In this document: positions 1 through 64,000 of the stretch, piece after piece | How positions within the stretch are numbered: position 1 is the first letter of the stretch | Layout of the letters: every line of letters begins with the position of its first letter | Source of the DNA: an uncultured Gammaproteobacteria bacterium | GTDB taxonomy: Bacteria; Patescibacteriota; Patescibacteriia; UBA9934 | Reading direction: 5' to 3' | Assembly (NCBI GenBank): GCA_964599455.1 | Contig: CAZREA010000001.1 | Location: forward strand, 7,687 to 71,686 | Length of the DNA: 64,000 nucleotides | Program-made: the position numbers and the translations under genes | Notes under the pieces: model-generated | Seen by the model: the letters and a program-made list of their open reading frames with translations, nothing else | Database searches by the model: none | What the model was told of the DNA's origin: nothing

Positions 1-87
1 AAATTATAACCAAGGAAAATTAGGACAATATTCAATGAAAATGGATGGATACGAAAACTGCAATCGGTGTTTTTATCCTAAACCGAT

Positions 88-588
88 GTGCGGCTGTTCT
101 ACTGGGAACTCCTAATGATTTCGGTGAATATGGCGAAACAAATTTGCGAGAAGACGATCAAAATATCGATTAGGTTTTATCGACCGAAGCAATACGGGAA
201 ATCTTCTTCGTTTTTGCTTGTCGCTACTCCATGTTTTTTCGGCGGAAAACGATATTGGTTTCTTTGCTCAAAGTGCAGTAGACGTGCCGGCGTTCTTTAC
301 TTTGTACGGAACGAATATACCTGTCGATCTTGCTCGGGTTTAGCTTACCGCTCTCAGCAAAAGAATCATGTCGGATCGAGAGCTATTTACTGGAAATATC
401 GGCGGATGGAAGAAGAGTTAGAGCGGGACTTTATGACAATGCGAAGCCGATATTTCAAAGGTGAACCAACTAAGCGCTATCGGAAATGGATGAAACGGAG
501 AGTAAAACACGCCATGTCATACGACGAGTTCATTCGTGCGGAATGGAAAATGCGTGGACTCACGAAATTTGTCGCAAACATCAAATGA
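88..588 (+). CDS. Cys-rich small protein with zinc-ribbon-like motifs (CSKCSRR...CRSCSG), immediately upstream of the serine recombinase; hypothetical, likely element-associated
   Basis: ORF track; paired Cys motifs; tight spacing (stop 588, next start 601) with recombinase gene. Confidence 0.4.
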   Translation: MRLFYWELLMISVNMAKQICEKTIKISIRFYRPKQYGKSSSFLLVATPCFFGGKRYWFLCSKCSRRAGVLYFVRNEYTCRSCSGLAYRSQQKNHVGSRAIYWKYRRMEEELERDFMTMRSRYFKGEPTKRYRKWMKRRVKHAMSYDEFIRAEWKMRGLTKFVANIK

Positions 589-600
589 TTTCGCAAAACT

Positions 601-2190
601 ATGAATACAGCACATAATTTAGTGACTATGGAGAAAAAAGCACTTCTTTATCTTCGCGTCTCAACCGATCGACAAGCGGAAAAAGGTTTTTCACTCCCAG
701 CTCAAGAGGAGGCTTGTCGCACATACGCGGCTACACATGGCTATACGGTAGAGCGTGTTTATCGAGACGAAGGCGAAAGCGCCCGTTCCGATGATCGCCC
801 ACAACTTCAAGAAATGCTTTTGCGTTGCGACGAAGGTGGCATTGCTGCAGTTATCGTTTACAAAGTTGATCGCTTTGCTCGTAACCTCGGAGATCACATA
901 CAGAATGCGGCAAGAATTCGAATGAAGAAAACCCAGCTTCTCTCCGTTACGGAAAATCTTAGCAACACACCCGAAGGAATGATGATTGAAGCTATTCTCG
1001 CAAGCGTAGCACAATTTTTTAGCGGTAACCTTGCGCGCGATGTGCTCAAAGGAATGAATGAGCGAGCAAAACAAGGAAAATGCAACTCGAAGGCGCCGCT
1101 CGGATATAAAAACATGCGCGAAATCATCAATGAAACCATGGAACATAGATACGTCATTCCCGACCCGATGACGAAAGATTACGTCATCCAAGCTTTTGAA
1201 AAGTTCGCAACGGGAAGCTATACCGTCGCCGATATTTGTGATTGGTTTTTCTCCGTTGGAATGACGCAGAAGAGAAACAAGGAAAAGCCAATCGCTGTTT
1301 CAATGGCGAGCCGCATGCTGAGCAATAAGTTCTACATTGGCGTTACTCGCTGGAATGGCATTGTGGGCGAGGGGATCCACATTCCCATTATTTCAAAAGA
1401 GCTATTCCAGCGCGTGCAGGTGGTTCTCGAAGATCGCGTTCACGGAAGAAGTAGAAAACGGAAAAATCTATTCTTGCTCCGTGGTCTCATGACGTGCGGG
1501 GAGTGCGGCGGAATTATCACCTACGAGAATCAAACCACGTCGTCGAAACGCGTGATCCCGTATTACCGCTGCAGTAAACGAAAGAATAGCCGAAAATCCA
1601 ATTGTTCCCAGTCGTATATACAAGCTGAAACGTTGGAGAAAGAAATGCTTCGCGCTGTTGAGGCGGCACGACTCCCGCAACGGATCGTGCTCAAAATTGA
1701 AAAGAAGCTCAAAGAGATTCATGAACGCGAACAAGAGTCCGTAACGCGAGAACGGAAACAGCTTCAGGCGAAAATTGACCAGCTCAACGACAAAGAACGA
1801 TCGCTGGTAAACAAATATCTGGAAAACAAACTCACCGAAGAGATCTACGAAACGATAAAGGAAGAAATCTCTTCCGAGCGTATCAGTTGCAAGGCACGCC
1901 TCGCCGCCGGCGAAAGCGCAATTCAAATAGCAATCAAAGTTTTGGAGCAAGCAGTCTCCTTTGCTCGTGATATCCCGGTCGCTTATAAACGCGCACCAGA
2001 CCCGATCAAGCGCCAATTCCTATCTACCCTCTTCAAAGAGATCGTGGCAAAAGACGGCGGCTTACAGAAGGTCGTCCTCAACGAACCGCTCGACTTTATC
2101 TGTCGCGATCTTCCCGGAATAAAAAACTCCCCCGTCAAATTCGACGGAGAAGCTTTTGGTGACCCTACCGGGAATCGAACCCGGATTTAA
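601..2190 (+). CDS. Large serine recombinase (resolvase/invertase-type catalytic N-domain, recombinase domain, Cys zinc ribbon, C-terminal coiled coil). The 3' end runs across the antisense of the tRNA-Glu 3' half.
   Basis: N-terminal LLYLRVSTDRQ...SLPAQ motif with catalytic Ser typical of serine recombinases; CGECGG...C zinc ribbon; Lys/Glu-rich coiled-coil tail. Alternative start at MEKK (628). Confidence 0.85.
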   Translation: MNTAHNLVTMEKKALLYLRVSTDRQAEKGFSLPAQEEACRTYAATHGYTVERVYRDEGESARSDDRPQLQEMLLRCDEGGIAAVIVYKVDRFARNLGDHIQNAARIRMKKTQLLSVTENLSNTPEGMMIEAILASVAQFFSGNLARDVLKGMNERAKQGKCNSKAPLGYKNMREIINETMEHRYVIPDPMTKDYVIQAFEKFATGSYTVADICDWFFSVGMTQKRNKEKPIAVSMASRMLSNKFYIGVTRWNGIVGEGIHIPIISKELFQRVQVVLEDRVHGRSRKRKNLFLLRGLMTCGECGGIITYENQTTSSKRVIPYYRCSKRKNSRKSNCSQSYIQAETLEKEMLRAVEAARLPQRIVLKIEKKLKEIHEREQESVTRERKQLQAKIDQLNDKERSLVNKYLENKLTEEIYETIKEEISSERISCKARLAAGESAIQIAIKVLEQAVSFARDIPVAYKRAPDPIKRQFLSTLFKEIVAKDGGLQKVVLNEPLDFICRDLPGIKNSPVKFDGEAFGDPTGNRTRI

Positions 2191-2231
2191 GGCTTGAGAA
2201 GCCTCTGTCCTAACCGTTAGACGATAGGGCC
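2157..2231 (-). tRNA. tRNA-Glu (anticodon CTC), CCA encoded
   Basis: Hand-folded cloverleaf of reverse complement GGCCCTA/TAGGGTC acceptor, anticodon stem GAGGC/GCCTT with loop TTCTCAA, T-arm CCGGG TTCGATT CCCGG. Confidence 0.7.
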
Positions 2232-2325
2232 TTTTTTGTTGATGACTCCGAAGAGGGCAGTCATCAGTAAAACGATGAAGAGTGTAACAGAGAGTTAAAA
2301 AAACGTAAATCATCCCCTTTGCCCC

Positions 2326-2355
2326 TTGACCCCTGTTTTCTTTGATTGCTATGGT
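2326..2355 (+). promoter_or_regulatory. Putative sigma70-like promoter (TTGACC -35, TATGGT -10, 18-nt spacer) upstream of the 2384 membrane-protein gene
   Basis: Sequence inspection only. Confidence 0.3.
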
Positions 2356-2383
2356 CCTTACTAGAGATTTTTAATGTACGTGT

Positions 2384-3100
2384 ATGGCCTTCCCTTATCC
2401 CGTTACCGCACCGCAAACTGATGCGTGGGATCTGTTAACTCTGGGGACTTTGCAGGACATGGGTGCGCAGGTCGCTAATTTTTTGCCACGATTGCTGGTA
2501 GCAGTGGTGGTGGTATTGATTGGTGTCTTGGTCGCGAATTTGTTAGAGCGACTGGCACGACAATTACTGGTATGGACACGGATTGAAGAATTTTTGCGTA
2601 AGACCCAGGTTCCCACCAGCGTTTCGCAAGGAACCATGACCATGAACATCGCGGATGTGGTGGCTTTTGTGGTGAAGTGGTTTGTGTTGTTGCTGACGTT
2701 TGCAAGTGCTGCTGATGTGTTGCGCTGGCTCCAGGTTTCGCGCTTTTTCGCCGCGGTCATCGAATATGTACCGAACATTGTTGTGGCCGTGTTATTGGTG
2801 GGTGTCGGTTTCCTGATTAGTCAATTTGTCTACAACTTGATGACCGGCACCGGAAGTACAGAAAATCCGCAACCAGTTCCCGCAGCCATGCGCATGTTTG
2901 CCGGTTTTGCGAAGTGGGCGATTATGGTATTTGTGTCGATGGCGGCATTGGTGCAATTAGGTATCGCCGAATCACTTATTCACATTGCTTTCTTTGGATT
3001 GGTAGCTATGCTCACCATTGCCGGTGGTTTGGCCTTTGGTTTGGGAGGTCGCGACAAGGCACGGCAAATTTTAGATGAGATTCATCCGCCGAAGATGTAA
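2384..3100 (+). CDS. Integral membrane protein with repeated conserved TM-helix units (mechanosensitive-channel-related TM_helix-repeat-like family); function unknown
   Basis: Multiple hydrophobic helices; repeated helix-charged-linker architecture; ORF track. Confidence 0.5.
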   Translation: MAFPYPVTAPQTDAWDLLTLGTLQDMGAQVANFLPRLLVAVVVVLIGVLVANLLERLARQLLVWTRIEEFLRKTQVPTSVSQGTMTMNIADVVAFVVKWFVLLLTFASAADVLRWLQVSRFFAAVIEYVPNIVVAVLLVGVGFLISQFVYNLMTGTGSTENPQPVPAAMRMFAGFAKWAIMVFVSMAALVQLGIAESLIHIAFFGLVAMLTIAGGLAFGLGGRDKARQILDEIHPPKM

Positions 3101-3322
3101 AGACACAGGTTTACACAGATTAAAAGTAATGCAGACAGATGCAAGATGAGCGCCTGTCTATATCGAGGATAACAAGGACTTCGAAACGAAAAGAGCGATA
3201 ACGGAGATGTTCGGATAAACAGACGCTTTGTGCGTCTGTTTGGTTTATACTAATGGAGAAGAGCGAAAGGTAAGTCTTGTAATCTGTCTGTACCTTCTCG
3301 ATCTGTGTAAATCTGTTCCCTT
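3101..3322. repeat. Intergenic structured element bounded by a 16-nt inverted pair ACAGGTTTACACAGAT (3105-3120) / ATCTGTGTAAATCTGT (3301-3316), with an internal 10-bp perfect hairpin (AAACAGACGC-TTTGTG-GCGTCTGTTT, about 3221-3246)
   Basis: Direct sequence comparison; the same 16-mer recurs at 21047 and 55809. Confidence 0.55.
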
Positions 3323-4987
3323 ATGTTTTCCGAACTCTTTCTCGAAATCGCCGCCGTGATCATGACTGCGGGCGTGCTCTCCATTGTTGCGTACGTCTTT
3401 CGGCAGCCGCTCGTGATCGCCTACATGATTACCGGCATTATTGTTGGCCCGGCTGCGTTGGCGCTTACAACATCGACCGATGTCTTTGAGACACTTTCGC
3501 ACGTAGGTGTGGCATTTTTGTTATTTATCGTGGGATTGAATGTAAATTGGCGCAATATTCGTGACGTTGGTTTGGTGTCGTTATTGTCGGGTATTGCCCA
3601 GATTTTTATTACGTCAGCGGCAGGGTGGGGTATTGCGACGCTTTTAGGATTTGATACCTGGACCAGTATTTTTCTCGGCATTTCGTTTTCCTTTTCCTCG
3701 ACGATCATCATCGTCAAAATGTTGTCGGATAAAGAGGATATCGAGCGATTATATGGGCGTATTGCTGTTGGTGCCCTTATCGTTCAGGATTTGGTCGCGA
3801 TGGTGATTTTGTTGTTTTTATCGACGTATGCGAACGGTGGATCGTTTACGGTGTTGTTTACCGACTCACTCCTTAAGGCGATTGCGGTGATCGTCGTTTT
3901 ATGGTTTTTAGCAAAGTTTGCTATTCCACCGGTATTTCGTTTTGCTGCGCGTAATCAAGAGCTTCTTTTTTTGCTTGCAATCGCGTGGTGCTTTGCCGTT
4001 GCGGGAGGATTGCAGCTATTGGGATTTGGTGTAGAGATTGGGGCCTTGATGGCAGGTATCGCGCTTGCAGGCACCGGCTTTCAGCATGAGATTGAAGCGA
4101 AAGTGCGTTTCTTGCGGGACTTTTTCCTCATCATTTTCTTTATTGTGTTAGGAACGCATTTAGTTGCTGATGATATTGGGTTACTCATTCAACAAGGTTT
4201 GGCATTCTCCGCCTTTGTGCTTATTGGCAATCCGATCATCATGTTTGTGATTATGCGCTTGCTCGGCTATCACCCGCGCACCGGTTTTTTGTCGGGCACA
4301 ACGGTGGCGCAGATTAGCGAATTCTCCTTTATCTTACTTGCAAGTGGTGTTGCGGCCGGTTTGGTTATGCCCCAAGCCATGCCATTGGCAACATTTGTGG
4401 GTTTGGCGACGATCACGGCTTCAACGTATCTTATTTCGTACAATGAACGTATTTTTGAATATCTGTCACGTTATCTCCCATTTTTGCATTCCGATACTCC
4501 CGAACGAGAATTTGCGAGCGAAGCCGCACCGTCCATCGTCCTTCTTGGCTATGATCGCATGGGACAAGAGGTTTTGCCGATGATTCAACATATTGCTAAG
4601 CATTATGTGATTATGGATTTTAATCCGGCAATTGTTGAGGAATTATCTCAGCATGGTTTGCCGGTGATGTATGGCGATGCAGGAAGTGAGGATGCGTTGA
4701 AACTGGCACGGCTTGAAAAAACGAAAATGGTGATTTCAACGATTCCGGACATGGAGGTGAATGCCGATATTATGGATTACATCCGTGCTCGTGGGGCCAA
4801 ACCGGTAGTTATCCTCACCGTGAAGTCATCAGAAGACGCGGCGCGGTGTTATGCTTTAGGGGCAACATTTGTGATTGTGCCGTCGATTTTAGGTGGTGCA
4901 CATTTCGCGCAACTTTTAAAGAAAGCAAAAATTCTTAAACGCGGCTGGACAGCGGTAGCGAAGGAGTATCACGCTGCAGAAAAGTAA
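3323..4987 (+). CDS. CPA2-family monovalent cation:proton antiporter (KefB/KefC-like) with C-terminal RCK/TrkA-N NAD-binding regulatory domain
   Basis: About 12 TM helices followed by a Rossmann-like IVLLGYDRMGQEV...DAGSEDAL motif typical of the TrkA-N domain. Confidence 0.85.
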   Translation: MFSELFLEIAAVIMTAGVLSIVAYVFRQPLVIAYMITGIIVGPAALALTTSTDVFETLSHVGVAFLLFIVGLNVNWRNIRDVGLVSLLSGIAQIFITSAAGWGIATLLGFDTWTSIFLGISFSFSSTIIIVKMLSDKEDIERLYGRIAVGALIVQDLVAMVILLFLSTYANGGSFTVLFTDSLLKAIAVIVVLWFLAKFAIPPVFRFAARNQELLFLLAIAWCFAVAGGLQLLGFGVEIGALMAGIALAGTGFQHEIEAKVRFLRDFFLIIFFIVLGTHLVADDIGLLIQQGLAFSAFVLIGNPIIMFVIMRLLGYHPRTGFLSGTTVAQISEFSFILLASGVAAGLVMPQAMPLATFVGLATITASTYLISYNERIFEYLSRYLPFLHSDTPEREFASEAAPSIVLLGYDRMGQEVLPMIQHIAKHYVIMDFNPAIVEELSQHGLPVMYGDAGSEDALKLARLEKTKMVISTIPDMEVNADIMDYIRARGAKPVVILTVKSSEDAARCYALGATFVIVPSILGGAHFAQLLKKAKILKRGWTAVAKEYHAAEK

Positions 4988-4988
4988 T

Positions 4989-5459
4989 ATGGTAAATTTT
5001 CATAGAGATAGTGGTCCAGATTCTCGTTGGACTTCGGGGAGAGCATCTCCAGAAAGAGGTAAACAAATGGGGAATGATGTTGAGGGCGATGCGGGTGTTG
5101 AGGATGCACCTGTGGTTGAATCTGTTGCTGCCGAGTCTGAGGTCGATCAAAAATTTGCTAAAGCCATTGCTCAATTAAAGACGTCATTTGATGTTCAAGA
5201 ACGTGAAGCTCCTGTGGACGGCTCTCCGTATGATCCTCTTCAACTAACAAGGAGAGGAAGAACGAAGGTGGAAGGAATGGGAATACAAGTTTCCGATTTG
5301 CAGAATTATGTTTTGCGCAAGCGTGAAGGAAGAACAAAGGAAGACATGCGTAAAGATCTTGCCCGTCGACAAGAACAGGAGGCTGCAAATCAGGCTGCCC
5401 TCGTTCGTTCTGATGCTGCGCGTCGTCTAGCTGATCAAGTTCGGAGAATTGCTGGTTAA
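4989..5459 (+). CDS. Hypothetical charged protein (acidic N-terminus, Arg/Glu-rich C-terminus)
   Basis: ORF track only; fills gap between antiporter and hrcA promoter. Confidence 0.3.
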   Translation: MVNFHRDSGPDSRWTSGRASPERGKQMGNDVEGDAGVEDAPVVESVAAESEVDQKFAKAIAQLKTSFDVQEREAPVDGSPYDPLQLTRRGRTKVEGMGIQVSDLQNYVLRKREGRTKEDMRKDLARRQEQEAANQAALVRSDAARRLADQVRRIAG

Positions 5460-5480
5460 TTTGTGATGTAGAGAATTCCC

Positions 5481-5520
5481 TTGACACCCCGAGTTAGCAG
5501 TCTATACTTATGACTGCTAA
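5481..5520 (+). promoter_or_regulatory. Heat-shock promoter with CIRCE operator: -35 TTGACA (5481-5486), -10 TATACT (5503-5508), CIRCE inverted repeat TTAGCAGTC-N9-GACTGCTAA (5494-5520) overlapping the -10
   Basis: Match to CIRCE consensus TTAGCACTC-N9-GAGTGCTAA; position directly upstream of hrcA-grpE-dnaK. Confidence 0.85.
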
Positions 5521-5528
5521 CTCTTTTT

Positions 5529-6272
5529 TTGGAAAGCCTTGTGCTTGACCAACGATTGGCTCAACTCCTGAAGCTTATTGTCGAGCGCTACGTGAAAACC
5601 GCGCAGCCAGTAAGCTCCAAAGAACTGTGCGACACCTATGGTCTCACGGTATCTTCGGCGACCATTCGTAACCACATGGCCGAGCTTGAGGCACAGGGAT
5701 ATATCACCCAGCCGCACACTTCAGCTGGACGAATCCCAACCGAACAAGCCTATCGCTACTATATTACGCACTTTGCCGAGACCGAACGTCATCGTCCGGC
5801 TATGAATGTCACGATCACCATTAAACGCGTTGTGCGTGCGCCGTCTTGGGAAGAGCGTTTGCATGCACTTGCACTCGAAGTTGCAGAAACCTCGGGTGAA
5901 GCGGTGATGATCGCGACGGCTCGACCGTGGAGTGCGACAGTGGGGATTGGCAACTTGCTGCGTAAGCCGGACTTTCGTAGCGAGAATGCGATCATGTCTT
6001 TGGCCGGAGCATTGGAACGATTTGATGGTGCGCTGCGTAATCTGTTGCAGGTTGCCAACGATGATGTCAAAGTCGTGCTCGGTGTTGAGAATCCGCTTGG
6101 GCCCGATCTTGCCTCTGTCGTCGTCCGTCATCGTTTGCCCGACGGCACACAAGGTGCGATGTCCATCGTCGGCCCCATGCGTATGGACTATCCGCGCAAC
6201 ATGGCGATTCTTTCACGCGCAAAAGAGATTATTGAAAAGAAGGGAAGTGAAGGTATTTCGTATAGAACATAA
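5529..6272 (+). CDS. hrcA: Heat-inducible transcription repressor HrcA (short form, TTG start)
   Basis: N-terminal winged-helix LTxRQxxIL...YxxxGxPVxSxxL-like motif; operon context with CIRCE, grpE and dnaK. Confidence 0.85.
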   Translation: MESLVLDQRLAQLLKLIVERYVKTAQPVSSKELCDTYGLTVSSATIRNHMAELEAQGYITQPHTSAGRIPTEQAYRYYITHFAETERHRPAMNVTITIKRVVRAPSWEERLHALALEVAETSGEAVMIATARPWSATVGIGNLLRKPDFRSENAIMSLAGALERFDGALRNLLQVANDDVKVVLGVENPLGPDLASVVVRHRLPDGTQGAMSIVGPMRMDYPRNMAILSRAKEIIEKKGSEGISYRT

Positions 6273-6275
6273 AAT

Positions 6276-6812
6276 ATGACTGACGAACCACTACAACCTC
6301 AACAAGACCCACAACCAGAATCACCGACTGCTACTCAACCCGACGAGTTAACGCAGCTCAAAGCCAAATGCGACGAGTATCTTTCCGGCTGGAAACGCGC
6401 GCTCGCTGACTACGAGAATGTCGCTAAGCAGCAAGCGCAAATGCGCGATGAAGATCGTCGTCGTGTGCGTGCGAATCTCGCCGAAGACTTGCTTGGTGTG
6501 GTCGACAACTTTGGATATGTCACCAAACACATTCCTGATGTCTCTGGCTGCAGCGAAGAATTCCAAAAGAAATTCACCTCTTGGATCTCCGGCATCCAGC
6601 ACATCGATCGACAATTCATGGAAGTACTGAAATCACTCGGCGTTGAACCGATTGAGTCTCTCGGAAAACCCTTTGACGCTCGACTCCATGACGCAGCCGG
6701 AGCAAAGAAGGTCGAGGGAACTCAAGAGGGAATAGTGATTGAAGAATTGGTGAGAGGATGGAAGATTGGCGACGTGGTGTTGCGACCGAGTAGGGTGATT
6801 GTGAGTGAGTGA
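6276..6812 (+). CDS. grpE: Nucleotide exchange factor GrpE
   Basis: Conserved GrpE core (ENxxKRxxRE-like, long helix then beta-domain); position between hrcA and dnaK. Confidence 0.9.
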   Translation: MTDEPLQPQQDPQPESPTATQPDELTQLKAKCDEYLSGWKRALADYENVAKQQAQMRDEDRRRVRANLAEDLLGVVDNFGYVTKHIPDVSGCSEEFQKKFTSWISGIQHIDRQFMEVLKSLGVEPIESLGKPFDARLHDAAGAKKVEGTQEGIVIEELVRGWKIGDVVLRPSRVIVSE

Positions 6813-7148
6813 TCGATTTATTTTATGGTAGAAAGAAAAAAGAAAATTGATTTTTTCATCGGAGCTTTTGTCATGATATTGATAATTCTCAATCACAACA
6901 CCTTTGATTTTAGCAAACAGGTTGGTACTCGTGAGGTCGATTGTGAAGATCCTTGTCTTCGTCTTTCTACAGAGGAGAGATCGGATGGAACTCGATATTA
7001 TGAACAACCGATTTATGACTTCAGTATCATTCCCCGCATTACCTTTGATCGCTTAAGAGCTGAGAGATTTTTCTGGGACATCATTATTATCAGCTTTGCC
7101 TTCTTGATACGTTATCTCTTTCATTCAAGTGAAAATAAAAATAAATAA

Positions 7149-9098
<1,950 letters not shown>

Positions 9099-9109
9099 TG
9101 AGGTAGTTT

Positions 9110-9718
9110 GTGAAATTAAAAAAGACGATTAAATTATTATTGATAACAGTAAGTGGCGGAGTTATTGGATATGTAATAATTCCGTTATCATACTTCATTT
9201 CAGGATTAGTAAAATGGAGTCCCTCGTTATCTCTTGATGGTTTACTACAGATAGTTTTAGCGATAATTACGATATCAATCGTATTCTACTATGAATATAG
9301 GGGTCCCAAGGTTGATGTGCGTTTCAGATATCTTAGTGGACGTGTATTGATGGATTTAAGAACAAAAAATGATATTCTCACAAATGATGGAGATATAGTT
9401 ATTGAAGCGTATTGCAAATCTGATAATTGTTTAAAATTTTCAGATAATAATGATTGGGAAGATATAAGTTTAGGAAAAGATGAGCAGGGATATCTTAAAT
9501 ACGTCTTAAAATATAAGTCACCAAATGAATTCAGAATTTCCGGAAAGAATAATGAAATAACTATCATGTCAGGTCATGTAAGTAGTGATAATTGGCATCA
9601 AAAAAAGAGTGGATGTGACTATATCGTATTTAAATTTAGAGGAAGAGTACAAAAGAAATGGGATATGAGTGAGGATGATGATTATGAAAAAGATTTATGT
9701 CCGTCTTCGAAAAAATAA
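9110..9718 (+). CDS. Hypothetical membrane-anchored protein, strongly AT-rich (GTG start); likely a recent insertion between dnaK and downstream genes
   Basis: ORF track; N-terminal TM helices; local GC far below window background. Confidence 0.45.
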   Translation: MKLKKTIKLLLITVSGGVIGYVIIPLSYFISGLVKWSPSLSLDGLLQIVLAIITISIVFYYEYRGPKVDVRFRYLSGRVLMDLRTKNDILTNDGDIVIEAYCKSDNCLKFSDNNDWEDISLGKDEQGYLKYVLKYKSPNEFRISGKNNEITIMSGHVSSDNWHQKKSGCDYIVFKFRGRVQKKWDMSEDDDYEKDLCPSSKK

Positions 9719-10155
9719 AATTGTTGCTCGATGGTGCGGGGGTGCAATATGAAACCGAGCATCACGATCCGACGTATACGAGCGAAGACGCATCACGCAT
9801 TCGTGGTTCGTCCATGCATGCCGGAGCGAAAGCGCTGGTTATTCGGGGAAGTAAATCAGGAAATCACTTCTTGTTTGTAATGCCTGCTGATTTGCGTATG
9901 AGTAGTAAAAAAGTAACGGCAATTATTGGCGAAAAGTTTTCATTTGCACCAGAGCCAGAGGCGGTTACTGGTTGTGTAAAGGGTTCGGTTCCGCCGTTTG
10001 GATCGGTGATTGGACTCAAGACGTACTGCGACCAACGACTCGCGGAAAGCATAATCATCAATTTTAACGCCGGTAGTCTGACAGATTCGATTGAGATGAA
10101 GTATGATGATTATTTCGCCATCGAAAAGCCGAAGATTGTGGATATTACGGAATAA
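9697..10155 (+). CDS. YbaK/ProX-type aminoacyl-tRNA trans-editing deacylase domain protein
   Basis: Single-domain protein with HxxxxTSEEA...GxxxPFG...NaGs pattern characteristic of the YbaK/ProRS-INS editing fold. Confidence 0.7.
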   Translation: MSVFEKIKLLLDGAGVQYETEHHDPTYTSEDASRIRGSSMHAGAKALVIRGSKSGNHFLFVMPADLRMSSKKVTAIIGEKFSFAPEPEAVTGCVKGSVPPFGSVIGLKTYCDQRLAESIIINFNAGSLTDSIEMKYDDYFAIEKPKIVDITE

Positions 10156-10160
10156 TAAAT

Positions 10161-10493
10161 ATGATTACGTATCAAGATTTTGAAAAAGTAGATATTCGTG
10201 TTGGAATGATTATTGCCGTTGATGATTTTCCTGAGGCTCGAAAACCAGCGTATAAATTGACGATTGATTTTGGAAGTGAAATTGGCATTAAAAAGTCCTC
10301 TGCTCAAATTACCGAATATTATCAAAAAGAAGAACTTATAGGTCGGCAAATTATTGCTGTTGTAAATTTTGCTCCCAAGCAAATTGGCAAATTTATTTCT
10401 GAGGTGTTGACGCTCGGTCTTCCGGATGCAGCAGATGGAGCTGTGCTTCTTTCGCCAACTCTTCAAGTGCCGAACGGTGGCAAGTTATTCTAA
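10161..10493 (+). CDS. tRNA-binding domain protein (CsaA/Trbp111/MetRS C-terminal Myf-type OB fold)
   Basis: F-KVDIRVG-I pattern with conserved spacing, as in CsaA and EMAP-II-like tRNA-binding domains. Confidence 0.75.
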   Translation: MITYQDFEKVDIRVGMIIAVDDFPEARKPAYKLTIDFGSEIGIKKSSAQITEYYQKEELIGRQIIAVVNFAPKQIGKFISEVLTLGLPDAADGAVLLSPTLQVPNGGKLF

Positions 10494-10500
10494 ACTTCCT

Positions 10501-10872
10501 ATGCACCTCGACTACGCTCTCTTATCCGAATTTGCCTCACTTTCCGTAAATGGTTTGCATAGCTTCATGCACGTGTTCGATAAAACAGCATTTAAGGAAA
10601 ATACTTCATTGATGTTACGTGGATTTTTAGCCGTAAAATGCTCGGAATTAGAAGGGGAGAACGCGTGCGAGATCTACATGACCGACAAGAATAATGTTAT
10701 TCTCGATAAAGGCCATATCATGAAAGGGAAGATTAAAGGACCGGCCGTGCAAATTGTCCTCAAGATCGCGGTTCCGATTCCTGCTCCGGGTACATATTCG
10801 TTGTGGATTCGAGTTGAAAATGGTGAACCGAAGCGGTTGCTGATGTGGAGCGCAGAAGTGAAGGCGGGCTAG
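10501..10872 (+). CDS. Hypothetical protein (likely beta-rich)
   Basis: ORF track; internal ATG at 10501 chosen because the upstream part overlaps the csaA-like gene. Confidence 0.4.
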   Translation: MHLDYALLSEFASLSVNGLHSFMHVFDKTAFKENTSLMLRGFLAVKCSELEGENACEIYMTDKNNVILDKGHIMKGKIKGPAVQIVLKIAVPIPAPGTYSLWIRVENGEPKRLLMWSAEVKAG

Positions 10873-10894
10873 TGGCCTTTTACTCCAACTCTCT

Positions 10895-11098
10895 ATGCCC
10901 ACTCTTTCTTCAAAATTCCAAAAACTCAAAAAACACTTTGCCCTCATTGCAAAGATTTTTTCGTTCGTGATTCTCCCGATCGCGCGATGGGGTTGGAAAA
11001 AATATCAGGCCAAAGGACGGCCGATCGTAAAAGAGCAAAAGCACGAGGTGATTGATGTTACCGGAACTGAAGTGAAAGATGAGGTTTCTTCGCGATAA
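10895..11098 (+). CDS. Small hypothetical protein with one hydrophobic helix
   Basis: ORF track only. Confidence 0.25.
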   Translation: MPTLSSKFQKLKKHFALIAKIFSFVILPIARWGWKKYQAKGRPIVKEQKHEVIDVTGTEVKDEVSSR

Positions 11099-11101
11099 TG
11101 T

Positions 11102-12145
11102 ATGTCCAAAGACTATTACAAAATTCTCGGTGTTGAAAAAAATGCTTCGCAAGATGATGTGAAGCGTGCGTTTCGCAAATTGGCACATGAACATCATCCG
11201 GATAAAGGGGGAGATGCGGAGAAGTTTAAGGAATTTAATGAGGCGTACCAAGTGCTGGGTGATACCGAAAAGCGTCAACGATACGATCAATTTGGCAGTG
11301 CCGATGGTCCGCAGGGGTTTGGTGGTGGCCAAGGATTCCCGAATGGATTTGATCCGTCGATGTTTGGTGATTTAGGCGATATCTTCGGCGACATGTTTGG
11401 TATGGGTGGTGGACGACGTCAACGCCAGTCTCAAGGAGAAGATTTGATGACCGAGATGACGATCTCTTTTAAAGAAGCGGTTTTTGGTATTGCAAAAGAA
11501 GTACCTATTACCAAATCACTACACTGTGCGCGTTGTGGCGGTGTGGGTGCGGAGCCTGGCACGAAGATGAAAACGTGCGACTCCTGTAAAGGAAAGGGCG
11601 TGACTATGCATGTGCAGCGAACGATTCTTGGTTCGATGCAAATGCGTGTTCCGTGTGCAGACTGTAATGGACGAGGTGAAAAACCTGAAAAGATTTGTAC
11701 CGAATGTCGTGGAGAAGGCATCGTTCGTGCACGAAAAACACTCAAGGTAAATATTCCTCCCGGAGTTGAAGACGGGGTGCAATTGCGGTTGCGTCATGAA
11801 GGTGAGGCGGTACAAGGAGGTGCGGCAGGAGATTTGTATATTTTGTTACATGTGACGCCTGATGCTCGTTTTCGTCGTGAAGGAACGACGGTTTACTCGA
11901 CAAAAGAGATCGGTTTTACGCAAGCAGCATTGGGCGATACGGTGACGGTTGACGTTGTTGACGGTAAAGTTGAAATGCAGATTCCCCAAGGAACGCAAAG
12001 CGGTGATGAATTGCGTTTGAAAGGAAAGGGTGTGCCTCATGCACGTGGTCGAGGTGATCACATTGTGGTGGTGAAAGTAAAAACGCCGACGAAGCTTGGT
12101 CGAAAAGAAGCTGATCTCATGAAAGAGCTGAACCATCGTTTATAA
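11102..12145 (+). CDS. dnaJ: Chaperone DnaJ (J domain, G/F region, four CxxCxGxG zinc repeats, C-terminal domains)
   Basis: HPD motif in YYKILGV J domain; CARCGGVG, CDSCKGKG, CADCNGRG, CTECRGEG repeats. Confidence 0.95.
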   Translation: MSKDYYKILGVEKNASQDDVKRAFRKLAHEHHPDKGGDAEKFKEFNEAYQVLGDTEKRQRYDQFGSADGPQGFGGGQGFPNGFDPSMFGDLGDIFGDMFGMGGGRRQRQSQGEDLMTEMTISFKEAVFGIAKEVPITKSLHCARCGGVGAEPGTKMKTCDSCKGKGVTMHVQRTILGSMQMRVPCADCNGRGEKPEKICTECRGEGIVRARKTLKVNIPPGVEDGVQLRLRHEGEAVQGGAAGDLYILLHVTPDARFRREGTTVYSTKEIGFTQAALGDTVTVDVVDGKVEMQIPQGTQSGDELRLKGKGVPHARGRGDHIVVVKVKTPTKLGRKEADLMKELNHRL

Positions 12146-12150
12146 CCATT

Positions 12151-13179
12151 ATGGATAAGAAATCCGCGCTTCCTTTGGTGATGATTGCGACAGGCATTCT
12201 GAGTGCTTTTGGTGTCGCTGCATATGTACGGCGCGATATGGTGCAAGATAAGGACAGTGTGGATGCATCGCAACCGTTGTACATGACCACCATGACGCAC
12301 ATGGAAAGTGCGTATAAAGATGATGTAGACGAAGAGCTTTTTCGTCGCCATGCGGCTGATATTCGTCGTACCGCTGAGCTGTTTGATGATTATGGAGCGA
12401 AGCTAGATATAGAATCTGAGCAGCCCTTTGCTCGAGCAAACACGATTTGGAATGACAATGTCCTTGCTTGGCTCGTGGAGCACGGCCATGGTGTGGGCAC
12501 GCATGCAGATTTTGGTGCTACAGGCATGAAGAATGAGGCTATTGCCATCGCTGCCTTTAAAGAAAATAAACAACTTGTTGATGACTTGGTTGGTGCTGAA
12601 CATAATCAAGGTGTGTCCGGTGGTTTGGGTCCATACGATTGGGTACAGGCGGCGCATGATGCGGGATTTGCCTATAGCAACGGCATTGTCGGGTTTGGCT
12701 ATCTGGCCATGCCCGAATCGGCGCGTCCTGATGGTTGGACCGATGAATATATTCGCCAAAATACCTATCACGATCCAGCGCCGGTGAGTCTTGAGGATCG
12801 TATTCACCCGCTCTTTTTGGCAAATGCTGATGATTTTGTGGAAGATGAAGGAGCGACATTTGTTGCCTTGACCGGTGAGTTTGGCGAACTTGCCAGCTTG
12901 GCGGAAGGACGAAGTAATTGCTTTCCTCGCTGTGAGTTCAATGAAGATGACATCGAGGCCTTTGTAAAAATGCTCGACGAAGCCATTTTGCTGCATAAAA
13001 ACCATTCCGATCGCGTCGGTCATATCAACGTACACATTCCCATGCAACTTTTCACGCAAAAGAATGCAGCAATGCTCGAAAAGTTTCTTATCGCGGTTCA
13101 GGAATATGTTGATCGAGGTGATATTGTATGGGGAACGCAGCAGGAGGTGTATGAAGCGGTAATGGAAGCGAGAAATTGA
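12151..13179 (+). CDS. Hypothetical N-terminally membrane-anchored protein; possible carbohydrate-esterase/hydrolase-like fold
   Basis: ORF track; N-terminal TM helix; conserved His/Asp-rich stretches, but no family motif I can name with confidence. Confidence 0.45.
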   Translation: MDKKSALPLVMIATGILSAFGVAAYVRRDMVQDKDSVDASQPLYMTTMTHMESAYKDDVDEELFRRHAADIRRTAELFDDYGAKLDIESEQPFARANTIWNDNVLAWLVEHGHGVGTHADFGATGMKNEAIAIAAFKENKQLVDDLVGAEHNQGVSGGLGPYDWVQAAHDAGFAYSNGIVGFGYLAMPESARPDGWTDEYIRQNTYHDPAPVSLEDRIHPLFLANADDFVEDEGATFVALTGEFGELASLAEGRSNCFPRCEFNEDDIEAFVKMLDEAILLHKNHSDRVGHINVHIPMQLFTQKNAAMLEKFLIAVQEYVDRGDIVWGTQQEVYEAVMEARN

Positions 13180-13227
13180 TTTGTTGTTATGAAGTAAGTT
13201 ACTGTTGTTCACGAAGTGTTAAGAATC

Positions 13228-13310
13228 AGACAGACCCTGACGCCAGGAAGGGTCTAGCAAATGACTGTGACAAAGGAATGTTTTAGGCCCCTCCTGGCGT
13301 CGGGGTCTGT
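13228..13310. repeat. Palindromic MITE/REP-like element, family GACGCCAGGAGGGGCCTAG. Near-perfect 27-bp inverted arms (CAGACCCTGACGCCAGGAAGGGTCTAG / TAGGCCCCTCCTGGCGTCGGGGTCTG) separated by about 25 bp.
   Basis: Direct sequence comparison with copies at 22259-22480, 34423-34496, 38471-38507 and 52183-52258. Confidence 0.7.
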
Positions 13311-13324
13311 TCTTCTTCGTTCAT

Positions 13325-14704
13325 ATGCCTCTCTCCCTCTACAACACCCTCACTCGTTCTCAAGATACGTTTCATCCGATGAAACCTGGTCATGTTGGGC
13401 TTTATTCCTGTGGGCCAACAGTTTATTTTCGACCAACGATTGGTAACTATCGTTCGTTTTTATTTGCGGATACATTGCGACGCGTGTTGGAGGCGAATAA
13501 TTTTTCCGTAACACATGTCATGAATATTACCGATGTAGGGCATTTGGTCGGTGATGGTGATGATGGTGTTGATAAAGTACAAATGTCGGCAGAAAAAACC
13601 GGAAAAACTGCTTGGGATATTGCCGCTGAATACACAAAGATTTTTTTAGACGACATTCGCGCACTCAATATTGAAATGCCCCATGTCATGCCGAAGGCTA
13701 CGGATCACATTGCAGAACAAATCTCCATGATTCAAACAATGGAGGAGAAGGGTTTCACGTACCGCACGTCTGATGGAATATATTTTGACACTGCAAAACT
13801 GCCAACGTATGGCAGACTTTCTGGACAGAAGAGTGAAGAAAAAGAAGAAGGTGCACGTGTTGCGATCAATCCAGAGAAGCGAAATTCAAGTGACTTTGCA
13901 TTATGGAAATTTTCACCAGAAGATGCAAAACGTCATATGGAATGGGATTCTCCATGGGGAAAAGGTTTTCCTGGTTGGCATATTGAGTGTTCTGCGATGT
14001 CTGAAAAATATCTTGGCGTACCGTTCGATATTCACACCGGTGGTATCGACCACATTGCGGTACATCACGAAAACGAAATTGCGCAGACGATGGCGGCACG
14101 TGGTGTTTTGGAAGCAAATGTTTGGATGCATAATGAGTTCTTACTTATCGACGGCGGCCGCATGGGTAAGTCGCTTGGTAACGCATATACACTAGATGAC
14201 CTCACTGCAAAAGGTATCGAATTAATCGCATATCGACTATTCGTTCTCGGAGCACATTATCGATCGCAATTAAATTTCACCTGGGAGTCAGCACAGGCAG
14301 CACAAAATGCGTACGAAAAACTTTGTGATACGGTGCGCGAATGGGATCAGCCTTCCGTTATCGATCAGAAGTCTCTTGAGCGATTCATGGAGCGTGTGAA
14401 TGATGATTTGGATACTCCTGGAGCACTGGCGGTGATGTGGAATCTGGTGAAGGATGAATCCTTATCGACTGCTGTTCGCGCCGCAACACTTTTAGCAATG
14501 GATAAGATTTTCGGACTTGGTCTTGAGCAGATAATTGCAACGCCGATCATGATTCCTGATGAGCTCCAAAAGCTTCTTGATGAACGTGCGCAAGCTCGTC
14601 AAAACAAAAATTGGAGCGAATCGGATCGTCTTCGCGATGACATTGCTGCTTTAGGTTACGAAGTAAAAGACACGGCCGATGGCCAACGTGTGCGACGTGT
14701 TTAA
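13325..14704 (+). CDS. cysS: Cysteine--tRNA ligase
   Basis: Class I HIGH-type motif in CGPTVY context and KMSKS-type RMGKSLGN; N-terminal LYNTLTR typical of CysS. Confidence 0.95.
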   Translation: MPLSLYNTLTRSQDTFHPMKPGHVGLYSCGPTVYFRPTIGNYRSFLFADTLRRVLEANNFSVTHVMNITDVGHLVGDGDDGVDKVQMSAEKTGKTAWDIAAEYTKIFLDDIRALNIEMPHVMPKATDHIAEQISMIQTMEEKGFTYRTSDGIYFDTAKLPTYGRLSGQKSEEKEEGARVAINPEKRNSSDFALWKFSPEDAKRHMEWDSPWGKGFPGWHIECSAMSEKYLGVPFDIHTGGIDHIAVHHENEIAQTMAARGVLEANVWMHNEFLLIDGGRMGKSLGNAYTLDDLTAKGIELIAYRLFVLGAHYRSQLNFTWESAQAAQNAYEKLCDTVREWDQPSVIDQKSLERFMERVNDDLDTPGALAVMWNLVKDESLSTAVRAATLLAMDKIFGLGLEQIIATPIMIPDELQKLLDERAQARQNKNWSESDRLRDDIAALGYEVKDTADGQRVRRV

Positions 14705-16449
14705 GAGCGATGTTTTTCTTCGAGACGTTTGTGTTGTTCTGTGAAGAATCCTTTTTCTTTTCCGGTTTGTAGACCTGCGTCAAGCATGGCGTCTATTTTA
14801 TAGTCAATTCCTTGTTGTAGTGATGTTCTCCAAGCATGCAGGGGTCCATCTTCATCTTTTTCTAATGCCACAATTTTTTTTGCAGCCAGATCAAGCTCGA
14901 TTGCTTTGTCCCAAAGAGTTTCCATTTCTGAGGTGGATCGCATGCCAGTGTCTGGATCAGGGAGACCATCTTTTAAATCGGTAACGATATAGGTATTATC
15001 AAGATTTTTTATACTTGATCCCACAACGAGCGTTTGATTGCCAAATTCTACATAGGTTTGCGCGAATACATGGAGTGCTTCAACGGCTGCTTTTTGTGTT
15101 GGACGTGAAGCGTCTGCAAGGTCAAGCGCTCTGATGACACCCAGGGCAACGACAGATGTATCATCGAGATACCCCTCATAAATCGCTTCCCGTTCTTCAT
15201 GATAGCTATCGGGCAAGGTATCAAAATCATGATGAATGAGTTGAGCAAAGCTACCAGCAATAGTGAGCGTGGGTTGTACAAGTACGCCACCGCGTAATGC
15301 TTGACCATATAGCTTCAATTCTTCTTCAGAGTAACCGCTCACTGCCGCAAGAATGCTTCTTCCTTCTTTGTGTAAACCATATTGATTACCATACAATGCC
15401 TGACATCGGAATACATCAACAACCGTTTCCTGCACACCTTCTTCAGTTGCCATAGCCTTGCCACAATCTTCCATCATGCTTTGCAGCGGTCCGTTTCTTT
15501 CCGCTAATTCTTTGGTGAAGGCACGATCAATTTCCAAAAGCGCCTCAGCTCGCGTTTCTTGATGTCCATCAGCAAAAGTGAGAATGTCATTTTCAGAAGG
15601 GAGTTCAAAGGTAAAGCCCATTTCTTTGCCCCCAGACTCGAGCGGGGATATCTTGCTGACTTCATGGATGATTTCCGCCGTTCTCTCATTTCGTTCCGCA
15701 CGTCGTTCAACGCTCTGTGATGCAAGGAGAGGAATACCGATAAACGCGCTCGCCAATAATAAAGGCTTTGCCAACGGTGAAGATGTTATGCGATCTAAAA
15801 GTGAACGCCAAGATGAAGAGGATTTTGCTTTTTCAATTACCGTAGGCGACAAGGTATCTTTTTCTTGCTCTTCTGATCTTCCAATGATCTCTTTCGGAGG
15901 ATTATCTAACAGTAAGGGTTCTTGTAAGATATGAACAAATGTTTCTTGCGAAGGAAGAGGGGGAATTTCTTTTGCAGACGGATCTTCGGTAGTCGCTTCA
16001 TGTGATATCTCTTGTTCTGAAAATATCTCAGATTGCCCGGTTGCTTCCTGACGTTCATGCTGACCTTGAAGTTCTATGAGTTGTTTGCGTAACCGATCAC
16101 GGCTTGTTTTACGCCCGATGTCGAGAGCGACAATGAGATGACGTAAAGATCCGAGTTCTTTTTTCATCGTCGTGGCTTTTTGTTTGGCTTCTTGCCACTG
16201 TGTTTCGGTTTGATTGGCGACTGCACGAGCTTGAGATTCTGTGTGAAAGGTTTTTGTATCAGCTCCGGGTCGCACGATATTTCTCACTTCCCGATTGGCT
16301 TTGGTAAAGGCGTTAAAAGCAGCATCTGTTTCATCAAGGATATCGATATAACGAAGCATACGTTCCTGTTCTGCGATCGACCAGGACGTGGGATTGGGAT
16401 CCTTTTCTTGTACTGCTCGTTCAAGACCAGATGGCAGCAGAAATTCCAT
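14701..16449 (-). CDS. Hypothetical large protein with a central TM helix (coiled-coil N-terminal part, globular C-terminal part)
   Basis: ORF track; convergent with cysS. Confidence 0.45.
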   Translation of the reverse strand: MEFLLPSGLERAVQEKDPNPTSWSIAEQERMLRYIDILDETDAAFNAFTKANREVRNIVRPGADTKTFHTESQARAVANQTETQWQEAKQKATTMKKELGSLRHLIVALDIGRKTSRDRLRKQLIELQGQHERQEATGQSEIFSEQEISHEATTEDPSAKEIPPLPSQETFVHILQEPLLLDNPPKEIIGRSEEQEKDTLSPTVIEKAKSSSSWRSLLDRITSSPLAKPLLLASAFIGIPLLASQSVERRAERNERTAEIIHEVSKISPLESGGKEMGFTFELPSENDILTFADGHQETRAEALLEIDRAFTKELAERNGPLQSMMEDCGKAMATEEGVQETVVDVFRCQALYGNQYGLHKEGRSILAAVSGYSEEELKLYGQALRGGVLVQPTLTIAGSFAQLIHHDFDTLPDSYHEEREAIYEGYLDDTSVVALGVIRALDLADASRPTQKAAVEALHVFAQTYVEFGNQTLVVGSSIKNLDNTYIVTDLKDGLPDPDTGMRSTSEMETLWDKAIELDLAAKKIVALEKDEDGPLHAWRTSLQQGIDYKIDAMLDAGLQTGKEKGFFTEQHKRLEEKHRS

Positions 16450-16616
16450 ATAGTCGTATTTTATCGCACTTCAGCGATTTCTTACGGAAGTCTTGCACAG
16501 GGTCTTGGATATTTTTGGCTAAAAATAAATAAAAAATCCCTGATTCTTCAATCGGGGATTTTTTAAGCACTCGAGTTAATAATAGCAGAAAAATGGGCTT
16601 TTGTCCATGTTTTTGC

Positions 16617-17480
16617 TCACAGCCATGACAAATTGAGCGTTTCTTTCCAATTGCCGCCTGTACTGCGCAAAAGCTGCGGATAGTCGAAGAACTGGGTGCC
16701 AAATTGGGATTTAAAGCGGGAAAAGCCTTGCCAACTTTCAGGCTCTCCCGGCGTCCAAAACAAGCCAAAATCCAAAAAGTGGATACCGACTTGCTGAGCG
16801 CGTACAAACCACCAGGCCATCAAACCAGTGCCCGCATCTACTTCTCGACCAGTGGGTGTACAGCACGAGACATGATGCAGTGAGGCTGATGTTTCGGGAA
16901 TATCAATGCAGGCAAAGGCCGCTTCGTACACCTCGCTCTCTTTTGGGCGCGCACCAACAATATGCACGAGTTCGCCGTGACCAACCATCTTTTCGGCCAA
17001 CATACCACAGAAGGCTTTTTTATGATCAGGTCGTAAGGTCGATCGACCTGAGACCTCGTAATACTGATGCAGCGTAATTGGTTCAATAATCCACCCCTGC
17101 TTTAACCAGTTTTTGTAATGACGAATAGCATGGGTTTGCCAATGTTGGGTGATATCTCCTTCGGGAACAATCGCAACACCGGTTCGGCTTTGATGAATAG
17201 CAAGTTTTGACAAAGTCCAGCCTGGCGGGATGTCTTGTCGGGTCAATCGCTGCCAGAAGATCATGCGCTTCATGCCCTCGGGTAAGGGCTTCGGTTCCTC
17301 GTCGCTGACATATCGACCAAAACCGCATGGTCCATAATTCCAGGTTACGCCTGCACAGGTAGGCGTGCCCACTAGTCGAAAATTCTTGCCTCGCCCTCGG
17401 GCATCGCGCTCTAAAAAAGCGGGATGACCGAGATGTTGTTGGTAACCATTCATGTTATTTTTTTTCTTCGGTTGTGGCAA
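16617..17480 (-). CDS. Possible FemAB-family / GNAT-fold aminoacyltransferase-like protein
   Basis: C-terminal GFSRFKSQFG motif resembles the conserved FemAB/MprF-C (G..FK..FG) signature; weak. Confidence 0.35.
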   Translation of the reverse strand: MPQPKKKNNMNGYQQHLGHPAFLERDARGRGKNFRLVGTPTCAGVTWNYGPCGFGRYVSDEEPKPLPEGMKRMIFWQRLTRQDIPPGWTLSKLAIHQSRTGVAIVPEGDITQHWQTHAIRHYKNWLKQGWIIEPITLHQYYEVSGRSTLRPDHKKAFCGMLAEKMVGHGELVHIVGARPKESEVYEAAFACIDIPETSASLHHVSCCTPTGREVDAGTGLMAWWFVRAQQVGIHFLDFGLFWTPGEPESWQGFSRFKSQFGTQFFDYPQLLRSTGGNWKETLNLSWL

Positions 17481-17910
17481 CGCTAAATCCCCGATTTACA
17501 CAGCCCGAAGCCATGAAAAGAGCGCTACCTGCGAGTGCGGCATCTTTCAAAAGTCCCATAAGCGACATTTGACCGCCACCGGCCAAGAGTCCAGGAAGAT
17601 GAATGATGAGTACAAACAGTCCAAGTTCAACGGCTAACAATGTTGCTGCCAATTTTGCGTATCGATTGATAACAATGGCGATGGCGCTCAAAATCAATCC
17701 TGCTCCTGAGAGATACACAAAGAAGAGCGGTGCGGGCCAACCGGCGAGCATACCCGTCATCATTTGGCCGTTGATAAAATGAAAGATACCAAAAATAAAG
17801 AGGGGAGTAGCAAACAGCCATCGTCCAGCCATTTGCAATTGCCCGTCACGACCTGCGCTGGGACCACAACCACACGAACCTTTCTCTGCACAGCATGAGC
17901 CATTCATCAT
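17455..17910 (-). CDS. DoxX-like small integral membrane protein (start uncertain; could be 17832)
   Basis: Four hydrophobic helices, length and topology like the DoxX/SURF4 family; the upstream Cys-rich stretch may be non-coding. Confidence 0.4.
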   Translation of the reverse strand: MMNGSCCAEKGSCGCGPSAGRDGQLQMAGRWLFATPLFIFGIFHFINGQMMTGMLAGWPAPLFFVYLSGAGLILSAIAIVINRYAKLAATLLAVELGLFVLIIHLPGLLAGGGQMSLMGLLKDAALAGSALFMASGCVNRGFSVATTEEKK

Positions 17911-17964
17911 AAAAAAGATGTTAAAATATACCTGGTTAATACGATAGCATGCTATACTTTTTCT

Positions 17965-18441
17965 ATGCCAGATGCCCGTGTGAATCCTGTGCGTGTCGAG
18001 CAACCCCCTCTTCCCGAGCAAGGAGAGGCTGTTTTAGAAAAATCTGATGAATCTTTAGAGCATGTATCAACCCGGAGCAAAAAAAAGAAGCCCCGTGCAA
18101 GCGATATTTCTCAACAAATTGCCGTTGCGCAATCCATCGCCCCTTCTGTTGTTGATAAGAAAGATGAAACATTGCAACGCATTGAGGAGATTTTAGCCGA
18201 AGACCTTGCTCCAACCTTCAAAACGCTTTCTGTGGAACAGCGAAAAAAGTTTAAGGAAGAAGGTGAGCGAGTAGCGCTTTTTATTCGTGATAGTGTGCGG
18301 CAGGGAAAACTTCATGCGGCGCAGGTTCTTCAACGCATTCAACGATGGTTTTTGTTGATCGTCGATAAAGCACGCAGCTATTGGTGGCTGACGCAAGAGG
18401 CCTATAAAAAATCACGCAAAATCATGGTGACGTTCTCCTAA
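17965..18441 (+). CDS. Hypothetical Lys/Glu-rich protein immediately upstream of the P-loop ATPase
   Basis: ORF track; 10-bp gap to the next gene suggests co-transcription. Confidence 0.35.
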   Translation: MPDARVNPVRVEQPPLPEQGEAVLEKSDESLEHVSTRSKKKKPRASDISQQIAVAQSIAPSVVDKKDETLQRIEEILAEDLAPTFKTLSVEQRKKFKEEGERVALFIRDSVRQGKLHAAQVLQRIQRWFLLIVDKARSYWWLTQEAYKKSRKIMVTFS

Positions 18442-18451
18442 CATTTCTTTT

Positions 18452-21040
18452 GTGGCCAAACAAACTTCCTCTTTTGATCCCGCGGCAGTTGCCTACAGCG
18501 AGAGCTTTGCCTATGACCAGGTTTCTCCGCTCATTCCTTTTCTTTTTTTGACGATTATTGTTTTGATAATCGGTTGGACGGCCTTATTTTTTATTCGCAA
18601 GCGTGCAGCCGAGGCCCGACGATTGGGTGGCGGCGATGATGCGCCGGTCACGCTGCGCATCATGTTACCAAAATTTTCAAACGAAGAAGATGCACGTGCG
18701 CGTGAAGTCCAGCAAACAACAAAAGAAAAAATTGGTGTTGCCGAAACACTGTTTGCGGCGTTTGGGGGCTTGAAGCCTGCACACGGACTCAAGCATTGGT
18801 TATTGGCACATGAAGATGTGTTTGCACTTGAACTTGTCGCGCATCAAAAATTGGTTACGTTTTACGCAACGGTTGCAAAAAAACATCAACACTTTTTTGA
18901 ACAACAAGTGCACGCCCAGTGGAGTAGCGCGTATATTGAAGAAGTGGATGATTACAATATCTTTTCTCCCAAGGGCGTGATTGTGGCGGGGTATATTATT
19001 CAAAAACGGGAAAGTGTTTTACCGATTAAAACATATAAGGATTTAGAGGCCGATCCATTAAATGCGCTCACCAATGCGTTGTCGCAAGTTGCTGATGGTG
19101 ATGGCGTGGTGGTGCAGTATATTTTGCGACCAACCCATGGTCATTGGCGTGAACTTGGTCAAAGAATTGTGCGCAACATGCATGCCGGCTTAAGTTTTTC
19201 GCAAGCAAAAAAAGGGAAACCAAGCCGAGGACTTTTAGAATCAAAAGAGGATTTTGACAAACGTGAGGCAAAACTTCGTGAACATAAACTTTCGGCGCTC
19301 GAAAATAAGATGCTTGAAGGCATTGAACAGAAAATTTCCAAAGCGGGTCTTGAAGCCAATATTCGGGTGGTTGCTTCGGCGCAAACTGCCGAGGCCGCAC
19401 AGGCGTATTTGGGGAATGTGTTGCAGGCATTTGGCCAATACAGTATTTACGAATATGGGAATAGTTTTGATAAACATATCCCTTCGTCAAAAAAGGAGAT
19501 TCTCAATAACTTTATTTTCCGTCAATTTAGCAAGAATCATCGCCTTATTTTAAATACCGAAGAGCTTGCGAGCTTGTGGCACCTGCCGCTGCCGACAACC
19601 GAAACACCGAATATTGAGTGGCTGCTCGCCAAAACTGCACCTCCACCAACAAATACGCCGTCAACCGGCCTTCATCTTGGTTTTAATGCCTATCGTGGCA
19701 AGCGAACCGAAGTCTTCATGAAGGAAGCTGATCGTCGTCGGCACATGTACATCATTGGTAAGACCGGTTCGGGTAAATCGGAGTTTATTAAAAATTTGGT
19801 GGCACAAGATATTAAAGAAGGCAAAGGTGTCGGTGTTATTGATCCGCACGGTGATTTGGCTGATGGTATTTTGGAACTTATTCCCAAAGAGCGTGTTGAT
19901 GATGTTGTCTATTTCAATCCATCTGACATGGAATATCCGATGGGGTTGAACATGCTCGAGGTTCCGCTTTCGGAAGAAGATGCCAAGCTTGATCCTGAAG
20001 AGCAACGCAAAATTCTTGCCAATCAACGCGATTTTGCCGTGCAAGAAATGATCAATATTTTCTACATGTTGTTCCCACCGGAAATGATTGGTCCGATGTT
20101 CGAGCACAACATGCGCAACTACATGCTTACGTTGATGGCTGATCCAGAGAATCCTGGTACGATTGTGGAAATTCCGCGCATGATTGCCGATGAAAAATTC
20201 CAAAAGCAATGGGTTTCCAAGGTTACCGATCCGGTGGTCAAATCCTTCTGGGAAGATGAAATGGCCAAAACATCCGACTATCACAAGAGTGAAATGATGG
20301 GCTACTTGGTTTCGAAAGTCGGTCGTTTTGTAGAAAACGAAATGATGCGCAATATCATTGGTCAAACCAAGTCTGCCTTTGATTTCCGTAAAATCATGGA
20401 CGAGAAAAAGATTTTGTTGGTCAATCTTTCCAAGGGTCAAACCGGTGAAGTAAACGCATCGCTCTTAGGTTTGATTATCGTTGCCAAGTTACAGATGGCG
20501 GCTTTCCGTCGTGCCGATATTCCTGAAGAAAAGCGTCAGGACTTCTATCTGTATATCGACGAGTTCCAAAACTTCATCACCCCCTCAATCGCAACGATTC
20601 TTTCTGAGGCACGTAAATATCGTCTCGACCTTATCATGGCTCACCAGTACATGGGTCAGTTGGTCAAAGATGGCAAGAGCGAAATTCGTGATGCCGTGCT
20701 TGGTAACGTGGGTAGTACGTTTGTGGCACGTGTGGGTCCTGAAGATGTGGAAGTGCTCGGTAAAATTTACGAACCCGTGTTTTCGAAATTCGATTTGATG
20801 AACACTGATAAATTTACATGGAACGTCAAGCTGATTATCGACAACGCCCAAGAAAAGCCATTTACCATGAAGGCCTACCCGCCAATCAAGGGAAATGCGC
20901 GTGTGGCCGAACTCTTAAAAGACATTTCGCGTTTGCAATACGGTCGTCCACGTGAAGAGGTTGAGAAAGATATCCTTGAACGCGCTGGTTTGAATAAGAA
21001 AAAGGAGATCGCCATGCCCGCACCTCCGCCGGTGTTTTAA
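18452..21040 (+). CDS. Membrane-anchored P-loop NTPase of the VirD4/TraG/TraD coupling-protein or HerA/DUF87-like class (862 aa)
   Basis: N-terminal TM helix; Walker A IIGKTGSGKSEF followed by IDPHGDLADGI; Walker B YIDEFQNF; EARKYRLDLIMAHQ arginine-finger/Q motif typical of the FtsK-HerA-VirD4 superfamily. Confidence 0.7.
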   Translation: MAKQTSSFDPAAVAYSESFAYDQVSPLIPFLFLTIIVLIIGWTALFFIRKRAAEARRLGGGDDAPVTLRIMLPKFSNEEDARAREVQQTTKEKIGVAETLFAAFGGLKPAHGLKHWLLAHEDVFALELVAHQKLVTFYATVAKKHQHFFEQQVHAQWSSAYIEEVDDYNIFSPKGVIVAGYIIQKRESVLPIKTYKDLEADPLNALTNALSQVADGDGVVVQYILRPTHGHWRELGQRIVRNMHAGLSFSQAKKGKPSRGLLESKEDFDKREAKLREHKLSALENKMLEGIEQKISKAGLEANIRVVASAQTAEAAQAYLGNVLQAFGQYSIYEYGNSFDKHIPSSKKEILNNFIFRQFSKNHRLILNTEELASLWHLPLPTTETPNIEWLLAKTAPPPTNTPSTGLHLGFNAYRGKRTEVFMKEADRRRHMYIIGKTGSGKSEFIKNLVAQDIKEGKGVGVIDPHGDLADGILELIPKERVDDVVYFNPSDMEYPMGLNMLEVPLSEEDAKLDPEEQRKILANQRDFAVQEMINIFYMLFPPEMIGPMFEHNMRNYMLTLMADPENPGTIVEIPRMIADEKFQKQWVSKVTDPVVKSFWEDEMAKTSDYHKSEMMGYLVSKVGRFVENEMMRNIIGQTKSAFDFRKIMDEKKILLVNLSKGQTGEVNASLLGLIIVAKLQMAAFRRADIPEEKRQDFYLYIDEFQNFITPSIATILSEARKYRLDLIMAHQYMGQLVKDGKSEIRDAVLGNVGSTFVARVGPEDVEVLGKIYEPVFSKFDLMNTDKFTWNVKLIIDNAQEKPFTMKAYPPIKGNARVAELLKDISRLQYGRPREEVEKDILERAGLNKKKEIAMPAPPPVF

Positions 21041-21046
21041 GGAAAT

Positions 21047-21168
21047 ACAGATTTACACAGATCGAAAAGATTAAGACAGATGACATACTGTGGAAGAGGG
21101 CCTGTAAAGCAAGATGTTTCTCTGCTACCTTTTGATCCGTCGTATTTTATTGATTTGTGTAAATCTGT
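21047..21168. repeat. Intergenic element bounded by ACAGATTTACACAGAT (21047-21062) and its inverse ATTTGTGTAAATCTGT (21153-21168). Fills the whole gap between the ATPase stop and the dnaX start.
   Basis: Direct sequence comparison with the 3105/3301 pair and the 55809 copy. Confidence 0.55.
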
Positions 21169-21173
21169 GTCCT

Positions 21174-22841
21174 ATGTCCTCCGACGTCCTTTTCCGCAAA
21201 TACCGACCCCAGCAATTCTCCGATGTTGCCGAACAGGAGCATGTCGTACGCACGATCCAAAATCAATTAGCGCAAGACATGATTGCGCAAGTGTATTTGT
21301 TTTCTGGACCGCGCGGAGTAGGAAAGACGACGATCGCGCGGTTGCTGGCAAAAGCATTGAATTGCGAAGGGCGACAAAAAGGACAGAGTGAGCCTTGTGG
21401 GACATGTGCATCGTGTACGGATTTTGCGTTTGGGCGAATGATGGATGTGATTGAAATTGATGCGGCATCGCAGACCGGCGTTGATGCAGTGCGAGAAAAC
21501 ATTATTGAAGGTGTTCGCTTTAGCCCGACACGCGGTAAATACAAGATTTTCATCATTGATGAAGTGCACATGCTGTCGACGGCATCCTTTAATGCACTTT
21601 TAAAAACGCTCGAAGAACCGCCAAAGCATGCGATTTTTATTTTAGCTACCACAGAACTGCATAAAATCCCTGCGACCGTTATTTCTCGCTGTCAGCGTTT
21701 TGTGTTTAAGCATATTCCGGCAGCGGCCATGATTGAGCGTTTAAAAACGTTGGCGATACGTGAAAAAAGGGAAGTTGATGATCACGTGCTTGCACAAATT
21801 GCTCGTTTGTCTGAGGGTTGTTTGCGTGATGCGGAGAGTTTGCTCGGGCAAGTGTTTGCGATTACTGATGAGCGGGTGACCCTCGGCAATGCATCATTGG
21901 TTTTGCCGGTCACGCATGCAACGGCGGTTGCCGACATGGTTACGCATCTTGCAAGCGGCGATGTTTCCACTGCGATCAACGTGTTGAATACGACGGTTGC
22001 CAGCGGTGCATCGGTGAAGCATTTGCATGATGAACTTTTAGAATATGCACGAGCCGTTTTGCTACAAACATTAGGGGGACTTGATCACGAGCGTTTTGAT
22101 GGCGAGTCGTTGGAGCGAATCAAGACAACGGCAACGCAGTTGCAATTGGCCGGAGCAACACGATTACTTGATGAGCTCTTGTCAGCTCGTGGTCGCAGTA
22201 CGCCATCTTTGTTTCCGCAAGTCGCATTAGAGATTGCGTTTGTGAAGGCTAGTGTCATCCCGACGCCAGGAGGGATCTCGAACTCGGCGAATATTTCTCT
22301 TCAGCAACGAACAGACTCCGACGCCAGGAGGAGCCTAGAAAATCCTCTTAAGAAACAAGAAAATCAACCAGGAGAAATAGATATTCCTCAGCAAAATTCT
22401 CAACCATTCCAAGAACCTCCGAAGGAATCTGCTAGATCCTTCCAGCCTGCCCTGAGTGAACGCGAAGGGTCAGGGTCTGATGCTCCTACCCCTTCGTCCC
22501 CTTCTGAATCCTCCACACCCCTCTCTTCCTCTGACCTTCGCGACAAATGGGGTCGCTGTTTGGAAAAAGCCAAGGCATCTGCAGGTCCGGGTTTTGGACT
22601 GGTGCTCGGCGTGGCCGAGTTTGTTGAAGTACAGGATGGCCGTGTGGTTGTTGTTTCGTTTCCTTACCAAATGCATCTCGATAAAATGAAAGATGCCAAG
22701 AATGCGCGTTTACTGCGTGATGCTATTGCGGAAATTGCCATGATGCCCGACATCGAGCTTTCATGTATTCTTGGCAAAAGAGCCGCTGCTGAAGATGAAG
22801 TAGGAACATTACTGGCTGAGTTTGGCGGGAGTGTGGTGTAA
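21174..22841 (+). CDS. dnaX: DNA polymerase III subunit gamma/tau. Carries an in-frame low-complexity insertion derived from the palindromic repeat family.
   Basis: GPRGVGKTT Walker A, clamp-loader motifs, Zn module CGTCASC; the provided ORF start at 21114 trimmed to the ATG at 21174 (MSSDVLFRKYRP). Confidence 0.9.
   Translation: MSSDVLFRKYRPQQFSDVAEQEHVVRTIQNQLAQDMIAQVYLFSGPRGVGKTTIARLLAKALNCEGRQKGQSEPCGTCASCTDFAFGRMMDVIEIDAASQTGVDAVRENIIEGVRFSPTRGKYKIFIIDEVHMLSTASFNALLKTLEEPPKHAIFILATTELHKIPATVISRCQRFVFKHIPAAAMIERLKTLAIREKREVDDHVLAQIARLSEGCLRDAESLLGQVFAITDERVTLGNASLVLPVTHATAVADMVTHLASGDVSTAINVLNTTVASGASVKHLHDELLEYARAVLLQTLGGLDHERFDGESLERIKTTATQLQLAGATRLLDELLSARGRSTPSLFPQVALEIAFVKASVIPTPGGISNSANISLQQRTDSDARRSLENPLKKQENQPGEIDIPQQNSQPFQEPPKESARSFQPALSEREGSGSDAPTPSSPSESSTPLSSSDLRDKWGRCLEKAKASAGPGFGLVLGVAEFVEVQDGRVVVVSFPYQMHLDKMKDAKNARLLRDAIAEIAMMPDIELSCILGKRAAAEDEVGTLLAEFGGSVV
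22259..22480. repeat. Copy or copies of the GACGCCAGGAGG palindromic element embedded in-frame in the dnaX linker. It is translated as a Pro/Ser/Gln-rich segment including SDARRSLENP.
   Basis: Left cores CCGACGCCAGGAGGGATCT (22261) and CAGACTCCGACGCCAGGAGGAGCCTAGAAAATCCTC (22312), right-arm remnant CTGCTAGATCCTTCC (22428). Confidence 0.65.
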
Positions 22842-22874
22842 AATAAAAACATATTCATTTGAGATTGACTGAGT

Positions 22875-23678
22875 ATGCCTGAAAATTATTATGATGTTCT
22901 CGGCGTGCATCGTGATGCTGCGGTGGAAGAAATAAAAAAAGCGTTTCGCAAATTAGCGCTTGATTGTCATCCCGATCGTCACCCTGATGATCCAGAGGCC
23001 GCGGATAAATTTAGAAGAATTTATGACGCGTATGCGGTGCTTTCTAACTCGCAGAAAAGAGCGCGATATGATCGGGGCGAATCTGTAAAAGAACCTCAAC
23101 AAGATCAACGCGTCTATCCTTCTTGGGATGAGGTGATGCAGGACTTTTTCATGAATCGTATCGATGCGCGTACGGCGGTTGATGGTGTTGTTGCAGATTC
23201 GGGTATTCCTTCGATGTATGTTGGGGGAACTATGGAGGGTCCGACAACGGGCGTGGAATTATCTTCATCATTTGATTATCAGATTGAAAAACTTGATACC
23301 GCCCTTGCTGGTCTTGTGCATACATTAGATGGAACTCGAGAGCGCAACGGGGAGCTTCCTTGGCACCCTGATCGTCTGCGCCGAGCTGCCTGTGGTCTTT
23401 TGCAAGAAGGCTATCTTTCTGATCAAGAATTCATGAAGTATATGGAGGAGATTGATCAGTATGAAGATCGTCAGCGAGAAAAGGAGTTCCTGCGAAAAAT
23501 GGGGATACGCATATCTCAAAAAGAATGGGGACAAATGAGTAGTTTGGAAAAGGAGGAGATACAGAAGAAAACTCGACCACTTCATGATCGATCTGATAAG
23601 GCGAATGATTCAGATAAACGCGCACAAATGCGCAAAGAGACTGAGAAAATGAAGAAAAAAGCCAATCCATTCCGTTAA
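22875..23678 (+). CDS. J-domain protein (DnaJ-like N-terminal domain only, HPD motif; charged C-terminal region)
   Basis: YYDVLGV...CHPDR J-domain signature; no Zn-finger or DnaJ C-domains. Confidence 0.75.
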
Positions 23679-23762
23679 AAGAAAGAGGGAACGCCTGAGT
23701 GCTTCCTCTTTTTTTGTTTTTCGGGTAGAGTGTTTGGTCCTGAAACAACAAGGAGGAAGGAC

Positions 23763-24392
23763 ATGCGGAAGATCTCGTTAGGAGAATTATCCGAGAAATT
23801 TGCCCTCGAGGCGGACAAATATCATGTAGACTTCGTGAACGGTTACGGCGACCGTGGCGATGATGACGCGGGTTATAACAAAGTCGCCGACATCGTCAGG
23901 AAAGGCGTGGACTGGCGTCGAAAACATCTGCGCCGTCAGACCGTGGTTATTCTGGCGGGTGGAAAAACGAATAATCCCAACCGTTCCGAGGCCGAGAGTT
24001 TGCGTAAGCATTTTGACCGGGTACTGTCCGGTCGAGAAGTGTACGTCGTGTTGCTTGATGGGGTTACCGAGACCCGCACTGCATTCGAGCTTCTGCATAA
24101 CGAGGTAGGCGAGATCAGGCATATGACCGCGTACTTCGAGGCCAGCAACGCGCTGAAAGGCTGGGTGCAGATGATGCGGTTCTATCCGAACGCGCGAAGC
24201 CGGTGGATCAACTTTGATCAGTTGGGACTCTTCCCGCTCATCGGACAACTCATCTTCAAGGGAATCCCTGCCGCCTTGCTGACGTTCGTTGCGCTGTACT
24301 GGGATCGTGCGCGCAAGTTCGAGATCAAGCGTCGTGAGCTGCACATCGCCAAGGCGCGTACGCTCTGGATCAAGCATCAACTGAAGAAGTGA
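23763..24392 (+). CDS. DUF218/YdcF(SanA/ElyC)-like domain protein, paralog A, with C-terminal hydrophobic helix; lies in the GC-rich island
   Basis: VVILAGG...SEAESLRKHF...LLDGVTETRTAFE matches the DUF218 core pattern (GGG...SEA..m...L...G.....E..S..T.eNa); strong SD AAGGAGGAAGG before the ATG. Confidence 0.5.
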   Translation: MRKISLGELSEKFALEADKYHVDFVNGYGDRGDDDAGYNKVADIVRKGVDWRRKHLRRQTVVILAGGKTNNPNRSEAESLRKHFDRVLSGREVYVVLLDGVTETRTAFELLHNEVGEIRHMTAYFEASNALKGWVQMMRFYPNARSRWINFDQLGLFPLIGQLIFKGIPAALLTFVALYWDRARKFEIKRRELHIAKARTLWIKHQLKK

Positions 24393-24407
24393 CTTTTCAC
24401 CCATCGT

Positions 24408-24449
24408 CGCCCGCACTCTGTAATTGGAGTGCGGGCGTTGTGATTTTTT
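24408..24449 (+). terminator. Rho-independent terminator (11-bp stem CGCCCGCACTC/GAGTGCGGGCG followed by a T-run)
   Basis: Sequence inspection. Confidence 0.6.
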
Positions 24450-24530
24450 GACAGCGACATGTATCATTGATACTTTAGTTTGTCCGATCATGGACAAGGG
24501 GTTTGCGTTATCAATTCCCGTGGAGGAAGA

Positions 24531-24704
24531 ATGTTTACCGGAAAAATGAAAGTGATGTATACGGCGGCCTTTCGGAAGGCTGCCGAAGATCCGGACATCG
24601 CTCGTTCAGTCGGCATGCGCCGCATCCATCAGATGATGCCACTCCTTCTGCACACAGAGGAGCGAAGACTTCGTCAAGATGCCCAGGCGCTGATGATCGA
24701 ATAA
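24531..24704 (+). CDS. Small hypothetical protein (57 aa) with strong SD GGAGGA; GC-rich island
   Basis: ORF track trimmed to the ATG with SD; basic, helix-rich. Confidence 0.4.
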   Translation: MFTGKMKVMYTAAFRKAAEDPDIARSVGMRRIHQMMPLLLHTEERRLRQDAQALMIE

Positions 24705-24728
24705 CCCTTTCTTTTTCATGGGGGATCT

Positions 24729-24980
24729 ATGGGTGATGCAGGCAAGTTGGTTATCAATTGTTCGCATGAAGAATATAGGGATGTCGATCGTGCGCTTGGG
24801 CGCGCGAGTCGTGTGGAGTTTACCTACGACTGTTTGCCGTACCCAGGCGAGCGGCGTTTTCGACTCACCATGCGCTGCCTCAAGGCAGCTGGTCGCGTGC
24901 GTGAAGAGGTGGCCGTCGTCTGTATCGAGGCGAGCATCCAGGGCCATGTTTATTGGAGTAATGCGACCTGGAAATTCTAG
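24729..24980 (+). CDS. Small hypothetical protein (83 aa) with Cys pairs; GC-rich island
   Basis: ORF track; SD-like GGGGGA upstream. Confidence 0.4.
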   Translation: MGDAGKLVINCSHEEYRDVDRALGRASRVEFTYDCLPYPGERRFRLTMRCLKAAGRVREEVAVVCIEASIQGHVYWSNATWKF

Positions 24981-25105
24981 TGTGGCCCCGTGCCGTAGCA
25001 GGTCCTTCCCGTGGATCTCCGGTGCGGGGCTTGTTATGTTGCGGAAACTTTTGCTACCGTGTTGCCTTGCCCGGCATCTATTTGTCGAGCAAAAGGAGGA
25101 ACGCA

Positions 25106-25741
25106 ATGAAACTGGTTAACCCTGACTATCTGCTGATTGCCACCTCGACGCAGAAGGTTGTTGTCTACTTCGTCGATGTTACTTGTCAGTGGGTTGTTCG
25201 TTCTCATGACGATCGAGGCTACGGCAATCTCGCCCAAACAGTCTCTCGAGACATTGTCGCCGACATCAGGGTCGATCGCGATCAGCCGCGGGTGCTTGTC
25301 ATCGCTGGGGGAGCGAGGGACCATGGCGGCCTTTCCGAGGCCAGGAGTCTTTTGCAACATTTCGCGTCGCTGCTCGCGAAGGTCGATGTCGATGTCCTTT
25401 TGCTCGAGGATGTCATTGATACCCGAACCGCACTCGAGATGCTCGAGCGTCATGTGGTCAAAAGCGAGATCTTCATTGCTGGCTACTTCGAGATCGGTGA
25501 GGCTTTCAAGGGCACTTGGCATCTTTGGTGGTGCTTCTGGAGCCAGATGCCGACCGTCAGAGCGATCAATTTTGATGACCTCGCAGGAGTTCACTTACGC
25601 AAGGCTAAGATTCGCGGTCTCTTCGCTGCTGGTCTCACCATCCTGGCAACGTTCTCCCGATTCTTTCGTGGTATCGAGCTGCGGAAGTATGGAAAGGGAA
25701 TTGCTGCCGAAGAGGTGAATCAAAAAGCGACCGCTCAGTAA
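25106..25741 (+). CDS. DUF218/YdcF-like domain protein, paralog B of 23763-24392, with C-terminal hydrophobic helix
   Basis: VLVIAGGARDHGGLSEARSLLQHF...LLEDVIDTRTALE parallels paralog A motif for motif; SD AAGGAGGA before the ATG. Confidence 0.5.
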   Translation: MKLVNPDYLLIATSTQKVVVYFVDVTCQWVVRSHDDRGYGNLAQTVSRDIVADIRVDRDQPRVLVIAGGARDHGGLSEARSLLQHFASLLAKVDVDVLLLEDVIDTRTALEMLERHVVKSEIFIAGYFEIGEAFKGTWHLWWCFWSQMPTVRAINFDDLAGVHLRKAKIRGLFAAGLTILATFSRFFRGIELRKYGKGIAAEEVNQKATAQ

Positions 25742-25755
25742 CTGCGTCCGTCCGT

Positions 25756-25800
25756 CGTCCGTATCCTGGAATTTTCGGGATACGGACGTTGTGTTTTTAT
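25756..25800. terminator. Bidirectional rho-independent terminator (11-bp stem CGTCCGTATCC/GGATACGGACG, T-rich tail) between convergent genes
   Basis: Sequence inspection. Confidence 0.65.
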
Positions 25801-25802
25801 TT

Positions 25803-26078
25803 TTACTTATCATCTTTTTTATAGAGATGTGCAAACAAGGGATCTGACTTGTAGTCAACTTTAAGTGCTGCTACAAGCTCTTCATCTCCACCTAAAAAGT
25901 TTCCGTTCGCATCGTACGCATAATACGCTTCATGCGTGGTTGCCGAAAGGTTGGGAATACCCATTTCTTTCGTTATTGTTTGTTGTTCTTGTAATTCAAG
26001 TACCAGGCGATGATTCATTGCCTTTGCCTCCGTAAGAGCTTCTGCTGCAGAGGCAAAATGGAATCGCTTCCATCCCAT
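25803..26078 (-). CDS. Small hypothetical protein
   Basis: ORF track; host-like GC. Confidence 0.3.
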   Translation of the reverse strand: MGWKRFHFASAAEALTEAKAMNHRLVLELQEQQTITKEMGIPNLSATTHEAYYAYDANGNFLGGDEELVAALKVDYKSDPLFAHLYKKDDK

Positions 26079-26228
26079 TTATCTGCGAGTAAAACACGAA
26101 AGGTTCCATTACCGGCCATTTTGGGATGATTCATAGAAAGAGAGTATACGTTGAGTATACTGAAATGTTTTTTACCCTGCAAAACAAACAACCTCCGCGA
26201 CACGAGCCGGAGAGGCTGTGTGCGGAGG

Positions 26229-26627
26229 CTACGATTTGCTGGCGAGTTTCTCAGTATGCTTCTTCGCGCCTCCAGGCAAGGCGATCCAGACAGCGGCGAG
26301 CATGATGCCCATGCTCAGCAGCCACTCGAACGGCCAGTAGGTGTGCGTTGCGATCGCACGCGAGAGGGGCGTATCGATACCCCACCCGCCCATGTGTCGC
26401 AACTCCGTGCCATGGCAGATCCACTCGCCGCCCCCTCGATCACGCCAGAGATCGCAGTCCTCATAGCGCTCGAATCCGAGCGCGAAGGCCGTGAGTGTGT
26501 CGTGCGGCGCGATGCCGTCTCCTTGTGTGTTGAAGAAGCGGCTCAAGCCGCCGATCCCGCAGGATCCGCAGAAGATACCCATGCCAATAATGAACATCGG
26601 GACTGAAATGAGTGGACGCAGTGACAT
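26229..26627 (-). CDS. Hypothetical membrane protein, GC-rich (start uncertain; ORF extends to 26675)
   Basis: ORF track; two hydrophobic helices; GC content like the adjacent island. Confidence 0.35.
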   Translation of the reverse strand: MSLRPLISVPMFIIGMGIFCGSCGIGGLSRFFNTQGDGIAPHDTLTAFALGFERYEDCDLWRDRGGGEWICHGTELRHMGGWGIDTPLSRAIATHTYWPFEWLLSMGIMLAAVWIALPGGAKKHTEKLASKS

Positions 26628-26801
26628 GTCGATCTCCTCTAAGGCTGAGTTGAGAACACGAGTATTTAGGAACAAAGTAAAGTATCAATGAAAACGCTTT
26701 TCGTCAAAAAGCTTGTCAAAAACAAGGTGAAGAAAACCGATCATAACTCGCTCGACGTATCACTCTGATTTTGATACGCTTTTAGCATTTTTAGGCAAAA
26801 T

Positions 26802-27203
26802 ATGAAATTAGATCAAAAGCTTGTTGACGCCTGTATTGCGTTTATACATCAGCGTTTTCCCAATCAAGATGGTGAAGCGGCGGCCATGTATACCGAGGAT
26901 GGTGAAATCCTTCTCAGCACATCTCCCGCAACACTAAACGAGAGCGCAACGTTATGCCACGAAGTTGGCGCACTCTGCGAAGCCTATGCGAAAAATAAAC
27001 GCATCACGGCTACCGTTTGTGTTTCACTTTCTGCTGACGGCAAGCTGAAAATCTTTTCTCCCTGTGGTATTTGTCAGGAGCGTTTGCTGATTTACGGAGA
27101 AGGCGTTGAATGCGCTGTTGCGAAAGATGACGAACCATCAGTATGGGAAATACGAACGCTGGGGCAACTGCAGCCATACTATTGGCGAAAGGCTCTCAAA
27201 TAG
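26802..27203 (+). CDS. Cytidine/deoxycytidylate deaminase-family zinc enzyme (cytidine-deaminase-like)
   Basis: CHEVGALCEA (H/C-A-E) and SPCGICQERL (PCxxC) zinc-binding motifs of the CDA fold. Confidence 0.6.
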   Translation: MKLDQKLVDACIAFIHQRFPNQDGEAAAMYTEDGEILLSTSPATLNESATLCHEVGALCEAYAKNKRITATVCVSLSADGKLKIFSPCGICQERLLIYGEGVECAVAKDDEPSVWEIRTLGQLQPYYWRKALK

Positions 27204-27210
27204 TGGGTCT

Positions 27211-27858
27211 ATGATTAAAACGATTATTTTCGATTTTGACGGTACGATTGCAAATACTTTTCAGCGAATGGTTGAAATTTATAATGAAATAGCTCACAAA
27301 TATCGATGCAAGAAAGTGTTATCAGATGATTTAGATAAGTTGCGTTCTGGTAAGCCTCAAGAGTTCATGCGAGCATTTGGTATTAGTCCAATGAAGTTAC
27401 TATTTTTGGTTGCTGCTATCCGAGGGAAGCTTAAACGGGATATCGGAGACATTACTATCCAACCGGGAATACCCGAAATGCTCGGTGAGCTAAAAAAGTC
27501 AGGGATTATTCTTGGAATTTTGACTTCAAATTCTCGCGAGAACGTAGAACGCTTTTTGACACAAAATAATCTCAAAGATTCCTTTTCATTTATTCATTCC
27601 TCCCGACATCTTTTTGGCAAAGATCGCATTCTTCGTTCGATTATAAATAAACAATCCTTAAAGTCCCAAGATATCGCATATGTTGGTGACGAAATAAGAG
27701 ATATCGAAGCTGCGAAAAAAGCTGGCGTCGTGAGCGTTGGGGTTACCTGGGGTTTTCAAACAGAAGCAGCCTTGCAAAACGTTCGACCAAATTTTCTTTT
27801 TTCAAATCCAAAGCAACTATATAATCTTCTGGCTGGCAATACGGAAGAGGTGCTATGA
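27211..27858 (+). CDS. HAD-superfamily hydrolase (phosphatase, PGP-like subfamily IA)
   Basis: FDFDGTI motif I, LTSNS motif II, K...GDEIRDIEAAKKAG motifs III/IV. Confidence 0.8.
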   Translation: MIKTIIFDFDGTIANTFQRMVEIYNEIAHKYRCKKVLSDDLDKLRSGKPQEFMRAFGISPMKLLFLVAAIRGKLKRDIGDITIQPGIPEMLGELKKSGIILGILTSNSRENVERFLTQNNLKDSFSFIHSSRHLFGKDRILRSIINKQSLKSQDIAYVGDEIRDIEAAKKAGVVSVGVTWGFQTEAALQNVRPNFLFSNPKQLYNLLAGNTEEVL

Positions 27859-28592
27859 ACTCTCTCGCGATTTTCGGAATCCTTTCAGGTATCTTCAGTG
27901 CCATCTCTTACCCACCCTACATTATTGCCATCTTGAAGGGTAAGGCAAAGCCAGAGCGCGCTTCATGGTTGATTTGGAGTGTATTGACTGCTATGGGTTT
28001 TTTTACCCAGCTTGCTGTTGGTGCCACTCATTCGCTTTGGCTTCCGGGCATTCAAGGAATTGGTGTGATCATTGTTCTGATCTTATCTATCCGTTATGGA
28101 TTTGGTGGACTTTTTAAAAGAGACGTGGTCACACTTATTGCGGCGGCAGTAACGTTATTGATTTGGTATTTTACAGACAATGCTGTCGTGGCTGTTTATC
28201 TCATCGTCTTGATTGATGCTATGGGTGCATGGCTCACGGTTCTAAAATCTTATAAGCATCCAGAAAGTGAAACATTGATCACCTGGGCACTTTCTGGTAC
28301 AGGAGGATTCTTTGGACTCTTGGCGGTTGGTGTTTACGATATGCCACTGCTTGCTTATCCATTCTATATTTTTATTTGCAACTTCGTCGTTGTCGTAGCT
28401 ACTTTCCTTGCTTTGATTGTAATTCCTCCAATTTTACAAATGCTTCCTGTACGGTTTGACTATCGAGTGCGATTGAAAAATCTCGTCCAGAGCCTAAAAA
28501 CCTCAAACGACCATCATTCGCTACAAGTAGTTGTCCGCCACCTCGAACATTTGCAGCATCGTTTTTATTTTCTATATAGTCCCTGGCATTAA
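27855..28592 (+). CDS. Hypothetical polytopic membrane protein (about 7 TM helices); 3' end may be shorter than the ORF
   Basis: ORF track; hydrophobicity; the C-terminal 45 aa look non-protein-like and overlap a convergent ORF. Confidence 0.5.
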   Translation: MNSLAIFGILSGIFSAISYPPYIIAILKGKAKPERASWLIWSVLTAMGFFTQLAVGATHSLWLPGIQGIGVIIVLILSIRYGFGGLFKRDVVTLIAAAVTLLIWYFTDNAVVAVYLIVLIDAMGAWLTVLKSYKHPESETLITWALSGTGGFFGLLAVGVYDMPLLAYPFYIFICNFVVVVATFLALIVIPPILQMLPVRFDYRVRLKNLVQSLKTSNDHHSLQVVVRHLEHLQHRFYFLYSPWH

Positions 28593-28734
28593 TCCAAAAT
28601 AACCAACCATCTGGGTAAACTTTTGGTGGAAGTATCATCATTGTCGATTTTGGGTCGTTGATGTCAATTTTGAATTTCTCTCCCACAAGTTGTAGTGCCT
28701 GCAGCTCGTTGAGTGATTGTTTAGCATTTTCCAT
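28399..28734 (-). CDS. Hypothetical small soluble protein (possible immunity-protein-like fold)
   Basis: ORF track; protein-like composition (PPKVYPDGWLFWINARDY). Confidence 0.35.
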   Translation of the reverse strand: MENAKQSLNELQALQLVGEKFKIDINDPKSTMMILPPKVYPDGWLFWINARDYIENKNDAANVRGGGQLLVANDGRLRFLGSGRDFSIALDSQTVQEAFVKLEELQSKQGK

Positions 28735-28867
28735 AATAGTTTTACTTTACCACAAATTTCTCAAGATCAGCTAATGAATAAAAAAGTAATCCCGACCCCG
28801 ATCAGATAGAACCAAGGAAAAAACTCGCTGGTCGCGGTCAAGAATTGATAGTAATATTATTGGATTC

Positions 28868-29269
28868 GTGATTCTACGTATGTACCAAATTACAAAACGT
28901 CTACTACCCAATCAGGATCTTCGATTCGAGATTGAAAAATTAGTAAAGGAGAACCACATCCAGGCCGGCGTTCTTCTATCTATTGTTGGATGTCTTACCA
29001 AATTACGTCTTCGGGTTGCCGACGGAAAGACGGTGAAGGAATGGACGGATCAATTCGAGATCGTATCGGGAACGGGTACCGTGTCTGAATCTGATTGCCA
29101 TCTTCATATTTCCGCTTCAGATCAAAACGGAAATACAATCGGTGGGCATTTGAAGGACGGTTGCCTCGTTGGTACAACGATTGAAGTGGTCATTCTCGTT
29201 TTTGAGGATGTCGCATACAAAAGAGAGCCTGATCAAGCTACCGGATACGATGAACTCGTCGTAAAGTAA
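28868..29269 (+). CDS. PPC-domain (DUF296) protein
   Basis: Architecture and HLHISASDQNGNTIGGHL motif typical of PCC/DUF296 proteins. Confidence 0.55.
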   Translation: MILRMYQITKRLLPNQDLRFEIEKLVKENHIQAGVLLSIVGCLTKLRLRVADGKTVKEWTDQFEIVSGTGTVSESDCHLHISASDQNGNTIGGHLKDGCLVGTTIEVVILVFEDVAYKREPDQATGYDELVVK

Positions 29270-29335
29270 TACAGACAAGCAACAGGTTCTTGAAGGTCCT
29301 TCGCTCGGCTGGGAGGCCTCGCTCAGGACAAAAAA

Positions 29336-29365
29336 GCACCAGCCTTTGCGGCTGGTGCTTTTTTG
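29336..29365 (+). terminator. Rho-independent terminator (AGCACCAGCC-TTTGC-GGCTGGTGCT followed by TTTTTT)
   Basis: Sequence inspection; abuts the 3' end of tRNA-Gln on the opposite strand. Confidence 0.65.
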
Positions 29366-29437
29366 GTTCCGAGACATGGATTCGAACCATGATTGACTGA
29401 TTCAGAGTCAGTTGTCCTGCCATTAGACGATCTCGGA
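29364..29437 (-). tRNA. tRNA-Gln (anticodon CTG), U1-A72 pair, CCA encoded
   Basis: Hand fold of the reverse complement: acceptor TCCGAGA/TCTCGGA, anticodon stem ACTGA/TCAGT with loop CTCTGAA, T-arm CATGG TTCGAAT CCATG. Confidence 0.75.
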
Positions 29438-29589
29438 GTTTTTGCGATCCGTCCTATCCGTTGCACTTTTTTACTATCCGTTCTCATCCGTTTTTTACCC
29501 CATCCACTATGCCAGACTTGGGGGGTCTTGCCAAGGTTTTTCGTCTTTGTATAAAATAAGAGAGCACTTATTCTTTACTTAAATGTGCT

Positions 29590-29772
29590 ATGGCTACGTT
29601 GTTTGCTGAAACGACCGAACTCGAAATGATCGTTTTGCCAGCAGTTACGAGCGAGGGTGACGATGACGCGGTAAGTGATGATGAAGACAAGGAGCCAGAA
29701 GGTGATGAATTGGATGAGGATCTTGATGAAGCTGAGGACGAAGACGAAGATGGCGAAGAAGGAGCTGAGTAA
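29590..29772 (+). CDS. Small highly acidic protein (D/E-rich, 60 aa), followed by a terminator
   Basis: ORF track; hairpin plus T-run at 29780-29810. Confidence 0.3.
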   Translation: MATLFAETTELEMIVLPAVTSEGDDDAVSDDEDKEPEGDELDEDLDEAEDEDEDGEEGAE

Positions 29773-29779
29773 TAAAAAA

Positions 29780-29810
29780 TTCCCTAAGCATGTGCTTGGG
29801 GAATTTTTTT
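29780..29810. terminator. Rho-independent terminator (TTCCCTAAGCA/TGCTTGGGGAA followed by TTTTTTT), probably bidirectional (A-run on the other side, dus 3' end at 29823)
   Basis: Sequence inspection. Confidence 0.6.
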
Positions 29811-29822
29811 CTGAGAGCTGGC

Positions 29823-30851
29823 CTACTGGCCTACCTGTGTCAAAATTTTCAGCAGCTCCTCTGCATCCTTTGCTCGCATCATCGGATCTTTATATATTTT
29901 AAAATTGGGAATTCCTTTGAAGTACCAAGAGAGATGCTTGCGGAATGTGGGTACTGATTCCGGACCGTATTGTTCCAGATGGAGTTCAAGATGACGCTTT
30001 ACAACCTTGAGACGCTCCTCGAGGGACACGACCTCAGGAGTCTCACCACGAGCGATCTGTACGTACTGTCTGAAGATCCATGGATTGCCAAGCGCACCAC
30101 GAGCAATAAGTACACCATCGCAACCGGAGATATGTAATGCTTCGTTGATACGATCTGCGGTATGGACGTCGCCATTGCAGAGCACAGGAATCGAGACCTG
30201 CTTTTTAGCTTCTCCCACCATATGCCAATCAGCAACGCCGGAGTAGCCTTGTTCCTTCGTTCGTCCGTGAATAGTAACGAGATTAGCGCCGGCATCCTCG
30301 ATGACTTTAATAAATTCCAGGCAGTCTTTGGGATTTTTCCAGCCCAGACGAATTTTCACCGACAAGGGGACCGTAATAACTTTTTTCATTTCACGGATAA
30401 TGGATGCGGCAAGAACAGGTTCTTTCATGAGTGCAGCGCCATTGAAATTGTGGACGATTTTATACACCGGGCAGCCCATGTTGATATCAAATCCTTCGGG
30501 CTGATGTTCTTCAGCGATTTTGGCGGCAGCCGCGGCCATTGTTTGGGGGTCGCTGCCAAACAGTTGCTGGACAAGAGGACGTTCGCTTTGATGAATATCG
30601 GTCATGTCGAGTGTTTTGTTGTTGCCTCGGACAACTGCTTCGGCGGAGACCATTTCACGAAAGACTATTAGAGGACCAGATGTGCCAGAAGGCCGGCCTT
30701 CAGAGGGTGAATTCTTTACATCTGGCCTACTGGCCCCACTGACCTGCGCATTCACTTCTCTCACCACCCGACAAAAAGCAGAATCGGTCATATCAGCCAT
30801 AGGCGATAGACAGATGATAGGTCTCTGCATTGATGACCAATTGAGTTCCAT
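29823..30851 (-). CDS. tRNA-dihydrouridine synthase (Dus family, TIM-barrel FMN enzyme)
   Basis: Dus family motifs (LAPMAD-like SPMADMTD, catalytic Cys region, KIRLGW). Confidence 0.9.
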   Translation of the reverse strand: MELNWSSMQRPIICLSPMADMTDSAFCRVVREVNAQVSGASRPDVKNSPSEGRPSGTSGPLIVFREMVSAEAVVRGNNKTLDMTDIHQSERPLVQQLFGSDPQTMAAAAAKIAEEHQPEGFDINMGCPVYKIVHNFNGAALMKEPVLAASIIREMKKVITVPLSVKIRLGWKNPKDCLEFIKVIEDAGANLVTIHGRTKEQGYSGVADWHMVGEAKKQVSIPVLCNGDVHTADRINEALHISGCDGVLIARGALGNPWIFRQYVQIARGETPEVVSLEERLKVVKRHLELHLEQYGPESVPTFRKHLSWYFKGIPNFKIYKDPMMRAKDAEELLKILTQVGQ

Positions 30852-30891
30852 AACGAACGATTGTATACTATCTTTACACTTTATTCAACCT

Positions 30892-31116
30892 ATGAAAAAT
30901 CTGACATTTTCCGAAGAAGAAATTTTTGAACGCATTGTCGAGGAGGGTATTTTTGAAGGTGCAGTTACCGAAGAGGAGTATCACACCTTGGTTGAAGAGG
31001 TTATTAACGACATGTTGGGCATGGGAGAATTGAATGACGATCAAAATTTGCAAGGACATATCGAACATTTGAAAGCTCGTTTTGGAGAGTACGAGAAACG
31101 GTTAGCTGATGCCTAA
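30892..31116 (+). CDS. Small acidic hypothetical protein (74 aa)
   Basis: ORF track trimmed to the ATG at 30892, because the upstream part is antisense to dus. Confidence 0.3.
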   Translation: MKNLTFSEEEIFERIVEEGIFEGAVTEEEYHTLVEEVINDMLGMGELNDDQNLQGHIEHLKARFGEYEKRLADA

Positions 31117-31133
31117 GAGAGCATAGGGAGGAT

Positions 31134-32504
31134 ATGCGCTTATCATTTCATGGTGCGACCGAAGAGGTGACCGGCTCTTGTTTTTTACTTGAAACAAGTA
31201 AGGGCAATATTTTGGTTGATTGTGGGATGGTGCAAGGTGAACGTGTTTGTTTGCTGCGCAATCTTGAATCGTTTGCGTTTGATGTCAAAAAGCTCGCCGC
31301 TGTTTTGGTTACCCATGCGCATTTTGATCATACCGGTCGTTTGCCTGAATTGGTGGCGCAAGGATATCGCGGCCCCATCTTCATGACACCTCCTACCAAA
31401 GCGATTGTCGATATTGTTCTCGAAGACTCGCTGAACATCATGAAAGAAAACGCCGAACGATGTGGTGATCCGTTGCCGTATAAAAAAGAAGATAAAGAAC
31501 AGATGCTCGCACAAGTAACGAGCATGAACTATCACACCACCTTCGAGCCGTTGCCTGGTATTGAGGTGATGTTTCATGATGCGGGACATATTTTGGGATC
31601 GTCATTTATTACCGTGCATATTCCGGTACACGAAACACAAACAGGCAAAGACATAACCTTGGCTTTTTCTGGTGATCTCGGCAACGACGATGTGCCGATT
31701 TTACCCGATACCGAACCATTGCATCGGGCAGATCTGGTGGTGTGTGAAACGACGTATGGTGATCGTGATCATGATCCAACGAAACAGCGCGCGCAAAAAC
31801 TGCTTGCTTTTTGTGAAGAAATTCTCAATCGTAAAGGAACATTGTTAATTCCTGCATTTTCGGTTGAACGAACGCAAGAGCTTTTATATGAACTTGATTT
31901 GCTGATTGAAGCAGGGAAGTTGCCAAAAGTTCCGGTGTATCTCGACAGCCCGCTTGCTATTCGTGCGACTGAAATTTACCGGCACTACAAGCACTATTTA
32001 CGCTTTGCCCATCCCATGATCACCGAGGATAAAGATTTCTTTTCTTTCCCGTCCTTGCGTGAAACGCTTTCAGTTGATGCTTCAAAAAAGATCAACGACG
32101 ATCAATGTTCAAAAATCATTATTGCCGGCAATGGCATGATGACCGGTGGTCGTATTTTGCATCACCTTATTCGTTATCTTCCCGATGCACGCAATGGCGT
32201 ACTGGTGATTGGCTTTCAAGCTTCGGGAACATTGGGAAGAAAGATTTTAAACGGAACCGATAGCGTACACATTTTTGGTAAGCCCATTTCTTGTCGTGCA
32301 AAAGTATCTTCGATTGAATCATTTTCTGCGCATGGCGATCGCGCCAAAATTGCCCGTTGGCTGCGGCCCCAAGAGGGAAGTGTACAAAAGGTGTTCTTAG
32401 TTCACGGCGACGAAGGAGCGAAACGCAGCTTTGCGCAATATCTCGCCAAAGATACATCAGCAGAAATCATTATTCCCCGGCTCCATCAGGTGTTTGAGGT
32501 ATAA
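31134..32504 (+). CDS. MBL-fold beta-CASP family hydrolase (RNase J/CPSF-like RNA-metabolising nuclease)
   Basis: HAHFDHTG motif II of metallo-beta-lactamase fold plus beta-CASP motifs A-C spacing. Confidence 0.8.
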   Translation: MRLSFHGATEEVTGSCFLLETSKGNILVDCGMVQGERVCLLRNLESFAFDVKKLAAVLVTHAHFDHTGRLPELVAQGYRGPIFMTPPTKAIVDIVLEDSLNIMKENAERCGDPLPYKKEDKEQMLAQVTSMNYHTTFEPLPGIEVMFHDAGHILGSSFITVHIPVHETQTGKDITLAFSGDLGNDDVPILPDTEPLHRADLVVCETTYGDRDHDPTKQRAQKLLAFCEEILNRKGTLLIPAFSVERTQELLYELDLLIEAGKLPKVPVYLDSPLAIRATEIYRHYKHYLRFAHPMITEDKDFFSFPSLRETLSVDASKKINDDQCSKIIIAGNGMMTGGRILHHLIRYLPDARNGVLVIGFQASGTLGRKILNGTDSVHIFGKPISCRAKVSSIESFSAHGDRAKIARWLRPQEGSVQKVFLVHGDEGAKRSFAQYLAKDTSAEIIIPRLHQVFEV

Positions 32505-33114
32505 GTGTTTTTCCCAGTTGTTCTCCGACCCACGTATAAAAATTAACAACTGATGGTGCTTCCAAAGAGAAAAGCGTTTTTTTAGGTTCATCGGTTGGGG
32601 GGAGCGTATCGATTTCCCGTGCTTCATTCGCTGCAATGACGATATCTCCTCGTTCCGGTTGGTAAACGATGACGGTGCCTTCCAAAACGGAAATTTGGAT
32701 TTTATCAAGCCATGGGTAATGAACGAGCGTTGCCAGACCATCAACAACAATCGTCGTTACTCTACTTGTGAAGGTTGCATCGCCCGATACCACGATGCGT
32801 CCATCAAGAAAAGTAAATGTTTCTTGCTCTTTACGACCATCGTCGAATAACAGAGAAGTATTCTGGTCAAGAAGAATAATCGTGCCGTCGATGCGATACG
32901 AGGCAAACTCGTTCGTAGTGGTGGTCACGGTTTCGCCGCGAATGTAGCTCCGCATGCCGTCATGAAGTGAGGAGTTGATGGGTTCGAGATTTTGATGAGA
33001 AGGGCCTCCGAGGCGGTTAGCGAGTAAAAGAATAAGAGCAATAGCGACAATAATGACAATAAGCCCGATGGTTCTTGCGGATAACTTTGTTGCTGAAAAG
33101 AGGGGTGATTGCAT
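32470..33114 (-). CDS. Hypothetical N-terminally anchored exported protein (beta-rich)
   Basis: ORF track; single N-terminal TM helix. Confidence 0.4.
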   Translation of the reverse strand: MQSPLFSATKLSARTIGLIVIIVAIALILLLANRLGGPSHQNLEPINSSLHDGMRSYIRGETVTTTTNEFASYRIDGTIILLDQNTSLLFDDGRKEQETFTFLDGRIVVSGDATFTSRVTTIVVDGLATLVHYPWLDKIQISVLEGTVIVYQPERGDIVIAANEAREIDTLPPTDEPKKTLFSLEAPSVVNFYTWVGEQLGKTLIPQTPDGAGE

Positions 33115-33130
33115 ACCGTGTGGTCAAGAT

Positions 33131-34000
33131 ATGAGAAGTTTCCCCAATCGTATCACAGCTTTTCGAAGAAAGCTTCTCGCTTGGTTTCGTATTGTCGGCA
33201 GAGATTTGCCTTGGCGACAAACGCATGATCCTTACGCGATCGTGGTTTCTGAAATTATGTTGCAACAAACCCAGGTCGATCGCGTCATTCCCAAATACCA
33301 GGCCTGGCTTCAGACGTTTCCTACTTGGGAAATATTAGCAAAAGCATCGACCACTGATGTATTAAAGGCGTGGAGCGGACTTGGATATAATCGTCGTGCG
33401 TTGATGCTGCAACGTCTGGCACAAACGATTGTTGTGCGTGGGAGTTTTCCGCAGGAGATCGATGACATGATCAAACTTCCCGGTATCGGACCCTACACCG
33501 CACATGCCGTTGCTGCCTTTGCTTTTCAAAAGAAAGGTGCAGCGCCGGTCGATACCAATATTGATCGCGTGCTGCGTCGGGTTTTCGGTAGACGTGACGC
33601 ACGTAAAAAAGAGATTGCCGAGCTCGCGCAAACGGTTGCGCCCAAAGATGTGTGGTCGTGGAATCATGCGCTGATGGATTTGGGTGCAACCAAGTGCATG
33701 GCACGAAATCCAAAATGCGAAACCTGCCCTCTTAAAGATATCTGTTTGTCATATCCCTGCATCGGAGATGATATTGTGAAAGTGAAGCAGAAGAAGTTTG
33801 AGGGTTCTGATCGGATGTATCGAGGGAAAATAGTAAAGATGTTGCAGGGAAGGGAGTTTTTACCGGTCCGGCAATTGGGAAGGCTGTTGGATTTGACGGA
33901 TAAAGAACGGATGAAACGGATTCTTGATGGGCTTGTAAAGGATGGATTTATTATTGTTGATGCACAGGGTTCTCTTCGGATTGCGGATAAGAATAGGTAG
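33131..34000 (+). CDS. HhH-GPD base-excision DNA glycosylase with 4Fe-4S cluster loop (MutY/Nth family; A/G-specific adenine glycosylase-like) plus C-terminal winged-helix-like extension
   Basis: LPGIGPYTA HhH, catalytic Asp context, CxxxxxxCxxCxxxxxC cluster; start trimmed to the ATG at 33131. Confidence 0.8.
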   Translation: MRSFPNRITAFRRKLLAWFRIVGRDLPWRQTHDPYAIVVSEIMLQQTQVDRVIPKYQAWLQTFPTWEILAKASTTDVLKAWSGLGYNRRALMLQRLAQTIVVRGSFPQEIDDMIKLPGIGPYTAHAVAAFAFQKKGAAPVDTNIDRVLRRVFGRRDARKKEIAELAQTVAPKDVWSWNHALMDLGATKCMARNPKCETCPLKDICLSYPCIGDDIVKVKQKKFEGSDRMYRGKIVKMLQGREFLPVRQLGRLLDLTDKERMKRILDGLVKDGFIIVDAQGSLRIADKNR

Positions 34001-34152
34001 AATGAAAAAGATCCTGACGCTAGGAAGGATCTATCATGACCATAAGCGATTGTTGCTCCGAAGGAATTTTTCTAGACCCTTCCTCTTCGCTTCACTCAGA
34101 GTCAGGGTTTTCCTCATCCGTTGTATCCGTCTTTAATCCGTCCTATCAGTTT

Positions 34153-34419
34153 ATGCTATACGAATTCTACGGTGACACCTGCCCGCACTGCATTGTCATG
34201 AAATCCATGGTGGAGAAACTTGAAAAAGAACTTGGTCTTACGGTTGAAAAGTTTGAAGTGTGGAATAATGAAGAAAATGCTAAAAAGATGGAAGAAATTG
34301 ATCGAGGCCTTTGTGGTGGTGTGCCGTTTTTTTACAATACCGATTCTGAGCAGTTTATCTGTGGATCAGCCGATGAAGAAACGCTCAGAAAATGGATGAA
34401 AGGCGAGAAGGTTGCGTAG
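34153..34419 (+). CDS. Thioredoxin-fold small redox protein (glutaredoxin/thioredoxin-like, CPHC active site)
   Basis: FYGDTCPHC motif, length about 88 aa from the internal ATG. Confidence 0.6.
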   Translation: MLYEFYGDTCPHCIVMKSMVEKLEKELGLTVEKFEVWNNEENAKKMEEIDRGLCGGVPFFYNTDSEQFICGSADEETLRKWMKGEKVA

Positions 34420-34422
34420 AAA

Positions 34423-34496
34423 AGACCTCGACGCCAGGAGAGGCCTAGAAAATTCCTGCGAAAGAATTTGCTAGATCCTTCCTGACGTCAGGATCT
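34423..34496. repeat. Palindromic MITE/REP-like element (GACGCCAGGAGAGGCCTAG ... CTAGATCCTTCCTGACGTCAGGATC) followed by a T-run; acts as or replaces a terminator
   Basis: Direct comparison with family copies. A partial hairpin of the same family lies at 34003-34030 (AGATCCTGACGCTAGGAAGGATCT). Confidence 0.7.
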
Positions 34497-34501
34497 TTTT
34501 C

Positions 34502-35392
34502 ATGCGATCTCTATCCATTCTTATTACAGGCTTTCTTTTACTGGGCGCTGGCTGCACCCCTTCTTTTGGTGCGACATTTTTTTCTGCAGAGGATTTAGGA
34601 TTTGCCGAAAATACCATGATCGTTCTTGAACAAACCTATCTTGGCATCAATCATCCCCTTTCTGATCAGGGAAAAAAGACGGTTACCATCTCTTCTTGGA
34701 ATCCTTCTGTGAGCGCGACGTTGTCTTGGATTCAGCAAGATCAACAAGAAACTGCTGAATCTCGGGCGGCGCGTGAAGCGGCTTTGCAGGCGCCAGTAGG
34801 ATCGGAGACAACAGTGCCTGATCCTGTTTATGAAACAGTGACAACCCAAGGAACGATTACGACTGATGCACTCGATGATGCTTCAGCTATCCTGCTGCCA
34901 AAAGATTGGACTGCAGGAGATCAGAATCTTTCTGGGCAAGGCAATGGCGTATTGTGGCTATCAAAGAAACAGTATGAAGAGTTGATTCAAACGCGATCAA
35001 CGCACCTTACCCTTGGCGCCTTTGATGCGGCACTGCAAAAGATTCATGACCTTTCCACAACCGCGCAACATGCACTGGCGGCATTACAAGGTACAGAAGC
35101 AAGTCAGCAAAACGATGCTTTAGGTGATGCAACCAAAATAACTGCCGACGCTGATTGGGGAACGATGACGCTGAGGCTTAATGATCAGCAAGTAAAAGTA
35201 AAAACCGTGACTGCGCAAAATGCGTTTGCTGCATATGTCATTTTGGCAAATCCTAACAATCCTCTTATTCTTAAAGTTACGCCCAAACCTTGGGCCCTTG
35301 GTATCGGTGTTTTTTCTGGCTCAGCATTCTGGCAACAGTTGGCTGGCTATGTGGTGACGCAGATTACGGTTTCTCCTTCTTCTCAACCATGA
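34502..35392 (+). CDS. Putative lipoprotein (signal peptide with LLGAGC lipobox), function unknown
   Basis: N-terminal signal/lipobox; ORF track. Confidence 0.5.
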   Translation: MRSLSILITGFLLLGAGCTPSFGATFFSAEDLGFAENTMIVLEQTYLGINHPLSDQGKKTVTISSWNPSVSATLSWIQQDQQETAESRAAREAALQAPVGSETTVPDPVYETVTTQGTITTDALDDASAILLPKDWTAGDQNLSGQGNGVLWLSKKQYEELIQTRSTHLTLGAFDAALQKIHDLSTTAQHALAALQGTEASQQNDALGDATKITADADWGTMTLRLNDQQVKVKTVTAQNAFAAYVILANPNNPLILKVTPKPWALGIGVFSGSAFWQQLAGYVVTQITVSPSSQP

Positions 35393-35414
35393 TCTTTTTT
35401 GATAGTATGGCTGT

Positions 35415-35936
35415 ATGAATACGATTTCCTCAACCTTGCAAATTCCGCTTCAAGGCATCATCCTGGAAGCACAGAAACACATCCCCGTTTCCGTGGTTGA
35501 TATTGCCAAAAGTTTGCATATAAAAATTTATAAAACCAAAGATTTAAAAGATGGAGAATCGGGATTGATCCGCAAAGAAGGAAATGAGTACATTATTTAC
35601 GTAAACAGTGCGCATCCCAATACGCGTCAGCGTTTTACGATTGCGCATGAAATCGCGCATTTTCTTCTCGATAAAGCGAAGCTCGATCAAGGTGATGAAA
35701 TTGTGGAAAATGCAAAGCGTGAAGTGGTGCTCTATCGATCCGATTCCGCCGACCAAGATAAGCAAACAGAAATGCGTGCCGATCAACTTGCTGCTGAAAT
35801 TTTGATGCCCGCTGAGGATTTCCTCAAGATTTGGAAAGAATCGCAAACACTCGAAGAAGTTGCAGAAAAGTTTCACGTTTCTGCTAGTGCAGCATCCATT
35901 CGTGCAAAATACTTGCTCGGCTTCATGGCCATCTAA
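35415..35936 (+). CDS. ImmA/IrrE-family (DUF955) zinc metallopeptidase
   Basis: HEIAHFLL HExxH motif in the typical ImmA context. Confidence 0.65.
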   Translation: MNTISSTLQIPLQGIILEAQKHIPVSVVDIAKSLHIKIYKTKDLKDGESGLIRKEGNEYIIYVNSAHPNTRQRFTIAHEIAHFLLDKAKLDQGDEIVENAKREVVLYRSDSADQDKQTEMRADQLAAEILMPAEDFLKIWKESQTLEEVAEKFHVSASAASIRAKYLLGFMAI

Positions 35937-35948
35937 ATTATTTCATCT

Positions 35949-36266
35949 ATGTCTGCTGCTGAAGATACCAGGAGGGAAGTGACCAAAAATGAAGAATACG
36001 GCAAGATTGATGAATTGGCACAACAGGCGCGTCGAAAAAATCATCTGCGCGAACAGCGTGTTCGTGACGCCATTAATCGTGTGTCGGTATTAAGTATCTA
36101 TCTGGTTTTCGGTTTTATTATCGGTAGTTTCTTTATATTTTTGCATCACTATTGGGCCATGGATGATTGGACAACATTGCAGTCGTGGTTTTTTACCATT
36201 GTCGCAGCTTTTTCTGGGTACGTGTTTCGTCACTGGCAGGACAATGGCATGGAGAGGGAGGAGTAA
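35949..36266 (+). CDS. Small membrane protein, hypothetical
   Basis: ORF track; two hydrophobic helices. Confidence 0.35.
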   Translation: MSAAEDTRREVTKNEEYGKIDELAQQARRKNHLREQRVRDAINRVSVLSIYLVFGFIIGSFFIFLHHYWAMDDWTTLQSWFFTIVAAFSGYVFRHWQDNGMEREE

Positions 36267-36267
36267 T

Positions 36268-37122
36268 TTACTCGTACTTCCCTAACCACCGCGCATCCAC
36301 TGCCACTTCAAGCTCTACAAAATATTTTTTTCCACTGACTGATTCCAATTCATTGCGTACGGATTGGCTAATTTCTTTAATGCCACGTGCGCCTTTGCCG
36401 ATGATCATCGGTTTGTAGCGTTCGGCATTGGTGTAGACGATGGCGTGTACATAGGTTGAACCGTTTTGTCGGTCGGAAATTTCATCGACTTCCACATGCG
36501 TCGAATAAGGGACCTCTTCTTTTAATCGTAAGAAAAGTTTTTCACGGATAAGTTCTGCCATCCATTCTTCGTTTGATAAATTGGTAAATTGAAATTCAGG
36601 GTAGGGAAGAATATCTGATTCTGGCATCTGTTCAAACAGCCATCGTTCTACACGATCGATGTCTTTTTTTGTTAATGCCGAAACTTCTGCATAGGCATCG
36701 AACTTTTTGGCGAGATCGCGATAATAATCAATAAAGTTTTTAGAACTTTTATCATCAACTTTATTAATGATGAGGATTTTTGGTTTCGTGACATGTTCGA
36801 CGAGTTTGAAAGCTTGTTTTTCTTCGTCGCCGACCGGACGGGTTGGGTCAACCACATACATGACTGCATCAACATCGCGCAAGGCATCTTTGGCGTAATC
36901 AAGAAGGCGCTGGGTAAGCCCGTCGCGTGCTTTTTGCATCACGCCCGGAGTGTCGACAAACACAATCTGTCCCTCTTCACGGGTAATCACGCCCTGAATG
37001 GGACGACGGGTTGTTTGGGGTTTTGGGGTCGTAATGGCGACCTTGGTGCCGACAAGGGTGTTGAGAAGGGTTGATTTTCCTACATTCGATCGGCCGATAA
37101 TGGCCACAAAGCCTGCTTTCAT
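36268..37122 (-). CDS. era: GTPase Era (GTP-binding domain plus KH domain)
   Basis: GRSNVGKST G1, DTPG G3, NKVD G4, C-terminal KH fold. Confidence 0.95.
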   Translation of the reverse strand: MKAGFVAIIGRSNVGKSTLLNTLVGTKVAITTPKPQTTRRPIQGVITREEGQIVFVDTPGVMQKARDGLTQRLLDYAKDALRDVDAVMYVVDPTRPVGDEEKQAFKLVEHVTKPKILIINKVDDKSSKNFIDYYRDLAKKFDAYAEVSALTKKDIDRVERWLFEQMPESDILPYPEFQFTNLSNEEWMAELIREKLFLRLKEEVPYSTHVEVDEISDRQNGSTYVHAIVYTNAERYKPMIIGKGARGIKEISQSVRNELESVSGKKYFVELEVAVDARWLGKYE

Positions 37123-37195
37123 AGTTGTTTTGCACGATACGGTATTTATACAACAAAAGCAACATTTATCGTGTTATACTACAGAAAATTTTCTT

Positions 37196-37798
37196 ATGCC
37201 TCGACCATCTTCATTGCGTTCATCAACTTCTTCTTCACCGCGACCACAGGATCGTTGGCACATGTGGGTTCTTACGTTGCTCGCACTTGCTATGGGATTG
37301 CTGACCATCACTTTGCTTATGAAGCGTAATGAGTTACTAACGGAAAAGATTGATACATTGCGGAACGCGCAAACGGATTTGCGCGAGAAAGTATCAGTAT
37401 TTCTTCAAGAACAAGAAGATGAGGAAAAGGCAGAAACAGCAAAGGAAAATGCGGCTATCACTATTCTTTCTCCAATAGCGAATGCTCGTATTCAAGATGC
37501 AAAGAATTTGATTGTTACGGGTATAGCTGCTCCGAATGCATATATTTGGGGATATATTAATACACCTTCTTCAGAAAAATTGGGTGCAAATACATACGCT
37601 AACGGTGGTACGACTCAAGCTGACGCAGGCGGAAACTTTACTCTACAGCTTGCTGAGCCATGTGCGACATCGATTGCTCTTGTCTTGGCTGCGGTTCCAG
37701 AGGAGCATATTCAGGACGAAGTTTGGGATGCTGCATATTTAAGCGAATCGCGATTTCTTACATTTGAAGGAGATCTACCTGGTGTTTGTACGCAATAA
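37196..37798 (+). CDS. Hypothetical membrane-anchored protein (TM helix, coiled coil, beta-rich C-terminal domain)
   Basis: ORF track trimmed to the ATG at 37196; upstream part is antisense to era. Confidence 0.45.
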   Translation: MPRPSSLRSSTSSSPRPQDRWHMWVLTLLALAMGLLTITLLMKRNELLTEKIDTLRNAQTDLREKVSVFLQEQEDEEKAETAKENAAITILSPIANARIQDAKNLIVTGIAAPNAYIWGYINTPSSEKLGANTYANGGTTQADAGGNFTLQLAEPCATSIALVLAAVPEEHIQDEVWDAAYLSESRFLTFEGDLPGVCTQ

Positions 37799-37830
37799 AA
37801 AATACCGCCCAAACGGGCGGTATTTTTTAT
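37797..37830. terminator. Bidirectional rho-independent terminator (ATACCGCCC-AAAC-GGGCGGTAT flanked by A-run and T-run) between convergent genes
   Basis: Sequence inspection. Confidence 0.7.
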
Positions 37831-38999
37831 CGATGGATAAGTTTAGTAACCACCTCGACATGCGGTGTGTGCGGGAACATGTCGATTGCACGGATGCTTT
37901 CGACCTCGTAACTTTTCGAGAGAATAACTAGTTCACGAGCAAGATTTTTGTAATTGCAGGACACGTAAACAATTTCTTTTGGCGCATTCGGTTTCATGAG
38001 ATCGTCGAGCGTGGTGGGATGAAGACCAGCGCGAGGGGGATCGATAATGGCGATGTCGGCGTTGTAGGCCAGCCAATCGATGTTTTCGGTGGGTGAGGCA
38101 AGATATTCTATGGTATCTTGCAGATTATTTAATTCGGCATTCACGTGAGCATCCTTAATTGCATCGGCAACGAGCTCGATACCGATGGTGCGTTTGGCAT
38201 CTTTTGCAAGAGCAATCGAAAAGAATCCCGTGCCACAATACAGATCAAGTAGTGTTTTATCTGAGAGGTCGCCGACGAATTCTCGCACGGTATCAAGAAG
38301 TGCTGATGCGGCATGAGGATTTGTTTGAAAGAAGGCATTAGGAGAAATACGATAGCGATAGCCGCTAATGTTTTCTTCAATGCATCCATCACCGAAAATA
38401 ACGTGCATTTCGTCGCCGTATGATACGTCCGAGGCGGTGTGATTGACTGTCCATAGAATTGTCGGATGAACAGACCCCGACGCCAGGAGGGGCCTAGAAG
38501 ATTTCTGTGTCAGTTCCGTGAGATTCTCTAATGCCATTTCAATTTTTCTTTTTTCACTATCATCCGTTGGCGTACTTGTGACAATCGTGATTATCGCTTG
38601 TCCAAGCGTCGTTGAACGAATGACGGCATAACGCAAGCATCCCACATTTGCTTTGCGATCATAAAAAGACAGTCCTGCTGTTTTCGTCCAATCGCGTACA
38701 ATATGAAAAAGCTCTTCAATACGTTCATCGGCGAGAAAGCAGGTATGGTCATCGATGACTCTCCACCATTTGCCTTTTTCCCGCAGCCCCACACTTCCTT
38801 GCCAATCAATCACAAAGTCCATGCGATTGCGATAGTGTGTAGTTTTTGGCGAAGCAATGATTTCCTCAATGCGAAGATCAAGGTTTTTGATTTTGAATGA
38901 ACCGTTAATATCGGAAAGTTTTTGCTGAAGCTGCTTTTGATAGGGAATGTGACTCCAACCACAGGAGCCACAAACGTCGGGATGAGGGCAGGGGGACAT
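37827..38999 (-). CDS. 23S rRNA (uracil-5)-methyltransferase, RlmD/RumA (TrmA) family. Has an N-terminal Cys cluster and carries an in-frame insertion from the palindromic repeat family.
   Basis: CxxxxxCGxC Fe-S/TRAM region, SAM-binding LDLYCGTG, DPPRAG motif; start trimmed to MSPCPHP. Confidence 0.85.
   Translation of the reverse strand: MSPCPHPDVCGSCGWSHIPYQKQLQQKLSDINGSFKIKNLDLRIEEIIASPKTTHYRNRMDFVIDWQGSVGLREKGKWWRVIDDHTCFLADERIEELFHIVRDWTKTAGLSFYDRKANVGCLRYAVIRSTTLGQAIITIVTSTPTDDSEKRKIEMALENLTELTQKSSRPLLASGSVHPTILWTVNHTASDVSYGDEMHVIFGDGCIEENISGYRYRISPNAFFQTNPHAASALLDTVREFVGDLSDKTLLDLYCGTGFFSIALAKDAKRTIGIELVADAIKDAHVNAELNNLQDTIEYLASPTENIDWLAYNADIAIIDPPRAGLHPTTLDDLMKPNAPKEIVYVSCNYKNLARELVILSKSYEVESIRAIDMFPHTPHVEVVTKLIHR
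38471..38507. repeat. Left arm of the palindromic element (CAGACCCCGACGCCAGGAGGGGCCTAGAAGA) lying in-frame inside the methyltransferase gene, where it encodes SSRPLLASGSVHP
   Basis: Direct comparison with family copies; reading-frame check on the minus strand. Confidence 0.65.
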
Positions 39000-39074
39000 A
39001 GAGAGGGGAAAGAAGGAATTGAGGGGAGAAGGGGGATGGAGGATGAGAACAGGGACTAGCCCCACTGGCCTTCT

Positions 39075-39539
39075 TTGGCTACTATGCTACACGTTCCTAT
39101 GCCTCTCGTCATCATTGCTCATAATATTCGCAGTCTCCACAATGTTGGCGCCATTTTTCGCAGTGCTGCTGCATTTGGGATTGAAAAAGTCTATTTAACC
39201 GGGTACACGGCCACGCCACCACGAAAAGAAATCGCGAAAGTCGCATTAGGATCGGAGAGATTGGTTCCGTGGGAAGCAGACGATATCACTGTTGTCATTG
39301 AATCGCTGAAGCAAAGTGGCTATAGTATTTGCGCACTCGAAACGACACCTGATGCGCAGCTCATTGATCAAGTACGGCAAGATCGCACCGCACTGATTCT
39401 CGGAAACGAAGTCGAAGGTATCGAGCCGGAAATATTGTCCCAATGTGACCAAAAGATCATCATTCCGATGCACGCCAAGCGATCGCTGAATGTTTCGGTT
39501 GCCGCCGGAGTAGCGATGTACGCCTTCACGCGCTTATAG
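39075..39539 (+). CDS. SpoU/TrmH-family RNA 2'-O-methyltransferase (SPOUT fold)
   Basis: SPOUT motifs (NIRSLHNVGAIFRSA, LILGNEVEGI, IPMHAKRSLNVSVAAGV). Confidence 0.8.
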   Translation: MATMLHVPMPLVIIAHNIRSLHNVGAIFRSAAAFGIEKVYLTGYTATPPRKEIAKVALGSERLVPWEADDITVVIESLKQSGYSICALETTPDAQLIDQVRQDRTALILGNEVEGIEPEILSQCDQKIIIPMHAKRSLNVSVAAGVAMYAFTRL

Positions 39540-39606
39540 CTCAGCTGGATAGAGTGTCTCCCTCCGAAGGAGAAGGTCGGACGTTCGAATCGTCCTAAGC
39601 GCACCA
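39530..39606 (+). tRNA. tRNA-Arg (anticodon CCG), CCA encoded; its 5' end overlaps the last codons and stop of the SpoU gene
   Basis: Hand fold: acceptor GCGCTTA/TAAGCGC, D-arm GCTC AGCTGGATA GAGT, anticodon stem TCTCC/GGAGA with loop CTCCGAA, T-arm GGACG TTCGAAT CGTCC. Confidence 0.8.
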
Positions 39607-39794
39607 GCCCTTTTTTAAGTTAATAATAGCAAAAAAGATACAGGGAAATCTTGAAGAAGTCGTACGAAGTGATAAGATAGATAGAGATTTATCAGATGAA
39701 ATTCTTAAATCCGTCTTTACTGTCCTGATCCGCCCGCCCTTTGTAGCTCTCAAGCATAATGCGAGAGCGAAGAAGGGTTCCATCCGTTTCCTCT

Positions 39795-40529
39795 ATGCCC
39801 ACTCTCTCTATCGTTATCCCTACCAAAAATGAAGAAGCCTTTTTGCCGATATTGCTTGAATCAATACAAAAACAGACACAACAACCCGATGCCATTATTG
39901 TTGCCGATGCAAAGAGTACTGATAAAACAAGGGAAATCGCCAAGAAATTTGGAGCAAAAGTCGTGGATGGTGACATGCCGGGTCCGGGAAGGAATTTGGG
40001 CGCGGCGGTGGCAACGACCGATCTTCTGCTTTTTCTTGACGCTGATGTTTCATTGCTTGAAGAGGATTTTATTCAGAAGGCATTGCGAGAATTTGAAGAG
40101 CGTGGGCTCGATATTGCGACGGCCGACGTTTTCCTTCCTGAAGGAGGATCATACGATAAAATGACGCATGAGTTTTACAATAAATATGCCCGGGCTTGGG
40201 GATCACTGTATCCGCATGCGCCGGGTTTTTGTATTTTTGTCACCAAAAAGTTGCATGATGCCATTGGAGGATTCGATCCTTCGGTGGTTTTTTGCGAAGA
40301 TCATGAATATGCCAATCGTGCGAGTAGAGTAGGGCGTTTTGGTTTCCTTAATAGTGTCAAAATTGCGGTCACCACCCGTCGACAAGAGCGTGATGGTCGT
40401 CTGAATATGGCGATCAAATATATGTTGGCCGAGATGCATCTTTTTTTCCTTGGACCCGTACGTCATGATAAATTTAAATACGGATTCGGGTACGATAAAA
40501 AGGTGATTGAAAAGATAAAGAAAAAATAG
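39795..40529 (+). CDS. Family 2 glycosyltransferase (GT-A fold)
   Basis: SIVIPTKNE...DAIIVADAKSTDKT...DAD motif pattern. Confidence 0.75.
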   Translation: MPTLSIVIPTKNEEAFLPILLESIQKQTQQPDAIIVADAKSTDKTREIAKKFGAKVVDGDMPGPGRNLGAAVATTDLLLFLDADVSLLEEDFIQKALREFEERGLDIATADVFLPEGGSYDKMTHEFYNKYARAWGSLYPHAPGFCIFVTKKLHDAIGGFDPSVVFCEDHEYANRASRVGRFGFLNSVKIAVTTRRQERDGRLNMAIKYMLAEMHLFFLGPVRHDKFKYGFGYDKKVIEKIKKK

Positions 40530-40556
40530 GGCAAAACTTTTGTTATACTAGGAGGC

Positions 40557-41132
40557 ATGCATCCTATCCCAGTTGAAATCGTGCCTTCGCATGTGCATGT
40601 ATCCGTCGCCGATCAAGCGTCTCTTTTTGGTGAACAATCGTTAACCATCGCGCATCGTCTGTCACAAAACGGTCAACATGCCTTGCATGAAACGGTTGAG
40701 ATTACCGGTAAACTCTTAAAGCGCTCGCTAAAATTACGAGTGCTAGGCCCCGAGCGCAAGCAAACGCAGGTGGAGCTGACGCCGACCGAGGCAAAGTTTT
40801 TAGGTATCGAGGCACCGGTAGCAAAATCAGGTGATCTTGCTGCGGCAGGGTCGTGCGTCATGATTGGACCTCAGGGAAAAGTAAAAGCTCAAGCAGTCAT
40901 CATCCCTCGACCACACCTGCATTGTTCTCCTGATGAAGCGCTTGCGTTGCGATTGGAAAACGGACAAGAGATCGCGATTGATTTGCTGCTCGATATTCCC
41001 CGAACACTCGAGGCGGTCATTGTTCGCGTACATCCTACCTACGAACTACGTTTGCATCTTCATGCTGATATTGCTCGCGAGCATTGGATTGCCGGACCGT
41101 GTTATGCCGAAGTACGACGCATTCATCGTTAA
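40557..41132 (+). CDS. PduL/EutD-type phosphotransacylase (two tandem PduL half-domains)
   Basis: HVHVS ... RVLGPERKQTQVEL ... GIEAPV..SGDL first repeat and RPHLHCSPDEA second repeat, matching PduL family conservation. Confidence 0.65.
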   Translation: MHPIPVEIVPSHVHVSVADQASLFGEQSLTIAHRLSQNGQHALHETVEITGKLLKRSLKLRVLGPERKQTQVELTPTEAKFLGIEAPVAKSGDLAAAGSCVMIGPQGKVKAQAVIIPRPHLHCSPDEALALRLENGQEIAIDLLLDIPRTLEAVIVRVHPTYELRLHLHADIAREHWIAGPCYAEVRRIHR

Positions 41133-41141
41133 GTATTTTTT

Positions 41142-42314
41142 ATGAAAACATTTTTTGCATTCACTTCTTTGTGGTCTCGCTTGGTTCTGGCGATGATGTT
41201 GTTTTATCCTGTGTCCATACATGCGGCTGATGCGGATTTAAGTATTTCTGCTGCATCCATTCGCTTTTCTGAAGAAATACTCTATGCAGGAGACGACGTG
41301 CGATTATATGCAACGGTGAGAAATTATAGTGACGTTGATATTTCGGCACAGGTTTTCTTTTATATTGGAGCAGAATTGGTAGGGAAATCGCAGTACGTTT
41401 CCGTTCTTGCCGATGGCGCGAGTGATGACGTGTATATCGATGTTACTATTCCCATCGGCGAATTTAATATTCGTGCTGTTGTGCAAGGACAAAGTCCTAA
41501 AGATACGAATGCAGCGAATGATGAAGCGGTAACGGGAACATTTTTTGGTATCGCTGATGAAGATCGGGATAGTATTGCCGATGATGAGGATAATTGTGTG
41601 GAAGATGACAACAGTGATCAAGCTGATAGTGATGGAGATGATGAGGGCGATGTGTGCGATAACGATCGTGATGGCGATGAGGTGGAAAATAGTATAGATG
41701 CATTTCCCGATGATCCAACAAAAACGCAAAACACCCCCTCAGCTCCTGTAACCGCTTCTCAAGAAGAGATTCCTTCGACACCAGTGACATCTGAACAAGA
41801 GACTGCACCAACGACTTCGACGACAACAAGTCCCTTACAAGACCAGGTTTCCAGTGCATCTGATACAGAAGATGACGCAACCGCTGCGAATTCTGTACAA
41901 ACCGCGATACTTCCTGATGCGATCACTGATGTGCTTTTTGGCTACGGTAAACTCGAAATTTCTCCTGATGCGCAATTTACCTATCGACAAATTGATTGGC
42001 GTACCTACGAATTTTTTGCAAATCCCACACCGGGTGATGATGCGATCACGTATGCGTGGGATTTTGGTGATGGTGCAACTTCGGCACAGCAAACAATTAC
42101 CCATTCTTTTTCGCATCCGGGAACATACAGCGTCACCCTTACCGCTGCTGATGATGCGGGAGTTGTTTCTGATGCGCAGTCTTTCACTATTTCCTTTTTT
42201 CATCTCCGTAACCCTTTATTGCAAGGGACGCTCGCCATACTCTTTTTAATCCTGTTTGGTTTGATATGGTTTTTGATGCAATTGCGACGACAACGTACTC
42301 GTGATGAGGTATGA
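41142..42314 (+). CDS. Cell-surface protein: signal peptide, CARDB-like N-domain, thrombospondin-type-3-like acidic Ca-binding repeats, PKD-like domain, C-terminal TM anchor
   Basis: DxDxDGxxDxxD repeat run; WDFGDGATS...THSFSHPGTYSVTL PKD signature; terminal hydrophobic helix plus RRQR. Confidence 0.55.
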   Translation: MKTFFAFTSLWSRLVLAMMLFYPVSIHAADADLSISAASIRFSEEILYAGDDVRLYATVRNYSDVDISAQVFFYIGAELVGKSQYVSVLADGASDDVYIDVTIPIGEFNIRAVVQGQSPKDTNAANDEAVTGTFFGIADEDRDSIADDEDNCVEDDNSDQADSDGDDEGDVCDNDRDGDEVENSIDAFPDDPTKTQNTPSAPVTASQEEIPSTPVTSEQETAPTTSTTTSPLQDQVSSASDTEDDATAANSVQTAILPDAITDVLFGYGKLEISPDAQFTYRQIDWRTYEFFANPTPGDDAITYAWDFGDGATSAQQTITHSFSHPGTYSVTLTAADDAGVVSDAQSFTISFFHLRNPLLQGTLAILFLILFGLIWFLMQLRRQRTRDEV

Positions 42315-43927
42315 TTCGCCGCTTGTTTTTAGCAGCAACCGAGAATGTGGCGAGCGCAGCAGCAATCGTCGGAATCTTTTCGCTTTTGTCGCGATTCATT
42401 GGCTTGGTTCGTGATTACATTCTTGTGGGCTCTATTGGACTTGGTGATACGCTTGATGCGTATTATGCCGCCTTTCGTGTACCGGATACGTTTTTTCAAC
42501 TCCTTATTGTCGGAACGCTATCTGCAAGCTTTATTCCTATTTTCTCTCATTATTTTTCGAAAGATCACGAACGGGCTTGGAGATATGTCAGTCACATGCT
42601 GAATGGCTTACTGGTACTTTTTACTCTCTGTTCGTTCTTGTTCGTTCTTTTTGCTGATGATATCGTTCCACTTATTGCCTGGGGCTTTAATCCTGATAAG
42701 CAGCTACTGACTGCATCGATGATGCGCGTGCTTTTTTTAGGACAATGTTTCTTTGCTTTAAGCATGGTATTTGGATCGGTACTGCAAGCAAGTCGTCGTT
42801 TTTTTCTGTATTCACTTGCTCCCATTTTGTACAACGTCGGTATTATTTTTGGGGCGGTCATGTTGGTGCCGATTTTTGGTCCATTAGGTCTTGCCTGGGG
42901 AACGGTGTTTGGAGCATTTCTTCATGCGCTTGTGCAGGGAGTGGGTGTGTTTGCGTTGGGCTATCGGTATCGTCCGTCTTTTTCTCTTGATCATGATGTA
43001 CGTAAAACACTGTTGCAAATGGGTCCGCGAACGCTCAGTTTAGCCATGACGCAAATAAACTTTTTAATCATGACGAGCATCGCGTCAACTTTTACTGCGG
43101 GTAGCGTGGCGATGTTGCAATATGCCTATAACCTGAATTTTTTCCCGATTGGCGTTGTGGCGGTGTCTTATGCGATTGCGGCTTTTCCTGCGTTTTGTGC
43201 TGCAGTACAAGAAAATAAAAAAGTCTCGCGAGCATTTGTTGATACGTTCTCAAGTACGGTGCGACAAGTCTTGTTTTTTATGGTGCCGGCAACCGTCCTT
43301 TTTCTTTTGTTGCGTGCGCAAATTGTGCGTTTGGTGTTGGGTGCACAGGGATTTTCTTGGGAAGCAACGATTATGACTGCTGATGTGTTGGCGTTGTTTG
43401 CCATCAGCTTCTGTGCGCAAAGTTTAGTCTACATTCTCGTTCGTGGTTTTTTTGCTTGCGAGAAAACGGCGATTCCTGTGGTTATTGCCTTAATAAGTAC
43501 CGGTATCAATATCGTTCTTTCATTTGTATTAGCTCCGATATGGGGACTTTTAGGTTTAGCGATTGCTTTTAGTATTGCAGCGGTCGTGCAATGCGCGGCA
43601 TTATGGGGATGGTTGCGTTTGTTGGTGGGATCGCTTGATGGTAGGAATATTCTACGTTCACTCGCGATTATTTCGTTTGCCGGTATGATTATGGCGATTG
43701 TCACACAGATCGCGAAATATGAAGTGGTGAAATACATCCCACTCACCACATATGTGGGTGTGCTGCTGCAATTTGTGATTGCGACCTCAATAGGAGGTTT
43801 TGTGTATCTTGGTATTGCAGCGTTGTTGCGTAGCCCAGAGTTAGTTTCTATTTTTGCAGGTTTGAAACGAAAAATGTTAAAACGCGCCGCACCAAAAGAA
43901 ATTCCTCAAAACCAAATCGGATCTTAA
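42311..43927 (+). CDS. murJ: Lipid II flippase MurJ (MviN), MOP superfamily
   Basis: 14-TM protein; N-terminal RDxxxAxxFGxxxxxDAYxxAFxxP motif typical of MurJ. Confidence 0.9.
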   Translation: MIRRLFLAATENVASAAAIVGIFSLLSRFIGLVRDYILVGSIGLGDTLDAYYAAFRVPDTFFQLLIVGTLSASFIPIFSHYFSKDHERAWRYVSHMLNGLLVLFTLCSFLFVLFADDIVPLIAWGFNPDKQLLTASMMRVLFLGQCFFALSMVFGSVLQASRRFFLYSLAPILYNVGIIFGAVMLVPIFGPLGLAWGTVFGAFLHALVQGVGVFALGYRYRPSFSLDHDVRKTLLQMGPRTLSLAMTQINFLIMTSIASTFTAGSVAMLQYAYNLNFFPIGVVAVSYAIAAFPAFCAAVQENKKVSRAFVDTFSSTVRQVLFFMVPATVLFLLLRAQIVRLVLGAQGFSWEATIMTADVLALFAISFCAQSLVYILVRGFFACEKTAIPVVIALISTGINIVLSFVLAPIWGLLGLAIAFSIAAVVQCAALWGWLRLLVGSLDGRNILRSLAIISFAGMIMAIVTQIAKYEVVKYIPLTTYVGVLLQFVIATSIGGFVYLGIAALLRSPELVSIFAGLKRKMLKRAAPKEIPQNQIGS

Positions 43928-43961
43928 TTTTTTCCGATTTTTTTCTGCTATACTTTCCCAT

Positions 43962-44753
43962 ATGCACAATCATCACCGTGATCCTGGCGTCCTGACGCAT
44001 TTCTTTCCCGGTGTGTTTATTGGAGCTGTCATAGGTTTGATTTTTGGAGCGTTTTTTATTGCCGACATCGCTCAAAACTCTTTGCGTACATATTGGGAAG
44101 TCGCACGAACAACGAAGCACGAAACTCTTCTTTGCGCAACATCATCAGATATTAAGATTGACATAACGCAAACTTTTTTTGACATACCAAGCGCCTTTTC
44201 TTTATCGCTTGGTGAGACATGGTTGGGTGAAATGAAAGGTGATCCTGCGAGCTATCATGTGCTCGAGGCTTCATCGAAATATGCGTATATCGGCAAAGCG
44301 CAGTCACCCGAAGGTATTTTTCCTTTGCAAACTCTCTATGCAGTTGATCTGTGTCAAAAGACTCTTGAAACAGTTCTTGACGGTACCGAGGGTGAAGTTC
44401 GTGTCATTGCTATTTCTCCAAACGCACAGCATGCATTCTTGGTGCATCAGGATGAAACAGAAAATCGTGAAGTGTTGGGGGTATATGAGCTTGAAACGGG
44501 AAAGATGTTTCATCTCGAAACTGAAACTGAGGAACCCGCTATGTTTATAGGTGAAGCACAATTTTCTGCTGATGGTTCGCAGATTGCGTATATACGTTTC
44601 AATGAAGCTATCGCTCAGATCTATGTGTGGTCATCTTTTCCTGAAACACGAACTGCGGAGTTATTCGATACATTTCCTCAACAAATAAACCAAGAACCTA
44701 GCAGCCACCGCCTGCTTCCTTGGGGACTCGGGCATGACCCTCGGTATCGGTAA
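43962..44753 (+). CDS. Hypothetical N-terminally anchored protein with beta-propeller-like repeats (TolB-like SADGSQIAYIRF)
   Basis: ORF track; single TM helix; weak repeat signature. Confidence 0.4.
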   Translation: MHNHHRDPGVLTHFFPGVFIGAVIGLIFGAFFIADIAQNSLRTYWEVARTTKHETLLCATSSDIKIDITQTFFDIPSAFSLSLGETWLGEMKGDPASYHVLEASSKYAYIGKAQSPEGIFPLQTLYAVDLCQKTLETVLDGTEGEVRVIAISPNAQHAFLVHQDETENREVLGVYELETGKMFHLETETEEPAMFIGEAQFSADGSQIAYIRFNEAIAQIYVWSSFPETRTAELFDTFPQQINQEPSSHRLLPWGLGHDPRYR

Positions 44754-44815
44754 ATCATTTTTCCATTTGGGAAGTGCTTGAAAGAGTATCGAATTTCCTT
44801 TAAGATACGGCCCTT

Positions 44816-46708
44816 ATGCCCAAATTTAAAAAATCTTGGATTATTGTAGGTATTGGCATTTTGGTCGTTGGCGGACTGGCTTTTGCCTTTTTCGGAGGAT
44901 CTGACGCAAGTCAGTACGAAATCATTACCGATACGGTGAAACGGGGAGATATTGTACAAACTGTTGATGTCACGGGTGAAGTTGAGTCATTGCAAGATAT
45001 TGATCTCTCTTTCGCAACTTCGGGAACGATTGGATCACTTCGTGTGGCGGTTGGTGACCGTGTTTCGGCAGGAGAAGTTTTGGCTACGCTGAATGCAAAT
45101 GATTTAGGCGCTGATGTCACTGCTGCACAAGCCGCACTTGCGCAAAAACTTGCCGGTGCCACCGATGAAGATATCGCTGTCGCTGAAGCTTCGGTAACAG
45201 TTGCTGAAGTTGCGTTGCAGGCTGCTGAGCTAGATCTGGTCGTACAGGAAGATGATTTGGTGTATGTAAAAAGTTCAGCCGATGCCTCGGTAGCAAGTGC
45301 CGCGCTCGTTGTCGAACATGCGCAAGCGGATATCGAGCGTGTTGTGGTTGATACCAAACTTGATGTTGCACAGTCACGCGAAGATCTTTTTGATGCGCTG
45401 ACTGATGCGAGTATTGCGGTGCGTTCAGGATTATCGGCAGCTGATACGGTGTTGGGTATCGAGAATCCCTTGCAAAATGATGATTGTGGTCAAGAGCTCG
45501 CAGCTGGAGATCCCGCATCCTTGTCTGCCGCTGAATATGCGTTTGAACGAGCAATGAAAAGTCGTGATTTGGCCGAGGAACTGGTGTATGCACTTACTGA
45601 CGACGCCGCGAATGATAATTTGGAGATTGCGATTGTTGCTGCTGAGAATGCACTGCACGATGCGTCGCTTGCACTTCTCTATACTCGCCAAGTTTTGGAT
45701 AAAACCTTTGCCGATTCCATTGACTGTTCTTTGGCTGAACTGGGAGTCATGAAAGATGATGTTGACGCTGCTCGTACAAACGTGCAAACCGAAACAACCT
45801 CACTTAATACCATCGTGCAAACGTATGAAACAACCCAGCAAGATGCCGAGACTACACAAACGAATGCCGAACAAGCGCTTGAAGACGCGCAGCAAGATTA
45901 CGAATCTGCAGTCGTAAAAAAAGAACGTGATGTAGCCACTGCACAAGCAGCAGTTACCAGTGCAAACTCGAGTGTCGCTGCACGTAAAGCTGATGTAGCA
46001 AAAACCGAAGCTTCGCTCGCACAGGTAGAGGCTTCTCCGCGAGCTGTTGATTTGGCTGCCTTGCGTGCCGATCTCTCTGCTGCTCAAGCTCGCTATGCGA
46101 AGGCAACGATCACTGCGCCTATCGGTGGTATTGTTACTGATGTTGCGTTTGATAGAGGAGAGCAGGCAAATGCGGGCACAACAATCGTGACAGTACAAGC
46201 CGATGCCGGGCAATATAAAATTCCTGTAAGCATTCCTGAATCTGATATCGCAAAAGTCTCCGTTGGAGATGCGGCAGACGTAACTTTTGATGCGTTTGGT
46301 GATGATGTGACGTTCTCTGCAACCGTCGCTTCTATAGATCCAGCTGAGAAGCTGATCGAGGGAGTGGTATTTTATGAAGCGACGATCGTGCTCGTGGATG
46401 AGTCCGCGTTCCCCCTTCCTTTTCAAGGAGGGGGCCAGGGGGAGGTTCGCAAGCAGGAGCTGCGCCCCGGCATGTCCGCCGACGTCACAATCACAACCGA
46501 AGAGCGCACAAACGCACTTTATCTCCCACAGCGTGCAGTACTTGAAGAAGAGAGTATGAAATTTGTCCGTATCCCAACGGATGATAAGGGGAACTTTGAG
46601 CGACGTACGGTAGTTACCAGCCTTCGCGCCGATGACGGATTCATAGAAATCGTCAGCGGCCTTTCCGAAGGTGAAGTGGTTATTGTTTCATTGAAAGAAA
46701 AGAAGTAA
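44816..46708 (+). CDS. Efflux-pump periplasmic adaptor / membrane fusion protein (HlyD/MacA family) with an unusually long Ala-rich coiled-coil hairpin (630 aa)
   Basis: N-terminal TM, biotinyl-lipoyl-like halves (VESLQDIDLSF ... TIGSLRVAVGDRVSAGEVLATL and ITAPIGGIVT), long heptad Ala/Glu/Asp region, C-terminal beta-barrel domain; upstream of ABC ATPase and FtsX permease. Confidence 0.75.
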   Translation: MPKFKKSWIIVGIGILVVGGLAFAFFGGSDASQYEIITDTVKRGDIVQTVDVTGEVESLQDIDLSFATSGTIGSLRVAVGDRVSAGEVLATLNANDLGADVTAAQAALAQKLAGATDEDIAVAEASVTVAEVALQAAELDLVVQEDDLVYVKSSADASVASAALVVEHAQADIERVVVDTKLDVAQSREDLFDALTDASIAVRSGLSAADTVLGIENPLQNDDCGQELAAGDPASLSAAEYAFERAMKSRDLAEELVYALTDDAANDNLEIAIVAAENALHDASLALLYTRQVLDKTFADSIDCSLAELGVMKDDVDAARTNVQTETTSLNTIVQTYETTQQDAETTQTNAEQALEDAQQDYESAVVKKERDVATAQAAVTSANSSVAARKADVAKTEASLAQVEASPRAVDLAALRADLSAAQARYAKATITAPIGGIVTDVAFDRGEQANAGTTIVTVQADAGQYKIPVSIPESDIAKVSVGDAADVTFDAFGDDVTFSATVASIDPAEKLIEGVVFYEATIVLVDESAFPLPFQGGGQGEVRKQELRPGMSADVTITTEERTNALYLPQRAVLEEESMKFVRIPTDDKGNFERRTVVTSLRADDGFIEIVSGLSEGEVVIVSLKEKK

Positions 46709-46741
46709 GGGCTGTTTGTAAGAACGCAGGCGTGAGCCTGT

Positions 46742-46770
46742 GGCTCCTCCTCCTTTTTAAGGAGGAGGCC
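46742..46770 (+). promoter_or_regulatory. Intercistronic hairpin GGCTCCTCCTCC-TTTTTA-AGGAGGAGGCC built from SD/anti-SD-like sequence, between the adaptor and ABC ATPase genes
   Basis: Sequence inspection; no downstream T-run, so it is not a canonical terminator. Confidence 0.4.
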
Positions 46771-46799
46771 GGGAGGAGGTTGTACCGCAGGGAACGAAG

Positions 46800-47474
46800 G
46801 TGAATATGATGTCTATCCGCAATTTGAAGAAAGAATACGTCAACGGTGAAGTTGTCACGCCTGTATTGCGTGGCGTTGATCTTGCTATTAAGCCAGGAGA
46901 ATTCGTTGCTCTGATGGGTCCATCTGGCTCAGGAAAATCTACGTTAATGCACATTCTCGGCTTTCTCGATCGCCCAACGTCGGGTGAATATCTCTTTGAT
47001 GGCAAGGAAGTTTCAGGATTAAGCGACGAACAGCTGGCACGCATGCGTCGTGATAAAGTGGGATTTGTGTTTCAGGCGTTCCATCTCCTTCCTAAAGCAC
47101 GGGTTATTGATAATGTCATCCTCCCGATGATGTACGCACATGTCCCGTTGAAAGATCGTCGACCCCGCGCAGAAAAAGCGTTGAAAGCCGTTGGTCTTGG
47201 TGACCGAATGGATCATTTGCCTAATCAGCTTTCGGGTGGACAGCGTCAGCGCGTGGCTATTGCTCGCGCCTTGGTGAATGAACCTTCGGTTATTTTTGCT
47301 GATGAGCCGACCGGAAATTTAGATTCGGTTTCCAGTGAACAGGTGATGGATCTTTTGGTGCAGTTGAATAAAGAAGGGAAGACGATTGTGATGGTGACTC
47401 ACGAACCTGATATCGCCGCCTATGCCAAGCGAGTGATTCGCATGAAGGACGGTAAAATTGTTGAAAGCGCCTAA
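46800..47474 (+). CDS. ABC transporter ATP-binding protein (MacB/LolD-like ABC domain)
   Basis: Walker A GPSGSGKST, signature LSGGQRQR, Walker B IIFADEPT, H-loop. Confidence 0.9.
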   Translation: MNMMSIRNLKKEYVNGEVVTPVLRGVDLAIKPGEFVALMGPSGSGKSTLMHILGFLDRPTSGEYLFDGKEVSGLSDEQLARMRRDKVGFVFQAFHLLPKARVIDNVILPMMYAHVPLKDRRPRAEKALKAVGLGDRMDHLPNQLSGGQRQRVAIARALVNEPSVIFADEPTGNLDSVSSEQVMDLLVQLNKEGKTIVMVTHEPDIAAYAKRVIRMKDGKIVESA

Positions 47475-48708
47475 TATGCAATCTGCTGATCTCTTCCAAT
47501 CTTCGTGGCAATCACTCATGCGCAATAAATCGCGCTCGCTGTTAACGATTCTGGGCATTGTGATCGGTATTGCGGCGGTTATTTTGATGTTATCGATTGG
47601 GCAGGGTGCTCAGCAGCTCATTCTGAATCAAGTTGCCGATCTCGGTTCGGATCAAATATTCGTTGAGCCTGGTTCGGGTGATGCCGAAGGTGGACCACCG
47701 AGTCCCTTCACCGAACAAACCATCACCCTTGATGATGTTGAAGCGCTTCGTCGGCGCGGTCCTTTTTCTTTTGTTTCCGCACAAGTGTTGACCAACACGA
47801 CCGTTGAAAGTGAAGAGGCGAGCTTGTTCACTGATGTTACTGGCGTTGATCAGTATCAATTGGAAGTTTTTCCTGCTGATATTGAAATGGGCAGATTTTT
47901 TGACCGTGATGATGTGGAAGGATATGGCAAGGTAGCGGTTATTGGGTACGATCTGGCAAAGGATCTTTTTGGTGATAATGATCCACTGGGCAAAACAGTG
48001 ACCGTAAAAAATGCTTCACTTCGCGTTATCGGCGTGTTGTCTCCACAAGGAACACGATTTTTTTCTAACCTCGATGGCTATCTCTATCTTCCTGTCACTA
48101 CTGCACTTCGTGATGTATTGGGGCAAGATACGATTTCATACATTGCCGCACGTGCGACGGGTGATCTCGAACAGGCCAAAGATGAAGCGCGGTACATTTT
48201 GCGCGATAGTCATAATCTCGACAATCCCGAAGGTGATTTAGCAAAAGATGATTTTCTCGTTTCGAGTCAGCAAGATGCGGCTGACACGATTGGTGTAGTC
48301 GGCGCGGCGTTGACCGCACTTCTTGCTTCAATCGCAGCTATCTCATTAGTTGTTGGCGGTATCGGTATCATGAACATCATGTTAGTTTCAGTGACTGAGC
48401 GTACAAAGGAGATTGGTTTACGAAAAGCGATTGGCGCAACATCAAAAGAAGTGTTGCGACAATTTTTAGTCGAAGCAGTGATGTTGACCTTGGGTGGTGG
48501 AGTTTTGGGTATGCTCATTGGTGTAGGATTATCTGTGCTTATTGCGGCAGTGTTAACAAATGTGGTTGATGGATGGGAATTAGTTATTCCTCCACAAGCG
48601 ATCGTGTTATCGGTTGTTGTCTCAACGATCGTCGGTTTAGTTTTTGGATTATATCCCGCAAAACGTGCGGCAAAATTGGACCCCATCGAAGCATTGCGTT
48701 ACGAATAG
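47458..48708 (+). CDS. ABC transporter permease, FtsX/MacB-type (large periplasmic loop plus four-TM FtsX domain)
   Basis: MacB_PCD-like periplasmic region then the FtsX-like domain motif GIMNIMLVSVTERTKEIGLRKAIGA. Confidence 0.9.
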   Translation: MLKAPNMQSADLFQSSWQSLMRNKSRSLLTILGIVIGIAAVILMLSIGQGAQQLILNQVADLGSDQIFVEPGSGDAEGGPPSPFTEQTITLDDVEALRRRGPFSFVSAQVLTNTTVESEEASLFTDVTGVDQYQLEVFPADIEMGRFFDRDDVEGYGKVAVIGYDLAKDLFGDNDPLGKTVTVKNASLRVIGVLSPQGTRFFSNLDGYLYLPVTTALRDVLGQDTISYIAARATGDLEQAKDEARYILRDSHNLDNPEGDLAKDDFLVSSQQDAADTIGVVGAALTALLASIAAISLVVGGIGIMNIMLVSVTERTKEIGLRKAIGATSKEVLRQFLVEAVMLTLGGGVLGMLIGVGLSVLIAAVLTNVVDGWELVIPPQAIVLSVVVSTIVGLVFGLYPAKRAAKLDPIEALRYE

Positions 48709-48713
48709 GTACC

Positions 48714-49370
48714 ATGTCTTTTATGAAAATATTGCGATATGTTCTGATTATTTTTCTTATCGGAATAATTTGTTTTCTTGGAATAAACATCTACATCCTC
48801 CAATCAACCAAAAACACCATCGTCACCGATCCTGAACTTACATCCGTCATCATTGTTCTTGGTGCAGGATTAAAGCCCGATGGAACACCGTCGGATGTTT
48901 TAAGAGATCGATTGAAGGTTGGAATTAAACTCTACAAAGAAGGGAAGGGAACGAAGCTACTTTTCTCGGGTGATAATGGACAGGTGCGATATGACGAAGT
49001 GAATGCCATGCGGGTCTTTGCGCTCAGTCAAGATATTCCCGAAGAGGATATTTTTCTCGATCATGCCGGTTTTGATACCTACGACACGATGTATCGCGCG
49101 AGACGTATTTTTGGCGTTACCGATGCCATTGTTGTGACGCAAGATTTTCATTTACCGCGTGCACTCTATGTTGCTGAGGCACTTGGGATACAAGTGCAAG
49201 GTGTCTCTGCGGATTTACAGCCTTATCTTTCTCGAACGCAGCAATATGCTCGTGAATGGTTAGCTCGACCAAAGATATTCATCGACATTCTTTTTGGCGC
49301 AAAGTCGAAGTATCTGGGAGATTCCATTGATATTACTGGTGATGGTCGACTTACGTGGGATGAGTTTTAA
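48714..49370 (+). CDS. DUF218/SanA(ElyC)-family envelope protein with N-terminal TM helix
   Basis: VIIVLGAGL...LFSGDNG...EVNAMRVFA...DHAGFDTYDTMYRAR matches the SanA/YdcF core. Confidence 0.7.
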   Translation: MSFMKILRYVLIIFLIGIICFLGINIYILQSTKNTIVTDPELTSVIIVLGAGLKPDGTPSDVLRDRLKVGIKLYKEGKGTKLLFSGDNGQVRYDEVNAMRVFALSQDIPEEDIFLDHAGFDTYDTMYRARRIFGVTDAIVVTQDFHLPRALYVAEALGIQVQGVSADLQPYLSRTQQYAREWLARPKIFIDILFGAKSKYLGDSIDITGDGRLTWDEF

Positions 49371-49663
49371 ATGCACAAACGCCGCCCTGTACGAAGGGCG
49401 GCGCCGAAGACGGGTTTGGTTATGAACCGTCTTTGCTGTCGTGTTCAGGATGGTGGCAGCCTTAGAAAGGGGATCTCCCCGTTGTAGAAATCGAGTATGG
49501 CACGCGTATTGGGAGAAAGAGATGTTGCAAAAAGCATCTTTTGGCAAATACTGGTTTATCTTACCTTGCCCACCCAGCTCCACTAGCCCGCCTTTTCTCT
49601 GGATATTTCCCTAACCTCTGTACATTTTTTGGTTTTCCTGCTAGGTTCTAGCGGGAGGTGTTC

Positions 49664-49828
49664 ATGCGTCGGAACCAATATAAGAAGACTGTGCTCGGAC
49701 TTGGGCCGCTCGAAGTTGTAGCCATCCTGATCGTCCTTGCTTTTACGATTGCTTTGGCGCATCTTGCTGGCCCCCACGACTCGTCGTGGCGAGACCTGAT
49801 CCCGGCCGAGTGGTGGCGTTTTCTCTAG
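49664..49828 (+). CDS. Small single-TM peptide (54 aa) in the about 550-bp leader upstream of alaS; good SD GGGAGGTG
   Basis: Manual translation; not in the ORF track (<60 aa). Confidence 0.3.
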   Translation: MRRNQYKKTVLGLGPLEVVAILIVLAFTIALAHLAGPHDSSWRDLIPAEWWRFL

Positions 49829-49927
49829 AGCCTTTGGCTCGTATCGTGACCGTTCTGCCTTTTGCCGGACGGTCATGTTCCTTTTTTAGGGAAATTTCGG
49901 TATTCTAGCTCTCGACTCTTTTCTATG

Positions 49928-51805
49928 CTTTCTACCTCCGACATTCGTCAAAAATATCTCGACTTTTTTGCCAAGCAAGGACACGCGGTTGTACCTTCGT
50001 CTTCCTTGGTTCCCGAAAATGATCCGACAACGCTTTTCACCGGTTCTGGTATGCAGCCGATGATTCAGTATTTGCTTGGTGCTCCGCATCCATTAGGCAC
50101 ACGTATTGCCGACAGTCAAAAATGTTTTCGTTCACAAGATATTGAGGAAGTCGGTGATAATCGTCACACCACCTTTTTTGAAATGCTCGGCAATTGGTCG
50201 CTGGGAGATTATTTTAAGAAAGAGCAAATTCCATGGATGTTTAAGTTTCTTATAGATATTGTGGGGCTTGATCCAAATAAGCTTTACATCACGTGTTTTA
50301 TTGGTGCGCCTCAATACGATATTCCGAAAGACACTGAGGCGGCTGAAATTTGGCAAAAGCTTTTTCGTGAAAAAAATATCGAAGCGCAGATTGCCGACAT
50401 TGGTTCGGAGGCCGATGGATATCAACGTGGCATAAAAGCAGGAGAACGCATCTTCTTTTACGATGGGAAGAAAAATTGGTGGAGTCGAAACGGTGGTCCT
50501 GAAACAACACCGATTGGTGATCCTTGTGGTCCGGATTCGGAAATGTTTTACGACTTCGGAACCGAACATAACTCCAAATACGGCGAACATTGTCATCCCA
50601 ATTGCGATTGCGGACGCTTCATGGAAATCGGCAATAACGTCTTCATGACGTATCGCAAACAAGATGAAGGTGTATTTGTTCCTTTACAAGCGCCAAATAT
50701 CGATCATGGTTCGGGCTTAGAGCGTATTGTTGCTGCAGCTCATCAAGATCCGGACGTGTTTAAACTTGATGTATTCATACAAGCTCGTGTTGCTATTGAA
50801 CGCGCTTCTGCAAAAACGTACGGAGCTAATGCAGACGAAACGTTTGCCTTTCGTGTCGTGCTCGATCATATTCGTGCCGCAACATTTTTAATGGCCGATG
50901 GCGTCATGCCGGCGAATAAAGATCAGGGCTATTACACACGTCGTCTTATTCGTCGTGCGGTGCGTTTTTCTCGAAAACTTGGTGTAGCAAATGCACTCGT
51001 TCGTGAAGTTTCTGATGCCTTTATTTCCACGTATCAAGACGCATATCCGAATCTTTTAGAAAAACGTGAGCAGATTTTGTCTGAAATGGAACGCGAAGAA
51101 GGGAAGTTTGCTAAAACCATCGAGCAAGGTTTGCGTGAAGTAAAAAAGATTTTCGATAAAACCGGAACATTTACCGGCAAAGATGCGTTTGATGTTTATC
51201 AGACATACGGATTTCCGTTAGAACTCACAACCGAAGAGTTGCAGCGTTCTCATAACATGGCCGTTGATGTTGAGGAATTCCGTGCAGAGTTTAAGAAACA
51301 TCAAGACTTGTCTCGTGCCGGTTCTGAGCAGAAGTTCGCCGGAGGCCTTGCTGATCATTCTGAAGAAACAACACAGCTGCATACCGCAACTCATTTGCTT
51401 CATCAGGCATTACGTGATGTACTGGGGTCTCACGTTGCGCAACGGGGAAGTAATATTACTGCTGATCGTTTGCGTTTCGACTTTAGCCATGGCGAAAAAA
51501 TGACGCCTGAGCAAATTGCTCGGGTTGAAGAAATCGTCAATGAACAAATTCACAAAGACATGCCCGTGCACTTTGCAATGCTGACCGTCGAGGAGGCTAA
51601 GGCTCGAGGTGCGATTGGGCTCTTTGAGGACAAGTATGCCCAGGTAGGCGATAAGATTAAGGTATACTTCATGGGTGATTATTCCAAAGAGATCTGCGGT
51701 GGTCCTCATGTGGAACATACCGGCCAGCTCGGAGGCATTAAGATTGTGAAAGAAGAGGCAGTGGCAGCGGGAATCCGAAGAATCAAGGCGGTATTGGGAG
51801 CTTAA
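49928..51805 (+). CDS. alaS: Alanine--tRNA ligase, truncated form (catalytic, tRNA-recognition and editing domains present; C-terminal C-Ala/oligomerisation domain absent)
   Basis: Class II motifs (FTGSGM, GNWSLGDYFK), editing-domain HxxxH...CGGPHV; ends about 250 aa short of canonical bacterial AlaS; start trimmed to MLSTSD. Confidence 0.9.
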   Translation, partial: LSTSDIRQKYLDFFAKQGHAVVPSSSLVPENDPTTLFTGSGMQPMIQYLLGAPHPLGTRIADSQKCFRSQDIEEVGDNRHTTFFEMLGNWSLGDYFKKEQIPWMFKFLIDIVGLDPNKLYITCFIGAPQYDIPKDTEAAEIWQKLFREKNIEAQIADIGSEADGYQRGIKAGERIFFYDGKKNWWSRNGGPETTPIGDPCGPDSEMFYDFGTEHNSKYGEHCHPNCDCGRFMEIGNNVFMTYRKQDEGVFVPLQAPNIDHGSGLERIVAAAHQDPDVFKLDVFIQARVAIERASAKTYGANADETFAFRVVLDHIRAATFLMADGVMPANKDQGYYTRRLIRRAVRFSRKLGVANALVREVSDAFISTYQDAYPNLLEKREQILSEMEREEGKFAKTIEQGLREVKKIFDKTGTFTGKDAFDVYQTYGFPLELTTEELQRSHNMAVDVEEFRAEFKKHQDLSRAGSEQKFAGGLADHSEETTQLHTATHLLHQALRDVLGSHVAQRGSNITADRLRFDFSHGEKMTPEQIARVEEIVNEQIHKDMPVHFAMLTVEEAKARGAIGLFEDKYAQVGDKIKVYFMGDYSKEICGGPHVEHTGQLGGIKIVKEEAVAAGIRRIKAVLGA

Positions 51806-51879
51806 TTTGACGGTTTTTCTTTAATCCTTTATTATTTTACCGCTTTCAGTTGAAGCTGAAACGCGTCCAAAACGCCATT

Positions 51880-52095
51880 ATGGCGGAAAAGCAATTTCTC
51901 GAAATGCGTGGTACTGTCCTTGAGGCACTGCCCGCTGGCGCGTTCCGCGTCAAATTGGAAAATGAGATGGTGATTACGGCATATCTTGCCGGCAAGCTCC
52001 GTCAGAATCGTATCCGGGTGATGCCCGGCGACGAGGTCAAGTGTGAGATTAGTCCATACGATCTCACCAAGGCACGAATCACGTTCCGGTTTTGA
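51880..52095 (+). CDS. infA: Translation initiation factor IF-1
   Basis: S1-like OB fold, [31 protein letters not shown]; start trimmed to MAEKQ. Confidence 0.85.
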
Positions 52096-52182
52096 ACCTT
52101 ACCCGTTCATTACCGAGCGGCATCTCGCGCTTGTGCAAAATCATCCGGTTTTTTGTGCCTGGGTGATTTTGTATAAAAAGGA

Positions 52183-52258
52183 CAGACCCCGACGCCAGGA
52201 GGGGCCTAGCAGACCCTTTTTGAAAGAATCCTTTAGATCCTTCCTGGCGTCAGGATCT
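52183..52258. repeat. Full-length palindromic MITE/REP-like element (CAGACCCCGACGCCAGGAGGGGCCTAG ... AGATCCTTCCTGGCGTCAGGATCTG) in the infA-rpmJ spacer
   Basis: Direct comparison with family copies. Confidence 0.75.
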
Positions 52259-52272
52259 GATCTATTCACTTT

Positions 52273-52386
52273 ATGAAAGTTCGCTCATCGGTTAAGAAAA
52301 TTTGTCGCGATTGCCAGGTGATTCGTCGCTTTGGTCGCGTTATGGTTACGTGCAAGACTCCTAAACATAAACAGCGTCAAGGTTAA
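52273..52386 (+). CDS. rpmJ: 50S ribosomal protein L36
   Basis: Manual translation [37 protein letters not shown] (Cys Zn-ribbon, classic L36); below the ORF-track length cutoff. Confidence 0.85.
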
Positions 52387-52389
52387 TCT

Positions 52390-52776
52390 ATGGCTCGTAT
52401 TGCTGGAGTTACTCTCCCTTCGCAAAAGCGCATCATTGTTGCGCTGCAATATATTTATGGTGTGGGTATTACTCGTGCCAAACAAGTGCTTGCAAAAGCG
52501 AAGGTCGACGAAGAGATTCGCGTGAAAGATCTCACTGCGGATCAAGAAAATGCTATTCGTACGATCGTTGAAAAAGAATATCGTGTCGAAGGTGATTTGC
52601 GACGCGATGTGCTTTCAAATGTGAAGCGTTTAAAAGATATCGGTTCTTATCGAGGTTCTCGTCATACCAAGGGTTTGCCGGTACGTGGTCAGCGTACCAA
52701 GAGCAATTCTCGTACGGTACGCGGAAACGTTCGTAAGACTGCGGGTAGCGGTCGCCGTATGTTGACTAAGACCTAA
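52390..52776 (+). CDS. rpsM: 30S ribosomal protein S13
   Basis: MARIAGV...GVGITRA signature. Confidence 0.95.
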
Positions 52777-52780
52777 TGCT

Positions 52781-53272
52781 ATGACTGAAGAAACACTTCT
52801 CAACGACCAGCCGACGACCGCCGCCGTAACCACGGATGATGCTTCGTCTTCTGATAAAACAGCCAAGGTAGTCAAAAAGTCGGATAAAATCATGACTGCC
52901 AAGGGTAAAAAGCGCACGCTCAAACAGGTGCCTCAGGGTCGTGCGTACATCCATGCCAGCTATAACAACACCATCTTGTCGCTTACCGATCCCCATGGCA
53001 ATTTACTTGCGTGGGCATCGGCCGGAAACTGTGGTTTTAAAGGACCAAAGAAAGCTACTCCGTATGCTGCCAGTGTGGTGGTGAAAAAAGCTGCAGAAAA
53101 GGCTGCACAATACGGTTTAAAAGATATTCATGTTTTTGTGACAGGAATCGGCAATGGTCGCGATGGTGCGGTTCGTGCCTTGAATGCTAATGGCTTCAAT
53201 GTACTCACACTTAAAGATACCACTCCGGTTGCACATAACGGTTGCCGACCACGTCGCGCTCGCCGCGTGTAA
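52781..53272 (+). CDS. rpsK: 30S ribosomal protein S11 (with N-terminal extension; an alternative start about 52889 is possible)
   Basis: HIHASYNNTILSLTD...G core. Confidence 0.9.
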   Translation: MTEETLLNDQPTTAAVTTDDASSSDKTAKVVKKSDKIMTAKGKKRTLKQVPQGRAYIHASYNNTILSLTDPHGNLLAWASAGNCGFKGPKKATPYAASVVVKKAAEKAAQYGLKDIHVFVTGIGNGRDGAVRALNANGFNVLTLKDTTPVAHNGCRPRRARRV

Positions 53273-53291
53273 TTTACGGCTTTGATTCTCT

Positions 53292-53912
53292 ATGGGTAAA
53301 ACATTACAACCACTTGGAAAACTCAGCCGTCGCGAAGGCGTACCGCTGTCGGCTTCTACTAGTGTCTTAAAGGTCATGCAGCGTCGTGCCTACGCTCCTG
53401 GTCAACACGGCAGTCCAACTGCACGTGCACCAAAGGTGTCGGTTTACGGCAAACAGTTGCGTGAAAAGCAGAAAGCCAAACGTTTGTATGGCATTTTAGA
53501 ACGTCAATTTCGTAACTATTTCACCAAAGCTGCGGCAACACAAGGCAACACCGGTGAAAATCTTTGTCGTCTTTTGGAAACTCGCTTAGACAATGTTGTC
53601 TATCGTTTGGGCTTTGCCAAAACCCGTCCACAGGCTCGTCAAATGGTTAGCCATTGCATGTTCATGGTGAATGGAAAGACGGTGAATATTCCGTCGTATC
53701 ATGTACGGGTAGGCGATACTCTGGAAATCCGTTCAAACAAAAAAGAAAAGAAAGTTTTTTCTGATCTGGGTGATCGGTTAAAGGTTCATACGGTTCCTGG
53801 TTGGCTTCATCGGGAGGAGATGAAGGGAAAGGTAGTCAGCACTCCTGCTGGTGAAGATTTGAAGGAAGTATTCGATCCCACACTTATCGTCGAATTTTAT
53901 TCCATGCGTTAA
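53292..53912 (+). CDS. rpsD: 30S ribosomal protein S4
   Basis: S4 N-domain plus S4 RNA-binding domain (LETRLDNVVYRLGFA). Confidence 0.95.
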   Translation: MGKTLQPLGKLSRREGVPLSASTSVLKVMQRRAYAPGQHGSPTARAPKVSVYGKQLREKQKAKRLYGILERQFRNYFTKAAATQGNTGENLCRLLETRLDNVVYRLGFAKTRPQARQMVSHCMFMVNGKTVNIPSYHVRVGDTLEIRSNKKEKKVFSDLGDRLKVHTVPGWLHREEMKGKVVSTPAGEDLKEVFDPTLIVEFYSMR

Positions 53913-53936
53913 TTCGCATTATCTTAATCTTCTTTT

Positions 53937-54689
53937 ATGGAGACTATCTTTCTTCCATCAAAAATGCACTTCGCTACTGGTGCTCAGGAACACGAGTCAA
54001 TTCTGACCGTAGAACCTTTGCATCATGGCTACGGAACAACCATTGGTAATGCATTGCGTCGTGTGCTGCTTTCTTCTCTTCCTGGTGCTGCAGTTACAGC
54101 CATGAAGATTAAGGGTGTACAGCACGAGTTCCAGGCAGTATCGGGCATTAAGGAAGATGTGCTCGACATCATGCTCAATTTGAAAAAATTGCGTCTCAAA
54201 GTACATGCCGATGAAGCAGTTACGTTGAAACTTTCTGCCAAAGGCGCGGGTGTAGTAACGGCGAAAGCTTTTGAGAAAAATGCTGATGTAGAAATCATGA
54301 ATCCTGATTTGGAGTTAGCGACGATCACTGCCGCTAGCGGAACATTGGAAATGGAAATTGTTGTTTCTCGTGGTCGTGGCTACTTGCCTACCGAAGAGCG
54401 CGAAGAACCAACTACCGAAATCGGCATGATTGCTATTGATGCCATGTTCAGCCCTGTACGTGATGTCAGCCTTAAAGTTGAAAATACCCGTGTGGGCGAT
54501 ATCACGAACTACGATAAGCTCATCATGACGATTGTGACCGATGGCACCGTTACTCCGCAGGAAGCTGTTGAACAAGGAACAAAAATTCTTCTCAATCACT
54601 TCACGTGGATTCAGGGTCAACTTAATCACGCCTCACTTACTGAACAAATTGCTCGCGCAGCCGAGGAAGCGCCGAAGCTTGATGAATAA
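53937..54689 (+). CDS. rpoA: DNA-directed RNA polymerase subunit alpha, short form (N-terminal assembly domain; canonical C-terminal DNA-binding domain apparently absent)
   Basis: alpha-NTD motifs (GYGTTIGNALRRVLLSS); 250 aa versus about 330 in typical bacteria. Confidence 0.9.
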   Translation: METIFLPSKMHFATGAQEHESILTVEPLHHGYGTTIGNALRRVLLSSLPGAAVTAMKIKGVQHEFQAVSGIKEDVLDIMLNLKKLRLKVHADEAVTLKLSAKGAGVVTAKAFEKNADVEIMNPDLELATITAASGTLEMEIVVSRGRGYLPTEEREEPTTEIGMIAIDAMFSPVRDVSLKVENTRVGDITNYDKLIMTIVTDGTVTPQEAVEQGTKILLNHFTWIQGQLNHASLTEQIARAAEEAPKLDE

Positions 54690-54692
54690 TGT

Positions 54693-55043
54693 ATGCGTCA
54701 TCGTAATAAAAATAAGATTCTTAGCCGCAAACGACCTGCTCGCAAGGCATTGATTCGCGATTTGGTGACGGCTGCGATTGTATACGAGCGCATTGAAACG
54801 CCGCTTGTACGCGCCAAGGTTGCTCGTCAGCAATTGGAAAAGTTGATCACGGTTGCAAAGAATCCGTCGCTTGCTGCGCGTCGTCGCTTGTTGGCGTTTT
54901 TTACAACCGAACAACCGGTGAATAAATTATTGGAAGTAATCGGCCCTCGCTATCAAGAGCGCAAAGGCGGATATACTCGTTTGATTAAAATGGGTACCCG
55001 TCAAGGCGATGCTGCTGAAACGGCGATCATTGAACTTGTCTAG
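54693..55043 (+). CDS. rplQ: 50S ribosomal protein L17
   Basis: MRHRNKNKILSRKRPARKAL start typical of L17. Confidence 0.95.
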   Translation: MRHRNKNKILSRKRPARKALIRDLVTAAIVYERIETPLVRAKVARQQLEKLITVAKNPSLAARRRLLAFFTTEQPVNKLLEVIGPRYQERKGGYTRLIKMGTRQGDAAETAIIELV

Positions 55044-55046
55044 TTT

Positions 55047-55406
55047 ATGGCTTATACGATTAATCGAAAAACCTACGAAGTCGATGCGACGGGAAAAATT
55101 CTCGGCCGCTTGGCAAGTGATATTGCCAAACATTTGATAGGGAAGACCAACGCGAACTATCTTCCGCATGTCGATATGGGTGATGACGTAAAAGTGGCAA
55201 ATGTTGCCGCTATGCGTGTTACCGGCAAGAAATACGAGCAAAAGAAGTATTTTAAGCATTCCGGTCATCCGGGTGGTATTAAAGAAACCACCATGCGCAA
55301 AATGTGGGAGAAAGATCCCGCAAGTGTGTTGCGTGCTGCCGTTTCTCGCATGCTTCCTAAGAATAAACATCGTGATGCTCGTTTGCAGCGTCTCATTATT
55401 TCGTAA
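55047..55406 (+). CDS. rplM: 50S ribosomal protein L13
   Basis: L13 family conservation (IDA.G..LGRLAS.IA). Confidence 0.95.
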   Translation: MAYTINRKTYEVDATGKILGRLASDIAKHLIGKTNANYLPHVDMGDDVKVANVAAMRVTGKKYEQKKYFKHSGHPGGIKETTMRKMWEKDPASVLRAAVSRMLPKNKHRDARLQRLIIS

Positions 55407-55408
55407 GT

Positions 55409-55804
55409 ATGGCACAACAGTATTATCATGCCGTCGGCCGTCGTAAGACCGCTGTCGCACAAGCTCGCCTTTCTTTGGGTGGTAGTGGTAAAATCACGGT
55501 TAATGATCGTGCATTTGAAGATTATTTCACAACCGAAACACTTCGTCTTACGGTTTTGCGACCGTTGACCGAAGCCGGTAAAACTGAAGGTGCCGACGTC
55601 ACCCTGAAGGTGCTTGGTGGTGGGTTGATTGGTCAGGCTGATGCCGCACGTTTGGCTATTGCTCGTGCACTCTTAAAGACCGATGAAAACCTTAAGCCTG
55701 CTTTGAAAGCTCCTGGACTTCTTACGCGTGATCCTCGTAAGAAAGAACGCAAGAAGCCTGGTAAGCGTGGTGCACGTCGTTCACCGCAGTGGCGCAAGCG
55801 TTAA
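55409..55804 (+). CDS. rpsI: 30S ribosomal protein S9
   Basis: C-terminal GKRGARRSPQWRKR typical of S9. Confidence 0.95.
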   Translation: MAQQYYHAVGRRKTAVAQARLSLGGSGKITVNDRAFEDYFTTETLRLTVLRPLTEAGKTEGADVTLKVLGGGLIGQADAARLAIARALLKTDENLKPALKAPGLLTRDPRKKERKKPGKRGARRSPQWRKR

Positions 55805-55808
55805 AACT

Positions 55809-55824
55809 ACAGATTTACACAGAT
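55809..55824 (+). repeat. Third copy of the ACAGATTTACACAGAT motif, 5 nt after the rpsI stop (no inverted partner found)
   Basis: Exact 16/16 match to 21047-21062. Confidence 0.5.
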
Positions 55825-55852
55825 CAAAACGGATAGTACAGATACAAAAAAT

Positions 55853-55877
55853 CCTCTCAAAAACGAGAGGGTTTTTT
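55853..55877 (+). terminator. Rho-independent terminator of the ribosomal-protein operon (CCTCTC-AAAAAC-GAGAGG then GTTTTTT)
   Basis: Sequence inspection. Confidence 0.7.
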
Positions 55878-55902
55878 GCTTGTCGTTACATGTTTGAGCA
55901 CT

Positions 55903-57675
55903 CTATCGTTCAGTAAAGATGTCATCAAGGTAGGCTGGACGAGCAGGTTTGGTGTAAAGATCTTCAAGACCATGCTTTTTAGCAACAGCTCCGAGATTCA
56001 GCTTTCCTGAGTCTTGACCCTTCTTTATATCTTCAAGAAGGGAGGAGTACTTTTCGAAATCGGTGACGAGACGATCTTGTTCTGATACACCTCGGCTACG
56101 TCCTTTTGCTTTTTGACCTTCGTAACGTAATTTTGCGGCTTCTTCCTCGGTAAGACCTGATTCTCGTAAAATGGCATTTTTTATCAAGTTGCCTCGTTGT
56201 GTGGTGTATTTAATATCTGCAGCTTCGAGCATGTGTTTCGCGAGAGAACTTACCGTTTCATATCGCTTGAGATACTCCTGAGAGAAAACAGGATGGCTTG
56301 AGACCTCGTCAGCATTAAATACCGTGTCGGGTGTTGTGGTGGGTTGCTCAGTGCTCGGAGCATCGGGTGTTGCTGTGGCGGCATCGATTTTTGAGCTTGT
56401 TTGTTCGATGGTAGATGATTGCGCTTGCTTTTCAAGAGCCACCCAGCTGTCTATGAGTTTTGTGGCACGTGAAAGTTTGAGCTCTTGTCCGATTTGCAAC
56501 GCATTAGGATTATCAAGATCGCTTTCACGTACGATAGAGCTCATAAGTCTTTCGAAGCGATCGCTGTTCGAGACCAAGCCCGCATCCTGCATCATGTCAA
56601 AGGTGATAGAGGTAAGCGTTTCGCCCTTTTCTACGGTATGTGTAAGGGACGCGGCATAAGTTTTTTCTAACTCAGCCGAAGGAGATTCAATCCCTCCTCC
56701 TATTTTACGGACTTCTCGAGACTTTGGAGTTGTTTTCTTCTCTGGACCGGATGCTTTTTCGGGAGAAGCCTCTTCGGTACGTTCTTTTTGAGCGGATGAA
56801 TCTTTATAATGATCGACTGCTAGCGTTGCAAGACCAAAAAAAGCGGCGGTTGCGAAGAGCGCGTTTCTTATTCTTCTGATAGAGCGCCCCATGAACGTTT
56901 GAGCTTCGGGTTTTGGTGCGGGTATTGATACTGTTGTGGCTGAAGAAGTAATCGGTGGCGTATCTCCCTTACTGTTTTTCGGGGTTTTTGGAGTTTCGTT
57001 GACCGGTTTTATTTTATGATTTTGCTTAAGAATATTTGAGATTTTTCGTAGCTCGCTTGCGGGCGTTTCTGATAATCTTTTATGAACTTCCTCTAACCAT
57101 TCCGTGACAAAGATCTTCTCTGCTGACAAGGATCTTCGTTCCATTTGACAAATCTTTTCCCTGATGAATCCCTTTGTCAATTCAGGATCCCCACTTTCTA
57201 ATATTTGGGACAGATTCTCAAGAGTAGTTCGTACGATGGGTACGAGATCGTTGTCATTGGGAAGTAATTCGCCATCTTTTCTTAATCGTCTATTTGGAGG
57301 AACGCATATTTCATCAGCCTGCATGCTTAAAAGATTGGTGAGATTTTCGTTTGCTAATGGTGATTCACGTTTTTGCCCCTTTTCTGCCTTTGAAGAAATA
57401 TTTTTTGCGGGTGCATGATCCTGTCTAACTTCTCCTGACAGAGACGGAATTATTCTAATAGGTGCGCTCTCCACATCTAATGGTGGCGCAGAATCTTGAT
57501 CACGAGTTTCTTCCCCTGCCGCTTCTTCTTCGGCAGTTCTATGCTCAGCTCCTCCTTCTGTTATTCGGAGTATAGTTGGGGATGATTTTGGAGCATTGTT
57601 CTCTATCGTATGTCGTGTAAGGGCTCTTAGATTTGGTTCTCTACCGAATTCAGAACCGGATGTTTCTTTTGTCAT
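55903..57675 (-). CDS. Hypothetical membrane protein with possible LysM-like peptidoglycan-binding segment and low-complexity Ser/Pro/Glu-rich regions
   Basis: ORF track; TM helix (FATAAFFGLATLAV); VEKGETLTSITFD...LQIGQELKL resembles LysM. Confidence 0.45.
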   Translation of the reverse strand: MTKETSGSEFGREPNLRALTRHTIENNAPKSSPTILRITEGGAEHRTAEEEAAGEETRDQDSAPPLDVESAPIRIIPSLSGEVRQDHAPAKNISSKAEKGQKRESPLANENLTNLLSMQADEICVPPNRRLRKDGELLPNDNDLVPIVRTTLENLSQILESGDPELTKGFIREKICQMERRSLSAEKIFVTEWLEEVHKRLSETPASELRKISNILKQNHKIKPVNETPKTPKNSKGDTPPITSSATTVSIPAPKPEAQTFMGRSIRRIRNALFATAAFFGLATLAVDHYKDSSAQKERTEEASPEKASGPEKKTTPKSREVRKIGGGIESPSAELEKTYAASLTHTVEKGETLTSITFDMMQDAGLVSNSDRFERLMSSIVRESDLDNPNALQIGQELKLSRATKLIDSWVALEKQAQSSTIEQTSSKIDAATATPDAPSTEQPTTTPDTVFNADEVSSHPVFSQEYLKRYETVSSLAKHMLEAADIKYTTQRGNLIKNAILRESGLTEEEAAKLRYEGQKAKGRSRGVSEQDRLVTDFEKYSSLLEDIKKGQDSGKLNLGAVAKKHGLEDLYTKPARPAYLDDIFTER

Positions 57676-57786
57676 ATATTACTTATATTTTAGCATGTAT
57701 GCATTGTGTCTTTTTTAAAAAATGTACTTTATCCACATTGAGAAGCGGGGATGGCAAGGAGGTTATTTTTAAGGTATCCTCTTTGC

Positions 57787-59268
57787 ATGTCTCTTTTGGC
57801 AAAAAATACGTTTCTCCTGACTATCGCATCGGTGGGGCAGAAGGCGATCTCTTTTCTTTATTTTGCCTTTGTTGCTCGAATGTTGGGTGATGAAACGTTG
57901 TTAGGATCGTATTTTTTGGCGTTGGCGTTGGTGACGACGATCGGTGTTCTTGACGACTTGGGCATGACCTCGGTACTGATTCGAGAGGTTGCCAAAAAGC
58001 CAGCTCAGGCAGCAGAGTTTTTAAAAAATGTGTTAGGCTGGAAGCTTTTTTTTGCTCCCATAGCCGTCATGGCAGCTTTTTTTGCTCCTACATTGTTAGG
58101 ATTTTCGGCCGAAACAACGGGTTTAGTTCAGGTTGCGATTGGTGTCATGTTGGCTGATACGTTGTCGTTGACGTTTTATGGGGTGTTGCGAGGATTGCAA
58201 AATCTTCGTTATGAAGCCATTGGGGTTTGTGTAGGACAGGTGTTGACGACCATTGTAGGAACTCTTGCGCTAGTGTTTGCCTCCGGTGATTTACGCTATC
58301 TTATTTTGGCATTGTTGATGGGGAGTGTGTGGAATGCGGTATTTTCTGGTTGGCAAGTGGTGCATCGATTAGGAAGGAGTGCATTGGTGCCAACGTGGAC
58401 AGCGGGAGTCACTCCACTGCGTATGGCCAGCATGTTTTTCTTGGCAGGTGTCTTCGTAAAAATTTATTCATACGTTGATTCATTTACTATTCGGCATTTT
58501 TTAGGAGAGGGAGCGGTGGGAGTTTATAGTGTTGCGTATAAATTGACCTATGCCTTTCAATTTTTGCCGTTGGCATTTGTCGGCGCGCTCTATCCCACCA
58601 TGAGTGCCGCTATGCATGATCGCGTTCAGGTGAAAAAGATCTTTTTGCAAAGCGAGTGGTACCTGGCAATGTTAGCTGCACCAATTATTTTTGGATTAAT
58701 CGCCCTTGCTCCTGAAATAGTGCATTTGGTGTATACCGAACGGTATGCAGCTGCGGTTCCAGCATTGCAATTTTTATTGATTGGGTTGTGGTTTATCTTT
58801 TTAGATTTTCCCATTGGTTCAACACTCAATGCAGCACATCAGCAACATGTAAAAACGGGTATCATGGGTGCAACCATGATCATAAATATTTTGGCAAATC
58901 TTACACTGATTCCTATTTTTGGTATTTCTGGTGCCGGTATATCGGCCATTATTACGTTTATTTTCATGTTTACGATCGGATTTTATTTCTTGCAACGCGT
59001 CATCTCTGTGAAGATCGGAGAGTGGTGGAAGACAGTTGGAGGTATCACCTTGGCAGGTTTGTGTATGTTGATGAGCGTTTCAGGACTTAAATGGCTTTTT
59101 TCAGGAATACATCCTTTGGCGTGGCTTGCGACCATTCCTTTAGGCGCAGGCATCTTCTTTTTCTGTGGATATATGTTTGGAGGGATCACTGCTGAACATG
59201 TTAAAGCGGCAACAACGTTAATAAAAGGCAAGAAAACGTATGGTCAAGATCCTGTTGCCAACGAATGA
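57787..59268 (+). CDS. Polysaccharide/oligosaccharide-unit flippase (Wzx/RfbX-like, MOP superfamily)
   Basis: About 14 TM helices; polysacc_synt-like N-terminal pattern; glycan-locus context. Confidence 0.75.
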   Translation: MSLLAKNTFLLTIASVGQKAISFLYFAFVARMLGDETLLGSYFLALALVTTIGVLDDLGMTSVLIREVAKKPAQAAEFLKNVLGWKLFFAPIAVMAAFFAPTLLGFSAETTGLVQVAIGVMLADTLSLTFYGVLRGLQNLRYEAIGVCVGQVLTTIVGTLALVFASGDLRYLILALLMGSVWNAVFSGWQVVHRLGRSALVPTWTAGVTPLRMASMFFLAGVFVKIYSYVDSFTIRHFLGEGAVGVYSVAYKLTYAFQFLPLAFVGALYPTMSAAMHDRVQVKKIFLQSEWYLAMLAAPIIFGLIALAPEIVHLVYTERYAAAVPALQFLLIGLWFIFLDFPIGSTLNAAHQQHVKTGIMGATMIINILANLTLIPIFGISGAGISAIITFIFMFTIGFYFLQRVISVKIGEWWKTVGGITLAGLCMLMSVSGLKWLFSGIHPLAWLATIPLGAGIFFFCGYMFGGITAEHVKAATTLIKGKKTYGQDPVANE

Positions 59269-60334
59269 TTATCTGCCTGCGACAGGAGGAGTTGCGAGAT
59301 ATTTGTATGCAGTAAAGCAATGCATCCCGGAAATGCGGGTTGATGTTTTTACTGATGGTTTTCCGAAGCTCTTTTCGTTGGTGAAATATGCGCTCAATCA
59401 ACCCGAAGAGGAAATCTGGACAAGCCATGTATTGCCCATAGGCACGGCATTTTTTATTTCTTCATTTTTTAAAAAACGACCGTACGTCGTCTTTTTGCAC
59501 GGTTTAGATTTTGACTTGGCGCGACGCAATATTTGGAAGCGATTTCTCGCAAAATGCATCTTGCGTCGTGCGCGGAAAATAGTCGCAAATACGCAGGCAC
59601 TTGCTCGTGAAGTAATGCAGTTCACTCGGCGTGAAGATGTAATCACGGTGTATCCTTGTGTGAGCGACGAATTTGTAGACATTTCGCAACGTGTTCGCAA
59701 AGGTTTTGAAAAACCTTCTTTGCAAGAGCTGACTAAGATGATGCTGGCAACGACTGCTACGCTTGCGGGCGTAAGTATTGCACAAAAAAAACCACATGCT
59801 ACATCGTCTTATAAACTGCTTACGGTTGCACGTTTGATTTCACGCAAAGGTCATCGTAAGGTTATTGATGCACTGCAGTATCTACCTCACGCGATATATA
59901 CCATTGTTGGTGATGGACCGTTGCGTGATGAATTGATTCAATATGTGAAAGAACGTCATCTTAGCGATCGCGTGACATTTTTAACAGATATTTCTGACGC
60001 CCAGCTCCCAGAAGTTTATGCCGCTCATGATGTTTTTGTCATGCCAGTGACGCAATCAGCAACGGATCGCGAAGGTTTTGGCATTGTGTATGCTGAAGCG
60101 GGTTTGTTTGGTTTGCCGGTGATAGCAACACGTTCTGCGGGAGTTGATGAGGTAGTTATAGATGGTGTAACGGGGTATCTAATTGATGATACACCTCAGA
60201 GTCTTCTTGAAGCACTGCAACACTTTGAAAAAGACCTCAAACTCGCTCGACGTATCGGAGTTCAGGGGAGAGAATATGTTCTTTCACACTTTACCGTTCA
60301 ACAAATGAAAGAATGCCTTCGTACATTGGTTTGA
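59240..60334 (+). CDS. Family 4 glycosyltransferase (GT-B fold)
   Basis: C-terminal EGFGIVYAEAGLFGLPVIATRSAGVDEVVIDGVTGYL matches the GT4 EX7E region. Confidence 0.8.
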   Translation: MVKILLPTNDYLPATGGVARYLYAVKQCIPEMRVDVFTDGFPKLFSLVKYALNQPEEEIWTSHVLPIGTAFFISSFFKKRPYVVFLHGLDFDLARRNIWKRFLAKCILRRARKIVANTQALAREVMQFTRREDVITVYPCVSDEFVDISQRVRKGFEKPSLQELTKMMLATTATLAGVSIAQKKPHATSSYKLLTVARLISRKGHRKVIDALQYLPHAIYTIVGDGPLRDELIQYVKERHLSDRVTFLTDISDAQLPEVYAAHDVFVMPVTQSATDREGFGIVYAEAGLFGLPVIATRSAGVDEVVIDGVTGYLIDDTPQSLLEALQHFEKDLKLARRIGVQGREYVLSHFTVQQMKECLRTLV

Positions 60335-60335
60335 G

Positions 60336-60432
60336 ATCCCGAGGACAGATATATCTTTGTTCTTGAACGAGCAACGTAGTGGCCTTCGGTTTACTCTGTT
60401 CTACGAAAAAAGATATATCTGTCCTCGGGATC
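60336..60432. repeat. Perfect 23-bp inverted repeat GATCCCGAGGACAGATATATCTT / AAGATATATCTGTCCTCGGGATC separated by 51 bp, bracketing the annotated ATG of the downstream GT2 gene
   Basis: Direct sequence comparison, 23/23 complementary. Confidence 0.8.
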
Positions 60433-61194
60433 GTTCCTTCGCGCTTTGTTCCCAAATATGCTAGCGTATATCTATCTGTGAACCCCCTTGTTTCTGTCAT
60501 TATTCCGACGTACAACCATGCCACGGCTTTACCGGCATGTTTAACATCGGTTCTTGCGCAGACGTATCAACCGCTGGAAATTATCGTTGTTGATGACGGC
60601 TCTACTGATCATACACAGGATGTTCTGCGTGCGTATACGGATCGAATTGTAGTGATTAAACAAGAAAATGCGGGTTCAAATCCAGCACGGAATCGTGGTT
60701 GGCATGAGGCAAAGGGCGAATATCTGCTTTTTTGTGATGCGGATCTTGTTCTTCGGTCTGAAATGATTACGAAAATGGTCCAGGTACTTGAAACGCATCC
60801 TGATGTGAGTTTTGCCTATAGCCCCTTTCGCTTTGGCTGGAAACGCTTCGTGAGTCCATCATGGAATCCCGAGCGATTGCGTCAAGCAAATTATATTCAC
60901 ACGAGCTCACTTATTCGGGCCAAAGATTTTTTTGGGTTTGATGAACGAATTAAGCGTTTGCAAGATTGGGATATCTGGTTGACGTTTCTTGCTCGAGGGA
61001 AGAAAGGCGTTCTTGTCCCCGAGGAGCTCTTTTCTGTGGCAATTCATGGAACATCTCGTATTGGCTCACAATGGTTGCCAAGTATCGCCTATAAAATTCC
61101 CTGGCAAATGATTGGTTGGATGCCAAAACGAATAAAGAAATATTTTGATGCTCGCACAATCATTCAAAAGAAACATCATCTTGAAGAAGTATGA
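60379..61194 (+). CDS. Family 2 glycosyltransferase (start uncertain; ATG 60379 lies inside the inverted-repeat spacer, alternative GTG about 60479)
   Basis: VSVIIPTYN...EIIVVDDGSTD...CDAD GT-A motifs. Confidence 0.7.
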   Translation: MAFGLLCSTKKDISVLGIVPSRFVPKYASVYLSVNPLVSVIIPTYNHATALPACLTSVLAQTYQPLEIIVVDDGSTDHTQDVLRAYTDRIVVIKQENAGSNPARNRGWHEAKGEYLLFCDADLVLRSEMITKMVQVLETHPDVSFAYSPFRFGWKRFVSPSWNPERLRQANYIHTSSLIRAKDFFGFDERIKRLQDWDIWLTFLARGKKGVLVPEELFSVAIHGTSRIGSQWLPSIAYKIPWQMIGWMPKRIKKYFDARTIIQKKHHLEEV

Positions 61195-61943
61195 TTTCTG
61201 TTTCATATATTGTTTTTTCCGATAGAGAAGAGATTGAAGTATTGCGTGAACACATGACTCGTATGCAGAGTCTTGCTCAGGGAGATGCCGAATATTTTTT
61301 AGTTGATTTTTCGTCGCGATCGGAAATTCTGGGATTACTTTCGCAATACATTCCTCGCGCGACTTACATTGCACCTTTGCCGAAAACGGGTTTTGCCAAG
61401 GCGGTAAATCAAGCTTTTACTAAGGCGACTGGCGAATACATCTTCTTTCTTCTTCCTCATTTTGCTATTACTTCATCACTTGTAGAAGAGGTACAGGCGC
61501 AATTTCAAGGTGATGATCAACTTGGCTATTTTCTTGGCGCGTTAAATGATAGCGCCTATCATGCCGTTCCCTATGTTTGTGTTCGTAGAGCAGTACGTGA
61601 TGGAGTGTCTCATAAAGTCGTTGGAAATCTTGATGAACAGTATGTGACTTCATTTGCGTTGGATGATTATCGGTTGTTGTCGGCATTAGCAGGATGGGAA
61701 GTGCGCTGTCATGCCAAAGGCCTTTTTAACGGACTACAGGAACAAAGCAGGGAAGAGATTCTTTCATTCCATGAACAGCGATTGGTGCGAAGAGATTTTC
61801 GGATCTATATGCGAAAATATGGTGATTGGGGACAATGGCTTGTTGCCTGGCTGCTTGAACCCGTTCGTCTGATAAGAACCGGTACGCTCTATGTGATCCT
61901 TGAAGGTATGATACAACTGCGCAATTTTCTTCGTTCTCGATAA
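61191..61943 (+). CDS. Hypothetical protein, GT-A-fold-like (possible divergent glycosyltransferase)
   Basis: ORF track; weak GT2-like pattern (AKAVNQAFTKATGEYIFFL). Confidence 0.45.
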   Translation: MISVSYIVFSDREEIEVLREHMTRMQSLAQGDAEYFLVDFSSRSEILGLLSQYIPRATYIAPLPKTGFAKAVNQAFTKATGEYIFFLLPHFAITSSLVEEVQAQFQGDDQLGYFLGALNDSAYHAVPYVCVRRAVRDGVSHKVVGNLDEQYVTSFALDDYRLLSALAGWEVRCHAKGLFNGLQEQSREEILSFHEQRLVRRDFRIYMRKYGDWGQWLVAWLLEPVRLIRTGTLYVILEGMIQLRNFLRSR

Positions 61944-61951
61944 TATCTTTT

Positions 61952-63556
61952 ATGTCGTTTTCTCTTGTTGATCAATTTTCCGTCAAACATCTCTTCTCGG
62001 TATTTGGATGTATTGCCTTGTTCCATGTGCTTGCCTTTGTAGTTCAGCATCATTGGATATCAGTAGTTGTATTGGGAATTTTTGGTATCGGAATGGCTAT
62101 GCTTGCCTGGTATCGCATGGATTGGGCGCTGGCAGTCGCTTTTTTAGAAGTAATCATCGGTGGACACGGACATCTTTTTTCGCTTTTAGATTTTGGCTAT
62201 CCGCTATCGTTCCGTATCGTGCTCTTTTTGGCCGTCATGCTCGTATGGGTCCTTCGTTTTCTCGCAAAAAAAGAACAGCCACGTTTTATTCTCCAACGTG
62301 ACCTACCCTTTGCGTTCCTTGTTTTTGCAGTTTTTGCTGGCATTATCAATGGTTTGATACAAGGAAACCCTCTTTCCGCATTAGTTGATGATGCAAATTC
62401 GTTTATTATTCTTGGCTACTTGCTGCCGCTCTCTACGCTTATTTGGAATCAGCAAACCCGCAAGCTTTTTCTCTCAACTTTTTTCGTAGGCGCATTGTGG
62501 GTGAGTATATTCACTATCGGTCTTTTGTACGCCTTTTCTCATCTGGACGCTGATGGTATCTGGACATTGTACACGTTTGTTCGTGATGCCCGATTGTTTG
62601 AGGTAACGCTCTTATCATCGCCAGCCGAAATCGTCTCAACGCTCTATAACGGTCAGTGGTATTTTCGGGTGTTTAGTCAGGGGCAGTTTTATGTGATTGC
62701 GTACTGGCTGCTCTTTTTGGCGGCAACCTGGATGATGCGCAAACATACGCAAGGTCATCATCCGCGCATTATTTGGCTTTGGCACATCTTACTTTTAGCT
62801 GCTCTGGTTGCGAGTTTGTCGCGCAGTTTTTGGGTCGCCCTAGTTCCCGGAGCATGTATCGTAGTAATTGGTGCAATTTGGGATCAGGTGCGCCTCCTTA
62901 CGCTCGTAAAGCGATCACTTATACTTATTCCTTGTGCTTTAGCTGGCATTGCCGTCTTGTGGCTCGCAATTACCTTTCCTGCTCCTGCACGTCCTGATTT
63001 GTATAGCTCCCCTTTTTATAAAGGCGAAAGTGATGATACACGAGAATTAGCTGTTTCGAGCCGTTGGAATTTGCTACCACCGATGATGGCAGAAATTCGT
63101 CAATCACCAATTATTGGTTCGGGTTTTGGTGAAGAAGTAACCTTTATTTCTGATGATCCGCGTGTTCGTGCGATCAATCCCACGGGCGAATGGACAGCCT
63201 ATCGTTTTGAATGGGGATTTTTGGATATTTGGTTGAAGATGGGGCTTTTGGGGCTTTTGGCTTTTGGCTGGATTCTCTTCATCTTTTTACAAAATACCAT
63301 CACTGCTTTGCGTACAAAGCGTGAAGATACTTGGTTGAGCGTAGGACTATGTGCGGGCATTGTCATGTTGTATGCGGCACACATGTTTTCTCCGTATTTG
63401 AATCACCCTATCGGATTGTTATTCCTTTTGATTGCGGCCATGTTGTTGCGTTGGCCAAAGCATGAAAAAGAAACCGATGAACAGCCTGTTCGCACCTCCT
63501 TATCATCTGTCACCACGCTCTATCAGAAAGCACCTGTCTTACAGGTGAAGAAATAG
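61952..63556 (+). CDS. O-antigen ligase/polymerase-like polytopic membrane protein (Wzy_C-type domain)
   Basis: About 12 TM helices with a central SLSRSFWVAL-containing loop typical of O-antigen ligase family. Confidence 0.6.
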   Translation: MSFSLVDQFSVKHLFSVFGCIALFHVLAFVVQHHWISVVVLGIFGIGMAMLAWYRMDWALAVAFLEVIIGGHGHLFSLLDFGYPLSFRIVLFLAVMLVWVLRFLAKKEQPRFILQRDLPFAFLVFAVFAGIINGLIQGNPLSALVDDANSFIILGYLLPLSTLIWNQQTRKLFLSTFFVGALWVSIFTIGLLYAFSHLDADGIWTLYTFVRDARLFEVTLLSSPAEIVSTLYNGQWYFRVFSQGQFYVIAYWLLFLAATWMMRKHTQGHHPRIIWLWHILLLAALVASLSRSFWVALVPGACIVVIGAIWDQVRLLTLVKRSLILIPCALAGIAVLWLAITFPAPARPDLYSSPFYKGESDDTRELAVSSRWNLLPPMMAEIRQSPIIGSGFGEEVTFISDDPRVRAINPTGEWTAYRFEWGFLDIWLKMGLLGLLAFGWILFIFLQNTITALRTKREDTWLSVGLCAGIVMLYAAHMFSPYLNHPIGLLFLLIAAMLLRWPKHEKETDEQPVRTSLSSVTTLYQKAPVLQVKK

Positions 63557-63565
63557 GATATACTT

Positions 63566-63961
63566 TTGTATATGGTTAAATCACTTCTGGTTTTTTTGGG
63601 ATTATTCCTGCTCATGGTCGGTCTTCTTCTTTATCTTTCCGACCACTATCCCAATCTTTTTTTCCTGTGGTTTATTTTACTTCTTGTCTTCTCTCATCTT
63701 CTTGGTGGCCGTGTTCAGCCGCTGTTAAACATGTATCCTTCGAAAGTGATTGCAGAGAAAAAGATCATGCGAGAGGGAAGAAGTTACCGTTTTGTTTTGG
63801 AAGAAATTACACGAACTCCCACCAGTCGTTATAATCCCGTAACTGTCACGGTACATGATTATCGTTCAGTTTGTATTGATGAAAAGGGTAAGCGATCTTC
63901 GGTAAAGCATTTGGGTCAAGATGAAAAGATAGCAAAGAAAAAGTTTCAAGAGATGGTTTAG
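63566..63961 (+). CDS. Small membrane protein, hypothetical
   Basis: ORF track; two N-terminal TM helices. Confidence 0.35.
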   Translation: MYMVKSLLVFLGLFLLMVGLLLYLSDHYPNLFFLWFILLLVFSHLLGGRVQPLLNMYPSKVIAEKKIMREGRSYRFVLEEITRTPTSRYNPVTVTVHDYRSVCIDEKGKRSSVKHLGQDEKIAKKKFQEMV

Positions 63962-64000
63962 TTTTCAAGAGAAATGATTGTTCCAACGCCATTAAGAAAA

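Follow-up and report, generated by a model that had tools for sequence, protein, structure and literature searches.

Five loci of phased 7-mer arrays as probable gene-less copies of a palindromic repeat family tied to the GxxExxY nuclease

The five array loci found in the window (the whole 64-kb stretch of DNA analysed) are probably gene-less copies, complete or half, of a dispersed REPIN/MITE-like palindromic repeat family tied to the GxxExxY nuclease, a reading to which we assign a probability of roughly 0.6. An arm of this family consists of three to six 7-mers of the CACAGAT type (general form C-R-C-R-R-A-K) spaced about 10 bp apart, and the second arm is inverted. In full-length relatives, the two arms enclose a small GxxExxY (PF13366/TIGR04256; PDDEXK_3) PD-(D/E)XK nuclease gene. 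The units with inverted arms are small and non-coding. Five loci lie within the 64 kb, and genomes of relatives contain many copies each.

Results

Repeat arms in the window

Both strands of the window were searched for ACAGATTTACACAGAT with at most two mismatches. Five matches were recovered, every one with no more than one mismatch, at 3105 (one mismatch), 21047 and 55809 on the + strand and at 3301 and 21153 (one mismatch) on the − strand. As 0.04 matches were expected from the shuffled window, and none of 100 shuffles reached five, the 16-nt motif with inverted partners that a sequence-only reading had reported at three loci is confirmed. An inverted arm pair takes up each of two intergenic gaps (3101-3322 and 21041-21173), and the third locus is a solo arm 3' of rpsI. 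The left arms begin 4-6 nt past TAA stops (3098-3100, 21038-21040 and 55802-55804), and the right arms finish 5-6 nt ahead of the ATGs at 3323 and 21174. The basic anatomy of an arm is ACAGAT-N4-ACAGAT-N13/14-ACAGAT, with (C)ACAGAT units repeated at a 10-nt period over ~36 nt; arms in the window hold three or four ACAGAT/ACGGAT units, spaced 9-11 or 19-20 nt apart, and the leading C of the 7-mer is often replaced (TACAGAT, GACAGAT). The AGACAGATG sub-motif previously noticed inside the units is present, but rather than being separate it is the last unit of the same array.

For locus 1, the left arm (3105-3141, + strand; ACAGGT-N4-ACAGAT-N14-ACAGAT) lies 4 nt past the stop of an MscS-like gene (2384-3100), and the right arm, an inverted array on the − strand (3282-3316), lies 6 nt ahead of the ATG of a Kef-type antiporter gene (3323-4987). 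The unit measures 212 bp (3105-3316) instead of the 215 bp first given, whereas the 122 bp given for locus 2 (21047-21168) agrees with our computation. A hairpin noted inside locus 1 is real and terminator-like, with 11 pairs at 3216-3242 (+ strand) and a T-rich tail extending to 3245, and a TATACT box follows at 3247-3252. The interior of this locus looks like an ordinary terminator plus −10 box, and the arms need not have arrived as one unit. The left arm of locus 2 (21047-21082, + strand; ACAGAT-N4-ACAGAT-(AAGAT)-ACAGAT) is found 6 nt past the stop of a DUF8128/VirD4-like gene (18452-21040), and the right arm (21135-21168, − strand; ACAGAT, ACAAAT and ACGGAT units) 5 nt ahead of the dnaX ATG at 21174; the public DnaX annotation starts inside the element. 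Locus 3 is a solo arm (55809-55843, + strand) located 4 nt past the rpsI stop, with four units (ACAGAT, ACAGAT, ACGGAT, ACAGAT) at spacings of 10, 10 and 9; one public contig stops ~100 nt short of it. The intrinsic-terminator hairpin with a T run directly 3' of this arm (55841-55884, + strand) is the host gene's terminator and lies outside the repeat.

Two ACGGAT-variant loci can be added to those listed earlier. Locus 4 (29447-29491, − strand) carries four ACGGAT units immediately upstream of a minus-strand tRNA gene (29367-29437). The left arm of locus 5 (33896-33921, + strand; three ACGGAT units, spacings 11 and 10) lies within the C-terminal tail of an EndoIII-like ORF (33053-34000), and its right arm (34116-34141, − strand; three ATCCGT units) is ~12 nt ahead of the probable true start (34153) of a thioredoxin-like gene. 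Inverted partner arms are present at loci 1, 2 and 5, and at each of these, locus 5 included, they base-pair in the minimum-energy fold; loci 3 and 4 are solo arms. The genes flanking the arms are functionally unrelated to each other, and the window copies sit between protein-coding or tRNA genes, none of them in 23S rRNA.

Folding of the complete units

The original view that the loci are not random spacer, but a small unit with inverted repeats at its ends that recurs in several places, is supported. Both complete units (those of loci 1 and 2) also fold into a single long hairpin, the energy being −44.7 kcal/mol (z −6.0) for one of them and −78.9 kcal/mol (z −7.0) for the other. The stems close 1-7 nt from the AUG of the downstream gene. 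The U tract expected directly after the GC-rich hairpin of an intrinsic terminator is lacking at the main hairpins, which end in ...GUUCCCUUAUG and ...GUGUCCUAUG; separate terminator-like hairpins are present at 3216-3245 and 55841-55884.

An alternative is that function is selected at the RNA level, the co-transcribed hairpin serving in RNA processing or stability (as an RNase III site, as a protector of mRNA 3' ends or as a translational-coupling bridge) and the DNA repeat being secondary, much as with classical 23S rRNA intervening sequences and with REP or Correia elements that lie in operons. The folds and positions of the two hairpins and their lack of a U tract would fit this proposal, as would relatives inside a polycistronic S10 operon and at 23S rRNA hairpin tips, helix 45 included, and arms that always stay complementary whatever their 7-mer type. 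However, the sequence is conserved beyond pairing, the 7-mer recurring three to six times per arm at a 10-nt phase that a stem alone does not need; solo arms, as at loci 3 and 4 and many others, are unable to form the hairpin; and some palindromes lie between convergent genes. An Rfam search of the window returned only three tRNAs at or above the gathering threshold, and for six element-rich loci it gave just sub-threshold microRNA-precursor matches, which reflect generic hairpins. Selection at the RNA level therefore appears unlikely, and the conserved feature, phased 7-mer sequence on both arms, points to DNA recognition rather than a covarying RNA fold. The structured RNA suggested by the sequence-only reading matches no Rfam family; such a structure may still form, since the hairpin would be transcribed.

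Distribution of the array repeat in bacteria

The same array pattern recurs in genomes of about 13 phyla; more than 113 loci were identified, where ~1 match would be expected by our own estimate. These phyla are Patescibacteria, Bacteroidota, Chloroflexota, WOR-3, Acidobacteriota, Verrucomicrobiota, Planctomycetota, Cyanobacteriota, Bacillota, Spirochaetota, Pseudomonadota, 'Deltaproteobacteria' and Armatimonadota. Most loci are converging arrays that form palindromes of 70-220 nt; the family repeat unit is CACAGAT, and 307 of 562 spacings are exactly 10 nt. Solo arms, with no hairpin partner, recur at many array loci in other genomes. The arrays are chromosomal, with almost none in plasmid and phage collections, and ORFs hold 16% of array bases as compared with 82% coding overall. 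The palindromes lie mostly between co-directional genes (33 of 41), and some between convergent genes. In other Patescibacteria, they fill six junctions of an S10 ribosomal-protein operon as 70-140-nt hairpins, and array copies flank a tmRNA gene. One Patescibacterium (L019) has two copies at hairpin tips of 23S rRNA, one in domain I and the other in the loop of helix 45, the classical site of 23S rRNA intervening sequences (IVS). Neither a paper nor a family describing the array repeat was found in the literature and Rfam.

This distribution bears on the earlier proposal of an operator reused at several promoters. In such a reading, the flanking genes would be under the control of a host DNA-binding regulator or nucleoid protein, with the arms as its operator arrays. 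Direct repeats phased at 10 bp typify arrays to which proteins bind, two of the right arms directly adjoin start codons in this genome, where many mRNAs are probably leaderless, and a variant array stands immediately before a tRNA gene. Nevertheless, the flanking genes have unrelated functions, a sigma-70-type scan detected no promoter-like site on the + strand of either complete unit, and the solo arm behind rpsI is in a 3' region before an intrinsic terminator, facing a convergent gene. Copies are located after stops, before terminators, between convergent genes, inside the S10 operon, around a tmRNA gene and within 23S rRNA; about 13 phyla, which have few regulators in common, carry the same 7-mer; the arrays specifically enclose one nuclease gene family; and a relative has no array at the dnaX site. 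The absence of a Shine-Dalgarno sequence before the downstream ATGs was correctly observed, but it is a genome-wide trait and not distinctive of these loci, as any such motif precedes only 19 of the 70 ORFs in the window. An operator is accordingly an improbable explanation, even more so than selection at the RNA level.

The relative just mentioned, with a DnaX 60% identical and the same gene order, has a 32-nt array-free spacer at dnaX and provides the sole empty site; this is a distant relative, and no presence/absence polymorphism was seen between close strains. No direct repeat indicative of target-site duplication flanks the window copies or the aligned copies of four lineages. Many cassettes end in TTAAC...GTTAA, which could represent a duplicated TTAA or else a continuation of the inverted repeat. 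It has also to be considered that a single composite mobile element or island of ~18 kb, carrying the VirD4-like gene, runs from the arm at 3105 to that at 21168, the nearby serine recombinase being part of it. Inverted arms at 3105 (+) and 21153-21168 (−) do bracket 18 kb, with a VirD4/TraG-like ATPase inside and a large serine recombinase by a tRNA gene just upstream. Each arm, however, has a far closer partner (3301 and 21047, respectively) with which it forms a stable hairpin, and the distant relative keeps a matching, array-free ORF order across the right-hand boundary, as judged by size, strand and order only. In this shared order, opposite-strand ORFs of ~586, 299 and 133 aa are followed by one of 160 aa, the DUF8128 gene and finally dnaX; therefore the DUF8128 gene looks like resident sequence, and a composite island is highly implausible.

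Association with GxxExxY nuclease genes

At six motif-selected loci from three phyla, a GxxExxY ORF is directly flanked by arrays on both sides, and the enclosed ORFs match PF13366/TIGR04256 only. When the genes were instead found by protein similarity, 22 of 79 were enclosed under a strict pattern of at least three units on each side. In 1.12 Mb a single other ORF passed this enclosure test, a ribosomal-protein gene between two palindromes, and the array count was 340 in real sequence versus 1 after shuffling. At least three inverted 7-mers are common to both flanks of 59 of 69 GxxExxY genes, compared with 20 of 80 control ORFs. The exact AC[AG]GAT variant was detected at only 2 of 80 protein-selected GxxExxY genes; the type of 7-mer varies by cassette (CACAGAG, CACAAAG, CGCAAAG, CACGAAG, CACAGAT), and the two arms covary: among cassettes of five 7-mer types, 12 of 16 repeat the 7-mer of one arm in inverted form on the opposite arm. 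On a protein dendrogram these types cluster by clade, regardless of GC content. Further copies elsewhere and covariation between arms, the two observations by which the sequence-only reading had proposed that its motif be judged, were both made and speak for a real element.

The catalytic D...E-x-K residues of the nuclease are invariant, and a fold search gave weak Cas4/RecE/lambda-exonuclease-like matches only. Identical GxxExxY proteins occur in many samples at one conserved locus and not at many sites; therefore the gene does not behave like an active insertion sequence. PF13366/TIGR04256 is a large, horizontally transferred family whose function is listed as 'Unknown' (PMC3424549), and no described association of a 7-mer array repeat with a GxxExxY gene was found in the literature. 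In the window, a six-frame profile search recovered neither a GxxExxY gene nor a remnant (best E-value 1.2), and the 9.5 kb beyond it gave no match to the gene. The window copies are the gene-less form of the GxxExxY-cassette repeat.

Discussion

The spacing of ~10 bp places all units on the same face of the helix, and the 7-mer arrays are predicted to be binding sites of the GxxExxY nuclease. By analogy with the action of RAYT transposases on REP/REPIN sequences, the nuclease may have created the gene-less copies in trans or may maintain them, and their presumed mobility would have brought the window copies into short operon spacers. They may be tolerated there because the transcript would form one hairpin that lacks a U tract and brings the upstream stop and downstream start together. 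As the window has no nuclease gene, its copies would either be served in trans or be relics. PD-(D/E)XK nucleases are not known to bring about transposition by themselves. A broader proposal, which we advance tentatively, is that of a bacteria-wide and so far undescribed counterpart of REPIN-RAYT, in which a PF13366 nuclease recognises phased arrays of a co-evolving 7-mer and makes or keeps gene-less hairpin copies, which in turn colonise stop-to-start operon spacers, tmRNA and tRNA flanks and classical 23S IVS sites.

The orphan family PF13366/TIGR04256 gains a candidate DNA target in 7-mer arrays that vary with protein clade, and if the proposed counterpart of REPIN-RAYT is correct, this would be the first function for GxxExxY proteins. 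A defined candidate target makes binding and cleavage assays straightforward, and cultured carriers include Segatella copri, Bacteroides finegoldii, Flavobacterium sp. 7A and Syntrophomonas palmitatica. The cross-phylum repeat also accounts for a motif that could be mistaken for an operator or a riboswitch, and the element misleads annotation, as with the public DnaX start. In Patescibacteria, ordinary intergenic hairpin repeats become linked to 23S rRNA intervening sequences; under the proposed counterpart of REPIN-RAYT, at least some of the latter would have a common origin. Small genomes tolerate 70-140-nt hairpins in six S10-operon junctions, which bears on downstream translation starts where Shine-Dalgarno sites are largely absent.

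Comparison with known systems

The REP/REPIN-RAYT system is similar in its short, dispersed, intergenic palindromic repeats, often inverted doublets that fold into hairpins, in a nuclease-type gene that has inverted copies of these repeats on both its flanks, and in a gene at a stable locus accompanied by numerous gene-less repeats (PMC3733652). The flanked gene, however, encodes a PD-(D/E)XK nuclease (PF13366) here, whereas RAYT is a Y1 HUH tyrosine transposase; the sole Y1_Tnp gene seen nearby (L200) is accompanied by different hairpins that are unrelated to the arrays. A REP unit is an imperfect palindrome of 20-40 bp with a GTAG or CGTC tag at one end (PMC3733652), whereas the present arms are phased direct 7-mer arrays rather than self-palindromes, and no such end tag is found on the window arms. 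In addition, REPs are lineage-specific, whereas one 7-mer is common to several phyla here.

MITEs and palindromic elements (Correia/NEMIS, Rickettsia palindromic elements, ERIC) are likewise small, non-coding and multi-copy, have terminal inverted repeats, and are inserted between operon genes and in RNA genes, where they are co-transcribed as hairpins. The array repeat differs from them in the internal periodicity of its inverted repeats and in a distribution that crosses phyla, and it may also differ in target-site duplication, of which none was found. It has no DDE transposase partner; the gene that carries the same arms encodes a PD-(D/E)XK nuclease, which is not a known transposase, and sits at one stable locus. 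The 23S rRNA IVS of helices 9, 25 and 45, which RNase III excises from the transcript at the stem, resemble the repeat in their terminal complementarity around a small ORF or nothing, and the two 23S copies in L019 lie at hairpin tips, one of them at helix 45; a four-helix-bundle (IVP-like) ORF at L168 is also enclosed by an inverted repeat. In contrast, the window copies occur in mRNA spacers and the ORF enclosed in the family is GxxExxY and not 23S_rRNA_IVP, and no description of classical intervening sequences as 7-mer arrays was found in the literature.

Finally, the omega repressor heptads of pSM19035, ParR/parC and plasmid iterons are arrays bound cooperatively by small proteins. They share with the present arrays short direct and inverted units at a fixed phase, a classic sign of cooperative DNA binding on one face. 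They act, however, as operators in the partition or replication of plasmids, and their periods are contiguous (7 bp or 11-22 bp), whereas the arrays described here are chromosomal, dispersed and present in many copies.

Repeat arms and their placement in the window

The sequence-only reading had proposed that a 16-nt motif is reused in several intergenic regions, and this proposal is borne out by a pattern search, in which ACAGATTTACACAGAT (up to 2 mismatches) was found five times in the window, at 3105, 21047 and 55809 on the plus strand and at 3301 and 21153 on the minus strand, versus 0.04 copies expected from shuffles, which rule out a chance origin. Its close spacing to the neighboring genes also holds, as read from the sequence: the left arms begin 4-6 nt past the stop codons of the MscS-like, DUF8128/VirD4-like and rpsI genes, and the right arms finish 5-6 nt before the ATG codons of the Kef-type antiporter gene and dnaX. 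In each arm, which spans ~36 nt, the order is ACAGAT-N4-ACAGAT-N13/14-ACAGAT, and the long gap holds a degenerate unit (AAGAT or ACGGAT). The internal AGACAGATG sub-motif described earlier is present; however, it belongs to the arm's own array and is not a separate feature.

The use of relaxed patterns revealed two further loci of an ACGGAT variant, namely four units at 29447-29491, just upstream of a minus-strand tRNA gene, and an inverted pair at 33896-33921 and 34116-34141. The arms of this pair fold onto each other, yet they overlap ORF ends, one reaching into the ~84-aa tail of an EndoIII-like ORF and the other into the N-terminal extension of a thioredoxin-like ORF. Of the 315 residues of the EndoIII/Nth-like ORF (33053-34000), the last ~84 lie beyond the iron-sulfur motif at residue 231, and since the arm at 33896-33921 sits within this tail, it may have been absorbed into the coding sequence. 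Another hairpin repeat, AAAAAGATCCTGACGCTAGGAAGGATCT, is present in two opposite orientations (33998-34030 and 34474-34503) around the thioredoxin-like gene; its copies have no relation to the arrays, and both resemble terminator hairpins. Elsewhere in the window, a large serine recombinase gene with Resolvase, Recombinase and Zn-ribbon domains lies in the 601-2231 region; its end at 2190 falls within a minus-strand tRNA gene (2160-2231), and an integrated element may have its boundary here.

Hairpins, expression signals and the dnaX start

As RNA, the spacers at 3101-3322 and 21041-21173 are each predicted to form a single hairpin (228 nt, -78.9 kcal/mol, z -7.0 and 133 nt, -44.7 kcal/mol, z -6.0, respectively) that closes 1-7 nt from the downstream AUG and has no U tract. 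Within the first spacer, a terminator-like hairpin occupies 3216-3245 and a TATACT box comes after it. At 55809 the repeat is represented by a solo arm, which precedes the rpsI terminator. In public data, a short-read contig from this organism (L217, whose positions 1-136 correspond to window 55708-55843) stops ~100 nt before this solo arm, possibly at a repeat-related assembly break.

The absence of a Shine-Dalgarno sequence before the downstream genes was correctly noted but is uninformative, as any such motif is found in only 19 of the 70 ORFs of the window. Many of the 70 ORFs have a TATACT-like box 6-8 nt upstream of the ATG (for instance at 17965, 40557, 43962 and 63566), which suggests, at the sequence level, that leaderless mRNAs are widespread in this genome. 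The possibility that the right arm holds a promoter for a leaderless mRNA was rejected, as the end of its -10-like GTAAAT is 11 nt from the ATG, in a register different from that of the TATACT boxes 6-8 nt ahead of other genes, and a promoter scan of the plus strand of the units at 3101-3322 and 21041-21173 found none. Resemblances to other known signals were judged by eye. For a DnaA box, ATTTACACA agrees with TTWTNCACA in all but one of its 9 positions, but what is conserved is CACAGAT, and the spacer differs from copy to copy; the matches to a Pho box, the XerD arm of dif, the sigma-54 -24/-12 promoter and an extended -10 element (TGTGTAAAT) were dismissed because they rest on the variable spacer or miss essential bases.

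The window belongs to a Patescibacterium, the homologues of its DnaX being Patescibacterial, and an identical DnaX is encoded on a 481-kb contig. The dnaX gene starts at 21174 (555 aa) and not at the in-frame upstream ATG at 21114. From 21174, the DnaX N-terminus (MP-DVLFRKYRPQ) agrees with that of a relative with 60% identity in DnaX, while the public gene call (575 aa) begins at an ATG inside the repeat (21114-21173); the repeat element has therefore misled the annotation. The relative retains the order of the DUF8128 gene and dnaX, with similar-sized upstream ORFs on the same strands, and its site is empty, the spacer being 32 nt with no array. This fits a ~120-bp insertion in the lineage of the window, as judged from one relative, whose distance is too great for the junctions to be defined. 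The conserved gene order argues against an 18-kb composite transposon from 3105 to 21168, and this possibility was rejected.

A family of phased 7-mer arrays in bacteria

The pattern ACAGATTTACACAGAT-N11-15-ACAGAT, with 22 fixed bases and, by our own estimate, ~1 chance match in 596 Gb, was identified at more than 113 loci in ~13 phyla of the genome collection. Among the matches listed, the unit is the 7-mer CACAGAT, 86% of units having C at position -1, and of 562 unit-to-unit spacings, 307 are exactly 10 nt, a second peak lying at 19-21 nt. A typical element is a run of 3-6 units with an inverted run within 20-150 nt, forming an imperfect palindrome of 70-220 nt in which only the 7-mers are common across lineages, the loop and the outer extension of the inverted repeat being lineage-specific. 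In two loci, L091 (3472-3772) and L110 (4940-5240), six to seven tandem copies of a ~45-nt unit with three 7-mers each yield a 300-nt array in a single orientation. No Rfam family matched the elements at either gathering or E-value thresholds, and the arrays are almost missing from collections of mobile elements (four plasmid records, two phage records and no viral contigs).

The elements are mainly intergenic: among the matches listed, only 16% of array bases fall inside called ORFs, versus 82% coding overall, and 33 of 41 palindromes have co-directional genes on either side, often no more than 15 nt away from both. Filling the gap from stop to start is a trait of the array family. In a Patescibacterium (L024), six near-identical palindromes fill six junctions of the S10 ribosomal protein operon, among the genes for L3, L4, L23, L2, S19, L22, S3 and L16, each extending from a few nucleotides past the stop codon to ~20 nt short of the next ATG. 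RNA genes are also occupied, with palindromes on both sides of a tmRNA gene (L001) and two copies inside a 23S rRNA gene (L019), the first, of 161 nt, being inserted at the tip of a hairpin in domain I and the second lying in the helix 45 terminal loop, the classical site of intervening sequences. An RNA-level role of the elements, as a processing, stability or coupling hairpin, may well exist alongside the proposed recognition of the arrays as DNA, but it leaves the phased sequence conservation and the solo arms unexplained. That the arrays serve as operators of the host is unlikely, given the positions of the copies and their spread across phyla.

Association with GxxExxY nuclease genes

Besides the gene-less form, the family has a nuclease-bearing one. 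At six loci among the 113 matches listed, in Verrucomicrobiota, Bacteroidota and a Staskawiczbacterium, arrays directly flank an ORF of 120-155 aa on both sides, either as a simple inverted pair (three loci) or as one array and a complete palindrome (three loci). All six ORFs encode the GxxExxY protein (TIGR04256, PF13366 PDDEXK_3), and a library scan of two of them gave E-values of 1e-29 to 1e-43. The window copies represent the gene-less form, as no GxxExxY gene or remnant was found in the 3101-3322 spacer, the rest of the window or the next 9.5 kb.

For the reverse test, 80 metagenomic GxxExxY genes were sampled by protein similarity, of which 79 were recovered for analysis. Arrays with the exact AC[AG]GAT core were found at just 2 of the 80, and the picture changed once variant 7-mers were allowed: most of these genes have an identical enclosing architecture, with an upstream arm of 3-4 direct copies of CACAGAG, CACAAAG, CGCAAAG, CACGAAG or CGCAGAT at ~10-nt spacing and a downstream arm that is its reverse complement and begins 2-10 nt past the stop codon. 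The inverted repeat of the cassette often reaches TTAAC-CAC...GTG-GTTAA. Strict enclosure (C[AG]C[AG][AG]A[TG], at least three units per side) was observed for 22 of the 79 genes, and the single other enclosed ORF in 1.12 Mb of fetched DNA was a ribosomal protein gene between two palindromes; arrays numbered 340 in the real sequence versus 1 after shuffling. Three or more inverted 7-mers were common to both 130-nt flanks in 59 of 69 GxxExxY genes versus 20 of 80 control ORFs.

The arms covary with each other and with the protein. In 12 of the 16 cassettes in which each side has some 7-mer three or more times, the same 7-mer is inverted on the opposite side. Five different 7-mers are involved, a case of covariation at the unit level. 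The 7-mer types also group on the protein dendrogram, independent of GC content, and Patescibacterial genes fetched by protein identity have CACGAAT, CACAAAT or ACGGAT units. In two different Patescibacteria (L096 and L198), the position of the cassette is shared: it lies upstream of a TraC-like gene and has a Band_7 gene on its opposite side; the proteins are ~65% identical and the 7-mers differ (CACAGAT versus CACGAAT/CACAAAT), so the cassette appears to have been inherited in place with drifting 7-mers.

The catalytic D...E-x-K motif is invariant in the GxxExxY protein. Its structure, predicted with confidence (pLDDT 86.5), gave only weak fold matches to Cas4, RecE and lambda exonuclease, which are generic for PD-(D/E)XK enzymes, and a sequence search of solved structures gave no real match. 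A survey listed the function of the family as unknown and reported multiple horizontal transfers (PMC3424549). No papers in the open-access text searched, and no curated families, were found on the 7-mer arrays or on an association between these and GxxExxY.

Possible mechanism and mobility

The arrays are phased at 10 bp and each arm repeats a single 7-mer, which suggests that a protein binds them cooperatively, on one face of duplex DNA. The GxxExxY nuclease would be the natural candidate, as its gene is the only one consistently found inside the arms, and it is plausible that it forms or maintains the gene-less copies in trans, while the transcript hairpin may allow insertions between operon genes or in an rRNA loop to be tolerated. 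Several points count against mobility: neither target-site duplications nor strain-level polymorphism of the copies were found, and PD-(D/E)XK enzymes are not known to transpose DNA by themselves. Identical nucleases at many genomic sites, a sign of recent transposition, were not seen, and identical GxxExxY proteins occupy one conserved locus across many samples. With these arrays, an orphan nuclease family becomes a testable system.

Comparison with known systems

In one fetched locus (L200), a Y1_Tnp (IS200/RAYT-like) gene at 4991-5662 has its own hairpin, TTTGGAGGTTCAACCTCCAAA, on both sides and adjoins a phased TATCAAC array (~5760-5830), two genes away from a GxxExxY cassette. In another (L168, 2368-2724), an inverted repeat with different short units, of the AATGNT type, encloses an ORF for a four-helix bundle that we take to be 23S_rRNA_IVP-like, based solely on phmmer with a query sequence of our own writing (E 1e-31). 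Hairpin-enclosed small ORFs may form a wider class.

The closest parallel to the array/GxxExxY system is REP/REPIN with RAYT, where the repeats dispersed in the genome also surround a nuclease-type gene (PMC3733652), and the finding that identical GxxExxY proteins occupy just one conserved locus in many samples fits this parallel. Unlike REP-RAYT, the array element has neither the defining GTAG- or CGTC-tagged palindrome nor a Y1 transposase. It also resembles a MITE, sharing part of the defining features of such elements, and, when located in rRNA, an intervening sequence.

What the first reader, a model, noticed from the sequence alone, without database searches (positions are those of the whole stretch)
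13228..52258. Family of palindromic MITE/REP-like elements (core GACGCCAGGAGGGGCCTAG), including in-frame insertions inside dnaX and an rRNA methyltransferase gene
The same 75-85 bp palindromic unit recurs at six or more loci. Its layout is left arm CAGACCCCGACGCCAGGAGGGGCCTAG, then about 25 bp, then right arm containing the reverse complement CCTGGCGTCAGG. The three spacer copies replace or augment terminators; the fourth full copy is entirely in-frame inside dnaX:
- 13228-13310: between a hypothetical gene and cysS (spacer copy).
- 34423-34496: after the thioredoxin-like gene (spacer copy).
- 52183-52258: between infA and rpmJ (spacer copy).
- 34003-34030: a partial hairpin of the same family.

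Two copies lie inside coding sequence without breaking the reading frame.
- In dnaX (22259-22480) a full copy plus an extra left core encodes a Pro/Ser/Gln-rich disordered linker (PTPGGISNS...SDARRSLENPLKK...), between the clamp-loader core and the C-terminal domain.
- In the RlmD-like methyltransferase (38471-38507, minus strand) the left arm encodes SSRPLLASGSVHP, between the TRAM/Fe-S region and the SAM domain.

The same peptide RPLLASGSV appears in a spurious ORF over the 13228 copy. This shows the element has a frame-tolerant coding potential. In-frame repeat insertion into essential genes is uncommon, and it points to recent mobility of a small non-autonomous element.
Basis: seen in the sequence. 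Interest (0 to 1): 0.75.

Follow-up and report, generated by a model that had tools for sequence, protein, structure and literature searches.

The report
Hairpin repeat family invading bacterial genes
A small-genome Patescibacteria (CPR) bacterium carries a family of short hairpin-forming DNA repeats, of the REP/REPIN or Rickettsia-palindromic-element kind, that fill spacers between genes and in two cases sit in frame inside essential genes (dnaX and rlmD), where they add harmless-looking loops; the kind is known, but it has not been described in this group.

Summary
A covariance model finds exactly 10 hairpin units at 6 loci in the window (E <= 2e-8; next hit E = 0.55).

**What the unit is.** The basic unit is not the 80-bp palindrome but a ~30-nt hairpin. 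It has a 5-7 bp stem that varies by compensatory changes, and a near-invariant cap GACG-NN-AGGA.

**Where the units lie.**
- Three loci hold inverted doublets (about 81-85 nt, REPIN-like) in spacers between co-directional genes.
- One doublet, enlarged by about 69 nt and 21 nt of extra internal sequence, plus one single unit, lies in frame in the DnaX linker.
- One single unit is a 12-aa insert in RlmD. It is absent from 119 orthologs and falls in a low-confidence surface loop.
- One single unit lies between a glycosylase gene and trx; a syntenic relative has no unit there.

**Best reading.** This is a non-autonomous REP/REPIN/RPE-like palindromic repeat family. Coding copies survive only in permissive linkers.

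**What is not shown.**
- Recent mobility: there are no identical full copies, no target duplications and no transposase.
- A terminator role: only one of three spacer copies has a T-run.

**Unexpected.** A sister unit, GTCATCCC-GACGCCAGGA-GGGATCT, recurs unchanged in Bacteroidota, Patescibacteria and other contigs of 34-69% GC.

The parts
13228..13312 (.). Inverted doublet (units 13229-13258 + and 13282-13311 -) in the 145-nt spacer between a hypothetical ORF (12151-13179) and cysS (13325-14704).
   Evidence: cmsearch E 4.2e-10 and 8.6e-10. Folds as one long hairpin: RNA -56.8 kcal/mol, z -8.6; DNA -26.1 kcal/mol, z -6.2.
22252..22281 (+). Single unit of the GTCATCCC...GGGATCT subtype, in frame in dnaX. 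It encodes VIPTPGGIS (aa 381-389) at the start of the linker after domain III.
   Evidence: Best cmsearch hit in the window, 44 bits, E 4.9e-12. Translation. The same subtype occurs in the dnaX linkers of relatives L122 and L125.
22311..22478 (+). Enlarged doublet in frame in dnaX (168 nt, 56 codons, TDSDARRSLEN...EREGSGS). Left unit at 22310-22339; spacer enlarged by about 69 nt; right arm split into 22430-22443 and 22468-22478 by 21 nt of extra sequence in its cap.
   Evidence: Alignment A7 against the three spacer doublets; D5 repeat; frame check; cmsearch E 1.2e-8 for the left unit.
34006..34035 (+). Single unit filling the 35-nt spacer between the HhH-GPD glycosylase gene (33053-34000) and the thioredoxin gene (34036-34419). 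Its 3' half contains AGGAAGGA, 6 nt before the ATG.
   Evidence: cmsearch E 2.4e-9. RNA fold -13.5 kcal/mol, z -4.6. The syntenic relative L126 has an 18-nt spacer with no unit.
34418..34500 (.). Inverted doublet (units 34420-34449 + and 34470-34499 -) filling the whole 82-nt spacer between trx and ORF 34502-35392. It is the only copy followed by a T-run (TCTTTTTC).
   Evidence: cmsearch E 1.9e-8 and 1.4e-9; folds; weak terminator-like match at 34480-34493.
38465..38512 (.). Half element (unit 38469-38498 on the + strand) inside the RumA/RlmD-like methyltransferase gene (37827-39065, - strand). It encodes KSSRPLLASGSV, a 12-aa insert.
   Evidence: cmsearch E 1.2e-9. 48 nt are 90% complementary to 13268-13315 (I1). 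The insert is absent from 15 orthologs (A3) and is the only such insert among 120 orthologs. It falls in coil 169-180, where pLDDT is about 61, in the AlphaFold model.
52176..52266 (.). Inverted doublet (units 52181-52210 + and 52232-52261 -) in the 177-nt spacer between infA (51850-52095) and rpmJ (52273-52386).
   Evidence: cmsearch E 9.6e-10 and 1.4e-10. The two arms have different stems (AGACCCC/GGGGCCT against AGATCCT/AGGATCT), each self-complementary. Folds.

Best explanation
This is a family of non-autonomous palindromic repeats of the REP/REPIN kind in a Patescibacteria (CPR) genome.

**Structure.**
- The unit is a ~30-nt hairpin with a 5-7 bp stem whose sequence is free to change as long as it stays paired.
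- The stem is capped by GACG-NN-AGGA. This cap is predicted, not shown, to stack as tandem G.A pairs, one C-G pair and a GNNA tetraloop.
- Units occur singly or as inverted pairs about 25 nt apart. On a single strand of DNA or RNA, a pair folds into one long hairpin.

**How it spreads (inferred).** The family spread by insertion of units or doublets, most likely through a hairpin-recognising, trans-acting enzyme as for REPINs. No such enzyme was found.

**Where copies survive.** Copies persist where they do little harm:
- short spacers inside operons;
- coding sequence, provided the insert keeps the frame, avoids its own CTAG stop, and lands in a disordered linker (DnaX, between the clamp-loader core and the C-terminal domain) or a surface loop (RlmD).

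**Shown.**
- The family is real and its copies are placed as listed.
- The local hairpin is supported by covariation.
- The RlmD insert and the trx-upstream unit are lineage-specific.
- Hairpins are gained patchily in DnaX linkers.

**Inferred.**
- The mode of transposition.
- That effects on the host are neutral or mild. Possible effects are mRNA hairpins in operon spacers, and an SD-like AGGAGG/AGGAAGG inside the hairpin.
For: **The family is real.**
- 7 core matches against 0.01 expected.
- 10 units with a clean score gap to noise.

**The local hairpin is supported.** On 51 arms:
- 79.8% of cells are paired against 70.2% in shuffles;
- 43 cells show a double-sided change against 14 in shuffles;
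- 0 of 500 shuffles reach the observed value;
- slid controls give 20-58% paired.
- Within single elements the two arms carry different, internally complementary stems.

**The cap.** It is invariant except for its two middle bases, and one arm shows a C-G to G-C swap.

**Doublets fold as long hairpins.** z is -5.3 to -8.6 as RNA and -3.5 to -6.2 as DNA.

**Insertions are lineage-specific.**
- RlmD: a 12-aa insert absent from orthologs, lying in a low-pLDDT coil, where the PDB homolog 2jjq aligns to gaps.
- Relative L126 has an empty HhH-GPD-trx spacer.
- DnaX hairpins are present in the window, P0002 and P0004/P0005 but absent from six orthologs whose core is 81-86% identical to P0004. They sit in different frames and positions.

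**Other genomes.**
- The exact window-type unit lies inside a ~30-aa insert of a TatD-like gene in another metagenome contig.
- In groundwater contigs that are probably CPR, units and doublets sit in spacers of the suf, tsaD-tsaE and macB operons.
- IS110-family transposases abut units in two contigs, as is known for REP-targeting IS110/IS1111 elements (the targeting habit is from my own knowledge).

**Precedent.** Intragenic REPs are documented (PMC3733652).
Against: - No transposase (RAYT or other) was found in the window ORFs scanned, in the called genes of L121 and L181, which include about 9.5 kb beyond the window, or enriched among 113 ORFs next to units in other contigs.
- No target-site duplications are visible.
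- No two full copies are identical, so activity may be ancient.
- The whole-genome copy number is unknown. There are no units in window 1-13,000, in 52,300-64,000, or in the next ~9.5 kb.
- Neither the GTAG tag of classical REPs nor the end-placed CGTC tag is present.
- A conserved cap shared across phyla would fit a host-selected function as well as a selfish element.
- Single units of the GTCATCCC subtype are not more stable than shuffled sequence under standard energy rules.
Confidence: 0.8

Rival explanations
1. The hairpin is a host-selected cis-acting element, kept at each site for its function rather than spread as selfish DNA. It could be the binding site of a conserved protein or RNase, an mRNA stabiliser or attenuator within operons, or a translation regulator that hides an SD-like AGGAGG.
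For: - The cap is invariant across phyla and the stems covary.
- Copies sit in intercistronic spacers of operons.
- Unit 34006-34035 carries the probable SD of trx in its 3' stem.
- In Fibrella the unit is flanked by T and A runs, like a bidirectional terminator. In a Spirosoma plasmid a copy lies between convergent genes.
Against: - Copies lie in either orientation relative to transcription; the rlmD mRNA carries the complementary strand.
- Copies occur inside ORFs in several reading frames.
- Presence is patchy among close relatives.
- Only one of three spacer copies has a T-run.
- There is no Rfam match.
- This reading is not exclusive with the main one: REPs are both mobile and co-opted.
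Confidence: 0.25
2. It is a classical MITE: an internally deleted DDE-type insertion sequence, whose arms are terminal inverted repeats recognised by a transposase encoded by a full-length element elsewhere in the genome.
For: - The arms are terminal inverted repeats of about 27-30 nt, and the element is small.
- A second MITE-like family in the window has ends beginning with the same ACAGA.
- Relatives carry other ~85-nt palindromic elements with ends GTGTCAT....
Against: - No target-site duplication is visible.
- Single arms occur alone at three loci.
- Each arm is itself a covarying hairpin, which a DDE terminal repeat does not need.
- No full-length parent was seen in any fetched locus.
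Confidence: 0.15
3. The hairpins in the dnaX linker are a recoding or pausing signal at the gamma/tau boundary, which is why relatives keep them at the nucleotide level.
For: - The hairpins lie just after domain III in four DnaX orthologs and are kept as DNA although read in different frames.
- The unit contains AGGAGG, and stops follow soon in both alternative frames.
- E. coli dnaX uses an SD-like element plus a hairpin for frameshifting (my own knowledge).
Against: - No slippery heptamer or homopolymer run lies at a suitable distance (read by eye).
- The same units occur in spacers, in rlmD and in a TatD-like gene.
- Six orthologs whose core is 81-86% identical to P0004 lack them.
- Positions differ by 2 to 22 codons.
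Confidence: 0.04
4. The pattern is chance similarity or an assembly artefact.
For: None beyond the short length of the motif.
Against: - 7 matches against 0.01 expected.
- A clean cmsearch score gap.
- Identical sequence in two independent assemblies.
- Related units in many other genomes.
Confidence: 0.01

Closest known systems
REPINs / BIMEs (inverted doublets of REP sequences; Bertels & Rainey 2011, PMC3116915)
   Same: - Two short hairpin-forming units in inverted orientation with a short spacer.
- They fold into a long hairpin on a single strand.
- Singletons look like remnants of doublets.
- Copies sit between co-directional genes inside operons.
- There is no coding capacity and no target duplication.
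   Different: - There is no GTAG tag.
- The conserved part is the cap of the hairpin, not its foot.
- No RAYT gene was found, though only about 73 kb of the genome could be read.
- Copies also lie inside ORFs.
- A sister subtype is shared across phyla, whereas REPIN populations are described as lineage-specific and vertically inherited (abstracts).
Rickettsia palindromic elements (RPEs) and intragenic REPs (Di Nocera et al. 2013, PMC3733652)
   Same: - Palindromic repeats inserted in frame into housekeeping genes of a small-genome bacterium.
- They add peptide segments in permissive regions.
- REPs inside replication and repair genes are reported.
   Different: - The sequence is unrelated.
- RPEs are longer (100-150 bp, from my own knowledge) and, as CGTC-type REPs, carry CGTC at one end of the palindrome. 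Here GACG/CGTC sits inside the cap.
- The host is Patescibacteria, not Rickettsia.
- dnaX is not among the genes named in that paper.
Bacterial MITEs (for example Correia/NEMIS elements and Coxiella MITEs, PMC5896051; review PMC10969869)
   Same: Small size, terminal inverted repeats, and both intergenic and occasional in-frame intragenic copies.
   Different: - No target-site duplication and no parent IS were found.
- Arms occur singly and are covarying hairpins.
REP-targeting IS110/IS1111 insertion sequences (for example IS621, ISPpu9/10; my own knowledge)
   Same: Two metagenome contigs have an IS110-family transposase directly next to a unit (L159, L177). This is how such IS elements sit relative to REP-like hairpins.
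   Different: These are the users or targets of the hairpin, not the hairpin family itself. None is in the window.

Membership tests
Classical GTAG-type REP | A 20-40 nt imperfect palindrome that forms a stem-loop. | tested here: met
   A 7-bp stem plus a 10-nt cap, with covariation on 51 arms.
Classical GTAG-type REP | A conserved GTAG tetranucleotide at one end of the palindrome (PMC3733652). | tested here: not met
   The window subtype has CTAG next to the stem; the GTCATCCC subtype has neither.
Classical GTAG-type REP / REPIN | A RAYT (Y1 HUH transposase) gene in the genome, typically flanked by the repeats. | not testable with these tools
   Only about 73 kb of the 481-kb contig could be read. 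No transposase was seen in the window ORFs scanned, in the called genes of the flanking loci, or enriched among 113 neighbouring ORFs elsewhere.
REPIN | Two REP units in inverted orientation, separated by a short spacer, able to form one long hairpin. | tested here: met
   Doublets at 13228, 34418, 52176 and 22311; folds with z from -5.3 to -8.6.
REPIN | Many near-identical copies per genome (a replicating population with a master sequence). | tested here: inconclusive
   There are 10 units at 6 loci in 64 kb and none in the next 9.5 kb. Arms share up to 27-29 nt exactly, but whole copies are 68-82% alike. The whole genome was not available.
CGTC-type REP (includes RPE-4 and RPE-6) | CGTC at one end of the palindrome, an 8-9 bp stem, a 4-5 nt loop and a CCA-like tail (PMC3733652). 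| tested here: not met
   GACG/CGTC lies inside the cap, next to the stem on the loop side. The stem is 5-7 bp, the cap is 10 nt, and there is no CCA tail.
MITE | Terminal inverted repeats on a short non-coding element. | tested here: met
   Arms of 27-30 nt.
MITE | Target-site duplication flanking the element. | tested here: not met
   No direct repeat flanks any of the copies, by inspection.
MITE | A full-length IS with the same ends. | tested here: inconclusive
   None was seen in the window or in the fetched loci. The genome-wide search could not be run.
Rickettsia palindromic element | In-frame insertion of a palindromic repeat into protein-coding genes. | tested here: met
   Seen in dnaX, rlmD and a TatD-like gene in L176. 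This is a likeness of behaviour only; the sequences are unrelated.
Intrinsic terminator | A GC-rich hairpin directly followed by a U-run on the transcribed strand. | tested here: not met
   Only the 34418-34500 copy has a T-run. The scans give only weak 5-pair matches that overlap the elements.
Any Rfam family | A match at or above the family's gathering score. | tested here: not met
   Only three tRNAs pass. At E <= 10, one chance-level miRNA-model hit lies over 13228-13322.

The most novel reading that the evidence does not exclude
The hairpin is one face of an old, cross-phylum module. Its stem is variable and its cap GACG-NN-AGGA is invariant, probably structured as tandem G.A pairs, a C-G pair and a GNNA loop. 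An as yet unidentified, widely conserved factor (a transposase or a host protein) recognises the module. It has colonised very different bacteria (Spirosoma and Fibrella isolates, Patescibacteria, a gammaproteobacterial MAG, a cyanobacterium) with a 26-nt sequence unchanged. In CPR bacteria it repeatedly builds new linker and loop segments in essential proteins such as DnaX.
Probability: 0.2. Interest if true: 0.7.

Novelty: new member of a known kind. Interest (0 to 1): 0.45.

Why it matters
- CPR/Patescibacteria genomes are small and are usually regarded as poor in repeats. A REP-like family that fills operon spacers and writes extra peptide segments into DnaX, RlmD and a TatD-like protein shows that selfish or semi-domesticated hairpin DNA shapes even these genomes.
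- It also explains some of the odd low-complexity inserts and spurious small ORFs in their annotations.
- The same capped hairpin recurs in unrelated phyla. That is unusual for REP-type repeats, and it would give a handle for finding the enzyme or host factor that recognises it.

Tried and rejected
1. **Genome-collection scan wasted.** The scan with the 16-mer CCYGACGCCAGGARGG used too short a pattern. Only about a dozen loci were real family members.
2. **Rfam** at gathering and at E <= 10: nothing relevant.
3. **Viral contigs, phage records and plasmids:**
   - no match in IMG/VR or in the phage records;
   - only Spirosoma plasmids match, at intergenic sites with no transposase nearby.
4. 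**Search for a RAYT or other transposase:**
   - Pfam on 113 ORFs next to units, and on ORFs bracketed by units, gave housekeeping genes only, plus two IS110 transposases;
   - the window ORFs that were scanned gave none.
5. **Walking further along the source genome.** One end could not be looked up, the other gave 9.5 kb with no further unit, and the 481-kb NCBI contig could not be fetched.
6. **Nested insertion of a second repeat family in the right arm of the dnaX doublet.** The 20-mer CCCTGAGTGAACGCGAAGGG has no other copy in the window or in the fetched loci. Its origin stays unknown.
7. **dnaX frameshift signal.** No slippery site was found by eye, so this is kept only as a low-probability rival.
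8. **Literature.** Searches for the sequence itself and for REP/MITE in CPR found no description.

Full report
**Observation**

BLAST and repeat finding recover the same loci. I built a covariance model from 51 aligned arms. With filters off it finds exactly ten units in the window (E from 4.9e-12 to 1.9e-8), and the next hit is at E = 0.55.

The units fall at six loci:
- Inverted doublets at 13228-13312, 34418-34500 and 52176-52266.
- A single unit at 34006-34035.
- A single unit at 22252-22281 plus an enlarged doublet at 22311-22478, both inside dnaX.
- A half element at 38465-38512 inside the RumA/RlmD-like gene on the minus strand.

Two independent Logan assemblies are identical to the window across the 13228 and dnaX copies, so this is not an assembly artefact.

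**Host and genes**

DnaX and RlmD homologs are overwhelmingly from Patescibacteria and 'Candidatus Uhrbacteria'. The window comes from a 481-kb contig of such a genome.

Pfam confirms these genes:
- dnaX, with DNA_pol3_delta2, AAA and gamma domain III;
- the tRNA_U5-meth_tr methyltransferase;
- cysS;
- an HhH-GPD glycosylase;
- thioredoxin;
- infA, alaS and rpsM.

The remaining ORFs examined are ordinary housekeeping genes, and none is a transposase.

Orthologs all start at M22 of the dnaX ORF. The real start is therefore probably 21177.

**Anatomy**

- Arms of one element differ from each other, yet each stays self-complementary. An example is 52181-52210 (AGACCCC/GGGGCCT) against 52232-52261 (AGATCCT/AGGATCT). 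Other arms carry AGACCCT/AGGGTCT, AGACTCC/GGAGCCT and AGACCTC/GAGGCCT.
- On 51 arms from the window, relatives and other contigs, the 7-bp stem is 79.8% paired against 70.2% in column shuffles.
- There are 43 doubly changed cells against 14 in shuffles (0 of 500 shuffles reach this), and 20-58% pairing when the partner is slid.
- These arms were partly selected by patterns that favour pairing, so the window's own ten arms, found by the cap alone, are the cleaner evidence.
- The 10-nt cap is GACG-NN-AGGA, and only its two middle bases vary.
- One arm shows a C-G to G-C swap at cap positions 3 and 8.
- This pattern is what a stacked cap (tandem G.A pairs, a C-G pair, a GNNA loop) would give. That is an inference, not a measurement.
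- Doublets fold as one long hairpin: RNA -33 to -57 kcal/mol with z -5.3 to -8.6, and DNA z -3.5 to -6.2.
- Single units are only modestly stable.

**Coding copies**

*RlmD*
- The window protein has a 12-residue insert, KSSRPLLASGSV (residues 167-178 of the 391-aa form).
- The insert is missing from 15 orthologs of 63-73% identity. It is the only such segment among 120 orthologs.
- The same inter-domain loop has collected different small inserts in a few other lineages.
- In an AlphaFold model (mean pLDDT 83) the insert is the coil between helix 148-168 and strand 181-187, and pLDDT dips to about 61 there.
- The closest solved homolog, 2jjq, aligns to gaps at that place.

*DnaX*
- The single unit encodes VIPTPGGIS directly after domain III.
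- Alignment with the three spacer doublets shows that 22311-22478 is a complete doublet. It has about 69 nt of extra sequence in its spacer and 21 nt in the cap of its right arm, and its total length is 168 nt (56 codons), so the frame is kept.

*Frames*
- A single unit is open in four of six frames, because CTAG gives a stop in one frame on each strand.
- Different hosts use different frames. The constraint is therefore on the nucleic acid, not on the peptide.

**Relatives**
- The dnaX genes of P0002 (core 75% identical to the window) and of P0004/P0005 each carry an inverted pair of GTCATCCC-type units in the linker. They are read in other frames and sit 2 to 22 codons from the conserved end of domain III.
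- Six orthologs whose core is 81-86% identical to P0004 have none.
- This patchiness favours repeated gain in a permissive linker over an ancient conserved signal.
- A syntenic relative (L126) has the same glycosylase-thioredoxin pair with an 18-nt spacer and no unit.
- The exact window-type unit sits inside a ~30-aa insert of a TatD-like protein on an unrelated metagenome contig.

**Wider distribution**
- A metagenome scan for the unit with degenerate stems returned 52 contigs of 34-69% GC.
- They are dominated by one sequence, tGTCATCCC-GACGCCAGGA-GGGATCT, often as inverted pairs 55-100 nt apart.
- Many come from Hainich groundwater, and one of them matches a contig of a Patescibacteria MAG (L051). 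There, units and doublets occupy spacers of the suf, tsaD-tsaE and macB operons.
- The same 26-mer occurs in:
  - Spirosoma and Fibrella isolates, including plasmids;
  - a Bacteroidales MAG;
  - a Patescibacteria MAG.
- Variant units with the same cap but different flanks occur in a gammaproteobacterial MAG and in Hormoscilla.
- None was found in viral contigs or phage records.
- I have no explanation for this conservation across phyla.

**Mobilising enzyme**
- None was found.
- 113 ORFs next to units show no enrichment of any transposase.
- ORFs bracketed by units are housekeeping genes.
- Two IS110-family transposases directly abut a unit (L159, L177). This fits the known habit of IS110/IS1111 elements of inserting into REP-like hairpins (my own knowledge), but it does not explain the family.
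- No target-site duplication is visible.
- Whole copies in the window are 68-82% alike, with arms sharing up to 29 nt exactly.
- Mobility at some time is well supported. Recent mobility is not.

**Terminator idea**
- All spacer copies lie between co-directional genes, ending 1 to 13 nt before the next start codon.
- Only 34418-34500 is followed by a T-run.
- The scans give only weak partial matches.
- The unit 34006-34035 contains AGGAAGGA 6 nt before the trx start, where the relative has GGAGGA. The element may therefore supply and partly mask the ribosome-binding site. This is an inference.

**Comparison with known families**

The family works like REPs/REPINs and, for its coding copies, like Rickettsia palindromic elements and the intragenic REPs described by Di Nocera et al. 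(PMC3733652).

It fails the defining tags of both REP superfamilies:
- It has no GTAG.
- GACG/CGTC lies inside the cap instead of at one end.

It also lacks the duplication and the parent IS expected of a MITE. Rfam has no matching family. Full-text searches found no description of REP- or MITE-like repeats in CPR bacteria, nor of this sequence.

I therefore file it as a new member of a known kind. It has one feature worth following up: the cross-phylum capped hairpin.

Noticed in passing
window 3105-3316, 21047-21168, 55809-55843: A second MITE-like repeat family with ends ACAGATTTACACAGATC: 5 hits against 0.21 expected. Two inverted pairs bound elements of about 212 and 122 nt in intergenic regions, and there is one solitary end after rpsI. 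Its ends begin with the same ACAGA as the main family.
   Followed up: partly
window 21114-21176: The first 21 codons of the dnaX ORF are probably not translated. All orthologs start at the M at 21177, and an arm of the second repeat family (21152-21168) lies in this stretch.
   Followed up: partly
L128-L179, L014, L023, L051, L095, L098, L180 (for example L014 4667-4753): The 26-nt hairpin tGTCATCCC-GACGCCAGGA-GGGATCT is identical in contigs of 34-69% GC and in genomes labelled Bacteroidota (Spirosoma and Fibrella isolates, including plasmids) and Patescibacteria. Variant units with the same cap occur in a gammaproteobacterial MAG (L007). It often forms ~90-nt inverted doublets. REP families are normally lineage-specific.
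   Followed up: partly
L177 310-1656(-) with units at 192 and 1865; L159 188-1159(+) with unit 1166-1195: IS110-family transposases (DEDD_Tnp_IS110 plus Transposase_20) lie directly next to a hairpin unit in two metagenome contigs. L177 has ~100-nt terminal direct repeats, as if circular or tandem.
   Followed up: partly
L176 2711-3583(-), unit at 3315-3344: A TatD-like hydrolase on a 242-kb metagenome contig has a ~30-aa insert relative to solved TatD/YcfH structures. The insert contains the exact window-type unit, read as LDPDARRGLE.
   Followed up: yes
window 34006-34035 and L126 (orthologous spacer, about 15838-15855): The single unit upstream of trx carries AGGAAGGA 6 nt before the ATG, inside its 3' stem. 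The relative without the unit has GGAGGA there. The repeat may supply and mask the ribosome-binding site.
   Followed up: no
L126 16778-16861; proteins P0015, P0076, P0077, P0190: Other hairpin-repeat families appear in related CPR genomes. One is an ~85-nt palindromic element with ends GTGTCATTCTGAGGGAG. Repeat-like peptides also sit inside DnaX and RlmD orthologs: VIPAQAGIH, HRHPGLDPGS and SLDPRLHGINGD.
   Followed up: no
window 60335-60362 and 60405-60432: A 28-nt, 96% complementary inverted repeat lies between two glycosyltransferase ORFs, and its second arm overlaps the start of the downstream ORF.
   Followed up: no
window 22444-22467: The cap of the right arm of the dnaX doublet is replaced by 26 nt. 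These 26 nt can form their own small hairpin (CCCT GAGTGAACGCGA AGGG). No other copy was found in the window or in the fetched loci.
   Followed up: yes
window 18452-21040 with L122 2597-5173 and L125 7371-9968: A large ORF with DUF8128, T4SS-DNA_transf and DUF87 domains lies immediately upstream of dnaX in the window and in both relatives. This gene pairing is conserved in the clade.
   Followed up: no

Follow-up and report, generated by a model that had tools for sequence, protein, structure and literature searches.

Two adjacent genes in the window (the whole 64-kb stretch of DNA that was analysed) form a chromosomal, vertically inherited module of CPR bacteria (Patescibacteria), and the larger product, a membrane-anchored ATPase, is by analogy with its relatives most likely a hexameric membrane translocase. 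With a probability of roughly 0.4, the module, encoded away from the virB4 cluster, would supply the missing coupling or energising ATPase of the type IV secretion-like machine that CPR bacteria have on the chromosome and that lacks a relaxase. The locus is a typical member of a family found in essentially all CPR classes, which joins a coupling-protein motor to a domain predicted to resemble the docking domain of VirB4 and comes with a small partner of its own. CPR bacteria account for a large part of bacterial diversity, are attached to host cells and lack most biosynthesis, and how they acquire host material is at issue; the family is a candidate for the missing motor of their host-interaction machinery, or for a new essential membrane translocase.

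The small partner gene (17965–18441; 158 aa, ATG start) and the ATPase gene (18452–21040; 862 aa, GTG start) were placed by ORF calls on the + strand, to which all coordinates below refer, and are separated by 10 nt. The repeat element ACAGATTTACACAGAT begins at 21047, the 7th nucleotide past the ATPase stop; this spacing, the 10-bp distance and the membrane helix and quoted motifs of the 862-aa ORF had all been described in an earlier note made from the sequence alone, and each was found in its place. The AF2 model of the ATPase (mean pLDDT 90.7, pTM 0.80) shows, in order, a TM helix, a DUF8128 N-domain, a T4CP-like motor with an all-alpha insertion and a short C-terminal tail. The single N-terminal TM helix (18527–18595; aa 26–48, predicted N-out/C-in) has a KD19 maximum of 2.75 at aa 30, overlaps AF2 helix 27–59 and is flanked on its C-terminal side by the basic stretch RKRAAEARR. 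Among 79 family members a hydrophobic TM segment was present in 76, and 68 had exactly one.

The P-loop motor (19664–20881; aa 405–810) is of the FtsK/HerA superfamily and, on profile comparison, is assigned to the VirD4/TrwB coupling-protein (T4CP) lineage. Walker A IIGKTGSGKSEF (19751–19786; aa 434–445) was read from the sequence; the IDPHGD motif (19838–19855; aa 463–468) aligned to TrwB VDPNGD, Walker B YIDEFQNF (20552–20575; aa 701–708) to TrwB FIDELAS, and the arginine-finger and sensor-glutamine motif EARKYRLDLIMAHQ (20606–20647; aa 719–732) to TrwB GRKAGLRVVAGLQ. In a 57-sequence family alignment G436, K442, D464, D703, E704, E719, K722 and Q732 were invariant and R721 was at least 90% conserved. 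The arginine/glutamine motif survives careful alignment, since the family profile matches ARKY...AHQ with TrwB GRKA...GLQ. The all-alpha insertion (19973–20401; aa ~508–650) was located in the AF2 model, where helices 508–650 sit between strands 485–488 and 654–658, and the hhalign alignment to TrwB continues through it; T4CPs have their all-alpha domain at this place.

Profile searches with the motor gave Pfam E-values of 2e-9 for DUF87 (top), 7.5e-9 for T4SS-DNA_transf, 1.7e-8 for TrwB_AAD_bind and 4e-5 for TraG-D_C, all above cut-off, with 35.4 bits for PF02534 (cut-off 20.1), 34.2 for PF10412 (20.5) and 24.1 for PF12696 (22); PF01935 also passed its cut-off, and FtsK_SpoIIIE (PF01580) reached 21.0 bits, below its cut-off of 24, over the P-loop region only. 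The family profile matched TrwB in hhalign with 97% probability (E 7e-11, 267 columns) against 12% (E 2.5e-3) for VirB4/TrwK; against PDB sequences it gave TrwB at 5.7e-8, DotL at 1.1e-6 and HerA at 6.6e-3, and the motor aligned to TrwB in Foldseek with a TMt of about 0.6. No Pfam CagE_TrbE_VirB match was obtained on the 862-aa protein, and the NCBIfam T4CP equivalogs stayed far below cut-off (best matches SXT_TraD, 48 bits against 366; CD1115 VirD4-like, 43 against 250). The FtsK-HerA-VirD4/TraG placement of the earlier note is thus narrowed to type IV coupling proteins as nearest relatives; full-length matches to an unrelated ATPase family were not found.

The earlier note had described the N-terminus as a TM helix, which is there, and had passed over a folded domain of 340 aa that also lies in the first ~400 aa. 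This alpha/beta DUF8128 domain (18629–19651; aa 60–400; precomputed Pfam PF26449) is closed by the conserved linker LNTEELASLWHLP...TPNI and has E127, H377 and P379 invariant. Modelled separately with AF2 (pLDDT 93.1, pTM 0.91), it gave in Foldseek against the PDB a top 11 made up entirely of TrwK/VirB4 structures (E 1e-5 to 8e-5, TMq 0.42–0.46), followed after a 100-fold gap by the first other match (E 7e-3); in BFVD it matched Bacillus phage G gp156 (E 4e-17, TMq 0.64). The predicted fold of this ~340-aa domain between TM helix and motor accordingly appears VirB4-NTD-like, the VirB4 NTD being its sole match among solved structures, and sequence and profile comparison of the N-domain with VirB4 gave no match. 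In VirB4, the N-terminal domain ties the ATPase to the inner-membrane platform of the type IV secretion apparatus.

The full-length model aligned with VirB4 across ~900 columns in Foldseek and had VirB4/TrwK as its top PDB matches, covering both domains, with PDB 8dol also among the matches. These matches, the N-domain that resembles VirB4 only among solved structures, and a TM helix fused in front, reminiscent of VirB3–VirB4 fusions, would suit a divergent assembly ATPase of the VirB4 type, one that drives the building of a pilus or another envelope structure and does not couple substrates. Such a role is nevertheless improbable: the motor sequence is nearer to T4CPs, as the hhalign and CagE_TrbE_VirB results show, CPR genomes already hold a bona fide monophyletic VirB4, and no pilin, VirB3, VirB6 or VirB8 gene neighbours the ATPase in the window or in related loci.

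The small upstream partner proposed earlier proved genuine: by jackhmmer, homologues lie directly upstream on the same strand in 31 related loci, at spacings from a 4-nt overlap to a gap of ~200 nt, with 26–33% identity to the copies in L002 and L003. Its description as Lys/Glu-rich is compatible with a K+E+R+D content of 33%, and is better replaced by a disordered N-terminal half followed by a conserved basic helical C-terminal region of ~90 aa with a Q-R-W-F motif. No TM segment was predicted, and Pfam, NCBIfam, PADLOC and PHROG gave no match. In other CPR classes that upstream position is taken by different small soluble ORFs. By sequence comparison, conservation of this small soluble partner directly upstream of the ATPase extends across one CPR subclade.

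The ATPase carries PF26449 followed by a P-loop motor over its full length and is a DUF8128 family member (407 bits to the N-domain profile, 672 bits to the motor profile), with full-length identities of 36–80% to hundreds of other members. A first search returned 2,686 matches (58–80% identity among the matches listed), and the family comprises 5,399 50%-identity clusters at E<1e-30 and occurs in at least 600 GTDB species-representative genomes from essentially all CPR classes; the orphan status given to the ATPase in the earlier note is therefore abandoned. The order cysS, small ORF, ATPase, dnaX is conserved across genomes that are only 45–66% identical, the family tree tracks the CPR classes (bootstrap 87–100 on key nodes) and relatives were found in only 11 of 2.9 million viral contigs. 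No second paralogue was found in the window by search with the N-domain and motor profiles. The gene is neither an orphan nor a relic of a mobile element, as the pan-CPR distribution, housekeeping synteny, class-tracking tree and near-absence from viral contigs indicate, and it deserves annotation as a core CPR gene instead of mobile-element debris.

A decayed conjugative or integrative element, which the earlier note had considered, is effectively refuted as the source of the gene by synteny, phylogeny and the intact reading frame. What invites that reading, or one as a HerA-type anti-phage defence ATPase, is a serine recombinase beside tRNA-Glu at 601–2231 and weak PADLOC matches confined to the motor (mad8, 8.8e-13; HerA, about 1e-5, over about 40 P-loop residues). 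The recombinase, however, is about 16 kb from the ATPase and separated from it by hrcA-grpE-dnaK-dnaJ-cysS, the catalytic residues are all invariant in an intact gene, many homologues share high identity, and the Pfam/PADLOC scan of the window showed no NurA, Sir2 or DUF4297 neighbour and no nuclease, sirtuin or methylase partner. With the probable orthologue essential as well (below), a remnant or defence origin is very improbable.

Evidence on essentiality comes from Saccharibacteria. A Saccharibacteria locus (L073) matches SEML1_0138–0145 of Southlakia epibionticum gene for gene and has a DUF8128 protein in the same seven-gene context, with 41% identity to the window ATPase and the same full-length architecture. 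SEML1_0142 is probably the Saccharibacteria counterpart, on the basis of shared architecture, the tree and the synteny of this relative. As in the window, a small same-strand ORF (SEML1_0141, 139 aa) lies 12 bp upstream of an ATPase of ~1000 aa with a P-loop that begins around residue 380; the S. epibionticum pair differs by a low-complexity C-terminal extension of ~160 aa, by a small partner from another sequence family (c96 against c1) and by its neighbours, yifB and gyrB in place of cysS and dnaX. In Tn-seq, SEML1_0142 was scored ES/ES/ES, class I essential, and was among only 61 genes essential at the first time point; SEML1_0141 was scored GD/ES/ES and is also essential (PMC10633639). Neither that paper nor the 2025 CPR T4SS survey discusses SEML1_0142, and the survey's non-essential t4cp homologue fits the other paralogue, SEML1_0293.

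In S. epibionticum, the only CPR species amenable to genetics, the type IV secretion-like cluster is class II essential, and neither a coupling protein nor a relaxase can be recognised in it (PMC10633639). It is here that the ATPase may fit. Anchored through a single N-terminal TM helix and otherwise cytoplasmic, it would assemble into a ring-shaped, NTP-driven translocase, presumably a hexamer, as do TrwB/VirD4, DotL and Cag-beta, the nearest relatives that have been characterised; the ring would feed a substrate, probably macromolecular, into a membrane channel, and the small soluble protein, often translationally coupled, may bind the ATPase as an adaptor or regulator, in the manner of CagZ for Cag-beta. 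The difference between class I for SEML1_0142 and class II for the T4SS cluster counts against this fit and hints at a more immediate or a different requirement.

As had been observed earlier, VirB4, relaxase, pilin and nuclease genes are absent from the large ORFs of the window; VirB6 is absent too, and no T4SS gene was found among the ORFs scanned there. The genome itself is reduced, as supposed, and is a CPR genome. T4SS genes were likewise missing from the recurrent neighbours within ±6–10 kb in the related loci examined, and neither window ORFs nor these neighbours included relaxase or mating-pair-formation genes. This lack of linkage speaks against the T4SS reading and for a tentative alternative, which may hold, that the ATPase is a self-contained, essential housekeeping translocase independent of any T4SS, whose substrate would be nucleic acid, either imported or the cell's own, and which is merely descended from the T4CP/VirB4 lineage. 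Roles named for it were replication, segregation or division, or uptake of host nucleic acid by a nucleotide-auxotrophic cell. T4CP-like proteins occur in 2,918 of 3,035 CPR genomes (96%) and VirB4 in 2,417 (80%), counts blurred by MAG incompleteness and pooled paralogues (PMC12102498), so that many genomes appear to hold the ATPase without a T4SS. The recurrent neighbours consistently serve replication, division or housekeeping (dnaX, gyrB, a Xer-type recombinase, DivIC, RNR), class I essentiality is shared with information-processing genes, related phage proteins work without a T4SS, and CPR bacteria reportedly live on host RNA and nucleotides. Yet the obvious roles appear taken, because S. 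epibionticum has a separate, canonical and essential FtsK and its comEC-dependent DNA uptake is dispensable; in genomes of ~0.5–1 Mb, moreover, chance alone would place housekeeping genes next to the ATPase, its vicinity shows no nuclease, channel or DNA-binding partner, and the motor is T4CP-like, not FtsK-like.

Only 148 of 5,713 CPR T4CP homologues lie near virB4, and exaptation was left open (PMC12102498), points that count in favour of the T4SS reading. A broader proposal, unlikely as it stands, makes the family a third ancient lineage of the VirB4/VirD4 family, with a VirB4-type N-domain and a T4CP-type motor, that became an indispensable and universal CPR machine, either as coupling motor of the essential T4SS or as an autonomous motor that carries host-derived macromolecules such as nucleic acid through the CPR membrane; if true, the way in which these obligate epibionts draw on their hosts for food would become directly accessible at the molecular level.

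Among known systems, FtsK/SpoIIIE and HerA belong to the same ATPase superfamily, with DUF87, the HerA central domain, as top Pfam E-value. The ATPase lacks the 4TM, alpha and gamma domains of FtsK, and it scores 13 bits, against 800–970, on the NCBIfam HerA equivalogs and has no HAS barrel or NurA partner. 'Type B' relatives (P0174, P0227, P0235 and others) have a near-identical motor (46–53% identity, 550–820 bits to the motor profile) and share the EELAxxFHxP...TP linker, but their N-region of ~400 aa is unrelated and has no TM helix; they are probably not CPR proteins, since many are Ala/Arg-rich with a high-GC-type composition. Bacillus phage proteins (phage G gp156, phage JL 'Msb', Slash; phrog_5156) share the DUF8128-like N-domain (TMq 0.64, E about 1e-16) and a related motor (23–24% identity), with a full-length PHROG match of the ATPase to phrog_5156 at E 7.5e-78; they differ in being phage-encoded and very distant in sequence. 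That these phages carry the same architecture without a T4SS is evidence against a T4SS link.

VirB4 (TrwK of R388; PDB 7o42, 7o43, 8rtd) has the same layout of N-terminal alpha/beta domain and C-terminal motor, but shows no N-domain sequence similarity and only a marginal motor match, and has no TM anchor of its own unless fused to VirB3. The T4CPs (VirD4/TrwB/TraD/TraG, DotL, Cag-beta) are the best sequence-profile relatives. They usually have two TM helices joined directly to the motor, where the ATPase has one, and lack its 340-aa folded domain between anchor and motor; the ATPase, unlike them, is chromosomal, vertically inherited and probably essential, with no relaxase or T4SS genes nearby. 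Common to both are an FtsK/HerA-superfamily motor with Walker A, IDPxGD, Walker B and arginine/glutamine motifs, an all-alpha insertion at the same position (that of the ATPase from the predicted structure), an N-terminal membrane anchor and, as in trwA–trwB and cagZ–cag-beta, a small gene directly upstream.

The gene pair lies on the plus strand, where a small partner ORF of 158 aa (17965-18441, ATG start) is followed after 10 nt by the ORF of the 862-aa ATPase (18452-21040), for which GTG is the likely start since no alternative in-frame start precedes the hydrophobic segment. The Walker A motif IIGKTGSGKSEF was located at aa 434-445 of the ATPase, IDPHGD at aa 463-468, the Walker B motif YIDEFQNF at aa 701-708 and EARKYRLDLIMAHQ at aa 719-732; in a family alignment of 57 sequences (32-79% identity), G436, K442, D464, D703, E704, E719, K722 and Q732 were invariant and R721 was nearly so. 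Residues 26-48 are hydrophobic (KD19 2.75) and are followed by RKRAAEARR, from which a single N-out/C-in TM helix is predicted; a hydrophobic segment was present in 76 of 79 relatives, with exactly one in 68. The membrane-anchored, motif-bearing ATPase of the earlier note was thus confirmed, as all quoted motifs and the anchor were found where they had been placed and the key residues are invariant.

Pfam matches were confined to the C-terminal half of the protein, where DUF87 (2e-9), T4SS-DNA_transf (7.5e-9), TrwB_AAD_bind (1.7e-8) and TraG-D_C (4e-5) scored above the curated cut-offs; FtsK_SpoIIIE remained under its Pfam cut-off, and the NCBIfam equivalogs TraD, VirD4-like, VirB4, CedB/D, HerA and EccC were all far under threshold (e.g. 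48 bits vs 366). Against PDB sequences the family profile matched TrwB (5.7e-8), DotL (1.1e-6) and HerA (6.6e-3). For direct comparison, TrwB and TrwK (the VirB4 of R388) were taken from an R388-like Oligella plasmid; the family profile matched TrwB with 97% probability (E 7e-11, 267 columns, all-alpha insertion included), with ARKY...AHQ of the ATPase aligned onto GRKA...GLQ of TrwB, and VirB4 with just 12% (E 2.5e-3). On these Pfam and profile matches, the motor is assigned to the type IV coupling protein (T4CP) lineage of the FtsK-HerA superfamily, and the class proposed earlier is upheld by the Pfam T4CP domains and the TrwB alignment. DUF8128-type and 'type B' proteins were not separated in a motor-only NJ tree. 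A defence-system ATPase was considered and rejected, PADLOC matches being limited to the motor.

The N-terminal half is covered by DUF8128 (PF26449) in the precomputed annotation of the exact protein; the literature search found no paper on DUF8128 by name. A full-length AlphaFold2 model built on the family alignment (pLDDT 90.7, pTM 0.80) was laid out as a TM helix (27-59), an alpha/beta domain (60-400) and the motor (405-810) with a helical insertion (~508-650); modelled alone, the N-domain reached pLDDT 93.1 and pTM 0.91, and the N-terminal 400 residues are, as modelled, a real domain. When the whole model was compared with the PDB by Foldseek, VirB4/TrwK ranked top (E 5e-14, ~900 columns aligned), and TrwB, Cag-beta, DotL and HerA were aligned over the ~450-residue motor only. 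For the N-domain model the top 11 matches were all TrwK/VirB4 (E 1e-5 to 8e-5, probability 1.0, TMq 0.42-0.46), and the first other match had an E of 7e-3. A sequence-level link between N-domain and VirB4 was rejected: a profile search against the PDB returned spurious designed repeat proteins only, and hhalign of the N-domain against TrwK gave no match. The predicted architecture is that of a TM helix, a VirB4-like N-terminal domain and a T4CP-like motor. Some family members (P0137, P0142-P0146, P0151-P0153 and P0163) carry C-terminal extensions, free of Pfam domains, to a total length of up to 2,006 aa; in Saccharibacteria, as in the ATPase at locus L073 (L073:5986-9069), the extension is a Pro/Ala/Gln-rich low-complexity tail of ~160-200 aa. 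A sister group ('type B'; P0174, P0227, P0235, P0237, P0239, P0249 and P0250) has a nearly identical motor behind an unrelated N-region of ~400 aa without TM helix, which has only the EELAxxFHxP...TP linker in common with the DUF8128 ATPases; its composition suggests high-GC, non-CPR hosts.

The ATPase had been described as an orphan, which does not hold. A first homology search gave 2,686 matches, and the 120 matches listed spanned all or nearly all of the protein with 58-80% identity, with Patescibacteria, Uhrbacteria or Parcubacteria as the named sources among them. An exhaustive search of 50%-identity representatives gave 21,866 matches, 5,399 of them below 1e-30, and for many representatives the match ran over the whole protein (36-54% identity). 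When each GTDB species was scanned through a single genome, at least 600 matches resulted, of which 80 loci were retained, from Uhr-, Magasanik-, Doudna-, Buchanan-, Falkow-, Komeili-, Staskawicz-, Berkel-, Curtiss-, Woese-, Levy-, Davies-, Roizman-, Peri-, Moran- and Saccharibacteria and Paceibacterota. A few genomes have two DUF8128 ATPases close together (loci L051, at 5995-8367 and 10226-13447, and L074); in the tree the additional copies branch together as a separate, deep clade (100% bootstrap), and an old duplication is indicated. In a published survey, 5,713 VirD4-like proteins were counted in 2,918 of 3,035 CPR genomes, 148 of them near virB4, and their exaptation for other functions was left open (PMC12102498); VirB4 was present in 2,417 of the same genomes. 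A distribution wider than that of VirB4 favours a translocase that is essential and independent of any type IV secretion system (T4SS), the main rival to a role as coupling ATPase of a type IV-like machine.

The sole mobile-element signature seen in the window is a large serine recombinase (601-2190, 529 aa; Resolvase, Recombinase and Zn ribbon) whose 3' end overlaps a minus-strand tRNA-Glu(CTC) (region 601-2231). It lies ~16 kb from the ATPase, and mscS-like, Na+/H+ exchanger, hrcA, grpE, dnaK, dnaJ and cysS genes lie between. By Pfam, the other large ORFs are housekeeping and envelope genes only (dnaX, dus, RNase J-like, nth, trmA-like, murJ, a MacB-type ABC system, alaS and glycosyltransferases), and no T4SS component or relaxase was found among the large ORFs of the 64-kb window. 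Relatives with ATPases of only ~45-66% identity to that of the window show the same succession of cysS, small ORF, ATPase, 0-2 small genes and dnaX, and the upstream hrcA-grpE-dnaK-dnaJ block is also present in locus L003. An NJ tree with bootstrap values, built from 79 full-length sequences of the family, follows the CPR classes: the window groups with L003 and L002 (100%), and a Microgenomatia-like group (100%) joins Saccharibacteria (87%). The distance of the recombinase, the conserved gene order and the class-tracking tree speak against the earlier suggestion of a remnant of the element at the window start. A phage or mobile origin was also rejected, since GenBank phages held distant relatives only (~23% identity) and IMG/VR a relative in 11 of 2.9 million contigs, mostly motor-only (28-41% identity).

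In the window, cysS is separated from the small partner by three minus-strand ORFs (582, 287 and 188 aa; 14701-18021); the 188-aa ORF is weakly DoxX-like and overlaps the partner start by 57 nt, and the other two had no significant family match. They look like a lineage-specific insertion into conserved synteny, because cysS directly precedes the partner in several relatives. At 23 related loci (L004-L035, e.g. L005 at ~8.5-9.1 kb) a ~200-aa family without Pfam match (c3) lies between ATPase and dnaX, sometimes alongside a small methyltransferase (c14); the window has neither.

The small upstream partner noted earlier proved to be a recurrent feature. In L002 and L003 the ATPase gene is immediately preceded by a homologue with 26-33% identity over a conserved C-terminal ~90 aa, and an iterative profile placed the partner there, on the ATPase strand, in 31 loci, which cover most relatives at >=~42% ATPase identity among those with upstream DNA. 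A 4-nt overlap of the two genes in several loci is suggestive of translational coupling. The partner has no TM segment, and comparison with Pfam, NCBIfam, PADLOC and PHROGs gave no match. More distant CPR classes have other small soluble ORFs at this position, including one family with a DPYILDxFHD motif and several with an RWLAEWC motif. Homology of the partner family (c1) to upstream families of other classes (c5, c22, c37, c79, c96) was rejected, hhalign probabilities being below 1%; common to them is only the enrichment of a short [RK]x0-1W[LFIM] motif near the C-terminus (21/59 vs 26/479, p = 3e-10; 8/35 in upstream ORFs outside c1, p = 1e-3). A match of c5 to DUF3801 was weak and below threshold (E 0.017) and counts as no more than a lead. 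The partner is treated as recurrent in position and clade-specific in sequence.

Downstream, the 16-mer ACAGATTTACACAGAT has five copies in the window at <=2 mismatches (0.04 expected), at 3105-3120(+), 3301-3316(-), 21047-21062(+), 21153-21168(-) and 55809-55824(+), and two inverted pairs flank whole intergenic regions. The interval from the ATPase stop to dnaX (21041-21174) folds as a single extended hairpin (-44.7 kcal/mol, z = -5.2) with arms of about 20 nt. The element looks like a MITE/REP-like intergenic palindrome outside the ATPase gene. With dnaX called mechanically from 21114, the ORF gains 20 hydrophobic codons that cross the right repeat arm; the ATG at 21175 (MSSDVLFRKYRPQ...), where homologue alignments begin, is probably the true start. 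Two nearby ORFs that share a strand, 23730-24392 (220 aa) and 24980-25741 (253 aa), look like mutual paralogues (...AGG...SEA.SL..HF...LL.....TRTA.E.L...), have no Pfam match and occupy the sole GC-rich stretch of the window (0.52 vs about 0.45).

Tn-seq tables of Southlakia epibionticum ML1 (Saccharibacteria) list two proteins in which a ~380-400-aa region precedes a P-loop domain of T4CP type: SEML1_0142 (1019 aa; ES/ES/ES, class I, among 61 genes essential at T0) and SEML1_0293 (921 aa; NE/NE/NE); SEML1_0141, a 139-aa ORF 12 bp upstream of SEML1_0142, was scored GD/ES/ES with zero insertions recovered (PMC10633639). The L073 ATPase is 41% identical to the window ATPase (residues 30-844), and proteins closely related to it bear the label 'ATP-binding protein' together with PF26449. 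The L073 order (YifB(-, 501 aa) ... 129+, 146+, ATPase 1027+, 194-, 578-, GyrB+) matches SEML1_0138-0145 gene by gene in order, strand and size, which links the DUF8128 lineage to the essential SEML1_0142/0141 pair. Orthology of the window ATPase to SEML1_0142 is probable only: it is read from shared architecture, the tree and the synteny of L073, and some genomes have another DUF8128 copy on a branch of its own, deeply apart from the first (100% bootstrap). A t4cp homologue called non-essential in a 2025 survey fits SEML1_0293 rather than SEML1_0142. The essential T4SS cluster of S. epibionticum is without recognisable coupling protein or relaxase (PMC10633639). Replacement of FtsK was rejected, and the ATPase is not a simple FtsK substitute, because this organism has an essential canonical FtsK.

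By what is established for T4CPs (the TrwB hexamer, DotL, Cag-beta) and by the conserved catalytic residues, the ATPase would act as a membrane-anchored ring translocase, and the VirB4-like N-domain suggests docking, either on a membrane platform or on VirB4 itself. As CagZ does for Cag-beta, in a complex (PDB 8dol) found among the structural matches of the ATPase model, the soluble upstream protein may serve as adaptor or regulator. We tentatively prefer the reading that the ATPase couples or energises a CPR type IV-like machine and is encoded apart from it (probability about 0.4). The T4SS-independent translocase, a rival judged only somewhat less likely, also draws on essentiality of class I, not class II, and on replication and division neighbours (dnaX, gyrB, Xer-type recombinase, DivIC, RNR).

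The gene is not new: the family is catalogued in Pfam as DUF8128 and counted among 'T4CP homologues', and the locus is a typical member. The cross-reference to SEML1_0142 has apparently not been made in the literature examined. Large proteins of Bacillus phages (phage G gp156, JL, Slash) and phrog_5156 (E 7.5e-78 over the full length) share the N-domain fold (TMq 0.64, E about 1e-16) and have a motor of distant relationship. Canonical T4CPs are without such an N-domain; compared with characterised systems, the combination of a T4CP motor, a VirB4-like N-domain and a small partner, chromosomal and universal in CPR, is a distinct variant, and probably an essential one.
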